Under the pieces are notes generated by a model. It was not told where the DNA came from. It worked only from the letters and a program-made list of their open reading frames with translations, and ran no database searches. Positions 1 through 64,000 of a DNA stretch of 64,000 nt are shown one piece after another (the stretch's first letter is position 1; each line of letters starts with the position of its first letter). The stretch is from assembly GCA_977030845.1 (NCBI GenBank), contig OZ365111.1:20646001-20710000 (forward strand), in the 5' to 3' direction. The stretch comes from Fimbriosthenelais zetlandica. Taxonomy: Eukaryota. The translations under genes and the position numbers were made by a program.

Positions 1-559
1 CTGATATTTTATTCTTTTCATAATATATCACAGTTGTGAATATAAAATATGTCTTCTTACATTAAATCAATAGACAGACAGAAGAACTAATATAATTATT
101 ATGCTCTTTGGCAATATGGAGTGCAGAATGAATGTTTTCTTTTTTCACTTTTACACCTATAGGCTTTTACACCAGTTTGCACTATATGGGAGCCAGGGGA
201 GTGTGAAGGCCGGGCGGATGAATACATAATAAGTATACCAGAGGGAAATAAGCCTCGTGTTTCATTTCCCCAGTTCCTGCATGTAAATGGCCGCATCAGG
301 CTGCAGCTATCTGACTCTAAAGCCAATACAGGCCTTCCATATTCTATCATGTGGTTTTGTGGTGAGGATGTATGATGGGACATCATATAATATCCGCTTC
401 TTTAGGCGGAGAGAGATACAGCAGACAGACTTAAAAGGCTCAAATGACATCATCAAATACACCGCGGTCTCTCTTATGATTTCAAATAGGCTTGACTAGA
501 GAGTAATTGGGTCCTTCAGAATTAAATAGAACATCATAGGAAGGTACATTAAGGAGAGA

Positions 560-1560
560 AGGGTGTATATATGGACTTAAGATCAAGGGTTTGGGATATA
601 AACGAAGGACTGCGGGAAGTGTATGGCAATGTATTGGCCTATGCGGAAATGGCTTTTCCAGGCCATCTGCCCTTCTGTTGGCGACAATGATTAATTGGCC
701 TGCCGATTGACTGATAATGCTACATAAGCCCTGAATGCATATTTTAAACATGCATGAGTGCATGCAGACTCTGACTCGACTGCATAATGGCATGCCCTAG
801 TTTCAAGGTGTACAATAAGAACTCTTGTTTCGTATTGTAGATATGTCAATAAACTCTCCTCCTCAATAATGATTAAGATGGGCCGAGTACATCGTTCTCT
901 ATATAACTGGCATGTTTTCACATGGTGCTGCTCTCGTCAAATCTATCAGATAATGAATCAAAATGAACATCTCTGCCATGAGGCCCTAAATTAATTACTC
1001 TCCCCTTACAGATCGATGGCTAGATCAATGCAATCAATTTGATACGGTGTGGGAAGCTTCCAAGTGGCGGAGATGTTTTTCCTATAACCACGTAATACCT
1101 TTTAACACACTTCATATCTCCATCTGTAATCATACAGCCGCAAGGACTCAGCCTTGACTTGCTATTGGTTGAATTGCCGAGTAAGATAGCTTATCAATTT
1201 GAAATGACAAAACCAATGCATTTTTGCATAAAAAGGTTCGTGCTTCCAATTTGGCAAAGCCATTGTTAGATACCTGCATGCGCTCAATATGGAATTGAAC
1301 ATGTTGTAAGTCAGGGAAATATGGAAGTTAAGACGGGAATAGAATAGGGATACAATGAAATGCAAACTGGGATCGGGATGCTTCCAACAATGCTTTTTCC
1401 GACTTGCTATTGTACGAGGCTTATTACTAGGTTATTGTAATCACTCCAATAAATTGAAACTGCAAAAACCTGATTCGATATGTGCACTTGATACTTTGAT
1501 GCACGAACAATAATCAAGGAGGTCCAATAATGTATTTGAAACATTCCAAATAATAGACTT
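560..1560 (-). mobile_element. Highly decayed tyrosine-recombinase-like remnant (DIRS/Ngaro-like)
   Basis: Fragments across frames: KVLRGYRK..KLP (cf. KKLLKGYKK..RLPIT), SHFRIG (cf. HSFRIG), a GRW and SFVYIP. There are many stops and frameshifts. Confidence 0.3.
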
Positions 1561-2174
1561 CGACGGCTCATCGATATATTTCATTATCTAAATGAGAAAG
1601 GGGCAGCAGAGGATGTAGAAGAGTATCTGTTCACTGCATTAAATATCACATATATGAATCAGGATTGCTAGTTTCTCATGTAGACCGATTATGGACAGAC
1701 GATTCTAATGAAGAAGAATTCATCGCCTGATAGTGGCTCGGACTTGCTTTGTTTTAGCATATACATCACCCCGCCTCCGTCCATAGAAGCCGATGGCAGG
1801 CCCTTTGATATGCATCATTTAATGTCATATGTAAGTCCACACTTGTTAAAACAATGAGTATACATTGTATGGTTAATAATTCATGCAATCACAATAATAA
1901 TTTATCAAGGAGGGGGAGGAAGGTTAGAGAAAAGGTCAATTTGGTCAATTTCCTCTGTAATTAGGAGGGAGAACAGTCAGGCTTTTGAAGGCATGGATCC
2001 AGCTGACTGCAGAACAGAACAGGGAAATTTGCCTGGGGCCAGACAGTGTCTTTGTTTGAGACTTTGACCTTTGCTTTCTAGGAAAGCAACAGACACCTGC
2101 CTGTTAAACCTGTTACTGACTTCCTATGATTCAGGGTTCTGTATGGGTTGGGTTTGGAGTACAGGCACAGCCTG

Positions 2175-2282
2175 AACCCATCTATTACCCTGATTAATCC
2201 ATATATTCCCCGGATTAAACCCATATATTAATCTGATTAAACCATATATATTTCCTTGATTAAATCCATCTATTCACCTGGT
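2175..2282. repeat. Degenerate ~21-22-bp minisatellite, about 5 units
   Basis: Repeated ccat(a/c)tatt..c.tgattaa(a/t) units. Confidence 0.75.
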
Positions 2283-5200
2283 TCATCACACACACCTATA
2301 AATATAGGCACATTCACATGGGACAAGGATCCAATTAGTAACAATGGATATATTTAGTATAATAGGATATACCTATTGATCGTAACTACCTCATTAACCA
2401 ACATTCAGGGGCCATGCCAGGTAACCAAAGAACCATAGAGCGTGGTCCCATTTTGACTGATCAATGCAAAAACACACTTGGCCATGCATCCATTGATTCC
2501 AGTCACTGCAGAACTAACCCCACTAACGTTACTGAAATTCATTCCAAACACTTTCTGGAAGTCCAATCGCTTCTTGAAATCGTTAAGGGCCATCCATTTC
2601 ATCATGTCCTGACATACCAAGAAGTGAAATCTGGTAAACCAGGAGCCGTTTTGTATGTAATTGTACTCTGCAATCTCAGCTAATTGACCAATAAAAACAC
2701 TCAGGAAGAAATGTTTCAGGTTTCCAGGTTTGGAGAAGCAATATAGACTTCCAGATTAGGAGAGTTATGGTGTAGCCTGCATATGGCCAGAGGACACTGT
2801 AGTCCGTGCCTCTGATTAGATCTTGCGGGCGCCAGGTGGTTGTTATTGCATACCTTTACATCATCCCACCAATGTAGATGAGGAGACACGTGGGAACTGT
2901 CGGTATGCTGCAAAACCTGATTACACACCATGCAGGAGACACTCTGGTAGCGGGTTACGTGTCAATAGATAACGCAATGCATTTCATTCAAGATTGACAA
3001 GGTCAACCAATAGGGGGCATATAGAGCGTGACCCAGTGGGCTCTCGCTGTTTGAGGTGGCAGAAATTCAAGAACTCCTTCAGGCAAAATGTAAGGGCTTT
3101 TATTGACTCGCGGCAAGACTGGGGTAATATGCACTGTTAGAAGGTTTGGTTAGAATCACTCCATGCATTTGGATGGTACTTCAACAGATGCATCAATTCA
3201 TTTCAGTTGAAATTCAGCAGATTAACTAGGTTGATTGCTGCTGAGCGATTCAATCCTGGCATTGAAAGCCAGGTATTTAGGTTGATTAATGGAGGGATCA
3301 ATTACTGATTGGTGGATGAAATCAGTCTGACAACAGTGGGATTCAACTACACATGTACGTCTAGAAATCACCTTGATTTCATTCATATTGTACTATCGAC
3401 ACTCAGGTATCCATTTCACTTAGTCAAAGAGACAAAGACCAGGATACCAAATCCAAATAGCATTCATATAAGATAAGACACTTCATGCAAAGGATGACTT
3501 CCATACAATCATGCTGCAGAGGATTTAGACGTGACCGAACATTCTACTAAACAAGAGTCATGAAAGGTGGCATGACTCAGACAAGACAAGGCTTGTGTCC
3601 GATTACTGATTCCCGTATGTCATAAGCAAGAGACACGAAGGATCGCTCAGTATGTGGACTCATGAACAGAGATGCCAATATCTTGAGGTCAAAAGGAAAA
3701 CGACATAATCATGTATGCAGCAAGAGATGTCATTGTTAGCATGAAATGAAATTATGAAACAAAAGTGTGGCTTTTTTTTGGCAGCCAGGCGCGCAAATTG
3801 GTATCACATTATGAAAGGGGGTCTTAGCTCTAGTGAGGTACATCAATGTTTTAATAGGCACAATGCAGAACTACTGTATGTACAGATTTGAATGAGAATG
3901 CTAAATGTTTGTTTTGGTGAATGCTGCAAGAAGGGTTTGTTTGTGGGTTGGTTTGAATGACACTAGATCAAATCACTACAATGCTTTGTCAAATACCATC
4001 TTCAACCGCATCAAGACACTGCATTTGCACAAAAGATTCAAAATCATCCCAAATGAGGTTTGATACGTAAATGAAGGCTAGAATATGTACACTCTTTTCC
4101 TTGATGGAAAATACACATGAACAAAACAAATGATAAGTACGTCTAAAAGGCACACAAAATGAGTGATACTGAAGATGAAAATGTAGGGCCTTAAATGAAA
4201 TGTAATATTATACACTGGCACACAAATTACAAATGGGAAACCCAGACAACGAAGTGTATATATACAAACTACTGTGAGCGGAAAAAAAGCCGAAGGGAAT
4301 GCTTGTAAGGAAGGATGTAATGAAATCCATAAAGTTTTCAGAGTTTGGCATCCCAGTTCATGTTGGCTTGATATAGCATACCCCTTTGTACCTGTCGCCT
4401 ATGGCTAGTAAGGCAACAGGAGAGTGGGAATGCACTGTGTTAACTACAGTTAAGAAGCATTTCACTTGGTTTAAATCTGGCATAATTGAAAAGATCATGC
4501 ACCACTATTGTTGAAAGCAAACTTAGTGACAGGAGATAATTATTATAATGCCACAAAGAAGAAGTGTGATGACAAAACTTCCAATCAATGAAGGGAACAT
4601 TGGAGTAACAGTGTTCAATGGATATTGGGTCAATATGTCAATTCGGTCGGATGACAACTGCATTTACCCTGCAAGAGTGAATTGCAACAGGGATTGGTTG
4701 GTTAACTTTTATTGATCTATTGGTCGACTTTCATTATGCATACCCAAGACTATGCAAATCAAGCTCAAATGCCAGCATAAAATAGTAGCAAATAAACTGA
4801 ACGAGGATGAACAGGAAACTTTTCTCACAGAAAGAAATACGACAAGTTTCGTTTGAAACTGGAGAGAACTTGCTGCAGGTAACATGTTATAGGCTTTTAA
4901 CATTCTCGATGGCGTGTGAAAATACAAGGAAAAGCGTATAGTACCACACCCTCCAATCATCTCCTAGGGGGAAGGACAGGGGTATAGAGAGTCCCTACAT
5001 GTGGGTCATGCAGAGAATAAGCAAACAGAAAATGGATTTGGTTGCCATGGAGATATGATCAACAGACTAAACGATGAGGGGGGTTATCGTGGCGTCCTCC
5101 CAGAAGAAGGAGAAGAAGGGGTGAAAAACGTGGATCCCTCCATTTGTTGTGATAAGCTTTTGCTGCAACTGCATAATAATCGACCAAATGCACGTTTCTT

Positions 5201-5345
5201 TGCCCAGACAAAAGAGTCTTGACCCTCTCAAAACCTGCCTTTGATATGTCATAGATCTATATAGGTTATTGCACCTCCATTATGCCATGAATGGTTGTCT
5301 TGACAAACCATCAGTAATCTGTGCCATACTGCTTATACCAGTCAA

Positions 5346-5404
5346 ATGAATGAATGAATGAATGAATGAATGAATCTGGCAAGAGTGAATGAATGAATGA
5401 ATGA
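5346..5404. repeat. (GAAT)n microsatellite
   Basis: Interrupted run of tgaa units. Confidence 0.85.
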
Positions 5405-5741
5405 ATCTAGCAATTATAAAAGTGAAATGTACATTAAAATCTGACATCTTGGAAAACTACTTTTCTGTCAACTTATCACGTTTCTATATCAAAGGCAGGG
5501 ATTATGAGAACACCATCCATAGCTGGCTGCAGCGACATGGACAAACCGCACGTAGAGAATATTCAAATTTAACAGATGAATTTCTCTGTATTTTCTTCAA
5601 AAAGGGCTGTGATACTTTTTCGGCTCTTGTTGCACAATCAGAGAGAATGCATTTCCAATGACATCCGGAATGGTCCAAAAGAGAATATTTCATACAGACA
5701 AAAAACAATGAATGAGGGAGAAAGAATGTAGCGTAACTTAC

Positions 5742-5861
5742 TTTGTTCGCCATACTTTGCAGGAAGCACATTCTGTTGCCGAAGCCTTCGGCAGCGAGGC
5801 ACACTCTCTCGCCATTGGTGTCTTTCGATGCTGTCGTACAGCTCAGACATATCATGTCCTC
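5742..5861 (-). CDS. RyR: Ryanodine receptor, second coding exon ([40 protein letters not shown]), start of the N-terminal beta-trefoil domain
   Basis: A 120-nt exon flanked by ttatttccaatttgcag| and |gtaagt, in phase 0 at both ends. It contains the RyR signature [14 protein letters not shown]. It appears inside track ORF 5502..5867(-). Confidence 0.97.
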
Positions 5862-6870
5862 CTGCAAATTGGAAATAATACAGAAATGAATGCTTAAACA
5901 AGTAATAAATGTACATATCTAATTTACACTGCAATACATCTTTCTGTCATGAACGCATTGTATACCAAATTCTATAGTTTTACTTTTTCCACTAATGCTA
6001 TATAATTCCCATTTTGCAATTTTGAAGTGATCTGTATTGCAATCTCACTCTTGTTCTCAGAAGAATGAAGACATTTTACAAGGCCTTAATTGCCTCTTCC
6101 CTTCATAACCGAGATCTAAAACTGCATCTCGTTGATTAATATTCTTTGAAATTCAAAATGACACTGGTTGCTCTAATGAGAAAGGCACTGGCAGTCAAGC
6201 ATTTACCAGGCTGAAGAAAAAGTGTGTCTTAGCATTAAAAATAAGTGCAAATGAACCAACCGGATAGGATCTATGGCTTAAGAACATTAATGAAAGAATA
6301 TCCCAGACTGTGCCTTCTAATTATGGGATATGGATGGAAGTTGAGCCTTCCTTTCCTCAGACAGATAGAGATAGAGATAAGTCTATATCCAAGTCCCAAT
6401 ATGGCACAGTCATTTTGTCAATCAAAACAACTCAGAAAGAAACACCTATTGATTGTCTTTCTATTTAATTTGTCTAATCTGGTAAAGTTAATGCCAGTTC
6501 TAGAGACACGTCCATAACCACATTATTTTAATAGGTCTTGTATAAATGGTTCACTTAATGTCTTATTCAATTAATTAGTTGGAGATGACATAATGCCGTC
6601 ATTCTGTTATAAATCAGATGTCAGATGGAACATATGGTTATATATATGAAATTGACAACCTGTGAATTTGTGGTCGATGAAGGCAAGCCAAGGTTATACC
6701 AACATCAGTCGAGAGATTCAATATACCCGACAATGCCTAAAATTATTCCCCAGGCATTGAAATAATCTGGGTTGGAATGCACTAAATTCCTGGGACGCCT
6801 CTATTTCATTGAGTCCTGAGAATTGATTTGTCCAAACGACCATTCACATGTCATGGCCTTGTACAGGATA

Positions 6871-6907
6871 TGACCTCACTTCCGGTGACCTTGAGAGGTC
6901 ATGACCT
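6871..6907. promoter_or_regulatory. Nuclear-receptor half-site cluster with an IR0 palindrome and an ETS core
   Basis: TGACCT-c-ACTTCCGG-TGACCT-tgag-AGGTCATGACCT. The last 12 nt (6896-6907) are a perfect IR0. Confidence 0.4.
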
Positions 6908-9900
6908 CAGGAGACAGTACAGGAAGCAATTGACAGATGAGGGGTGGTGTCAACAACTTTGTGACAGAACATGACTTTAACACTACAATATGATACAAGC
7001 ATGCATGGAAGCCAAGAAGGGAATTCCCAAGCTCTCTCCCTTTATTCATGGCTTCAAAAAAGTACATGATTTGATTAATGTCTCACTGCGTCTCAAGCAA
7101 TTACCATGAAGGCAATAAGCCACAGGAAAGAAAAAAGATCGTATTGCAACATATTATTATTCTTCATAGCGCCTGGTTTTGGATTGAAAAGGTGTCAGGC
7201 TGTTGTCTCTGGGGAGGGGCACTAATTGCCCATAGTGCCTTTCTGTTTTAAGGGACAAAGACCCATGGAGGCTTGCAGAGGTCAAAGGCAAATCTCCTGG
7301 GGAAATAGCTAATGGATTTCTTACACCCGTTTGTATTTTCCTCATGCGCAGTTCAACCATCCATAAATCATAAAGGATGGGTTCATTCAGGGCAAGTATG
7401 GAGCTCTCTGATTCCTTGTGTCTGTGTGTGCGATGCTTCAGGCTGTCTGCCATCAGATCTAAGCCGAGAGCAGACTGAGCGAGCCGATCGACCGGAAAAC
7501 GAGAGCAGCTCATCTTTTCTTAACCGATTTATTTCACCCATGCAAATCAAAACTAGACGCAGTGTTTATGTTGGAGATTTCTTACATCATCAGACGGATT
7601 TTAGAACTACGTAATCGTGACATTAGCTTTTTCAGAAGCTTGTCGCTGTGCACAGGATCTTCGTTCACTTTTTGTCTGAACTCTTTCACAAGAGGTTATA
7701 AGCTGTTTTATCGATCCTCTTTTCATTTGGCATTGTAGGACACTGCTTTAGCTTTCACCATTGAAAGTCCACCGTTTTTTCCAGTACACCATTGAAGGGA
7801 AGAGCTTAGTACTAGGGGGCTATAGGCAGTGCTGGGTTTTCATCCTAACATGAAAAGATCCCTCCTTACAGGATCCCTCAACCGAAAGTGCTGATTACCA
7901 TTCCTCCTCCCGCGGGTACACTCCCCCCCCTCCTTCCAACTCCCTAACCCCCTCCTTAACTGACAATTCGAGTACAGAAACCATGGCAACTTGCCTTAAA
8001 CTGGAGGAGGGTATTTACCCATTATTACATACAAGGACATTTACCAGTCTTACATACGAGTTTTACACCAGTAGACGCTTCCTATGAGGCATCAATGAAC
8101 CAAGGCAAACTTAAATTGCACTTACATGAATCAGCCTAGCCAAATGTCTTGATGATTTTATGTCACTTTGAAAGCTGCATTTGAAAATTTCAACGAGAAT
8201 ATCCTTTATTTGATCAGCTTAATCATTAAAATAATTTGTATGCAATACAATGAACATAAACTATGAAGGGGCTGTTTAAATGAGGTAAAATTTGGCGAAT
8301 TTCTGAAATATCAATTGACAAAAATTGGCATTATTGATTTTTTGCTTTTTCTACGGGGGAAAGTCGGCAAAAAATGACAATTCATATTACGGTTTCACGA
8401 CCATTCCCAGTATAGATTTTATGTTATTTGCAATGTGAGAAGGCATTTTGTCGTTACTGCATTAATTTTTATTAATTAAAATATATCGAATCCCGTTTCT
8501 CCATCTAACAGATAAGAGTTTTTTCAGTGGTGTACTCAGGGTGATGAATGCGTGGAAGCCCTCACTCAACACACATCACTCTATTGGACCAACAAGGCCA
8601 TGTGAGGCCAGTCAGGGCTGTGAACATATTTCAGCATCAAACGGATGACTGACTTCATCAGAGAAGGCACAGAGGCCTCGGGAACTAGGCTGACTGATGT
8701 GGGCAGGCCCTCGGCAGCGCATCAGCCACAAACAGCTGGATGTTACGCTTGTACTTAGGTTTATATAGGAGGGCCTTGTGAAACAAATTCCATCAGAGGT
8801 ATATATATATATACGAGGGTTCATTCCACCTGGCCCAACCAGCTGTGAAATAATGTAAGCCCACACTGAATATGCACAGGTTCAGAGGTAATATCAGTAA
8901 TATAGACATGGTCAGGGGCATTAGATTAGTCCCACCACTGCCTTGATGGGGTCCTTTATCTTTCTTTCCGAAAGATTGCGCAAGTATGTGCTGAATAGAT
9001 GGAAAACAAATAATAGTCTGGGGGTTGGATGGAGTCTGGTCATTGGAATATTATTTTTTGATATGCCTGATCATGCAGACCTTACATGAATGGCTTCAAA
9101 CCAGGCTCTTTTCATTGTCAGATAATCTTTTTTTTAAATAATTTTACTAGAAATGGGGGAAGCAATAGGTCAACAAAAATGTCTAATAAATAACAGAAAA
9201 AGGGGTGGTTCAAGTAGATTAAAGGATACACGCCATTCATTAGTACCTCATTAAAATCTTAGCACAAAACTCAATCTGCAACCAAATTCTATAGATGTGA
9301 AGTTTGGTAATTGAAATTCAAACTTCAAATTACCTCAAGAGAGAGGTTCTAATTAGTCAAGAGCTGTTGCTCCCATCCTCCATCCTGCTTCCTGTTCAAA
9401 CATTCTCAACATGCTCGACAGGTAAAACATCTTCCTTCGCTGCATGTCACATTGTTGTCTCTGGAGCACCTTTCAAATAATCGATTGGCCTATTAGAATT
9501 TTTGCAAACAAATTGAGAGCGAGCACTATGCATCATAGTTGGCTATTGCCCTGATTAAATGGGCCGAGTCTGTAGCATTGGATACACTCACTCATATTGC
9601 ATTGATTTCCGTAATTGGCAATTGAGGGATTTTGACAATGGGGGCGTCGCATAATAATCTCACGACCACATGTAGCTTCCAGAATATATCAAAATAATAA
9701 TATCTGTCATATTATAATAATGCATTCCAAATACGTTCTTGCCAGATTCTGCAAAACCTGTTCACTTGATAATCATGATTTGGGACTGCTTGCAGGATTA
9801 TGCAATAACCTCATTGATCAATCACACTCATCTGGTTGGATTCCACAAAGACAGGGATTTGGGATGGGGATTTAAAGACCTATCTACACTAATTGCTGAG

Positions 9901-12900
9901 CAGTCGATGATTCAATCGGCTTAGTGTCACCCACACCTAACACCTAGCTCTCTCACTTTTTCACTACAAGGATGCTGGGAACAAGACCAGGCGGTGGTGC
10001 GAACATGCCCTTACTGAGTTACAAAGGGACTGAGAGATCAGACTGAGAATGATCTGATCCAAGGCAGCAATGCTTTTAAATCCATCTCTTTGCTATCCTT
10101 CTGTGGAAGAAGACATCTTAGCCATATAAAAGGTCAGCGGAAAACCTACAATAAGATCATTCCTCTATCCCCTCAAGCTTCCCCTGAGGGATGTGGGGAA
10201 GTAAAGGTATTTGATTCCATCCTGTTCCCAATCTTCCCAATCTCAAATCCAAGTAATTGGGGGGAGAGAGAACAGGGAGGGTATGATGGTATAATGATTG
10301 CAGGACAGGAGGGATGTTTAGTACTTATAAGAATCTTATGAATGTGGAAATATGGAGAATATAATAATATGTTACACAAATCAACGCCATTCATGGTGGC
10401 ACCCATAGCCGGGCCGCCGGCGGCGGCTATGCCATAGGCCCTACTACCCATCTTGGCCGCGTGACAACACCCAAACAGAGAGGAGAGAAAGAAAACAATG
10501 GACTTACTATTTGTCACACTGCCAATGGAACCCTGTTTAATATAGGCCTAATCTTCTCCGTTGCTGTTGTTCCACTTGTTGTGATATAGTGAGAAACAAG
10601 CTTGTAAGCATTAGCTAACCGAGGCAGCCATGTGGGTTGATGCCGCCATCTTGTTTATTATTATGGTCATATATGGCTTAGCCGATCGCTTAACACATAG
10701 AAAATCTTTCCCGCCACATATGACACACGCCCAATGATAAAAAGCTATTGAAACAACATTCTCTTCCCTACTTTCACTATCAGAATAAATTATTCCCTCA
10801 TTTGTGACTCAAAGTGATAGCCTTGTAGTCAATGATAGGCCTATTACTCCTACTCTCGGTCCCACAGCTTTCCGACGCCATGTTTGGGTGGCAGGGTGGT
10901 AGCTATCAGGGTCTGCTTGCGTCACACATGGCGGGTATGATCTGACTTGATCATCCCAATGGTTTACTTGAAACAACTTGATAAATATTCTATTTTTTCC
11001 CCAAAAAAATATATTTCAGGATAAATAATTCAAGGCAAATCACTCAGGCAGTTCTTATATCACAGCTCAGATTTCTTATATTATTATATATACTAAGCTG
11101 TCATATCAATTACACTTGGCATAGAGAAGAACTGTTTGGGTGACAGACAAAGTATCAAAATGAAGAGATTACGATCAGGCTTTTCTCCTCTCCCTGTCAA
11201 GGCAGATATAAACCAGACTAATTTTGTAGCGATCAGAGCTGGGCCAATATAAAGCCATGCCAGGAAAATAGCTTTTGATGGATGATGGCTCGATAAACAC
11301 AGAGCCATAAGTGTCCCCCTCCAACCTGCAACCTTTCCACTTCAGATCTAGATTGATTATGTTAAGAGTCTTTAGGGTCACAGACCTGACTTCCCTAAAT
11401 GCTCCTGTCCTGATAGCATTTCCCATTAGTGAGCCATGATTCATGGTACGGTATAGGGAAAAGTGCAGGGACAAACAATTCATGCTACGACATGTCTATC
11501 TATAGGACTTCCCTATATAGATGTACACAATTCTTTTCTAAAAGTTTTTTTGCGATATTTTGATCAGAAATTGGCGTGTGCAATGCACTTCTGGGAATCT
11601 TTTATTAGATTGCGCAGGGTAGGCCTACATCAACTTTATTCTGAATTAATATTAGAATATTTAATAGATAATAAATAACTTTGTTTTCATGTTGTGTACC
11701 ACATGTGTGAGCAAACAAAAATTCAACAGACAGCATCTTTCCTGACTCCATATAACTTTCCTCTCGGCACTTGTCTCTGAATAAGTAATACACATCACTT
11801 TCAATACATGTATCCTCATGCCCTTGCTAGTATAGAATCTAGACGATGGGAGGGGTCGGTATAGACAGTATGTACATGAGATCCTTCACCACACCAGGGA
11901 CCATCTATCTCCGATGAGATTCTATTTCCAGACAGAGAGAAAGATACAGCGAGAGCGGGGCTGATACAAAAAAGCGCAGACTGCTGTCAGGCCAGTCAAC
12001 AGCAAGGTATGTCCTTGTTGTTTCGTATACCGTATATTAAACACCCCTCAAAACTAGAAGCGCAATACCTCGATCCTCCCCTCCCCCTCACCCCCCCCCC
12101 CCACCCCAAACCATCACTGGGTCAATGGCTGGCAGATGATTCATCCCCAGTGGCATCAAAAAACCTATCAAGAGGACAAAATATTGTTAGACGGCAATCA
12201 TAAGTATGCAATGGATGCAATTCCTTTTTGGTTGTAGCACAAAAGGTAGACACAGAACATAAAAGAGCTTTTGAAGAAGGAGGTGGTTGTGTTTGTGAGA
12301 TGGTGGCTGACGTCAGAGTAAAGAGCAGGTATAACATAGATATGCTAAACTCAATAATGTGAGCCCCTCTGACATTGCTGTAAGTACAGAGCCGTGCCAC
12401 ACATGGCTCCGATTTATTATAAGCGATGGTGCTGTACAGGGTATATAGCACCTTAGGCTGAGGAGAAGTAAAATTACGAGTGAATCAAATGTCATGTAAA
12501 ACGTGAAAATAATTTAGGAGGCAGGCACAAAGCAAAGGGTCCATACTCACTAAACAGTACCACTGTGCTGCATGGTGAAAAAAATAGGAACCAAACAACC
12601 GCCCCCCCCCCCCCCACCCCCACCCAGAAAAAATGACAGAATTTAGGTGCAGATGTAAATGCCAGTGTTATGTGCATCTTGACTTTTCGGCGATTTTCTC
12701 TTGGAAACTAAAAACACCCAAACAGACGAATAACAGACGAATTCGCTTGTCAGAAAATTATACCATGAAATATATCTATCTTCATAGAGTTTCTGGATTG
12801 GAAGCTAGAGCACAGAGGTCAGAATATCTGGTGGAGGCAGAGCCAACCACGCCTGAAGGAATATGATGCAGAAAGAATAATTGGGCTTCCACCCCTATCA

Positions 12901-14629
12901 AATACATTGCCTATTCTTTATTCCCCAGTCTGTCTTTGATGGACGCCACCATGGATGATAGGCAATTTGATTTGTCTGCTGTGACTGTCAGCCAAGACAG
13001 TTTAATTTCCTTTCAAGGCAAATGCCTTTAATACATTACTCGGGGTAGGGGATAAAGAGTGTTAAGGGGCTTTGGGATTTCTTGCTCATGTAAGTGAAGG
13101 GGAGGTGAAAGGGTAACGAGGTTGGTCAACACCAATACAGGATACATGAAGTGTCAGTGTCGGGGCTCGTGTGCAGGAGGAGTGCTGGAACAACAGTGGG
13201 AGGAACCAGTGTTTATTGAATTGTGGCCTTTTTAGGAATACGTTTTGAGACATACAAACCCGGGGAAAACAGAAATCTAAATGTAGAATACATGTACCAG
13301 TTTGCTAGTAGTTCAGAGTTAGTGAATATTTGTTTAACATTGAATCTGCAAAATCCCAGGTGGAGGAGGAAACGCGTTGTCGGCACACAATAACATACTC
13401 TTCATTGAAAGGCAGCAATGGATCTTTTATATTCCGCTTACCACAGGCAGTGATGGCCTTAGAATCACAGCGTGAGGGAATAATATGGCAGATTGGAAGA
13501 AAGCTTGGCTAATTCTCCTTTAGCAAAGTGTTACCGAAAACACAGCCTCCATTCACGCCCAGGCATGAAAGTCAGGGTTGTCATTGAGAATGACAGTCAT
13601 GAATGATTATGGTGGAATTTTACAATGAGATGGGCTGAGAAAAACTTGACTTTGATGCTTTACTGGGAATGGTTGATTCAGGGTTTCATATGGTGATTTT
13701 CATTATGCATGCAACTGGGGAAAGCCCAACCCCTACCCCAATTGCCTTAGAATTAAGATATTTTTCGCTGAAGCTCATTCATATTGATCAGTTTTACGCA
13801 TGGCCAGGCAAAGGTCCCTACCAATTGATGTTGCAAGGCCGCTTCACCTGATTGCATGACTGGGGATCGAACCATCTATTTTATCTAAGATTCAATGGGT
13901 TTAACCCATGCCCCTTCGTCTACTTGGTTTGGATAAGTTTAGACATATTGACTGTGCGACCACTGGCCTTATGCCCGAAGATGGGCAGAATGCCAGAGAA
14001 TGTAGGGAAGAAGATACTTCTAGATGGATCTGCCAGCCCTCTTAATTCGATCAACACCGGGCCAAGGAGTGGGCCTGGTGTTTGATGTGTATCAACATCA
14101 CCCTCTTGGGGGTCTTACATATGTATAGGTCCCTGACACAGAAAAGAATATTAAGCTTTCGAGGCTTTGGAAATATTCACTTTCTCATTTTTTTTTTACA
14201 ATAATCCAGAAGGATATATGACATCGGGATAAAAAGAAGCAGGGAACGGAATGGAAATCAATTATGTAAAGGAATTTTGAATCGTTGACAGAGTTGACAG
14301 AGGTGTCATGAAACATTCAGCAAAACCAGGTTTAATGTATTAAGCCTTGAAACATATAATTGCTCGTCCTCTTTCTTGATGGTGGATGTAGTTTAATGTC
14401 CTAGCAGAATTCATGATGTGTTGACACTCAGGAAGCACATGGTCAGACAGTGCAATGACTTGCTCTAGAATCTCTATTGTCAACAGTAGATTGGCAGTAT
14501 TAATTAGAACTGTCAGAGGCGTTCCCTCATAGAGCTTCCAGACTACTCATGGACCATGGAATGATACTTTCTATATCGGCATACCTGTCTCTCTCCTTCC
14601 AAGACAGGTCACCTCTTTGTCCCTCTCCC

Positions 14630-14700
14630 TCTCCACTTCCTCTGGCTCTCTCTCTCTCTCTCTCTCTCTCTCCCCCCCCCCCCCTCTCCCTCTATCTGTC
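14630..14700. repeat. (CT)n microsatellite plus poly-C
   Basis: Visible directly in the sequence. Confidence 0.9.
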
Positions 14701-15128
14701 TATGTGTTCCACCCCCACCATACCACTCTGAGACATGGCAGCAACAGGTGTTTGCAGGTAGACACTGCTGAGTGATAGGAAGGGGCAAGGAAGAGATAAT
14801 ATAGCAGATAAGAGGATCTAGGTAGACGAGCTGACAGTCAGTACTCACAATCATATCTGTCAAGTAACCATGCGAGGCAACCACCCACAGACAGTGGCAA
14901 GAACAGGAGCTGGGCAAAATAAACAATCTGTCAGATAAGAGAGGTTAATGCCCTTGGAAACGTCTGAATATCATCAAGGAAAAGTATCAAAATGTGGGTT
15001 AATACACAACTTAAAATAGTCGCTCGTCGCCAGGAATGTCAACAAGCAATTGCCATGACAACGCCGAATAAATGTTAACTGCTTGTATTAACCTAATTTA
15101 TCATTTATGACATTTCTCTGTGGCCTCT

Positions 15129-15330
15129 TCAAGGAGGGATAAACTGCTTGCTCGGGCCTATTGGATAGAAGCAATGACCATAGAATTGTGATGTACAAGG
15201 GCCATAGAGCCCTACTTCAGCGAGAAAAAGAGGGCAGAGAGTAATTTGTGAAGGGTGTATGAGACCCCAGGGAGGAGAGCCAACTTCCTCGACTTCCCGC
15301 TTGTAGCTATATACCAAGTATCATGGGGAC
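15129..15330 (-). mobile_element. Possible tyrosine-recombinase C-terminal remnant
   Basis: LAEVGL...SQFYGHCFYPIG resembles LxxxGxxxxxYSGHSFRIG. The match is weak. Confidence 0.2.
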
Positions 15331-17892
15331 CAGTGTATTGCATATCTGTAAATGTTTATTTTTTTCCCCAAGTGTACTTCCCCCAGCCTGGATAGATCCA
15401 TCTCAACCCACTGTACAAATGAATCCCATCCAAACAAGTAATTTATATCACCCGACTTCTCTCTCAGCGCCAGTTGCATATATAATGCATCTTTCCCCAG
15501 TTCTACCTGCATCGGCCTTTTTAACATTTCAGGAACTTTTCTTATTTTTGTCATTCTTGGCTGAAGGCAGTGTCTGCATGAGTGGTAATAGGAACCAGCT
15601 TGACTTCACAAGCTGAAAACACGACCTTATCCTTAAGCAGTTTTGAATATAACAAAAAATAAAGTAAAAGTACATGAACATATATCCCAAGGCAAAAGAA
15701 AAGTGTATAACTTGTTAAGCCGAGCTCTTATATGAGTAGACTTGGGGCTCGTGGTTTATGTTCTTTGGAGTGAAGCCAGATATGATTTTAAGGGGCCACC
15801 CGGGTGATTTTGCGTTGATTACAGAGCTTCGCCAGTCCCAGTGCATTCTCGGCAAGCATAAAGGGTCTACAATGTATTTCCTAATTTATTGCAAATTATG
15901 CAAGGCAACAACATAGCAGCCTATTATCTGCATGATGTAACAGGGAAACATTGAATTCCCTCAAGACATTTCTGAGGAAACTTAAAAATTTATGGCGAAC
16001 ATTCAAGGAGCCCTTGAAAAGAAATCAATAAATCATAGATATATACATGTATGTAAGATGGATCATTGACAATTATTCATAAGAAAGTTATTTTCGGGCT
16101 ATTGATAAGAAACCACCTTATAGCCATGAGTGATAGCCAGTATACAGCGTATAATATAAACAAAGGAACGAGACTTGCATAAGAAGAGAGAGTCGACCCA
16201 CTGAGCTTTCATGTCTAAACCAACCTCTTCCTTCAACTTCCCCAGACACATGATGTCTATTATGATGTTATGACAGGCAGAGGTGGTTCAGACAAACGAT
16301 CTTTTGCACTAATCCTCGGCCCCTCCATCGACCCTGGCTTTATTTTGAGATTATCTCCTCCTCCGCCTCATTTCTGTTTAATAGGTGTACTGTCAAACTC
16401 ATTCTGACAGCAGGGTGCGAGCCTGACCTGCCCACACCCGCAAAACCCATCCATTGCTGTAGTGACAGTGCGTTTGAAACCTTGTAATATACAGTAGCTC
16501 ACATACGTGTACACCCTTCATTTTATTTAAATTTCACCAGCAATTTCCACTAGCAAACTTTTTCATGAGTTCAGGCCTATTACTTGAATGGAAAGAGCAA
16601 TTTCTGGGAATAATAAGGCTGGAACAAACTGCGAACGTCTCTAGTAGCTTGCGTTTTTGTCAGGCCAATTCAGAAAAAAAAACACCAGCAATTGAGCAGG
16701 CCCGATTATGTTCTAATCAAGGCAGAGGTTCTAATCAAGGCAGAGAAACTATGCGTTCGCTTGATTTTGGTGTTCGCTTTGTTGGTTAGCATTGCACAAA
16801 GAGGTGGGTGCGCCAAAAGAGTGGTCTGTGCCATGAATGAAAAAACGCTCTGGTCTGTTCAAGACATTAAAGTAAAATTTGAACAAAATTGAGAAGAGTA
16901 TAATACTATAGACCTAATAGGCTACACTCACACATGTTTACAACCTCATAGCATTCATTCTGTAGCCTATGGGGAGTCATTAGCACCAATGAGCAATAAT
17001 GCGAACAAGCAATATCTTTGGAAGCTAAATCCTTCAGATGAACAACAAAATCCATCAATTTAATGAGCATTTTCAAGGTGCTCAGGAATTGCTCAGGCAC
17101 TTTAAAACCTTTCAGTTGGCTGATTGCAAAGGGACTGCAATAAAATATAAAGGGCAAATCCATACAGCAAACCCCTCGATGATCTAGAGGTTTTCATTAT
17201 GTGTCACTGCAGAAGCTAGCATTAATTTGGTCATACATGGCTAGCACCAGCTTTACACCTTGATTGTGCAAGCCTGATATAGCACCCCATCTGGGGACAT
17301 AATCCCAGCAATCGAGCAGCTCGTGAAAATGGTGGAGAGGGCGAGTCACTCAGCCTTAATGGAGAGCAGTCAACGGCATCTGATGGCAATAGCTTATCCT
17401 GGATGTCAGCTAGCCGGGAGGTACAGGCTCGAAGTGGTGTGATCCCAATAGCTTCAGCTCCTGACCTCAGGCTGTCTTTGGAAAAATAGCTATAGGTTAA
17501 TACATTTACTGCATCTCTGACCTCCCTTAAGCTATAATGGTTGCATGCTTATTTTGGACCACACAAACTACTGGTCATGTACGAGCACTTGACTATCATC
17601 AATAACCTAATCGGTCTAGTGTAAACAATGGAGATTCTGCATGCATATTGTGCATACTTGTTGCATGTTTCCTTTGAAATCAGTGACAGTGACCTGCTAT
17701 TAGTCTCAATCAAGGCTTAACCATCGTTTAAGAAATATGTCTAAAGAAAGATGCAATATGGGGAAACTTAGTAAAGGCTTAATTCCTTGGGCTTAGTTAT
17801 TGTACAGACACAAATAGGAGATATATAAAGTACTACATATTAAAGGTAAAGCTTAAAAAAAACTGAATTCATGATCTCAAAGCAGCATATAT

Positions 17893-18090
17893 TCACATTT
17901 TCCAAGACCCTGGAGAAGATTTGAGATTTTCAAGGACTTTCCCAGACGCGGAAGACACCTGAATAAAATATGAGACCAAGATAAACTTACACAACAGATG
18001 TTGTCGGAAATTAGGTATTCCTCTTGCTTGCTCCCCATCTTGAGTTTTTAGTAGACGCGGCGGGCAAGGTACTCCAAACTTCCGGCACAA
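17893..18090 (-). mobile_element. Possible DIRS/Ngaro RT remnant
   Basis: CRKFGVP..KTQDG resembles the LCxxLGVPxAxEKTEGP segment of DIRS/Ngaro RT. The match is short. Confidence 0.25.
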
Positions 18091-21000
18091 AATGATGATT
18101 TATCGGCACTTTGATATGCCCTTCTACATCACATCCTCTCTACATCACGAGGGGTTATTGGTTCAATGATAATTTAACTTAATAATTGGACCTTTCTCCC
18201 TCCGTTAAGTACTTCCTTCTGGGTTCACTGCAGATATCTGGCTTGATTGTAGCAGATTCCACTCAAGAATTCAAAGATGTTGATGAGACAATGAAAACCC
18301 TTGGAAGTCCTGATGTTCCCTGTGAACTTTAAGTAACTGCAGTAAGAATCCAATAACTGCAGTAAGTAATTGGTTATCGTCAAATCGGTGTAGCAATAAT
18401 TGGTAATCCTGCTGTGCTGGGAGGTTGAAAAGCCAGGGGGTTAGTTGTTATAATATAGGAGGGGGGCAAAAGCTGATGTCCGTGGCGGCTTGAGCCGCTG
18501 CTGTTGTTTGGCAGCCTGTTGGTATGGTCACCACCACAGCCAGGACTGGGACTGGTAGGTAATCCAGAAAGTTCACCTCCCAACTTCAGTAGGAGGTAGT
18601 CGAGGGAGGCTGTCTGGGTGTCCCCTCTGTGACTCTTGACTCCTCCTACTCACCCCCTCTCTCACAAGTTAAGTTTCCTTCCGGGTATATAGATTTACCA
18701 GCTACAGTGCAAGTCTACGTTGAACTTGAAGAAGCACGATGGGGGAAGCTATATGGATGGTTTGTGTACAGGAAAGAGATAGAGACGGGCTGGTTGGATT
18801 CAGGAAGTGTGTAAGAGGGAAGTTGTTTTGGGGGACGAAGTAGCAGGCCTGGCCACTCCCTGGGTGATGAAATTTCAAGGATGACCCTTGGTTTAACAGC
18901 AAGTATCTTGGGTTCCAATAAAGCCAGTTCGGTACTTTACAAAGCAGGTCTTTGTTGATGGTACCTGTTGTTAATTGGCTTTAATTGTATTTTTCTGAAA
19001 TCACTTGCTTCGGCAGATTCCAAGCCGATCTTTCGCTCTTCAGTGGAAGAGAAGGCAGACAGGGAGAGATTACTGCAAGACCCAAGGAGCAGTGCATGTA
19101 AGTTGCAAACTATCCAGCAGTGGTCAAGTATAATGACCTAGTGGTCGATGACTCTAGGGCAGACCTGCCCTGTTGGATAATGCCAAGCCTGGGTTGAAAG
19201 CAAACGGATGATAACAGGTGAGGCTAACATGATGGTCTTTGTCGCCTCCCTTGTCCTCAGCCTTCCACTGTTCGGCGAAAAATGATCCACGGGGCCGGTT
19301 AACACTAACAGATGTCCCGACAGGCCACCAACAATCCCCTGACAAAAAGTATCCCTGATTGCTACTGCTCAGGGGCAGAGGAGGAAGGGGAGGAAGCAGG
19401 CTCTAGGGGAGGAGGGGCCATGTAGTTGATCCTTGCCTCTCAAAATATACGAGATCCTAGGCTGACGGGGGAGGTGAGTATGTGTAAGTATGAGTCTGCA
19501 GTGTTGAGGCACACTTGGAGGCCAAGATGTCGACACCAAACTTTCCACATAAGCTCCCATGATCAAGGAGGGGCAATAAAAAACCTTCTCCCCACCACCA
19601 CATGCTAGGTTTAGATGGGACCGTCTGGCAGTTATATGATTCACAGGTGTTATACTTCAGAGTTGTCCACTCAGGTTCAAACAGCAAAGGTTAGAGGGGC
19701 TGTTATAGAGTCGGTGACTAATTCAGAGAGCAGATATATTAACATCACGCTAGACGCTGCATGTCAGGGCTATGATGTGACAACATTCTTCGGTATACAC
19801 TGACCGAACAACCAAACATCAACGAGCTTTTGGACCTTCCAACGGATATGTAAGTACTTAATATATACTTTTATATTATAGTAAGCAAGTGGTAAAGGCG
19901 TCCGTTTTGCTCTCGTAATTCGAATTATCTCTTAATCTTTGTGCAACTTTTCTTCTTAATTGCGACTCTGGGGCTAGCACCATTAGCATCGTGCATAGAT
20001 TTGCGACCATATATATATTTTTTTTAATAAAATGTGATCGCCAATTTCAAAATTTCCCATGGATGCTCTTGCGACACATGGAAGTCGAGTAAATTCAAAG
20101 ACCTCAATTGCAAGTGTCAACGAAGAGAATAATATCACACAGTGTTGTCCATCATGTTTTCCCTTTCACGACAGTTTAGTGTAACTATGTCCTTTCATAT
20201 TAACCAAAATGACAACTTCATAGTGTCATGTACTTTGTGTCAGGCAGGTTGAGGTGGCCAAGAACCTGAGTGACTGGAAAGACTTGCAAGCTTGATCTTT
20301 CCCAATGTATAGTGTCACTCTGAGAATATCTGCGTATGCACATTCCTGCTCGATCCCGTGTGAATAAACAGTTGATGTTTGCACCTGAACATATGACTTC
20401 CAGCTTACAAGTCAAAGCTGCTGCAGATGACGGGAAAGGGAATGTTTTCTGGTATATCGAGCAGAAGGAAATTTGCAAATACTGACAGTATTTGACATAG
20501 GCCTAACTCATGGCCAGATCACCGGAATTAAGCCGGGCCATGTCAATTTTGATTGCTATGACGGTCTATAGTGTAAAAGGAAGAAAAAAGACCAAACCAA
20601 TTTGTTCGTCAATATGACATTCTTGCGGGCTATGCTCTTATGACCGGAATAGACCGATGGTCAATGGCAAGCTTCCAAATCACCAACTCGAACATATGTA
20701 TATTTAGGCTAAGTCTGTCCTTTCAGTTTCTAAAGGTTCTTTTGCATAGGACATTGCATGTGAATAGAAAGAGCAATGTCATTGGGATAGCAAATCTAAG
20801 GGACACCGTTTTAATATAAGTGAAAGCAGTGTGCAATGCAGAAAGATTGCCGTGGAAAAACATTGTTACATTGTTGGGAAAGTGTCTCTCAGAAAGAGCT
20901 TATGATCTCTGCTCTTGATTGCAACAGTATAAGTATTATCGACATTAACAATGACCTTTGTCCTTGCTTTCCATTCATGACCTAGCAATGGTGAATTAGA

Positions 21001-22663
21001 GGTCAGAGTAGAGGGGAGAGCAAGTTGAGTTGCATTTCATTATGGAAGCAGCCAAAATACAACATGCTTTTTCGTTGAGAAAGCTGGGCAGCAAAAAGGA
21101 AGAGTTGGCATTCAATGTTTTTTTTCAGGTCAGGCCCAAGTCTGACATGGGGTTTACCATATGTCATGTATACATAAAACACTGAGGAAGCCACCTGGCT
21201 ATGCTATAGATCTTATAAATAATCAAGTGTCAGACAATGGCTTCTACTAGTGCTGAATTTAAGGTTACTTGCAGATAGATGTGAATGGTACTATTATGAG
21301 AGTTGAAAATGAAAATGAGACGCACTTCTATAATGAGATGGAAATGGATCTATTTGCAGTATTCATTCAGGCCTGCGACTTAAAATTGTAATGAAGCCGT
21401 CACCTTATAATGGTATATATATATAGTCTCTAGAACGTGTGAAAATTTGACTCGCATTAAAATTCAGTAAATGCCATAGTCACACGAGAAGCGGAATCTA
21501 ATAGGTTCAGCCTCTGAGTTTCACGCAGTTTCACCAAGATTTGATACTTGTGTCTTCGGTTAGGCCTAAATGAAATATTAAATGAAATGTCAGAAGTGGT
21601 TAATGGTTATGATTGAATCCCAAATGACTTCGACTAAGACCATTTGCTTGCAAATGTCAATTTAATTGAATGACTTGACAGCAGAGATTCTGAAAGGGAA
21701 ACTAAAACATCTCCACACCTTCATTTTGAAGAATCGTCAAGGCAGACATAGTGTACAATAACAATGGATGAGGACTCAGTAAAGGGTGAATTATGCACCA
21801 TTCTCTGTATTGAAGCCAATGTTTATACAAGAGGAATACAGCTCAATTTAAAATTGATTTAAGTTTTAGAAGAAGGAAGTGCAGACAAGGGATCCCTTCT
21901 ATTAATATCTCATGCAGGCAGCGTGAGCCAGCCGTGGATATGACGGAGAGAGAAACATGAAAAATGCATCTATTCCCCATCCGACAATAAAGAGGCTTTT
22001 TACACGGCAGACTCCCATGGCCATTGTCTCCTATTGTACCAACGAGTTAAGCATATACCAGTGCCCAGACGCCTTTCCCTTGTTCTGCCTGAGGTCATGC
22101 AGTCAGTGATGGGACCTCAAATACTCCAGCTGATTTTCCTGGCCCTGCCGAAAATGCCCCCGGGGTAAGGGCCATGAAGGACCTCAGGGAGGGAAAGAGA
22201 TGGCATGAGTCCCCGAGTGTTATAGCTATATCGTCTGAGGCGAGTATAGGGCAGCATATATATAGCATCGATTGGTAAATGGCATCGTGCTTCCAACAAT
22301 ACTACCACCCATTTTCTATGACATGGTCTGACATTACAAGGAATCAAATATTCATATAGCTATCATTCAAGTATGTAAGGCACTCAGACTGCCGGGAGCT
22401 GCTCGCTTTATGTTTATATCCGATCAGCTGGGAACACAATTGCAGTGACCTCATAAAAAGTGTGTGGGTGGGAAAATGGCTAGTTTTAATCACTTCAGGT
22501 TCAATGTATAGACTGATCGCGGCTGTAAATTCAATTACAAGGTAGGAGCAGGCAATACCGGACTGCTATGTATACAAGTGGCAAAGCATGGCCACATTAA
22601 ATGACTGAGAAAAAAATTCAACGTTGGATAAACAGACAGCTAATAGATAAGCGGAGAACAGAA

Positions 22664-22722
22664 AGCCCGTTTCAAGGTTAAAATTAGGTAGAGACGCAGC
22701 CTTGCTGATTTTGAAACGGGCT
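22664..22722. mobile_element. Inverted-repeat mini-element with a perfect 12-bp terminal inverted repeat
   Basis: agcccgtttcaa ... ttgaaacgggct. Confidence 0.55.
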
Positions 22723-24666
22723 TCGGGTGCAGGCCAAAGTAATGGATTGATGAATGGATGGATTCAGAGATAAGAAAAAGATGAGGGATAACATATTGAA
22801 ATAGAACAGGTTGCTATAGCTATGCTAATGACTACGCAGTTCAGTTCAGACTGGATGAGCCCAATTGATACTTGACTACCAGGGAAATTTAAGGAAAGTC
22901 AATTCAAATCACAAAGATGGATTGCGAAGAAACTGAATGAATATCCAGTGGAAAAGTTAAACTAGATTTGAATTCAGTGATAAGAAAGAGATCAGCGAGA
23001 GTGTTTACAAAGTTGTTATAGCTACAAATGACTCAACAGTTGGATTAAGACTGCAAGACGCCAATTTGAAATAGGAGAAGCTGAGCACAGACAATTCAAC
23101 TAACACGGATGGATGGTGAAGAAACGCAATGAATATCTAGAGGAAAAGGCAGTTGAAATATTTTCTTTTCTGGAAATCCCAACAGGAGATCTAGGTGTCT
23201 CTGTCTAGCATTAGACTAAATCAGTGTTTATTAAATCTGAACTACTGCCTTATCACAAGTTGCTCTCTTTCCAAAATGAAATCAGACGTAAGCGATACAA
23301 GATATCATCAGTATTGATCGTCCGTCAACCTTGTTCCTCCCTTCGTGAGGATTTCTTATTCAGCAGACGACTTCTGGCCGCAGGATTCGGCGTCAACAGG
23401 CACATTAAGTGCAGGGCTGATTGAAAGCAGACTCTCAGCTTCTCCCAACACTGACAGACGGTTTTCATTCCAATCGTGTCATTAGCTTTATAATAATAGC
23501 TGTCAGGAGCCCAGAGGGCTCGAAAAGAAGTACAAAATGGCTTCCTTGTGTGCACTGCAAAAGAGTGATGTAGAACCAATGGGTCCTTCTCCATGGAAAT
23601 TCTTATAGAATAGCATGGCCCTGATGGAAAAAGTACTTTTTTATTGGGAATTTCATTAATACCCAACTTTATTTTTCCTGTCTCCATCAATGTTCTTGGC
23701 AGTTCGCAAAAAAATGGAATCTTCTCAAGAAACCTGTCATTGGCTAAACAGGTCAGGATGACTGCAGTTGAAGCCACTTTCGACAAAAATCACCCAAAGC
23801 AAATCACCCCAACAGTTGGACTTAAAATAGACTTTTATCAACTTAGTAATGAGTTGCTTGCCAGCTTCCACTATAGTCTGGGATCCGGGTGAGTTAGGGG
23901 CAGTAGACTCCTTTCCTAAGTTTAATCACAGGTGCACTTACTATCGACATCCCATCAAGAAACTGAGGCCAGAAGAGAATGAACAGAATATTGATGATGC
24001 ACCTCTTTGGCCCCATCTTCTTGTTTTGCTTCAAAAAAGTTAGGACTACTCTTACCGACTGGGCAAGTTAGACTGGCAAACTGAAAGCACTTTAATGAAG
24101 GCACCTGGGAAACTATACCACATATATCGCAAGCCACTTTAAAACAAACCATTGACTGGTATTTATAAACACTTTAGATTGGTATACGAGCCAAGCCTAA
24201 AGCAATGATCCCTTTTCCTGATTGCAGCGCTTGCACCTTGAATGAAGAGCAATTCGCAGAGCAGGGAGGCAATGCTCGGGCTGGACTAAACTACAAAGCT
24301 ACACGAACCTAACTTGGCATTATTGAGTCCCTATATACCATCCTACAGTGCCTGCCTCCATCCGTCAGGATGGGTTGAGGGATCGGCTCTTACCGAAAGC
24401 TTCTATATCCCTTCAGTACACAAGTAATTGCTTTTGGGTTGGTATAAAAGCAGGGCACATCTTCCTTCTAGAAAGCTTACCTTTGCTCATCAAACAATTT
24501 AGCTATCTTATCATCAGCTTACCTGTGATTATTGAACGTCAGTGTGTACTTTACTATAACAGTTCCTTATATTATAGGCTAAAGAAGTTTTGTAAATCGC
24601 ATTTACTTTACCTAACGTCTCCATGTTTTGAAAATGGACTCCTCATATATACTTCAGATATACGTG

Positions 24667-24699
24667 ACTTACCTGAAAGGAGAAAAAAATCAATATTAG
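24667..24699 (-). promoter_or_regulatory. Recursive splice site (ratchet point) RS2, junction 24673/24672
   Basis: Sense strand: ttcCTAATattgatttttttctcctttCAG|GTAAGTcac. It has a CTAAT branch motif (A at 24696), an AG-free pyrimidine tract and a consensus donor. Confidence 0.75.
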
Positions 24700-27600
24700 G
24701 AACAAAATAAAACTGGTGTACTTTCTAGATTGAATTAAAAGACGCATTATCAATGGGAATTATACTTTATTCAGTTCCAACCATTATATTCTGCATATAG
24801 TAGGGAGAAATATAGTAGCAAAGCAACAGTTCTTATCCTGCGAACAAGACCTACTCAGGGAGATTTATTATGTTGCTAGGGGCCTGCACTGAGCCACACT
24901 GCAGGGCCCCTTACAACATCAAGAGCACCCAAACCCCAAAAGGTAGAAAATCACTTAAAAAATAAGGTAGACCTTAGGTATTCTTTTCCAATTGGGGTGA
25001 TTTCTTTTCATAGTTTGAAGCAAACAAAACCCTCATAAATATTATAACTTTAGTAAAGCATAATCTGTAGTGAAAATGAAACGATGAATCTCTCATACTT
25101 GTACCGCATTCTCTTAACTCGATCCACATAACTTTTTATGGGAGCATTATGAAGTCATCGTGTGACACTTCAATGTGAACTAATGGCATCATGTGGAGCG
25201 AGGTGAAGAAGCACTTTCAGTTCCCACATATTATTTAAGACCCTGACTTCTAAGTAAGGCCATAACGTGTCCCATCAGCCTGGTCCATCATTCAATCAAT
25301 AGGGATTTCCAGTACATTTTTAACGTCCATTTTGCAATGCTGGTTGCCTGGCACCAAGTAAGAGACATACAACAATTTCGCTTTCAGTTTTTCTTTTCTC
25401 TCTTTTTTTACTTTTTTCTTTAACATTGAAAGCTACTGCCAGATTGTCTGCATGTCTCAGTTTCATGTAGATTATCTTCTGACATGCACATATGCAGTAA
25501 TAATTCCGGGGACCTCATATGATATGGCAATTTCCAAGGCAATGTAAAACCAGCAATCCAGCATGCTAGCTCAGATGTATAGCAATGCTATTTCATGTCA
25601 CAGTAACTAATATATTATGCACAAAAAACAACTTCGGGAAAATTGAAGGGCATGCCAACACTGTCACTAATAATTGGCATTGCAAGGGTGTCATTCTTTA
25701 TACACTATACTGTGAGAATGGAGCTGAAAACGCGCTTGGGGTCTTTGTCAAAAATCTGTGTCTACACACACCCGACACCCATTGATATGGATAAATGGAA
25801 TATAGACTGTTTATGGGCTACATGGGCGGTGATACCCCATTTGATGTCCTATATTCATGATGTGTATCCAATCCCTTTGATAACTCTTCTCGGTATCAAT
25901 AATGGATGATAACGACACCATTGGCCCGTGTTACCTATGAATCCCCAAGGCTGGATAGGACTTGCATGTGTAATGCATCTATAATTGAATGTTGAGGCTG
26001 CTTATTCACTGAAAAACCTCCTGTTGACTCACATTGAGGTGGGGAGATGGTATGTTTTAAGTGGCCAGACTGTCCAGTAGACTAGCTCTCTTCCCTGCAG
26101 TTGAGCAGCTCAGGTATATCTATATCTTCATATCTAATAATCTATATACCTCCCATTGTTATCTAAAACAGATCGATACTTGTAACTTCAAGAGGTAGAT
26201 AGAGCCCAAGAGGACATATATAACTTTAATAATGGTTTCTTTAGGGGACAAATGAATATAAAAAACCTTGGGCTAGTCTAAAATAGAAGTAGCCGAGTGC
26301 CAAATTGAATGATCCAATGAGGCTGACTGCACCTGAGCCTGGGACCCCTTTAACCCGGGATCATGGCTTTTTGATGAGAGGGCTGGCATGTAAGAGATAA
26401 GCCTATAACTCACTAAAAGCTGGGGGAGTAGAGGGCAGGGGTTCTGACAGGTGTATTGAGAGTCATTCTGAACAAGAAATGACATATCTATATATTAGAC
26501 CGAATCCAATACAAGCATTGAAAGTATCCTAGACATTAATACGCTTTCAGGTCCGGTCATTTGCAGAGGACCTGTGCAAGTGGATGAGTCCGTTTTGAGT
26601 CAACCTGACGAGCAGAAATATCAACGGGTTGTTTATATTTCGGTATGTGAGGTTGGGTTGACGTTGCATCGGGATTTCATAGAATGATGGTTGCTCTGTT
26701 CACACATTGGTTTACACTCAGATGGATTTAGACTGCAGATGCCATTGGAATGGACGAGTCCGATTGCACATTATCTTGTGTAAACGGCCCTTAATGGAAA
26801 GAGGGATTATTTTAAATAGCCATATGGAAGGTATTTGTGATATTCCTTCGCCTTGGTTTCAGTTCAGAAGTGCATGAATCCGCCACATTTTTAAACATGC
26901 AACAGGTATTGTTCAGCATTATAGGCCTGCATGGAATTTGGGATAAAGCAAAGGCCTTCAGCAATTTGTTAATGGCACATTATAGGTGGCTGCCTCTCCC
27001 ACTGGAGCAAGAGGCCCTCTTGCAAACAATACATAGGGACACCAGCATTAAGAGTATCAAAGGGATGTGTAATGGCTATTGCCTCCAGCAGAGCAACAGT
27101 GTTGTTTTACCAGACAAATATGTGCAGTGCTCTCCACCTATATAAAGCGGGTCGATTGGCGTCAAATGCGCTCCGTTCCCTCTCATAATTACAAGGACAC
27201 TTTTTTTTTTAAATTTTAGCAATATAGGTTAACTAACATTTTTAGAACAGCATTCAAATGAATTATGAGTGTACTTAGAAGTACTATCGGATTCAACGAC
27301 GAATTTAATGCTTCAGAAGTGAAAGAAAAATGCTTACATGTGTTTATATAAGCTGGAAAATGATTTAGCAATGTATTAGTAGCTAATTAGTATGATTTAC
27401 CAGAATAGAATTTTCTAAAACAAGTACACCATTCTATAATATCTTAGAAGCTTTGTTTAGCTTTTATACGAACCATAAATGAAATCAAAGATCCCCTTCA
27501 CTGATATAGATAATATATATTTCAGCCCACATAACAAGATAAAAACGTCTAAAAGCTATTGGACACTTGTGCTGTATACAATGACAATATGTCATCACTG

Positions 27601-28842
27601 CTAACACTGTTCTTTCCCGAAGAAAAAACACTATAAAACATAGTGGCATCCCCACACAGTAACAGTTTGTAACATAGGGGAAATCTGAAAGACTATTGGT
27701 ATGGTCGCGTGGCACAGTCAAATAAACTAAACATTTTGTGTCCATGCCATCCATTGTTGCATGCTGATGTTCCCATCGCTATACTACTAAAGTTTACTAG
27801 TTTTAAAAAAACCTGTGATTGCAGGCCTAGTATAAAGGACAGGGAAATGGCCCACAATGAGGTACAGTGGTGAATCCCTGCCTTATCGTTTGGATGAATA
27901 TTTATTTAACGGCTTACGACTGGACACCATAAAAATAGACTTAATTTCCATATGTTGGAGTTCATTATTCAGAGCAGTATTGTGTCCAGACTGGGTAACT
28001 AATTCAAGCTTTACCATTGTTTTCCATGTTTCCATTTTGGTTGAAAGAAAATAAAGGGAAACAGCAAGAGACAATAATTCCATTCAACAAAAAGAATAGA
28101 AAAGCCGCTTTTGTAATGGCAATGAAAAGGGAACGAAAAGCATGGAGTCCAACCCCTATTTGGTAAATTTTAATGAAAAATTGGTTTCGAATTTCTATTT
28201 CTCTTTTATCAATGGGTGTCCAAATAGAATACGGAGCTGTCAAAAAGTGGTACTGTTACAAAGAGCTGCTTGGATGACAAAAGTGAAGCAGTCCCAGAAG
28301 TTCTCCATGCCACTATGGGAGAATGCCGATTGCCTTGTCCCTTGAACTCATGAATACAGGAACACCTTCCTCCCAGATGCTGCAATGCAACTGAAGATCT
28401 TATATGGACTCCTGTGCTTCCGCCGTCAAACTGTAACTCAGATGAGCTCCATATTTTAATGACATGAGCTCAGGGATTCGTGGTTATAATACCAGATTTA
28501 TCCCATTCATTTCTTCAAATGATCAAAACCAGTAATTAAATAGGCCTAATTAAAGCCTGCACTTAGATAATTATTGGCCCTTACACTTGTTGAAAGAGGA
28601 TTAAGACATTCAGGAAGATCGTGTTTATCCAGTGTAAGCATACCTTTGTGTTTTGGCCTGAACATTGACCTTCAAGGAAGGCAATGAAGGAGGAATTCCT
28701 GTCTAGTTCATCCCACGTTACCCTAGCAATATACCGCGTGTAGATGGCCAATCAGTAAAATGCACTAGCAGGCGAGATCATGACATTTAATAGACATTCT
28801 ACCCGTTCAAACTGGGTAGAGGACATTCAGGATAGACTTCCG

Positions 28843-28955
28843 AGTCAGAGACGAGGGAAGTATACTTCCAAGTCACAGTACAGGGAAATAGTCAGAGACG
28901 AGGGAAGTATACTTCCATTATGTTAGTCAGAGGCGACAGCTCAAGTATACTTCCA
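28843..28955. repeat. Short direct-repeat array
   Basis: agtcagagacgagggaagtatacttcca exact at 28843 and 28890, with a degenerate third copy at about 28925. Confidence 0.75.
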
Positions 28956-30149
28956 AATTCAGTCAGAGATGATTTCCAAAGGTCAGAAACGAGAGAAATG
29001 TTTCCAAAAGTCAAGTTAATACATGGATGTATAAAATTAAGCAACTTGTCTGAACCATTATCGAACAAAATTAATCAACAATCAAAACCTACCGTGTGAT
29101 ACGATTCCATACTTGTGTATCACAAATTACTATGCAGGTAAAGGGTATCCGGAAAGGGTATCCATCCAAATAAAGCTCCCATTTATAGGTGGAAAGACTG
29201 CACTAGAAATGCCAACTAACGATAGTACAAAAGTGAGATCCTTTGGGTAATGAAGGTTCCCATAGAGACGAAGCAATGTGAATGGCATGGGGTGGGTTTC
29301 CTATAGCTGCCAAGTAGGCTGACCTGGGAGGTTATAGCCACTGAAGGTAAGTGATCAATGATTTAGTGAACAAGTTGTGATATAGCCATCTTCATCCTAT
29401 ACAGGATAGAGCCTCACCCCAAAACACGGTTCAAAACTAATCAACTGAAGCAGCGTGAAAGCCTTTGAATGCTCAGTCAATGCTTGGAATGTATGAACCA
29501 CCACCATGCCAGAATTTTCCATAGACCTCTTATATATTGAAGGTGGAAGTTTAATGAAAAATTTCAACAAATGTGTGATGATCTTTGCAGCTTGCACTAG
29601 TATATAGCTCAACAAATGTTATCTTGTTGGCTCACTTCCTGCAGAGCAGCCAGAGCACTGTTAATATGGAGGCACACAATACGAGTAATTATCACGTCCA
29701 ATATGAGCCATCCCCCATCATTATATCTAAGTGAGGGAGTCAATGTTATATCCTACTGTCATTTCCACTAGTCCCAATATACACACCATCCCCAGGGAAT
29801 CATTATCTATCTCCCCATTGCAAACAGCAACACTCCAGGGTTTTCACTTATATCTCAGGTATTAGGCCCTGGGATGACATCCCCAATGTGACGATGTTGA
29901 TTGGCTTCGACAAAACCGTTAATTAAAGCCACTAATTAAAACAGATTTTACTCCTCTGTTTATAAGGATGGATAATATCCACGTGAAGTGCATTTAGCAT
30001 TGCCAGTATAGAGAAAGTGGAATAAAGCTTGCTCCTTGGATGCAGAAATGTAAGCCAGTGTGGCTCTGAGGTTAGAACAAGGTATAGTCTGGAGGGAAAA
30101 CCTCCTGCTGAGTCCCAGAGGTATAGACTGTCTTTGTTGTGGACGGAAG

Positions 30150-30450
30150 TAAGGTTTCAGGAGGCTGGAATTCTACGTTAATCCGATATCAGTGTACCAA
30201 CAACACAGGGCGCAATGTTTGCACGGGGAACGACTGTAAACTTGCTAGACACAAAATCCCCTGGTAAAATATTCCCCGTGGACAGCTCACTTCCGGGCTA
30301 ATCACGTCGGGAGTTAACAGGATTTTCGCATTTGGTGTGGACAGAAGAGGGCATAAATAGATCCAATAAGATTCCTTTAGATCTTTGCTAACAACTATAA
30401 ATTGATTGGCAGAGTATAGTGGTGTTATACCCAGATAAGCATCCATGGGG
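30150..30450 (-). mobile_element. Decayed L2/CR1-like LINE fragment
   Basis: AYLGIT...F and RPVLLV resemble the YxYLGI and PILLYG motifs downstream of RT, in the right order. Confidence 0.25.
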
Positions 30451-32228
30451 AAAATGGACCATTTTGATTCATGGTGTTAATATAATGTGCTGAAAATTAG
30501 TGTACTAAGGCATTGCTGCGGCGGCCAGGAATTCGGAGCAATGCAGGTAAGGTGCGACTAACTAAACAGCTGAGAATCTTTTTAACGATTCAGAATAAAC
30601 ATTCTCCTTGTATTGGTTTCAGGGCCGGAACGTGTTTTCAGAACTTTCTGAGAAGCTGGTGCTCTGGAATACGGTTAACAAGGCTATCTGTGTTAGACCT
30701 TGTGCTTCGAAAGAGCACACAAATGTTCAGTTATTTCATGCTTTTAATTTCAAGTCTTTGAGGTCCTGAATCCAATCGCCCAAAGCCATTCATCTTATCG
30801 TGTGTATCTTAATCAAACTGGATGGAAGTAGGTCAACGGACTTCCATCTTTTGAATATCTGGTCCAGCAATGATAATCTGATTACCAGCAGTTAGAATGC
30901 TTTATGCTGATTAAATTCTTCCGTTTTTCAAACATTTTCAGGCTTAGCAGTTATAACTTTGACCACGAGATAGAAGTTTAGCTTTTAAACATATGAAAAC
31001 ACATTTATGTATAGAACAATTATATTGTGACCAAGGCGGCACATATATTGACATCCAGACCTAATATCATCAATCTTTAATTCATACATGCCAGGCCTGG
31101 ATTCGGGATATATTGATTAAGCAATATCCTGTATGTAATATATGAAATACATACTCGCATGGAAACTTTGGAAAGACCTATTGGGCAATATATGGCATGG
31201 GAGGGAGGGAGCCAAAGAATAATTGGTATGCGTTGGGCGTTGGAGTTTGAAACACATCCATTTCCACGGGTGGGGCGAGAGGACGGAGGGTATTCTACAT
31301 GCACCCCAAGCCTGGGCTGAAGGCCAGTGTGCTTATACTACTTGCATATATAGCGAGCCTCGGTCATGTAAAGTGCATTGTGCATGGTGCAAAGACAGAA
31401 AACCCAGTCCCAGAGAGATGTGTATGAGTGCTTAAGGCATTACACTGCTTTGCTCTAGTGGAGGTCAGAATCACTTATTTGAACAAATATGTGCATTTCC
31501 AACAGAATCCGAAATGCTGGATCAAACCAATGGAGTTGTACATTGTGATATTGGGCGGAAGTAGCAGGAGACTATATGGGACATTATTAATATGATTTGG
31601 TTTCCGTTGATTATTGCTTGAAAACGCAGTTGATTATAGATTACCCGGTAGTGATCATGCCGGTATAAAATAATTATAATGCCTCGGCTATCACTTCAAA
31701 TTATTACTGACATATCATTCAAAAGTGGTTTATTCACTCATCAGAATATCACAATAGATAGAGAACAAAGACCGCCACCATACAATCTAGAGTGGGTAGG
31801 GTTAGTTATACTCCAACAAAAATTGATAATATTCAATGAGGTCTGATGTATACAGAGACCTAAAGAGTGGGGATGGTGGTCAATCATACATGTGCATAGA
31901 GATCCCAAAGGGATTTGTATGAGAGCTCTGGGTATCACCGCATATAGATTGAGCAAAAGTATGCAAAGGCATACTTGTATATATCACGATATGTCAGAGC
32001 ACCGAAAGAAGGTGCAATATATCAGACCTCTCTACCCCAATCTTGGACGTTCAGCCTTTCCTTTTCCTTTCACTAATCCTACCTCCTGTGTGCTCCTCAC
32101 ACCAACTCCCACTAACTAAAATCCCCACTTGGCCAGACTGTATAGGCTAGAGGGGCAGTGGCATGTCCTCTTGAGTGAAGACTTGGGTTTTATGTTCGCT
32201 GGTCAAAGGCAATTCATTGAGATTCACT

Positions 32229-32546
32229 CTGGATGGCTGGTCTGAAACAGACTATACTGATAGAAATTACTCTTTCGAGAAATGGTCAGGACGGTGGTTC
32301 AAGTGATCGAGGATAAGGTCAACAGTGCTAGTTGAGCCACGGGACAAGGCTGTAGATTTTAATAATAGTGCAACCAGTGAAATGTTTCTGGATGGCTGGT
32401 CTGAAACAGACTATACTGATAGAAATTACTCTTTCGAGAAATGGTCAGGACGGTGGTTCAAGTGATCGAGGATAAGGTCAACAGTGCTAGTTGAGCCACG
32501 GGACAAGACTGCAGATTTTAATAATAGTGCAAGCAGTGAAATGTTT
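32229..32546. repeat. Tandem duplication, 2 x 159 bp
   Basis: 32229-32387 and 32388-32546 differ at only 3 positions by eye. Confidence 0.9.
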
Positions 32547-32555
32547 AAAATACTC

Positions 32556-32827
32556 TCCCTGAAGCGACCACCTACCTTTAGTCTATAGACCACTTTTGGT
32601 CAGTCCAAAAGGTGGTCACTTTAGGGAAGAATCATGTAGTAAGTGACCATCATCGGTTCTGAGCAAAATCTATCAGACTAATCTGATTATGGATGTGGTC
32701 GCATTAGGGGGTGGGGGTCACACATTACTGTGGGCAGATTGATGTTGGTTATTTCCAATTTGTAATAGGCCTACTATAAAGGAGTGGTCGTTTTGGGGGA
32801 GTGGTCGTTAGTGTAGACTTAACTGTA
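32556..32827. mobile_element. Fragments of a Tc1/pogo-type MITE
   Basis: Repeated gcgaccacc, gaccactttt and ggtggtc motifs. One end reads, on the minus strand, TA-CAGTtaaagtctacactaacgaccac, as expected for a TA target site plus a CAGT terminus. Confidence 0.35.
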
Positions 32828-33489
32828 TAGGAAGACAAAAGGTGATCGAGCAGAGAGTGAAAGACAATGAAGGAAAGATGGATTGAAGCTATGTAAATAT
32901 AGTAGCAATTACACACCAACACGGTGTTGTACAACAATAGGCTAAAGCATTGTTGTACAACACATTGATAGTCCAAGAGATAGGATAAACAAAAAATGTA
33001 GAGAATATCTGTTGGATACAACACCTGAAATGGATAGGAGGAGGAAAGACATCAGCATCAACAAGTCCAAGGGAAATGGCCTTCGATCATGCAGTTTCCC
33101 CCTCATCACACAATAAAGTTAAGCAAGGATTTTCATAAAATCCCACATCATTCAAAATCAAACCACAGATAAAAACATTTACAATCCACAATGTGTTGCC
33201 GACGAATGAGGGGCAGAGATCGATAAGAGTAGATAAATACCAGAGCTCGACCCGAGCCAATGAATACTGACGGCCACGAGCCAGGCGAAGCGATAATCCT
33301 CACGTCAATCCCAACATCTACACTTTATCCTGCTATAAGATCCACACAGTCTCTATAATTAGATCATACTCTACACTATAAACACCAATGTATACCCATT
33401 GTTTGTCCTTATTTCTCACTCTTTATTAATTCTTCCTCTCCCTAATGCTTTCGAGTTCCCTCTCAATTTTCCGTCGGTAATTTTTCATT

Positions 33490-33566
33490 ATCTCTCTCTA
33501 TTCTCCTCCCCAGTCTCTATTTAACCCTCTCTCTCATGCTCCTCTGTCCATCTTACTACATTTCTC

Positions 33567-33597
<31 letters not shown>

Positions 33598-33812
33598 TCC
33601 TTTTCTTTCTTTCTCTCATTCCCCCATGTTCTCTTTATTGTCTCTCCCTCTCTCATCCCGCGCCTCTCTCATTCCCTCTCCCTCTCTATTCCCCTCAGTG
33701 TCTCTCATCACTCTTCCCCTCAGTTTCTCATGTGATCACTCTGTGTATCGCCCACCCCCCTCCCTCCCTCTATTCCCCCCTCTCTCTATCTCTTTCTCTC
33801 TCACCCCTTCCC
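33490..33812. repeat. CT-rich low-complexity tract including (TTTC)n
   Basis: Visible directly; it explains track ORF 33536..33934. Confidence 0.85.
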
Positions 33813-34737
33813 TATCTATAAAGAGAATCTCACAATATATCCCTCACCGCCCTTCATGCTTCGCCTCATTCATTGCTCCAGTCAGCACCTTTGTGCAGCC
33901 AGACAGACCTACAATTACTCACAGCCTTGTATGATTCCATACTCCAAACATCAAACAGCAAAGAGAGAAACGTAGAGCTTTGATTACAGAATGTGATTCA
34001 ATAGTCCAATATATTCACAAGTAGCCCACACACTTATACTGAACTCTTTATATATTGTCTATGTCACTTATTCTAAAATGTAAATTGAGCAGAGCATTCA
34101 CTTGAAATAATGCAGCTTCTCAATATTTTATAAAGATAGAAAATTCACTTTCAGTATCATTTTCTGAAGAGGTGTACCATCAAGTGAATATTATGTGGTT
34201 CAGAATAGACACTAGAATCAGTAGAATGAAATAGTCATTCATAGTTTTTTGTAGTTAATGAATACCATTGTATTCCATATTGTGCTATGCATTATAAGAC
34301 TCCCTGCAACAGAGTATGCTGGATTTAAGATGCCGGATATAAAATGAAATATTCCCGTACAATTTATTCTGCGGCAATAAATATACAATAAAACGTTATC
34401 CTAGCCAGGACAGAAGAGTTGAAGGAATAATCTCAGATGATCACACAGTGGGAGATAGGGGATGTGTAGGACCGTGCCATAGGGACTGCTCAAAAACAAG
34501 AAATAGTCTTGATTGGGATTAAGATCGAGGCCATTAGCTAATTGGTCGTACAACTCGATGGTGGGTAGAAGGAGCCACATGGGAGTGGGTAGTTGCTAAT
34601 CTAAAATACCCTACAACATGGGACCTGGGATTTTAGAGAAACGAGCCATATATTGTCTAGCTGTCTTAGAACTACCCTGTATTTATATGTATGCACTGTA
34701 AAAGTAAATTTGGTATATAACACTAAGAGTCCCATAT

Positions 34738-34814
34738 ACACTCATTGAGTCACTCACTCATTCATTCACTAATTGAGTCACTCACTCACTCATCGAGTCA
34801 CTCATTCAGTCATT
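34738..34814. repeat. Degenerate (CACT/CATT)n microsatellite
   Basis: Visible directly; contains TGAGTCA twice. Confidence 0.8.
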
Positions 34815-36567
34815 TATAATAAAGGACCATGGCCCTCCATTCCCCCTCAGTTTTTAGAATGTACCTGGGTCGCTGGGGATGTGGACTAAATTGAACCTCC
34901 CCTCTAAAGTCCTTCCTTCTCTGGAAGCTTATGTTTTGTCATTTGTGTGAGAGCTTTTAGCACGTCGCTATAGGAAATAAGGGGGACACAAACCTGACCT
35001 AAGACATTTTTACGAAGAGCACAGCACAAAGCTGAATAATGTAACAAAGATTATATTTGTATTGTTGGGAACCAAGGCATTCGATCCCAATAATACAAAT
35101 ATACTCTTTTCTCCCATATACATAGCCTATATTTTTTATTTGCATCCACTCATTCAACCCTAGTTTCTGAAGTATATTTTTAGAACCTTCTATACGAAAA
35201 ATTGCCTCGTGAATGGGACAATAATTATAAAACGAGGCAAATTTTAATTGCTATTCTATCCAGGCATGATATTAGAGTCAATAATCGATTTCCTAAAATT
35301 AGCAACTTGCAGAACAGCGTAAACCGTTTTAATTAGGGAAAATGTAATGACTCTTAATTGATATGACAGCCAAAACAATCTTCAAACTAAGCTTAGGTTC
35401 ACTGAACTTTTATATGTTCACTGAACCAAGTAATAAGTATAGGGCCAATGAAGAAAATGGAATGGAAAGAAATCTAGCATATATAATATATATGAAAGTG
35501 GGTTGTATGCACTAAACAACAATGAAAATGCCCGTCTATATGGCATGTCTATATATCTAAGTGTCTCTCGCTATTGCTATAATGTTTGAAAACTGCTCGT
35601 ATGTCAACATAGAGCGAGACAAACGTTGAATCGTGCTTTAGTACAGTACGCCCAACCAATATAGGTCATGAAATCACATGGCATCAGCAGATTTTTCTCT
35701 CTTTTTACAAACTTTTTAGTGACAAAATTCCTGGATTTATGCAAAGGTTTTTTTTATGATAGTATGACTGGAAGTGGGATGGAATGAAATTATATTGGGT
35801 GCATGTATGGCTGCATGCGGCAAACAGTGCAGCCCTGTGGGACATCTGTTTAATAGGTGGCTGTTCCATGCTAGAGAGCAATAGCGATAGAATCATTGAT
35901 CATAGTGTCTGTGTTCATCAACCATGACATGTCCCCATTCACATGCTGATCGATGAATTGAACACTAAACATTGGGAGGATGTCTCCACATATTAGCCAA
36001 CTGTTTATAACCTCCATAACTACTTGACTATCTGATGGTGCACTGCCAGGAGTTGGCATGGGGGTGAATCGTATACAAATTACAAGTTACATTTTACTTC
36101 AAATGAAACAGTTGCATGCCTCAAATGAGTGAAAAAAAACATTTCAGTAGTCATTGAGGAATATTGATACCAATGAAATGATGGTGAAACATGTAGAATT
36201 GGGTGGATATATAAATGTGAATTTACACGATTATAAATATATGATTTAGATCCATGAACATATAGCAATACACCCATATGTATAAGACTTCAGTGAATGC
36301 CCTAGGGAATTAGTCAATCGCATAAAAAAAAGTTGAGACATTTAACTGCATATTGCCTCAAGGAATGTTCTTGATTACATTGAAAATCACACAATTATTG
36401 TTATCCGTTATATAGCATGAGTGATATATATACAGTGTAGTATTTAGGACTATTGGTGCAACATGTGTTGCATTATATACCATATGCAGGCCAATATTGG
36501 GCTCCAATGGTGAGAGTAATCTATCCATGAACCCATGGAATAAAGATCTCAATGATCCTTTACTCAC

Positions 36568-36690
36568 CTCTTGCATGTGGTTATGTGTGCCAAACTTGGA
36601 CTTTCTCCTGCCCTCCATATTGCCGATTACCACCTAACACCTCACGCCATGGAGCAAATAATCCCCAGCTCCTCCAGTGCTTTTTACATG
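36568..36690 (-). other. Candidate alternative RyR exon; ATG at 36618 encodes MEGRRKSKFGTHNHMQE in phase with exon 2
   Basis: Donor GAG|GTGAGT and upstream acceptor ...tatacctttag|. There is an in-frame TAG six codons before the ATG, and the start context is aatATGG. Confidence 0.3.
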
Positions 36691-39446
36691 CTAAAGGTAT
36701 ATAGAATCCCCGAGATGGATATAGAAGAGGGAGGCGGAAGAAGCCTATAGTATATAGTGCCTATATAGAAATCCAACTGTTGCTTTTTGTGGATAGAGAT
36801 AGATAGAAAGCGATCATGTAGAATACCAATGCCTGCTACATGTTGCCTCTGATGCATTTAGATCCCTGCTTCACTGCGCTAGATCACACACTCTCTACCT
36901 CCTGCATGGCCCCCTCCTCTGTTGCATTCATGCAGATGGCGTTGGCTCCGCTCTGGTAGCTTTCCCACTGTCCTCTATGGTAAACAAATCACCCATCGTT
37001 TGCCTCGGGATAAAAAGACCACAACATTGCTGCAGGTAATCCAGAATTGCTGCATGGAGGCCCAGCTGCCTATACTATAGCCCAGCGGCACTGCTTGTTT
37101 GGGATGGGTGAAAAAACGTATGACAATTGAAAATGGTGAAAGGTAGGAAGGCAATGGTTGCCATGGCATACAAAGAGGATGGGTGGGGAGGTAGGGAGGC
37201 TGATGAAACCTGCTGAGCTGTCGATGGAGATGACCACATGGAGAAAACCGAGAAGGTAGGTCGAGAGAGAGAGGGAGGGAGGGAGAGTGTGGGAGGATGC
37301 ATCAAGATCTGGCAAATGGAAGGCGAGGCACGGAGGAAGGAGCTAGACTTAGTTCATTACCATTAGTCCCAATTTGAAGCTCACGATGTTGGTGCATGCA
37401 ATATGGTGGTGTCAGTGACCACCACTTTCAGCTACCATTTCCTTGCATCTTTCTAGCACCAACACTTCCCCCCTGAGACCCATGCTTGGGTTCCCTTAGC
37501 ATCTCCCCCCAAGGATGCTGATGCTGATGAATGGAAGGGATGAGGGAGCTTTTCCCCTTCCCTTCACTTGATGTAGTGGGCAGTGGGCAGGGGGAGAGGG
37601 ATCCGGGCCAAGAGGTCAAACATCAACAGCTGTTTGTACAGCAAATTCCTAATGGCATTTACAGATCATGATCGGGGTGAGAAGGAAAAGGTCCCTTCCC
37701 TATAGGATCAAGATCAATGACCATTTGACATGATCCAGAATAGCTATTCGCCATAATCAGGAATTGGCCAAAGCAGGCGATTAAGGGTGACAGAATGACA
37801 CTAAATGGTAGGTAGTATATAGCAAGAAGCGCCATCTACAAAGGGCTATACTGCCAGACGCACATGCTCTTGGGAAAAAAGCCAAGGCATTTCAAATAGT
37901 TGTTTAATGTCCAACTATTTCAGGTATTGCAGGAAAAGTATAGGAAACACAATGTTGGTACTGCCTGCACTTCTCGGGTGGCAGGAATAGTTATCACATT
38001 GCAAATACAAATTACATGATGGTCCTGTAAAATTCAAAGGACCGTATAGTTTAAAATATTCAGTTCTGAAATACCGGATTCGGATTCAATAGCTCACTAG
38101 CACAAGCTGACCAGAAACTTCATAACTGCACCCAAGCTTTGCATTCCGTAACTGCACCCATAGTTCAATCCAAATTATAAGATGCATAGACAATGTTATA
38201 GCCATTGGTATTCCATTTATAGCAGCATCAAATATAGAAGTTGGAGGCAATATGTGAGTAAAATCTACACAGAAGTCTCAAATTTCTATTCATATAGCCT
38301 AAGTTAATTGGACTATATGGTCCAATACCATACATTTTAAGAGATCTGACATATTGATAAAATCAGCAATGTCACATAAAATGCTATTATGTCAAAGTTG
38401 TAAAGGTAATTACTTGTTTGCCTTGTATTAGGCTAAGAGGCCTCTCTTCAATCTTCAGTCACAGATCAATTCACACAAGGCCAATACCTGCTCTGTACGA
38501 TCCAGCACAGGCTGGATCAATCTGACACTGTGTATAGAATTATTACCGGTGCCATAATCTATACTGCTTTTACAATAAACAACCCATGGCAATGCCTTAC
38601 CTCAAGCAAATGATGTTCGCTATCATAGAGATAGAGGAAATCTGCATCATAATCCATTTTTCGCTTGTAATTTTGTCATGTATTAAATCAATGGAACACT
38701 GCAGGGAGGCAGAATGGCCGGGGTAATTCACAATATGCACGATCTGATACCGAATCAAAGGTCGAGGGACAGGCACTATGGCACAACAATCAACCGATCA
38801 GTAAATTTTGACAAGGCTGTCTTAAATCCTGCCCAAAATGTGTATCTAAAAGACCCATTTTCTTTTTATAAATTAATTTTTCCAGCTGTACAAAATATTC
38901 ATATTTAATTGAGAACATGTTGTGCACTGTACTTAAATTTATTATTTATATATCTACAGCTGGGTTCATAGAAATGTCTACCACTGTATTTAATAGTTTT
39001 GTGGTAAATATATATACAGAAGCCCACACCGGGGTCATTACAAGTAGGCCTATGTAAAGCTGCACAGTAGCCAACATATAGCGGCTCAAATGATTCTAAT
39101 TGTCAGGGCTATTGAAAGGTGTGGGTGCAGGCTTGCATTTCAAGATAAGATTTATTAGCGTCATTTTCCATTTAATGAAGTGTATAGACTGCACCTCCCC
39201 ACTCAATGCTACGATTCACGGACCGTATAAGCCGATGCATTTCATAAAAACAGGTGGAGTTTATGCTGTGGCATACAAATATCCAATTTGGCAGCAACTG
39301 CATGTTCGGAAAATTCCTGTATACAAATGATTTAATACGAGTATTATTGCATATTCAAAGGTACATGTATATCATACGATATTTACAGGCTCAACTGTGG
39401 TTGCAATTGTTGGGTTACGAGTGAAAGTATCTGGGGTCGATATAAT

Positions 39447-39580
39447 ATAGAGAGGGAGAGCGAGGGAAAAACTTAGGGAAAGAGAGATATAAAGAGATAG
39501 AGGGAAAGAGAGAGAGAGAAAGAGCGAGTGAGTGATGCTGGTAGGGAAGGGGAAAGATGGAGAGAGAGAGGTAGAGGGAC
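39447..39580. repeat. GA-rich low-complexity tract
   Basis: Visible directly in the sequence. Confidence 0.8.
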
Positions 39581-40869
39581 AATAGATTGTATCCAATAAG
39601 TGTATAAAAAATGATCATTTCAGCTTTCCCTGCCGACTATAACCATGCTTCCATTCCATACCACTATCCACAGCGTATCTATACAAACGGCTATTTTAGG
39701 CCCACATGACCGGATAATCCAGCAATTACGAGTCCAATCATGTCAGCTAATCCACGGTTTGCCACCGTGAAATTATTTATTACATTATCTCCATTGATGC
39801 AGACTGCATTATTTGCATGCCAACAATGCAGACCTGTGGAAGGTCGAAGATTTATACATTATAGTGAAAATGGTATCCCGACTACTACTGATAAAACATA
39901 ATGCATACTTCAGAGGTGAAAATTTAGACCACCTATACAATTGAATTGCGTTCAGCAGTACACATAGTGATGGAATTCCCTCATGTTATTGTTCAATCTA
40001 ATATATATTTGCTTTCATTCCATAATTATAAAGGAATGGAGATTTTATGATTGAAATTCTGTCTTCAACCATGCGCATAGGCACATGGCCGACACAGCAT
40101 TAATAAAACCTGTAAAAGGAAGAAAGAAAGGGGAAAAAATCATGAAATGACAACGAAAGGCTTTCTCTTTCTATGATTATGAATTAATTCAATTCTGGAC
40201 GCCTGGGAACTATTCCTGTTGAAGTGCGAAACCAGAAATTGATCATGTCTCGAAGGGTTCTTAACAGATGAAAAACACTTCAAGCTAGGTGGAAACGAGT
40301 CTTCTGCAAGAGGGAAAATGGATGGCTTCATATAGAATTTGACTATAGAGAAGACCTATATAACGGCGAAATAACTGCGATGCATACTGAAATGATTTCT
40401 AGATGGCTTACTTACAATTTTACTTACAATTTGCCAACCGAGATACAATATGATTCATACCAACTGGCTGTGGATGTACCAAGATATTAATTTTGTGGAC
40501 AGGTGTGAGAAAGCACCATTATAAATAGGTCCCTGGAAACACTATAGATGTATTTTCTCAGAACATATATCCCTTTCTGCGGGCTAGAGAAACACATTTA
40601 CCTGAATCACCTATACACCAAATGAGCAATCCCAGGTGTAACCATGTTTCAGCCAGCGAGAAAATATATGAAGGAAAAATGCTTTACTTCTATTAAAGGT
40701 CTTTCAAATTCTCGATAATACAAGAACCATATGTATCTCCCGAAGGGCTTGCATGGAGGCAGCCCTGGAAATATTATGTATTGCGAAAATGCCACTAACA
40801 ATGAAGTAGTGAATATAAATTTATTTAACGTGCAGACAGCAAATATTCAGTTATATCCGAGGAAATGCG

Positions 40870-41700
40870 CTGTTGGTACACGATGGTCTGCTATTCTCAA
40901 ACAGCAGCAATGGTTCTTTTACATGCCTCTCATCACACCACCAACATCAATTAAAAAAAGGGGTGGTGAGAACTAATTTATAAGACCTCCAATGACAACA
41001 CTGTTTGCTACTGTCTTCTGGTACAGTTCTACCAGTGTCATCCTTGCCATCCATCTGTAGGCGGGGCAGGAACAGGGCCTTTGATTCCTACCTTTTTGCT
41101 TCGAGTATTAAAGCCAAGCAAATGGGAACACGTTTGTGGATGGAAGGGAAGGTCATGAATACATTCATTCTACGCTCCATGCTTTTGTCCTCAAAGGCCA
41201 GGGGTCTGGGTTCCATCAGGAAGTCCATCTGCTCAATAGAGCCAGGAGCCCGGGGTCTGGATTTCCCCTCTAAGATAACCTTCAGTGGTGTGTGCATGTG
41301 GAGATAATACCTTAAGTGAGGGAGGAAAGGCAGAGCATAGTGTAGAAAACAATAAAAAGGCATTGCTGGCAACAATATTCAATGCCAATGGCTTGCTGCT
41401 CCGCCGTCATTGGCCGAGTGATTGGCAACTGGAGGTTGTAATTGAAGACACTGTGAAAGATGAGGCATTGAGTCAATGTATAATTTGGCACTTAACATTT
41501 TCTCCTCGGGGATTAACAGTGGAAGGGAGAGAGAATAGTTTCTGAATTTGCCTCTTTGCCAGATTAGCTTTTCCAAGTGTATGGTACAACTGCTGAGGGA
41601 GTACATGGCAATCGATTGGTGCACACAAGGAAATGACGAGGTGAAATGAAGCATTGTGAAGGAATTATTCAAATCCTGCCCACCACATGGCATCCCATGT
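40870..41700 (-). mobile_element. Decayed repeat, possibly Ngaro-type ORF1, with a paralogous fragment near 45160
   Basis: LEKLIWQRGKFRNYSLSLP resembles KEKIWxGEFxxFSxLLP. The segment ttctc(a/g)aacagcagcaatggttcttt(t/c)acatgc occurs at about 40873-40905 and again at about 45159-45190. Confidence 0.3.
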
Positions 41701-42410
41701 GGCTCCACAGACGGCTGTATGGAACAATATAGGTCTCAGGTTAATTATCAATGCTACCTATAATAGGCAACCATCAAAAGTATGATAATCAATGCTACAT
41801 TATATTCATCATCTAATCCATGGGTCCATTAGATTCAGCATTTTAACATTGCTTTCTTGAATTCAATCAATTTTGAGGAATGCTAAGAACCTGAGAGGGA
41901 ACATCATTTTCCTATACTACTGATTTGTATGTACAGTATAATATAGGCGTTCCGGAATACATTGCAACGCAAGATCAGATCCGGTTGGGGGTTGGGTGGG
42001 CGAGGGGCGCGTTAGGGATTCAGGCCCCCCATACCCCCTTTCAGACATGAAATTTGCGTCGCTCAAAAATGTTTTTGAACGAATGCCCTTTTACAAAATC
42101 CTCGGTTTGCAACTGTACAAAGATAGTGATCAGACTCCTTTATAACAACCAAGGTCCTCGTCTGCTGTTTGTCACTTTGTCCTGGTGGCCCTTAAATAAA
42201 GGGAATTTGATTTTTATAGACTAGCAGCAGTATCCCATACCCAGAGGGTAATTGTGTTGGACCTTATAATAGGGCAGTAAAAGACTGCTCCTGTCAAAGC
42301 CCTCGTCGCTATATAGGGGCGCACATGAACTTTTACGATCTCACCGACCAGTGGATGAGAGTTTTGGACTGAGAGGTGGTTGTTTTCTCCTATAGATACA
42401 CACAACTTAC

Positions 42411-42511
42411 CGGATGCAGGTCCTTTTTGTTGGTCATCTTGCCGTTAGTATGCCCAGCGTAAATCCCTCCTCGGCATTGCTTCCACCGCGCCCCGAACGG
42501 ACCGTACAATC
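42411..42511 (-). other. Candidate alternative RyR exon; ATG at 42437 encodes MTNKKDLHP in phase with exon 2
   Basis: Acceptor cttcattcag| and donor CCG|GTAAGT, in a locally CpG-rich patch. The start context caagATG is identical to that of exon 1. Confidence 0.35.
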
Positions 42512-44091
42512 CTGAATGAAGCGGTAAGACTAAAGCACTCCGAGCGTAGCGGAGGAAAGTGAAGATGTATCCATTCCCAATGGCTACAGTCCAATACCTT
42601 CAGCTGGCACTGCAGACTGAGTCATGCTTTTATCACCTATGTATCCTCTCACTAGTGGTAGCCTATAGGAGGGTGAAATCAATCGGCAATGCTGGTCAAT
42701 ATATAAAAGAATCACAATGACTAGGCTGGGGGAGTTGTAGTACTAGTAGTTGGAGTGTCAGATGTAGTGCTAGTTGTAGAAGGACAGGGAAGAGAGGAAT
42801 TGAGGGTAGAAGGGTGGCTGAACCAAGCAGCACACCTTGAATTGCCGCCCTTGGCACCAGGCACTGCATGGGCCCTTTCTGCTGTCGCATCTGGAGCAGC
42901 AATAGAACTACTAGAGGGAGTGGAAGCGATGGAAGTGGGGTGGTGGTTGGCACCAAAGCAAGCCAACAAGAGAGAGGGAGAGAGCTCTCGTTCACAAAGT
43001 CCCCCATCCAGTCAGTGTGGCAGTGCATCCTCGCAGCACTGCCAGAATCCAGCAACAACCCCCTGGTGCCAATGGCCTTCTTCTAATTTACCTGCAATGT
43101 GTGTCGATAGTTGTACACTTTATAATACAAGATACCATACATCCATCTCAAAGGTGCGACTCGCTGAACTTCATGGGAGGGTGTACGTTTTAATCAAGTT
43201 CAGATTATTGTTGGTAGGGTCAAATGAATTCGATAATATCTAAGTGTTGCATCTAGCATCAATGAACCTCCATCAACACACGTACCTGGATGATATACCT
43301 GCTGCATATCAATATTATATACTGGGAGGTTGGTGGTGGCGGTGGTGGTGGTGGGTGCTTGGGTACTATAGGGTATACGTTCAGAAGGACAAGGGCATTG
43401 TTCCAATTACACTGATATCTCTCCTGATTATAGGTAAGTGAAGCCGTAATGGAAAACCTCCCAGCTACAGAGAAAGCTGTCTCAAGTCAGTAACCCTTTG
43501 GGAGATAATCGTTCACGACAGGCTAAGGGATAATAGGAGAGGCTTACACTGTATGGTTATTCCCAAAGGAAGGCCATCTTTTTGTATGTCACCTCAATGA
43601 GGCTCAAGGGTAAAACTAGAAGTCCCCTGGAATGCTGAAGCCTATACATGCTTTTGCCCAAGCCATTAAAGTGTATTTAACTGCTTACAAAACACAAAGA
43701 ATCCGTTTGATGGTGAAGTGGGTAAGGTAATGGGAACCGGCGGTTCGGCAAACATAGAAGTTTCTCGAAGTCTTAATATATCTAGACCCACTATGTTAAA
43801 TGTAATTCCTTTGACCAAAGAGAAGTTGGTAGAAACCTGTAGCCTACGGGTTCTCTTCATGGTCGGAATAATGACCTTCTCGAAGCCTTCCTCTTCATAC
43901 AAATATGTAATTGAATTTTCATGATGCAAGATCATTAAATACAATCCCGAAGGTGCAAAGGATTGCGGATGCCCACCTGATCATTCTCAGGAGAGAAACA
44001 CAAGGGTAAATGATTATCACATATCAATGAAAGACGATTGATTGAAGGTCAAGCAGGGACTGCATGGTCTCGAAACAAAATGGAGTGCCAG

Positions 44092-44099
44092 CGAGAGAT

Positions 44100-44152
<53 letters not shown>
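44092..44152. repeat. (GA)n microsatellite
   Basis: Uninterrupted run of more than 20 GA units. Confidence 0.95.
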
Positions 44153-44155
<3 letters not shown>

Positions 44156-46754
44156 GGGCAGCGAGAGTGAGAGAACATAATAGATCGAGGAGAGGGAAAG
44201 ATGAGGAGCAAGCAAGAAAGCAGCAGAAATATGAGGGAATGAAATGCAAAGAATGGCCACGACATGTGGTCCAGGTGAACATTCAAACATTGAATAGAAA
44301 AAATATTTTCAGATAATCAAATTGTTTTCAGTCTTCTAGACTGCCGTCCATCAATTAGTCCAGCACATTTTACCATCAGCCATCACATCGAGCAACGAGG
44401 GGAACTTAAGTCCCCGGGCGGGGAAGGCTTCCTCCACTGCTCCAGTGGGATAATACATTCTTATTAACCAGTCTTAAACGAATTCAGTTGATGGATCGTG
44501 AGCAGAGTTTGTGGTCAACAGACAGAGATGAGAATAAAAACATAAGTCTGAGAAAACTAGGCTCACTGCTCGCGGCAACATAATATTGTCATAATCTGTT
44601 AGCTCATTGATAGGTCTTTGGAGAATGTTCTTTTAATTTGCACTTGAAACTGTGCTCTGCCTGTGCAGCAACAGCAGCTCCCCTTTAAAATTGCAATACG
44701 GATCCGTTTTTTATGTTGAAGAAAACTCATTAGAAAGTGATGCAGAGAAAAGAAAAGGAGAAGTATTTCTCCGAAGTGCCCGCTGCTTCAGTGGGGCCCT
44801 GCCCACAATCAAGAACACAGGAAAAACCTATTCCTGTCAGTAACAGAATTGCACAGAGGCAATAGTATGCCCCGTCATAAACACAATCTAGAGTTAGAGA
44901 GGAGTCGGTCTAGAGCAATGGAATGGGTAGAGCAGCCAGGGGCCAGCCTCCTGCTATACACTGTGAGAAACCTCCAATGTCAATGTACTATGAAAAGCAG
45001 CAATCTTGACATCCAATCCTATTGTTCACTACGCTTGTTCTGCTGCTGTGATGATTATTTGCGTTTATATATTTTTTAGAGTGAATGAGTGAACATTTTG
45101 TTCAGCAGATTTTCAGCTATCAGAAGGAAACACGCTGTGTGTGACAATGGCCTGTTCTTCTCGAACAGCAGCAATGGTTCTTTCACATGCATGCCTCACC
45201 CTATAAAGACAGTGGGAGACATGGCTGGCATTTGATAGTTCACTTGGCAGCTCTATGTGGAGAAGGACAATGGCAAACTGGGAGAACTGATAGGTAGATA
45301 CAACCATTTTTAACAGTGGATTACAGCATATTGTCAGCCCACTGTGAGGTGATAGGACATGCCAGCAGCCCACCCAATCAGCTCACCAATAGTGTCACAT
45401 GGAAACAGCAGGTGGCGATGGATTGGTTTGGCTTTGGGCAAGGATGGAAGAGGCAAAGGAGTTGAACATTGTACGGCATACATTTGTTGACCCAAGATCG
45501 AAATAGTTCATATGGGTAAAAGCTTTCATATGCTCTCTGAGGTTATATATACTGGGATATCAAGATGGACTTGGGACAAAGTGTGGGAAATCAAAAGGGG
45601 ACTTGTGACAGAAAGTGCAAAATCAAAAGGAGACAGATAAAAATCACACCCAGGTTTATGTATATAACTACATTATTGTACATAACATTGAGCTGCTGCA
45701 CCTAAGTGCACCAAATCACTGTTAATAGACCAAACTGATAGGTTAACTGCAGTCATTCGTCATATTCTGCTGACGTCAAATCAATACATTACAATACTCT
45801 CAGGGCGGCCTCACATTGGAGCCAGGAGATGAGATCTTTGTCTGTCGAGACTAACAGCTGTATCCTATTGTAAAGATGGCGTGTAAAACGATATAATATA
45901 AGTCCCATCCCAGAGGATGAGCAATGCCTTGTACCGCATACCAGCAGAGAGGGACTAAAGATAACAAGTCTAGATTATACTTGTCTTGAATAAATCATTT
46001 CATCGCAGGCGCTGAGCATATCCTTCCTTTAAAAGCCGTAAAAAGAATGGCTTTATGAAAGCACCCCTGACAACAATATCAGCCAGACCTAACGGCATCC
46101 CATTTCAGTGAGATAGAGCCCTTGTTCCCCACTTGCGAGGCGAGCGAATCAAGCTATGAATAATTCACATTGCACATTATACTAATAGGCATATGTTTTT
46201 TGAAAAGAGTGGGGATGAGAATTCGGGGGATCAAATAAGAAACATGGAGAACAAAGGGAATAGAGGTGTGTGGGGGAGAAGACAACAATAATAGGTTGTG
46301 TTTTTCAGACGAATGCTGTCCAGAATGAAATTTGCATACAAAGCTGCTTGGAGAATTCACCATCATTGATTGAAATGCAGGCTGCAGTGATGATAAGGCA
46401 ATTCAGACGAGGGTCAGCGGGGAAGGAGGCGCGAGCCGGGACTGTCACCCTCAAGCAAGCTCCAATTGCTCACGTGATGAGATAAAGAGCATCTAATCCA
46501 ATCAGAATCGACCTTTTTTCTGTTTCCGGTAAATATCTGTAAGTGTGGAAGACATGTCGGCAATAAGCTAAATCCTATCTTAGGGGATAATCCATGTAGA
46601 AGGAGAAACAAGATTACCATCAATTACATGAAGAGATTCACCACCCATATACATGCATGTATGTAGGCCTATGTCCTATGTTTCGGACATCTGCAGTTGG
46701 CACTAAACGCATTGCACTTCAGCGATTGTTTGCTAACTCGAAAAGAAACATCCA

Positions 46755-47250
46755 TTGGACACAGTTTGCTGGCGGTTCAACAGGGGAGAAGTCTTTGCCC
46801 TTTGTGGACGGGTTTTAAAAACCAATAGCCTTTTTTCTTCATTCAATTTAAGAAATTCAGGAAAACTGGATCCCACAAGGGACACACGTTTTACAGCTGC
46901 AGAAGCCTTTGTGATTGAGTTTCAAGAAGCAAAAGCCATTTTGATTCTCCACATGGATTTCTTTCTAAAAAAAACTCTGGAATATTCCGGTAAAAGACAT
47001 CCTAATGGGAACATATCAATCCCCAATGACCTGTATAATATTATATATTATCATGACCTCATCTCAAACCTATAGCTCAGCCCTGGAACTATAATGCTGG
47101 AGTAATTGATGCCCAAGGTATCGACTCGGTTGCAGAAACAAAAGAATTTGAAAGAGGCACAGACAGGCAGGGTTGACCGTGTGTCCATTCATCTCCCATC
47201 CATTGACAATCTGGACGGGCTCAGAGATGGAAATAGAGTAGAGAGAGATG
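46755..47250 (+). mobile_element. Decayed DIRS/Ngaro-like (tyrosine-recombinase) retrotransposon fragment, end of ORF1 and start of RT
   Basis: Motifs in the expected order: VCWRFNRG (ORF1 CxxFNxG-type), LEYSGKR (cf. GFxLxYxGPR) and, after stops, KEAQTGRV (cf. KEVxxGRxAGPF). Recognised by eye only. Confidence 0.45.
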
Positions 47251-47446
47251 AAGAATGCTAATTGAGAACTTGACACCCTATTATTGACAAGATATTCTAT
47301 CAAAATGATGGACTGATGGTATAGATCCATGGTAGAATATAATACGGTATAATATACCATTTACATAAACCTACAGCAAGTAGGTCTTTGAATAATACCC
47401 ATTAGGCAATATAAGTGAGATTATTAATTATTGTATACCTGCATGC

Positions 47447-47577
47447 GGCCCTTTTTCAACGTAAAAAATTCCCATAGTCATTCCTAAACCCTGTATTGAA
47501 ACGGGCTCCCTGGGCCTGTTTTCAAAGGGAATTTTAATTAGCAATGCTATGGCTAATATTCGTTTTGAAACGGGCCC
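47447..47577. mobile_element. Two adjacent ~60-66-bp inverted-repeat mini-elements
   Basis: ggccctttttcaa...ttgaaacgggct (47447-47507) and gggcctgttttcaaa...ttttgaaacgggccc (47512-47577). Confidence 0.55.
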
Positions 47578-48526
47578 ACAGAAGCCTATTCATATTACAT
47601 AATGTTATGATGATAATCATAATACTCATGCTGATTGATTGACTGTTAATGATGGATTGATTATGATCGATCTATTCATTAATGTGTTATGCAACGACAC
47701 GTTGTCGAAGGATGAAATGCAGTGAGAAATCCAATATATTACATGAATAACTATGTAGGTTCATATAATAGATTCATTCAAGCATGTAGATAATAATACC
47801 CAAAATCTGAAAATTCCACAAAATCGTATCTTTTGATGTCTGAATACTTATAAAAATCGTCAGAAACAATCTGGGGAGAGAGAGAGAGAGAGGGTGAGTG
47901 AGAGAGAGACGTAAAACTATTTTCCTCCCAAAATACCAATGAATGCCAGTAAAGTGGGGATCGAAATACTACATAGCAAATCGATATAAGACTTTGATGA
48001 TATGGCCTTCCACAAGCGACACGCAAGCTGGGGTTACTGCCAGTCTTTCATCAAAGTGAACAGCCACAAATCTCCAATCTTCCGAGAGTTATATCACGCA
48101 CCATTTTACTACATATTTTCTATGCCATAAAAATGATTTTTTTAATAGAATGCTTGTATAATCATGATGTAGACTGAGGTGGATGTTATCCAAAATTCAG
48201 AGTGATTTTGCAACAGTGTTACATTCCAAAAATTATTTTAAACAGAGCTGTTGAAAGCTGTAAGAAACCGAGATAAATGTATGGTGGAAATGTGAAACAG
48301 CACAAGCGCGACGTCTAGAGTCACGGCCTGAAATTAGGCTGGTATTTCATGAATTGCAGCTGTCTGCAAAAGTCACAGAAACATTCAGTCTGGATCCCAA
48401 AATATTAGCCCTCACTAATTAGGCCTTATAAGAAGTATGTATATATGCAGAAATTAACAATGTTTTATGAAATTTGTACCATGCTATAAGACTCACCTTC
48501 GAATAAGTAGATCACTGACAAAAGAG

Positions 48527-48562
48527 ACTTACCTGTAAAAATAAAATAAAAGAACATATTAG
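48527..48562 (-). promoter_or_regulatory. Recursive splice site (ratchet point) RS1: full 3' splice site directly abutting a 5' splice site, junction 48533/48532
   Basis: Sense strand: tttCTAATatgttcttttattttatttttaCAG|GTAAGTctc. It has a CTAAT branch motif (A at 48559), an AG-free U-rich tract and a consensus donor. Confidence 0.75.
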
Positions 48563-49984
48563 AAATTGTAACGGAAACAAAGCAATGAGTACTAGAACTT
48601 TTCTTCAAATTCCAAAATATATAGTAACTAAAAATCATTTGCTTTATAGAAAACCTATGTACCGTTTGCCCTACAATACATCATATTTACTAATGTAATA
48701 TCTCTATAGAGACCAAGATTTGTACAGTTAAGAGGAAATAGTATGAAGACGGGTATATTTAGAAACCACAATATCTAAACAAAAGCTTAAACATCCTGGA
48801 AAGGGAGTACTGGCCTCAAATATATAGGCCAGACCTGGCCCAGCCCCCACAAATGGCTGAATAGGTATGAAAAACTTTATAAAGTTAAATTTCAAACTGC
48901 AGACACAACAGATTCTGACTAGCATATAAGCCTACATATTATTATATTTAGCAAATAAATTTAATAAATTATTTCCATCCTCATTTTCTACCTCAATTTT
49001 TGTATGTTTTAGATCTTCATTACGAGTAATAGAGATGCATAGATAGCAAGTCTAAAGAAGTACCATAGATATGCAAGTCAGGGGGGAAGGGATAATCCAA
49101 AGCTGAGAAAGGTGAGTGTTTTTCCCTTGAGGAGACTACACTCACTGCATGTCAACAGAATGCGGCATAGAGTCTTTGTCAACAGAGCTAAACTTCTGTC
49201 TGTGTATATGCTGTCGGTGAGTGTATATGACATGTAACCATTTCTATGTTATGTATCATAATTCACCTCCTTTTTGACCGGGTTCCTCTACCCCAGGGCT
49301 AAATTATATACACACGTACACGCGTTCACGCTCGAGTTTAGTTTTTTAACATTCGCATCATAAGGTTCACTAATTGCAACCTTTCCAAGAGTATGGCATT
49401 TTTCTGAATAGGTGGCATATATAATACATGTAATAGGTTAAGTCAAGATATTTACTTGTTGAAGCTACATATTTACCCCATCTGATATATTACATGTAGG
49501 TCTATGTCAACTATAGGAAACGGACACCCATATTTACCCAAAATGTACCCCTAAATATAGCCAAACGCATTTTGTAAAATTATCTTAAATTTTCATCAAA
49601 TATTACATTTTTAAACACTACCCAAATGATACATAATTTATATTTCCATATTTTCTTTCGTGGAAATTATATTTCCATAGTTTCTTTCGTGAGATTTATT
49701 TAGCTCTTTTCAAGGGTTGGACACTACTTAAATATACTTGTATATGTATTAAATGATGATTTTTTCATGTATGTACTCTCTTCAGGTAGGCCTATAGAAC
49801 ATGATGGGAGGATGTTTACTTGTTTGTAGACAGTCTAGGTTATATGAAGTACTCAGTGACTGCTTCTAAAGGTCAAACTGTATCCAGAACATTCAGTATA
49901 CCTCCCCGGTGAAGAAAAACACACAAACCCCCACAGTTAGGTGACTAAAGCTATACAAAGAAACCAAACATCCCAAACCAAAAT

Positions 49985-50470
49985 CCTCTCAACTAATTGT
50001 TTCTTGCAAAACAAAGCAAACTTCTGATGTCCTGCACCTTTAAAATCCTGCGGTCACAACTAATTGTGTCTTGATAAAGGAAAGGGATTCCTAAAGGCAA
50101 CTTTGGGATTTGAGCATTTGAGTCATTAATAGATCGCTAAATTCGTCCATAATCGACATTTCAGTCAGAAATGCGGACATAATATGAAATGGATTTAGAA
50201 GTGCAACTTTCAGATCAATCAGCAATTCGCCGTTTAGGTCATTAATAGATCACTAAATAAGTCATTAATGGGAATTGCGGTCAGAACTAATTGTATCTTG
50301 CAACAGCACAACAATTTCAAACTGCACCTTTCACAATTTGGTTAGTTAATAGTGATCACTCCGAAGGAGTAACAATTTCTAACCGCACCTTTCCGATATA
50401 TCACCAATGCAGTCATTAATATACTGTAAACATGGTCATTAATGGATAATGAGATCCATTAATGAATGCA
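49985..50470. repeat. Degenerate composite repeat region
   Basis: GTCATTAAT x5, AACTAATTGT x3, GCACCTTT x3 and GTCATTAATAGATC x2. Confidence 0.65.
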
Positions 50471-50629
50471 TTATCGAGCATAATCTATTCCAGGCTAATA
50501 ATGTAATTAATGTAATTAGATGGATAAATATAAAGGCAAGTATTTTATTATAGACTATAGCAGATATATTGAGTGAACATACACAACTATTCATAGCCAT
50601 TTAAAAGTCATCAAGGTAGGGGAGGGAAA

Positions 50630-50640
50630 GAGCGACAGCG

Positions 50641-50695
<55 letters not shown>

Positions 50696-50765
50696 AGAAT
50701 ATGGAGAAAGCATGAGAAAGAGCAAGAGGGAATGCCAGGGGAAAGAGTGAGAGAAAGAGAGAGAA
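50630..50765. repeat. (GA)n microsatellite and GA-rich flank
   Basis: Visible directly in the sequence. Confidence 0.95.
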
Positions 50766-50921
50766 TCAAGATGAGGTCTCCCCGTGCCCATACTCCTAGC
50801 AATCATGAGCAGCTCAGGTAGGTCTATACATCTTCTCATCAATCCACTAGAGGGGGCAACAGGCAAGAGGGGTGGTGGCCGACTCCCGAAATAGGGCACA
50901 CAGACGAGTGGCTCCCTGAGT

Positions 50922-51123
50922 GTCTCCCTAGCAACGGGTTGCCCCCTCGATCTCCCCAGCTTGCTGAGAGTGGAGAGAGAGAGAGAAAAGAGAGGGGACA
51001 GGAAGGAGGAGTGAGTAAGCAAGAGTGTGTGCAGGAATTTTGGGGTGTGCCAGGAAACCTGATAGGTCCATGTGCTTCTCTTGCCTTGGCTGGAGCCTAG
51101 AATTTCCTGGATGCCGTGGCAAC
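50922..51123. promoter_or_regulatory. Two X-box-like sites in a GC/CpG-rich patch
   Basis: GTCTCCCTAGCAAC (50922-50935) and GATGCCGTGGCAAC (51110-51123). Confidence 0.45.
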
Positions 51124-51830
51124 GGTGTTTAAAATAAACCGGCGAGTGAGTCCTGGCTATTGGCCCGAGGTCTCTCACTCTCTAGCTCCCCTCGCTCTCG
51201 TGCTTGTTTTCCAGACGCGTGTTACGAAAATGAGAACGCCTAGAAGTTTGTTTAGGTCACCGTCTTATTTTTGCTATTTGGGCGAAAGTGCATAAATCTG
51301 GGAAGTTTAAATGTATAAATACGAAATCTATAAAAATGTATTATCCCGTACTTGTTCAGAAGGATTTGAATGTATTTATAAATGCAATTAACAGAAAGTA
51401 GCCAATGGCCAGACCCCAGACTACAAATCTCAGGGAAAACAAGGTAAAAAACTCAATCAAATAAATGACCAATGATGTGAAGTAGCAAAATACCATTAGA
51501 TTTAGAGCTCCCAGTCGAAGAGCTCCACGTAGCGTTCGGACCATGAGTAAGCAAGCAACAGAGCAGGCCAGACAAAACTATGAACTAAGAAGTCTATATA
51601 TTTCCTAGACTCATGACAAGATGAACTCTTCTCCCTCCCCAGCCGGCCATCAACATTTGGCCATGTTTCTATACGATCGAGAAAGTGGCGACTCAAAACA
51701 AAATTTAATGAACAGTTTTACAACGTTCCAGACCAGAATTTATTGCTGTCCAAATGGGATAAAAAGTTATATATGTAAGTGCGAATGTACCATGACATGG
51801 GCATTTTGGAGAGGAGAGAGTTAGAGTGTG

Positions 51831-51844
51831 GTTGCCATGGCAAC
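51831..51844. promoter_or_regulatory. Perfect palindromic RFX X-box
   Basis: GTTGCCATGGCAAC, an exact match to the RFX consensus. Confidence 0.6.
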
Positions 51845-54205
51845 CTTCCACCTACTCACAATAATATCGATGGTTTCCATCATTGGTTGGATGCACTTTT
51901 ATCAGTGAGAGAGGGTTGAGTCAGTGCGTGATCCACAGCACCTGTTTAGTTTGGGATAGAACCTACATATATACCTCTTACCTTTGATTCCTATATACCC
52001 ACCCAACTATACAAGTGCAGGAAGGTCCCCAGATCTCTGCAGTTCTGGATTGCCTCAAAAGTGGGTTGCCTAAATTCCCAGAGATGTCACTGACAAATTA
52101 AATCTATCCCTGGACAATATGACAAGGAAATCTTTAAATCAACCGACCTCCGACCACCCCTATACAGTTGTCCTTTAATTCCATTCAATTTTATCTTCGG
52201 AGTACAGAGCTGCCACAAAGGGAGATGCCCAAATTCCTGACCAATAACAAATTTCCCGATTTCCCCCTGAGCTCGAAAGAAAATTTCCCAGGAGTTGGCA
52301 ACCCTGATGACTCTCTAGTTCTGGACTCTCTATAGTTTGTGACTCTAGGCCAATATCTTTAAGAAATGTCTTAAATGTCCTACTATAAGAGTCTTTTGAG
52401 GCTAGCATCAAAGCACAATTTCAGCCCAGCATCAACGCCTGTTAGTTGCATAAAAGTCCCTTCAGCTTCAAAAGTAACGAGTCAATTAGTGACAATTACA
52501 CCCTGTCAACATTTAAGCGGTAACTTCACACCAACTATCAGAATTTTTCTCCCTGGCCTGAATCTCAGCGACGCAGCATACTGAATAATTATTACACGCC
52601 AAAATAATCAGGAAAAAGATGAAGGAGGCAATCATTGTACATAGCTTATATTTATCACTTTACCCCGGGGGCGACTCAACTAGCAGTAAATCTGGAATCA
52701 GTACAAGGTGGAAAAATGTAATGCCTACATGCGAAACCTATAGGCTTCTGCTTATCAGCAAGGGATAAGAAAAAATCCACTAGAAGGAAAAGAGGACCTC
52801 CTTCACTCAGTGTATAACACAAGCTCTGCTGTCAGTCAGAATATTCATTAGGCTAGGCCAATGAGTATGCTTATTATAGGCTACCTCAACTGTTTAAACA
52901 TAATTAAGTTTTACCACTTTAGAACAACAAAAGTATATTATTTTGTATTTGTAGAATATATAATATACATGTTCAATTTTTGAAGTACTTTATACTTTAC
53001 AAAGTTTATAAGAAATTCATAATTAAAATTTGCATGTTAACCCAGCACTGAAAGGCCCTCTATCAAATCAATTATTATCTTTAGTTGGGGAAACAAAGCA
53101 TATCATACCATGAAGCATGCTGAGTGAGATAAATTACACAACCCTCTGAAAGAAATCTGTAATGTCAATCTTGGGATGTGATCCAAGGCAATTATCCTTC
53201 AAAAGATTGTGGTACAGGCCCACTGGTACCAACAATAAGTAACAAAATATAATCTCATGCATATAATTGCAGAAAATATAAGACAAAATTGCCATTGCCA
53301 AAATATCATAGCTACAATCTCTGAAATAGGGTGTTTTTCACTATAGTTAGTCAGTAGTTGACAAGTTCAGGGATTTCTGCTCTACATATCACGAAGCCAA
53401 GACTACAAACTTTCTATAGCTAATAGGTTATTATAGCGATAAATATTTTCTTGTCTTTGGATCGGGGTAGTCTCTATGCTGTATATGACAACCATAATTA
53501 CAAAAGGCCCAAAATTACTGATAAACATTCCAAGAACTTTATTCCGTTGAAAACTAGCACTTTAATCATAAATTTAAGGGCCCAATAGAAGGGTTCAAGA
53601 AAGGGAACAATTTTCCATGCAGTTTAATAATGGAGAGAGGTATGACCATATTCATGTATAGGATCCCTCGAAAACAAACCTCAAGAAACTGTATTAAATC
53701 TAAAGCAATTAGATGAGGCTAATTAATATATTTTTTGTGCAGGTCCATGTCGCAGCGATGATACACAAACTAAACATCGGTGCTAAATATTACATAGGAT
53801 TTTCTATAACATTTCTGAGGACTTTTTCTTAAGGATTTGCCTTCAACTTTCGGCAGGCAGGTGGACGAACATATGGGTCAATCATTGCCATGGAAACCAT
53901 GAAACTTCCTGATAGTGGAGGGGGCGGGGTGGGTCAATCCCTAGCGTCTGGGCAGGGGGAGGGGGTATCCTGGACATAGGCCTAAAATAAACCCTAGACT
54001 GCAAAGTCCACTAAATGAGACCGTATGTGTTTATTTTAGGGTTGACTATTATTCTTAGATCCCACTTTGATTTGACCTAATAATAGGCTATAAGATTTTC
54101 GATTAATTGTGAAAAGGTTATACCCATTCCATAACTCATTTACAGACATTTACAGGCCATACAATTAAGAGGACTATAAACTAATCAGTGAAAATTGAGA
54201 AGAGG

Positions 54206-54272
54206 AAAAGTGACAAAGAGATAAATCTTCGAGAAGGGGGAAAAGTGACACACAAATAAATCTTCGAGAAGG
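54206..54272. repeat. Two-copy ~35-bp tandem repeat
   Basis: aaaagtgaca...ataaatcttcgagaagg occurs twice. Confidence 0.75.
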
Positions 54273-56597
54273 ATTATGATCTGAGCTGTGAAAAAATAAA
54301 AAGGGAAGTGGAGTGACAAGCAAAAATATGTTTGATTTGACTGGTGAGTGAGAAAGGGAAAGATGATCCAGCTGGGCTCTCCTTCCACTTGTCAAGTGGC
54401 CCTTCTTCTCGGATCCACAAGGTGAATATATGATATTTACTTTATGAACCCAAAGTGACTCAAAGGTAAACCAAGCCAATATATATGTAGGTTATATAGC
54501 TAAATGGTGCAGTGACAGGAGATTGTGATGGTCGAGTAACCCGAAATGCTTCAACTCGAAATTAATATGCAAGGGTAAATAATTATGTTGGTATAAATTT
54601 ATGCCTGTTTCTCAGAACATTGGGCGATTTTTCATAAGCTATTTTCATAACCCATTTTGTTTGTTTTAGGTGACATACATTTTTTTAAATACAATTTGAT
54701 GATTTATTCATATAGGGCCTACTATATTATTCCTAACCCAGACATGTCTAGTATGTATGGAAAACATAAATATTCGAATAAACCAACATAGTTCAAATTA
54801 AAATGAAAGTGGAATGGTATATTTTCTCATTGTTTAATTTTTATAATTCCTTATAAAACTCAGTGATTTATTCATAAGAGCTCTATATTCAGAAACAATT
54901 TAGTGATTTGTCCATAAGCTATTTAGAACATATGTCTACTACCGGTACATAATCAAATGCAGGTTCAAAGTAAAAATTTAATTATTTTGAAATACTTAAA
55001 CATTTAAACCAATCTTAATGCGTAGAATGACAATTTTGATAAATGATGCTTCGGAATCTAGATAATATCTTTTCAGATGTGAGATTACATAAATGTCTTC
55101 CCATGATAGATTTAGAGCAGAAAAATGCCAACCAGTTTGTGCCAACTCATTCTACAGCTCCTACTAGAATGTCTGAGACCACTCCATGCCATGTCTATAC
55201 CATGACTATCTAGCGTATAGCATCAGAGAAACATTTCTCTGTTTGTCTTCAGACTTATTTGTTTATCCCAGCACGTGCCGAGCAGGCAAAGCGATGATAT
55301 CTGGCACATGGCGGTGTTGGGACTCAGTTTAGACTCTAATGTGATAAGGCCAACACAAGTAGTTTGTTTCTTGGATTTCCAGGGCTATAGATCGAAACCT
55401 ATAAGGGGGTTGGGGTAGCAACCCATCTTAAACACTTGATATATAGAAATATGGCATCTTGTTCTTGTTCATATTTATATTTCATATTTATTTCCTTCAT
55501 ATTTATAAATTACAGGGATATCATGCAGTTGGGATGGACTTGGGGGCAGGGTGTCAAACCTAAATTTGGGGCCACTTGCAGATCTAAATAGCTCCGTTCC
55601 ATGAATATTGGACCCCACTCCCGCTCTGATACTAAAGGGTCAGAGGCCAATGGAAGATAACTTTAAAAATGGCAATATGGTCATATAAAAGGCTTGCCCT
55701 CGGGTCCAGAAGCATAATTGATTTCTCGCCAAATGCATTAAGCTGGCAAAACATTCTAGAACAGATGACTTCATCTTGGCATTTAGGGATTTACTCAATG
55801 TATGAGGTTAAAAGGCACGGCTGAAAGTCACCTATTAAATCTGAGTATAGTAGCATATAGCAAATTTGATGTCTACGGGCGGACTATACATGTCCCAAAA
55901 CGTTGGCAAGATAAATAGAATATAGCGTGCCAAGAATCATGCTCTTAGTAAGTTGATCTAATTATAAGGAAAGTATCATTAAGTGGATGTGAGAACTATC
56001 TGATGACCTTTTACATTAGACATTTTACAGGAAACATTTCTAAAAATGGAATTATAAAAATAAAAAATATTGCCTGTGCTTACTGGGCTATGTAAAATGT
56101 CCAGTGATTATATGGAAAACCAAATCGTTTTACATGTTTGGTTGTATGTTACATAATGTATTATTGGCAGAGTGGTTTCTGAATTACTAAAGACTGGGCA
56201 TAACTTCGAAGGTGTCAAATGAGTTGCTATGGAACGGTTTACAATAATTGGCCACGCCTGGAAAGGCCTATAAAAAGCATATATAGTAGCATATATAGTA
56301 TATATTTTATATTTACATTACGACATATTATGAACAGATGCCCCACCCAATCCCTTTACAATGGATTCTACAGTATTGAAAAATTGGGGTAGGCTATTAC
56401 CAAAATAGGTTTCAGTGAATGGACATCTCTTTAAGGGGATTCTATTTAAAGTGCATAACAATGATTGATACACCCAATATGTATACCTGTAGACAACAAA
56501 GGTTCATTCATGCCCCACCACCTCACCCCCGGCTCCTCCTTAATTCCGCTAGTATGACCCTCTTCCCTATACGTTTCCAGGGACTTTCGTCCTACCA

Positions 56598-56663
56598 GGG
56601 ACCGTTTCAAAGGGAATATTGACAATGCTAAGCCTATGGCTAATTGTCGTTTTGAAACAAGCT
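56598..56663. mobile_element. Inverted-repeat mini-element of the same family as 47512-47577
   Basis: gggaccgtttcaaagggaat...ctatggctaat...cgttttgaaacaagct. Both the ends and the interior align with the 47512 copy. Confidence 0.55.
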
Positions 56664-58009
56664 TCAGGATTCTATTTATTTCTGATCTAAGTGGAGCGTG
56701 ACGGTTGACCCGACCTGCAGGTAACTACGGTCGTCCACGTGGTCCTGTTTTAGGAGGCAGGGAATGGTCCCAATTTTACCTCCCTGTCAGTCTGTCATAT
56801 TAAAATTAGCCCTAAATAGTAGAATGTGGGAGGGGAAGAGATCTTTCACCTAAAACGATATAGATCTGCTATGGGCAAAAGCTAGAAACTGACACTTCAA
56901 TGGCAGTTAATGCAGTTCTACGTTAAATTTGTTCTCAAATTAATACCCATTTTCATGACTGGACATGATATCTATCCCAAGGTGTGTCTTGTGACAAAAC
57001 ATATACAAATATGTGGAATTTAATGAAATAATTAATAATTCTTTTTCAAAAACTTGTCTGTTACAGATCAATGGATTCAATTCGGTATCATTCCTTTGCA
57101 CCGAGTGAGACCCTATAAAGAATGTGGACACAGTCTATTTGTTGAGATCTGACAATTGATAAGTTAATTCACAAAGTTTATCTTGTTTTCAAATATATGT
57201 CGCCCAATCGATCAATTGTCTCTGAAATTTAACTTTTAGCAACGCACGGATCTGTGCAGTAGAAATTTCAGGTATATTCTTACTAAGTCTGTGTGAGACT
57301 TAATTCGGGCAATTACAATACGGTGTAATAATTATCAGGTGATATCTGTCTGACAAATCTCGAGACATATGTCATGGAATAATAATTACCAAAAGCTATG
57401 CCAGTTATTGACAAACATTTTATTGCAGGTAGGCCACTAATATTATATAGGAATTGAACTGTTATCATAGAAATATTTCAATTAATGCCAATCTAGACCC
57501 CCCAAAACAATCCAGGCAGATGGAAAAGATCTTAAAAATTTTGGAATCCAAATATAATATGAATTCCATTGCCACTATACGAATAGATGCCAGATATTTA
57601 AGTTACTGGCACTATATGAATGGCTGGATCATCACTCGTAGACTTTGGCACCCACATTGTTCCCCTTACATTTTTTCTAGAAGGAAGTTTAGAGTTGCAG
57701 ATGTTATTGTAGCGGCATGAGACTCCACTTGACATTTGTTAGGTACTATCAACATCGATGTAGTCTCAGGTAGTAAAAGGTTTGGACTAATGCCATTAAG
57801 TACACTATATACTCTCAGAGTCAGCTGTTGGTCGTTCCTGTCCCCAGTGCCCTCCCCGATCGCCCTGTCATGAGAAAAATGTGTCACATCCCTCAATCTC
57901 GATAGGATTTTTCCTGGATCGAATGCCTACTATCAGTAAGAGCTCATTCAACTTCCCTCCTCTCTCTGTGTACAAGGCCTACATGATATTATTTAAGGCA
58001 GACACTCAC

Positions 58010-58066
58010 CGTTCGTAAGAAGGAGATATCATCCTGGGCCTTGGTGTTCCCATCGCCTTCAGCCAT
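58010..58066 (-). CDS. RyR: Ryanodine receptor, first coding exon (MAEGDGNTKAQDDISFLRT)
   Basis: The minus strand reads catcaag ATG GCT GAA GGC GAT GGG AAC ACC AAG GCC CAG GAT GAT ATC TCC TTC TTA CGA ACG|gtgagt. This matches the RyR N-terminus (insect-type MAEAEGGSEQDDVSFLRT, vertebrate ...EDEVQFLRT). It ends on the phase-0 donor after FLRT found in RYR genes, and the start has A at -3 and G at +4. Confidence 0.95.
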
Positions 58067-58580
58067 CTTGATGGCTCCTCAATCACGTCTCAAATCCAAA
58101 TATTCTCGGGTTGATACTCCTCCGAGAGAACCCTCAGAGATCTCTCAGTCGGAAGAATCATGCAGTTCGTACTATAGGTCACAACCGAAAGTGCTTCTTT
58201 CTACTTTAGCCGGCGCCCTACCGCATGCTTGGGGGAGGGAGGGCTTCTTCTACCACTATAGAGAGGGGCCTGTGATGTTGACCGTGCTCTTTCCCTACAG
58301 GAGTGTGGGTACCGCCGCTAGTTCTAAAGGTGAAAAAGCAGGAAGATGAGGAGATGTAGAAGAGAGTGAGAAGAGGGACTGGGCACTCGGCTAGAGCCTA
58401 AATTTTGCCTTGGGGTGCTACTATATTACTAGCCGAGCGGCCGAGCGGTTTCTTCCACTATACTCCACGAGACTGATGTGGTGGGGTGTGTGTGCGAGTA
58501 GAGGGGTACGGGAAGCATCTGTGGGTTGTTGGTATTATAGAGACTGGAGATTACCGGGAAGCAGACACGTCTATATACCC
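58067..58580 (-). promoter_or_regulatory. RyR 5' UTR / proximal promoter region
   Basis: A GC- and CpG-enriched island directly upstream of the RyR ATG. It includes a CT-rich tract (about 58324-58378), an Inr-like TCAGTC (58471-58476) and a TATA-like GTATATAG (about 58571-58578). The transcription start cannot be fixed from sequence. Confidence 0.5.
58090..58161 (-). other. Upstream ORF (MILPTERSLRVLSEEYQPENIWI*) in the putative RyR 5' UTR
   Basis: ATG at 58161-58159 and TGA at 58092-58090, ending 23 nt before the RyR ATG. Translation is not demonstrated. Confidence 0.4.
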
Positions 58581-59779
58581 CTTATACTCAATCACAACAC
58601 ACCCATACCTATACACACCCCACTTACAAACCCATACCACCTATACAAGCCTATCTTAATTGCAAGTACATGTAGGCTACTCATTTAGGCTACTTATTTT
58701 CATAGAACATTATTTTCTGTATGCTTCAATATTGGAATAATTGTTTCACCAAACTGATCCATGAAAATGACCAATGTACCAAGGAATACGTAGATGTATA
58801 CATTTATAGTATGGTTTCACTACACATTATTGGCCTCCATTTATCAATCTTATGGGTCCGAACTTCAATGGAAAATTTAAGCACAATACAACAGCAATGC
58901 CTCACTGGCAATTTTTGACAGAATTTGCAATATTTTCCAAGTTATTCCACGGACCTAATTATTTGCAGTACACCTTTATATTATGATGTATTACTATTGA
59001 TAGCCATGAATAGGCTAACAATGTGATCATCTAGGCATGGGTGGAACCAACATATTATACAAGTTCGGTGGAGGTTTTGAAAAAACAGGAGGGGGATTCA
59101 GCCTTGAGTTTTAACAACGAGAATTATCAACGAAATTAGCAAAATTATCTCTGATGGGGTGGGGGGATGCACTGCCCCGCCCCCCGCTCCCATCGTAATG
59201 TGTGAGTTGAGGTTATAAACCCACTATCCACCGACCATTCAGCAACGACCACGTGTCTTACCGATGACCTTGTGCACTGAGCAGCTCGTTAAATAGGCCT
59301 TCAGTAGGAGCTGGTCACAGCAGATTCTTATCAATTACTCATCGCCTTTTCTCCCAACTCTTCAATTAAAGTTTAATCTTCTAAACTAAAGGATTCATTT
59401 CAACTAAATAATTCTTCAAAAATGTAATGTTATGTAATGGCCCCAAATAGTGATCTAGAGGGATTTATATAGAATATAAAATAAATTCTTGATCAATTTC
59501 ATTGCACATTTTCAGATTACGGACATGTCCCATGTGCATGGGTCAATTTCGAGGTTTTAGACTATGTTTTCCCCGAATTTACAGATAATAATCAGCTCAA
59601 TAATTCACAAGATTGGTTCCTCAATCTAGGGAAATATCACGAGTGCTATAGACTGGGATTTGGCTACAGAATGATCACTGTCTGAATGCCTTCTCATCTT
59701 TTTCCTGCAGGAGGCCTACCAGTGACGGCGATATTTGATGGCTATTATGAAGAATACTGCTGCCATCTTACGTTAGAAT

Positions 59780-60330
59780 CTACGATTAAAGTTTACACAA
59801 TCTCATCCGACAGCTGGCGTAGTCACCTTCTAAACTTGCATATTCGATTTTCTAAATGCTGAATATTTGGGCCTACTGACCCATTGCACTCTCGGTTTTA
59901 CATGACAATAATTGGAGGGATAGGCATTATTTTAGAAGATGGCATATGAGCATTGGTAATAAGGCCTTAATTTTAATATAGAAGTTCCTTATTTATAAGA
60001 GGGTTCACACCAAGGAGAAAATAGTAATAGATTGGATGCTATTCTATTAATGGGGTTCAATCTTAATGGACCGGATCATACTCAATTAATTAAATGGGGT
60101 TCAATCTGTTTTGAGAATCCCGCGGCTTCTCTGCTTGGTGTGAAGACCACATAAAAAGAAGTAAATCTTAAATCATTAATATACTTACCAGATATTTGTT
60201 GTTGTAATAATTGTTGTATAATTTGTATTTTTTGTCTGGATTTTTGGGTGTTATATTGGTGAGAGGTTATATTTGGCTGAGAGTTGGTGAGAGCGGATAA
60301 GTTTATTTTATTGTTAATGAATATCATATA
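59780..60330 (-). mobile_element. Decayed L2/CR1-like LINE 3' region
   Basis: MIFINNK..., VFTPS...HL and HLENRICKF resemble post-RT and C-terminal motifs (MIFN, FTxSG, ENRIC) of L2/CR1-type ORF2. Confidence 0.3.
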
Positions 60331-61949
60331 TTTATTAGGTTCAAAATCAATGGTGATATCACTGCGATTGGTTTGTTGTTTTTATTGTCCAAATATGTCT
60401 GTGAATTACTAATAAAGTAAGTGACTATATAGAAAGTACCAGAAAGTACTAGAAAGGACCCAGTGGTTAGGATGGAAGGAATGAAGGCACACCAAAGGAG
60501 TATATTTTGAGTGTATTATTTCAAGAGCAGAACCCTTTTAGTTGTGTCACACTCTAGTGGCATATCCTTGCATATTTGGGGGACTACAATGTAGTTTATA
60601 CAAAAGAAATAAAAATGAAAATACATCACAGATATCATAGATGGGTCTGCAAGCTTGTTCAGAAATAGAAATATATAATACCAATTATCCCTCAGCAGCC
60701 TGCTTTAGAAACCAATAAAGAGTAGAATGTCCACTAAAGAGCCCTCTAGTATAATAATACATTATCTACTGGCAATCATTAGATCGATCATCTAGAATAC
60801 ATTCAAACGTCAAGCAGTGACTGGTTAAAACACTAGTCTACTTCTATAGGAAAGATAATGAATACATTCCAATACAACCACATTAGATATGATTCAACCT
60901 TAACCAAACTTTAATTCTTTGGTTGTTCATTTTTTAAATATGATAAATCATATGGTGATTATTCATTCAGAGATATGTATCTGTAAAGCTTATGAAAAAA
61001 GGGACTATATCAATGATATTATCTGCCATGATACTTCATATTTAATGTGGTCAAATGTGGTTATGTATCTAATTCATTGCATATTCAAAGAAATACCTTA
61101 TCTTTGAGAGAAGGCATTCTTTGTCATAGATTATGATGATATTGAGCATTATCATTATGTAAATGTAGCAGAGCTCTTCACTACAAACATGCAAATCATT
61201 GACTTAGCACCGTACTTCCTCGGTCTTGTAATTAACACGCAATTAAATTGATAAGGTCAAGCGGGTATACATTTTGCCATCACCATGCAAGATAGACACT
61301 AAATACCTTTAGCAAAGGAACCAAAGGCATTTAAGTCTACAGAGAGACCGATTTTCTGGTAGATTTATCTGCTTGAAAACTTGCCTTTAAAGTATACGGC
61401 TTTCCCTTCGAAAATAATTCCAGCATGCAAAGTAAAGATTGATTACTACAAAGGAAGCAACGAAAGGGAAGAAATATTCAAAGGTTTTGAATATTTTTCC
61501 TGTGGGGAAATGCCGGGCTTTCATAGGCAAGTTTGAGCAGTGTATATAATATGGTGTTACATAATTAACATTGATGCTATTAGATAAGACATCACTGGTT
61601 TGTGTTCGTGTACAATGAGGTGAGTTTGTTTGAAAACAGTACAAGTGCATGGACGTATACATGTATAAGTGTTTTGTACAATCATAGCAATGTCAATGAA
61701 TAATATGAGAAGATATCATTCATTTGTCTGGTGGGTTTACAGTGTACAGGGAGTAAACACTCTCGTAAAAAAATAACAATGGCCCTGTGAGAAAACTTAA
61801 AGATATATCGCCAAATGTGTACATAGAATCATTTCTTGTGGCAAAATGCACATGCAAGTGCTTCTGTGACTATGTATTAATGAAAACACACGAGTTAATT
61901 AAGTTATAGTGAGTCACACAAACACAAAAATTACAAGAGTTGGTGAGGT

Positions 61950-63350
61950 TACCAAAATAAAGAGAATTCTATGATTTTAGACATCCAATCAATACCAACA
62001 TACAATTGACATGTATTTTTACTCCAAGAAATCCCAACTCTTGATGCAATTTATTTCAGCATTTTATTCAGAGGCAATATTAGTTTGCATTGGGCCGAAT
62101 CTGAGTTAGAAAAGGCGCTGGAGCAATTCTACCAAAAAAAAAAACTTTTAAAAAAACTTTACAAAATATTCAAAGGTTGGAGTATTGATTCTGTAACCTA
62201 CAGTTCTATATACACAAACTCGATCCGCAGCAGCTTCTTGGGTACACATCCCTCTTCACAAAATGGACACAGAAAATCCAAATAATTTGATTTTTCTTCT
62301 GTTTATGAGATCTATCTATTAAAAAAACGGAAGTTCTCTCTAGAATATGTTAATGTCAGAAAACCTGAAAACTCTGGGAATTACATAAAAGGAAAAAAGA
62401 CCAATCATACTCCCTTCACTTTTCTGTAAAAATTCCTTATATGGAACAGCATAAATATAAAAAGTTAAAATCTTAAAGAGAAAGTATGTACCCTCAATGA
62501 TATTTTTAAAATAAAACTAATTACACGAAAAAATACCGACATATAAAGTCAAATCAGAATCTTTACAGCAATTTTATCAGAGAATCCCTTCTTCTGAATA
62601 GTTTTCAAACCGATTTAAAAGTAATAGGACAATTCAATACGACAATATTCAGAACAGTAATACTGTTCCCGAATTTTCTTAAACAGAACAAATGACACTC
62701 TTCGGACGGCACATCTTCAAACGCGACAAATCATTGAATCAATATACATTGAAAAAGAATCGGAAACACATTATATTCTAACAACAAAAATAAATTCACC
62801 GACTCGAAATAGTAGAAGACTTATATTATGACATCAGCATAGTTCATACACATGTTCAAGACAGATGTAAACACAATTTTAAGCGGAACATTTTACATGA
62901 AAATCAATTTTAACAAGCAGCTCTTTAATCAATCAAATATCTACGAAGCGTTTAATATAACTGTTCACGATGAGTGATAATCGCTTCCTATGTACAACCA
63001 ACACAACTGAGGAGATTCAAACTTCTTTTTTTGACCTTTATATCTTATCACATATTACCTTAGCACTACTCTGTGAGAGTATGAGAAATTAAATAGAAAT
63101 AACATTATTAATTTAGATTAAATTAAGCACAAAATGTACAGAAATAAAGAGAGCTTCAAGAGTCTCCCCACATAAATTACACATACGGGACAGAGGTATA
63201 GGACACATTTCAGCACGTTCAAAATACTGCTTTGGCACTTAAACGCTCAGAAAAAATCTCTCCATAACATTTCCATTTACTTTCCGCAATTTTGCTTTTG
63301 GAAACAAATGATGTACCAAGTACTCCTGAATTTTCCAGATAATATATTAT
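61950..63350 (+). mobile_element. Decayed L1/Tx1-like LINE ORF2 3' region
   Basis: Very A-rich, codon-like sequence. Frameshifted FLCTT..TQLRRFKLL..HILP near 62985-63060 resembles the PFxCTxxTKLRxFQFKLLHRIL segment of L1/Tx1 ORF2. No intact ORF. Confidence 0.35.
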
Positions 63351-64000
63351 TCAACTTTTCTTTGTACAAAAACAAGAACATCATGTACATAACATGTGAT
63401 ATGTATCACTGAGAAGAAACGACTCCCAATTTGTATAAGAGTATATCATATTATAGCCATTACTTTTTTCTATCATCAGATTTTGACTTGTGTGTAAATG
63501 TCCCATGGAATCGGAGCGAGTCCTTTGTTGGAGAGAGGTAGGATAACAGACTGCTGCATGCGTAGCAGTTGGAAGCACCAGTTTTTTTGTATGAAAAAAT
63601 AACATTTTACTTTTTTTCTTTCTCATCACAGCTTTTAAGAAACCCACACCAATGGGTTCATGTGTACCTCTATATATATAAATTAATCAAAAAGACAAAT
63701 TTAATATTTTTGAAACGGTCTTCGACGCAGTTCACGATCAAACTCAAGCCTCCTCCGGACCTCGTTGGCATTGATCGGTCGGCTATATTCAAACAAATGA
63801 GCCATGTTTGAGCTATTCGCAACAGATGGACCATAAGTTCTAGCCCGGGTACCTAGACCAGGGTCCTGTCTGGAGGTTGGACAATATGTGCTATAACCCC
63901 TACTTAAACTGGACCTTGCTCCAGGGTATGAAGTCCTTGTTGAGTTATTATAATGCTCACCCAGGAGGAGGCTACTCCTACTGGAGGCGAGGGAATGCTG

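What the first reader, a model, noticed from the sequence alone, without database searches (positions are those of the whole stretch)
24667..48562. Apparent recursive-splicing system subdividing the 52-kb first coding intron of an invertebrate ryanodine receptor gene
Seen: on the RyR sense strand, two sites each join a complete 3' splice site (the same CTAATAT branch motif, an AG-free pyrimidine tract, CAG) directly to a perfect GTAAGT donor. They sit at 48533/48532 and 24673/24672 and would cut the intron into 9,477, 23,860 and 18,811 nt. I found no comparably strong site on the antisense strand. Known: this AG|GT ratchet-point design drives stepwise intron removal in Drosophila (e.g. Ubx, kuz, osp) and in some long vertebrate neuronal introns. 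Inference: this RyR intron is removed in three steps. I am not aware of recursive splicing reported for RyR genes or for this kind of invertebrate, but I cannot check the literature here.
Basis: partly seen in the sequence, partly recalled or inferred. Interest (0 to 1): 0.85.

Follow-up and report, generated by a model that had tools for sequence, protein, structure and literature searches.

The report
Two predicted recursive splice sites, RyR intron
The 52-kb intron after the first coding exon of an invertebrate ryanodine-receptor gene holds two sites built exactly like the "ratchet points" that fruit flies use to remove very long introns in steps; this is a strong new example of a known mechanism, but no RNA data could be obtained to prove it.

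Summary
On the minus (RyR sense) strand, ttttacag|GTAAGT (48533/48532) and cctttcag|GTAAGT (24673/24672) lie in a 52,148-nt intron between RyR coding exon 1 (ends 58010) and exon 2 (starts 5861). They would cut it into 9,477, 23,860 and 18,811 nt.

They are the only YAG|GTAAGT sites on the sense strand. Both have 83-89% pyrimidine tracts, AG-free zones of 57 and 38 nt, a CTAAT(AT) branch motif at -26/-23, and TT at -5/-6, a hallmark of fly ratchet points. About 0.01 such sites are expected by chance (P of two or more about 5e-5, before counting the branch motif).

The sites are not repeats and are not homologous to each other. RS1 is followed at +36 by AAG|GTGAGT, giving a cryptic exon with an in-frame stop.

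Function is unproven. No sequencing run was listed, so no reads could be laid. No close relative's intron could be fetched, so conservation is untested.

The design is long known in Drosophila. It was predicted computationally in sea urchin, bee, beetle and mosquito in 2009. This scan has already noted many similar sites elsewhere in this genome.

Verdict: new member of a known kind, moderate interest.

The parts
58010..58066 (-). RyR coding exon 1 (CDS part): ATG..ACG, 19 codons MAEGDGNTKAQDDISFLRT, phase 0
   Evidence: Joined to exon 2 it aligns without a gap across the junction to the insect RyR N-terminal domain 5y9v, E 3.9e-19.
58004..58009 (-). Exon 1 donor GTGAGT (ACG|GTGAGT), start of the 52,148-nt intron
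48556..48562 (-). RS1 branch-point motif CTAATAT (branch A 48559, 26 nt from the junction)
48533..48555 (-). RS1 pyrimidine tract and acceptor (gttcttttattttatttttacag). AG-free for 57 nt, TT at -5/-6.
48527..48532 (-). RS1 recursive donor GTAAGT (CAG|GTAAGT, 9/9 match to the U1 consensus; ACG|GTAAGT, 7/9, after ligation to exon 1)
48497..48532 (-). RS1 candidate cryptic RS-exon, 36 nt, in-frame TGA (VSLFCQ*)
   Evidence: also noted in scan note s1-188444
48491..48496 (-). Downstream donor GTGAGT (AAG|GTGAGT) that would define the RS1 cryptic exon
24693..24699 (-). RS2 branch-point motif CTAATAT (branch A 24696, 23 nt from the junction)
24673..24692 (-). RS2 pyrimidine tract and acceptor (tgatttttttctcctttcag). 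AG-free for 38 nt, TT at -5/-6.
24667..24672 (-). RS2 recursive donor GTAAGT
24481..24672 (-). RS2 candidate cryptic RS-exon(s). Strong donors CAG|GTAAGC at +150 (GT at 24522) and AAG|GTAAGC at +192 (GT at 24480); weak TAG|GTAAAG at +61. All versions carry in-frame stops.
5862..5890 (-). Final acceptor of the intron (ttcatttctgtattatttccaatttgcag)
5742..5861 (-). RyR coding exon 2, 120 nt, [40 protein letters not shown], followed by GTAAGT
   Evidence: ORFs on contigs of other species keep the same exon boundaries.

Best explanation
RS1 and RS2 are intronic ratchet points (zero-nucleotide recursive splice sites) of the Drosophila type, serving the RyR pre-mRNA.

Proposed course (inferred, not shown):
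1. As the 52-kb intron is transcribed, U2AF and U2 recognise the CTAAT branch point, the long U-rich tract and the CAG of RS1. This is probably helped by exon definition through the AAG|GTGAGT donor 36 nt downstream.
2. Exon 1 (ending ACG) is ligated to RS1 and a 9.5-kb lariat is released.
3. The junction recreates a donor, ACG|GTAAGT. That donor is used next, which skips the 36-nt stop-containing cryptic exon.
4. Exon 1 is ligated to RS2 (23.9-kb lariat), a donor is recreated again, and the last 18.8 kb is removed to join exon 1 to exon 2.

The mRNA is the same as after one-step splicing. The presumed benefit is accuracy and speed of removing a very long intron.
For: Shown by sequence:
- Both sites are exact (Y)nNCAG|GTAAGT on the sense strand.
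- They are the only two such cores in the sense strand of the intron, against about 0.01 full sites expected (P about 5e-5).
- At loose thresholds sense and antisense counts are alike (8 vs 6), so these two are outliers and not part of a general bias.
- CTAAT lies at -26 and -23, although only 3.2% of sense-strand AGs have it in that range.
- The AG-free zones are 57 and 38 nt.
- TT at -5/-6 is present at both. This holds for 196 of 197 fly ratchet points (10.1101/006163).
- The segments of 9.5, 23.9 and 18.8 kb fall in the fly range of 2.6-63.6 kb, mean about 18 kb.
- The intron is over 40 kb, the class in which 63% of fly introns have a high-confidence recursive site (PMC6110457).
- RS1 has a short cryptic exon with an in-frame stop and its own donor, as in the RS-exon model (PMC8605326).
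- The RyR alignment runs unbroken across the exon 1/exon 2 junction, so no coding exon is missing between them.
- The sites are unique in the window and not homologous to each other. The four ORFs of 130 aa or more in the window have no Pfam match, and there is no Rfam family or tRNA in the window.

Published background: RP sites are enriched 4-22 fold on the sense strand of long introns in sea urchin, bee, beetle, mosquito and fly (PMC2773006).

Lead only: this scan's notes list more than 50 ratchet-type sites in other giant introns of the same genome.
Against: There is no RNA evidence of any kind. No sequencing run was listed for this DNA, so there are no junction, saw-tooth or lariat data.

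There is no conservation evidence. The only related loci found share exon 2 alone, and exact 24-mers of both sites are absent from the metagenome collection.

The regenerated donor ACG|GTAAGT (7/9 to consensus) is not clearly stronger than the RS1 cryptic-exon donor AAG|GTGAGT (7/9; my rough PWM gives 10.3 vs 12.0). The competition that should enforce skipping is therefore not evident from sequence.

RS2 lacks a nearby strong downstream donor. The candidates are weak at +61 and strong only at +150 and +192.

The organism is unidentified, so its splicing preferences are assumed and not measured. The P value comes from one intron chosen by a reader who was looking for unusual features.
Confidence: 0.68

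Rival explanations
1. Regulated poison or cryptic cassette exons. The sites are acceptors of short exons (36 nt at RS1; 150 or 192 nt at RS2). Their inclusion puts a stop codon after codon 19 and sends the RyR mRNA to nonsense-mediated decay, as a means of dosage control. The GTAAGT at the exon start would be incidental or only occasionally used.
For: Each site has downstream donors as good as the regenerated one (AAG|GTGAGT at +36; CAG|GTAAGC at +150). All candidate exons carry in-frame stops. Some fly RS-exons are in fact expressed (PMC8605326).
Against: A perfect 6/6 GTAAGT placed exactly at the acceptor junction at both sites is not expected for ordinary poison exons, and it accounts for most of the statistical excess. 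In flies, such cryptic exons are constitutively skipped through the ratchet donor. This reading overlaps with the RS-exon model rather than excluding it.
Confidence: 0.14
2. The sites have another sense-strand function that needs only part of the motif. Examples are intronic U1-binding sites that suppress premature cleavage and polyadenylation in a long intron, or decoy splice sites, with the upstream acceptor-like tracts being fortuitous.
For: CAG|GTAAGT is a 9/9 U1 target. Long introns are known (general knowledge) to depend on U1 binding for full-length transcription.
Against: This does not explain why both sites also carry a CTAAT branch motif at the right distance, an AG-free zone, an 83-89% pyrimidine tract and TT at -5/-6. 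The other two AG|GTRAGT sites on the sense strand lack such tracts. One of them (48497) is the RS1 cryptic-exon donor.
Confidence: 0.1
3. Chance or non-functional sequence: two fortuitous matches, or relics of a mobile element that happen to resemble ratchet points.
For: The finding was picked post hoc from a very large scan. One perfect-donor site also occurs on the antisense strand (43433/43434). Conservation and RNA use are untested.
Against: About 0.01 full sites are expected per intron strand, or about 3e-4 when the branch motif is included, and two were seen, both on the sense strand. Neither site lies in an intra-window repeat, and the two share only the splice signals.
Confidence: 0.05

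Closest known systems
Drosophila intronic ratchet points / zero-nucleotide recursive splice sites (Ubx, kuz, osp, fz, luna; Burnette 2005, Duff 2015, Pai 2018, Joseph 2018/2021)
   Same: Identical consensus (Y)nNCAG|GTAAGT, TT at -5/-6 and an unusually strong pyrimidine tract. Sense strand of a constitutive intron over 40 kb, with segments of about 10-24 kb. A short, stop-containing cryptic RS-exon with its own donor follows RS1.
   Different: The host is a ryanodine-receptor gene in an unidentified invertebrate, not a fly; its exon-2 look-alike ORFs come from unnamed draft and metagenome contigs. There is no RNA or conservation support here. The ratchet donor is not clearly stronger than the RS1 cryptic-exon donor, and the RS2 cryptic exon would be long (150-192 nt) or weakly defined.
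Computationally predicted RP-site enrichment in long introns of sea urchin, honey bee, flour beetle and mosquito (Shepard, McCreary & Fedorov 2009, PMC2773006)
   Same: The same kind of evidence (motif plus sense/antisense contrast in introns over 50 kb) and the same conclusion, that invertebrates outside Drosophila carry ratchet-type sites.
   Different: That work gives genome-wide densities (0.5-2.2 per 100 kb) without naming RyR. Here a single intron carries 2 sites in 52 kb (3.8 per 100 kb), described site by site.
Vertebrate recursive splicing through RS-exons (Sibley 2015; reviewed in PMC5126111, discussed in PMC8605326)
   Same: An acceptor followed by a regenerated donor, and definition by a downstream donor. 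Inclusion of the RS-exon would introduce a premature stop. Occurs in long genes of excitable tissues.
   Different: Vertebrate long introns show little sense-strand enrichment of perfect RP motifs (ratio 1.5 or less), and few fully suppressed sites are known. The motif here is of the fly type.

Membership tests
Fly-type intronic ratchet point (zero-nt recursive splice site) | Juxtaposed strong 3' and 5' splice sites around AG|GT, consensus (Y)nNCAG|GTAAGT | tested here: met
   ttttacag|GTAAGT at 48533/48532 and cctttcag|GTAAGT at 24673/24672; tracts 83% and 89% pyrimidine
Fly-type intronic ratchet point (zero-nt recursive splice site) | Lies on the sense strand of a very long (over 10 kb, typically over 40 kb) intron, with no coding exon at the site | tested here: met
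   52,148-nt intron between RyR exons 1 and 2. The RyR alignment is continuous across the junction.
Fly-type intronic ratchet point (zero-nt recursive splice site) | Excess over chance and over the antisense strand | tested here: met
   Two full sites against about 0.01 expected, and none of equal quality on the antisense strand. Loose-threshold counts are 8 vs 6. One intron only, so the sample is small.
Fly-type intronic ratchet point (zero-nt recursive splice site) | TT at -5/-6 and a usable branch point in an AG-free zone | tested here: met
   TT at both sites, CTAAT at -26 and -23, AG-free zones of 57 and 38 nt. Fly figure of 196/197 from 10.1101/006163.
Fly-type intronic ratchet point (zero-nt recursive splice site) | Short cryptic RS-exon with a downstream donor, non-coding or frame-breaking | tested here: met
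   Met at RS1: 36 nt, AAG|GTGAGT, in-frame TGA. RS2 is only inconclusive: strong donors at +150 and +192, a weak one at +61, all with stops.
Fly-type intronic ratchet point (zero-nt recursive splice site) | Ratchet donor stronger than the cryptic-exon donor (ensures skipping) | tested here: inconclusive
   Regenerated ACG|GTAAGT is 7/9 and AAG|GTGAGT is 7/9 to the U1 consensus. A rough PWM from remembered frequencies gives 10.3 vs 12.0. No species-specific splice model is available.
Fly-type intronic ratchet point (zero-nt recursive splice site) | Core motif conserved in related species against diverged intron flanks | not testable with these tools
   The ORF across RS2 has no homologue in the protein collection. 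The contigs of other species that were fetched share only exon 2 with the window. One 3.1-Mb contig has no DNA served. RP 24-mers are absent from metagenome contigs.
Fly-type intronic ratchet point (zero-nt recursive splice site) | RNA intermediates: exon|GTAAGT junction reads, saw-tooth coverage, segment lariats | not testable with these tools
   The look-up of sequencing runs listed no run for the RS1 region or for exon 1, so read laying could not be used.
Poison (NMD-coupled) cassette exon | Exon with a premature stop, flanked by a functional acceptor and donor | tested here: met
   36-nt (RS1) and 150/192-nt (RS2) candidates all contain in-frame stops.
Poison (NMD-coupled) cassette exon | Detectable, regulated inclusion in mRNA | not testable with these tools
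   No RNA data.

The most novel reading that the evidence does not exclude
This genome belongs to an invertebrate outside the insects, and its exon-2 peptide ends FLQSMANK, unlike the insect form. It uses fly-type zero-nucleotide ratchet points genome-wide, with cryptic exons of a nearly fixed length of about 36 nt. If so, ratchet-point splicing would be an ancient, general solution for giant introns in protostomes or bilaterians, not a dipteran speciality. RyR would be one of many excitable-tissue genes that depend on it.
Probability: 0.3. Interest if true: 0.6.

Novelty: new member of a known kind. Interest (0 to 1): 0.36.

Why it matters
If the sites are used, RyR, the main calcium-release channel of muscle and neurons, joins the set of long genes whose expression depends on recursive splicing. 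A single base change at either GTAAGT would then be expected to force a stop-containing cryptic exon into the mRNA just after codon 19, as happens for kuz and Ubx in flies.

The other predicted sites that this scan has noted in the same genome point the same way. Together they suggest that the fly-type mechanism is widespread in a non-model invertebrate. So far only motif statistics from 2009 have supported that for non-fly invertebrates. On its own, this locus adds an example and not a new principle.

Tried and rejected
RNA evidence: two run searches (RS1 region as RNA; exon 1 with any library type) listed nothing, so read laying was never usable.

Conservation, none of which reached an orthologous intron:
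- The 120-aa plus-strand ORF that crosses RS2 was searched against 5.8 billion proteins in the hope of finding ORF calls from relatives. There were no hits.
- The exon-2 peptide was searched against 1.84 billion representatives. This found 136 hits, mostly short read-through ORFs of other species at 87% identity or less.
- Their contigs were fetched (L001-L008). They align to the window only over exon 2 at 73-80% and hold no ratchet motif in up to 10 kb upstream of exon 2. That is uninformative, because RS2 lies 18.8 kb upstream here.
- The one 3.1-Mb contig had no DNA served. A full-length RyR was over the size limit. A 623-aa N-terminal model was not on record.
- Exact 24-mers of both sites were absent from metagenome contigs.

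Repeat origin: rejected, because the sites are unique in the window and the two are not homologous to each other.

Nested gene or RNA: rejected. The four ORFs of 130 aa or more have no Pfam match, and there is no Rfam family or tRNA.

Coding cassette exon: rejected, because of in-frame stops and the unbroken RyR alignment.

Other: the Atlas look-up of exon 2 was uninformative. One literature search was badly framed and gave nothing useful.
Full report
**The locus**

The minus strand carries the start of a ryanodine-receptor gene. An ATG at 58066 opens 19 codons (MAEGDGNTKAQDDISFLRT). They end at 58010 and are followed by GTGAGT. After ttgcag at 5862, a 120-nt exon (5861-5742) encodes [40 protein letters not shown] and is followed by GTAAGT.

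The joined 59 residues match RyR N-terminal domains, with insect RyR first (5y9v, E 3.9e-19). The alignment runs straight across the exon junction...DDISFLRT|EDMICLSC against ...DDVSFLRT|EDMVCLSC. The intron is therefore 58009-5862, 52,148 nt, in phase 0, and no coding exon is missing inside it. No further RyR exon was evident in the six-frame reading of 1-5741.

**Checking the observation**

Both sites read exactly as reported.
- RS1: ttctaatatgttcttttattttatttttacag|GTAAGTCTCT, junction 48533/48532.
- RS2: cctaatattgatttttttctcctttcag|GTAAGTCACG, junction 24673/24672.
- Segments: 9,477, 23,860 and 18,811 nt.

A scan of the whole window for AG|GTRAGT finds four sites on the minus strand and five on the plus strand. 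Only RS1 and RS2 combine a perfect GTAAGT with a pyrimidine-rich, AG-free upstream tract. The tracts are 83% and 89% pyrimidine over 18 nt, and the AG-free zones are 57 and 38 nt.

Within the intron, an order-1 Markov estimate gives 0.34 YAG|GTAAGT cores per strand. Of all 18-nt windows, 2.9% reach 15 or more pyrimidines. About 0.01 full sites are therefore expected, two are seen, and the Poisson P is about 5e-5.

At loose thresholds the two strands look alike, with 8 sense and 6 antisense sites. The two sites are thus outliers and not part of a compositional bias.

Both sites carry CTAAT(AT), with the branch A at 26 and 23 nt from the junction. Only 3.2% of sense-strand AGs have CTAAT at -15..-40.

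There is one tatag|GTAAGT at 43433/43434 with a 67% pyrimidine tract, and one such core per strand is within chance.

**What it is not**

- It is not repeat-derived. A kilobase around each site has no other match in the window beyond 14-21-nt words. The two sites share only the splice signals, and only 1% of the window is intra-window repeat.
- No nested gene or RNA was found. The four ORFs of 130 aa or more have no Pfam match, and there is no Rfam family or tRNA.
- The sequences after the sites cannot be coding cassette exons, because each candidate has an in-frame stop. These are the 36 nt after RS1 up to AAG|GTGAGT, and the 150 or 192 nt after RS2 up to CAG|GTAAGC or AAG|GTAAGC.

**Comparison with what defines fly ratchet points**

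The literature gives the following features.
- A more prominent pyrimidine tract than ordinary acceptors, and TT at -5/-6 in 196 of 197 sites.
- Segment sizes of 2.6-63.6 kb, mean about 18 kb.
- High conservation of the core.
- RNA signatures: junction reads, saw-tooth coverage and lariats (10.1101/006163).
- Prevalence in introns over 40 kb, where 63% have a high-confidence site.
- A short cryptic RS-exon of about 50 nt with its own donor. It is usually out of frame or carries a stop, and is skipped because the ratchet donor wins (PMC8605326).

The sequence here meets the motif, strand, intron length, TT at -5/-6 and segment size. For RS1 it also meets the cryptic-exon feature (36 nt, TGA in frame).

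Two points are weaker.
- After ligation to exon 1, the regenerated donor is ACG|GTAAGT. It matches the U1 consensus at 7 of 9 positions, no better than the cryptic-exon donor AAG|GTGAGT.
- RS2 has no strong donor nearer than +150.

**What could not be tested**

RNA: the look-up of sequencing runs listed no run either for the RS1 region (RNA libraries) or for exon 1 (any library type). No reads could therefore be laid. None was listed, which does not mean that none exists.

Conservation: several routes were tried.
- An ORF crossing RS2 has no homologue in the protein collection.
- The exon-2 peptide finds many read-through ORFs from other species that keep the exon boundaries.
- Their contigs share only exon 2 with this window, at 73-80% identity.
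- Exact 24-mers of both sites are absent from the metagenome contigs.

Because no representative exceeded 87% identity over this very conserved exon, a close relative is probably not in these collections.

**Mechanism proposed (inferred)**

1. RS1 is recognised co-transcriptionally as an acceptor through CTAAT, the U-tract and CAG. The donor at +36 probably helps by exon definition.
2. Exon 1 is ligated to RS1, releasing a 9.5-kb lariat.
3. The recreated GTAAGT donor is then used to reach RS2, releasing a 23.9-kb lariat.
4. The recreated donor is used again to reach exon 2, releasing an 18.8-kb lariat.

The mRNA is unchanged. If either ratchet donor failed, a stop-containing exon would be inserted after codon 19.

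I put this reading at about 0.68. The rivals are regulated poison exons (0.14), which overlap with the RS-exon model; U1-only or decoy functions (0.10); and chance (0.05).

**Novelty**

Recursive splicing at such sites has been established in Drosophila since 1998-2005 and genome-wide since 2015-2018. A 4-22-fold sense-strand enrichment of RP sites in introns over 50 kb was reported for sea urchin, honey bee, flour beetle, mosquito and fly in 2009. A predicted site in a 230-kb locust intron has been studied (PMC8892266).

A full-text search for recursive splicing together with ryanodine receptor returned five papers, four of them listed, each mentioning recursive splicing only once. None of them appears, from its title and abstract, to describe recursive splicing of a RyR gene. 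The host gene therefore appears to be new in this respect.

This scan's own notes (unchecked leads) list more than 50 ratchet-type findings in other giant introns of the same genome, including cadherin, EXT1, KIF13, prickle and TPST. Four follow-ups reached the same verdict of well supported but RNA-unverified. One note reports a second U1-type element 35-39 nt downstream of ratchet points elsewhere. RS1 (+36) fits that pattern and RS2 does not.

**Verdict**

It is a new member of a known kind, of moderate interest.

Noticed in passing
window 43420-43442 (+ strand): An antisense ratchet-like site, ctcctgattatag|GTAAGTGAAG, at 43433/43434. It has a perfect donor, a 67% pyrimidine tract and a 38-nt AG-free zone. 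One core per strand is within chance expectation (0.34), and no plus-strand gene was seen.
   Followed up: partly
window 32228-32546: A tandem duplication of a 159-nt unit (2 copies, 98% identical) inside the RyR intron. Its origin is unknown.
   Followed up: no
window 14624-14719, 39432-39532, 44065-44169, 50592-50698: Long (GA)n/(TC)n microsatellites scattered through the intron, in both orientations. They account for all the 'inverted repeats' reported.
   Followed up: no
window 5355-5413: A (TGAA)n-type microsatellite in the intron after exon 2.
   Followed up: no
P0080; P0004-P0015; loci L001-L008: The position of the intron between RyR codons ..FLRT and (E/D)D.. is shared by ORF fragments from other species. 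In one of them (P0080) an ORF reads through an intron of only about 72 nt at this position, against 52 kb here. Two different RyR exon-2 versions (P0006, P0010) come from one draft assembly, GCA_013332715.1.
   Followed up: partly
window 1-64000: Very low repeat content for a giant intron. Only about 1% of the window matches another part of it, and none of the four ORFs of 130 aa or more has a Pfam match, so no transposon protein was evident.
   Followed up: partly
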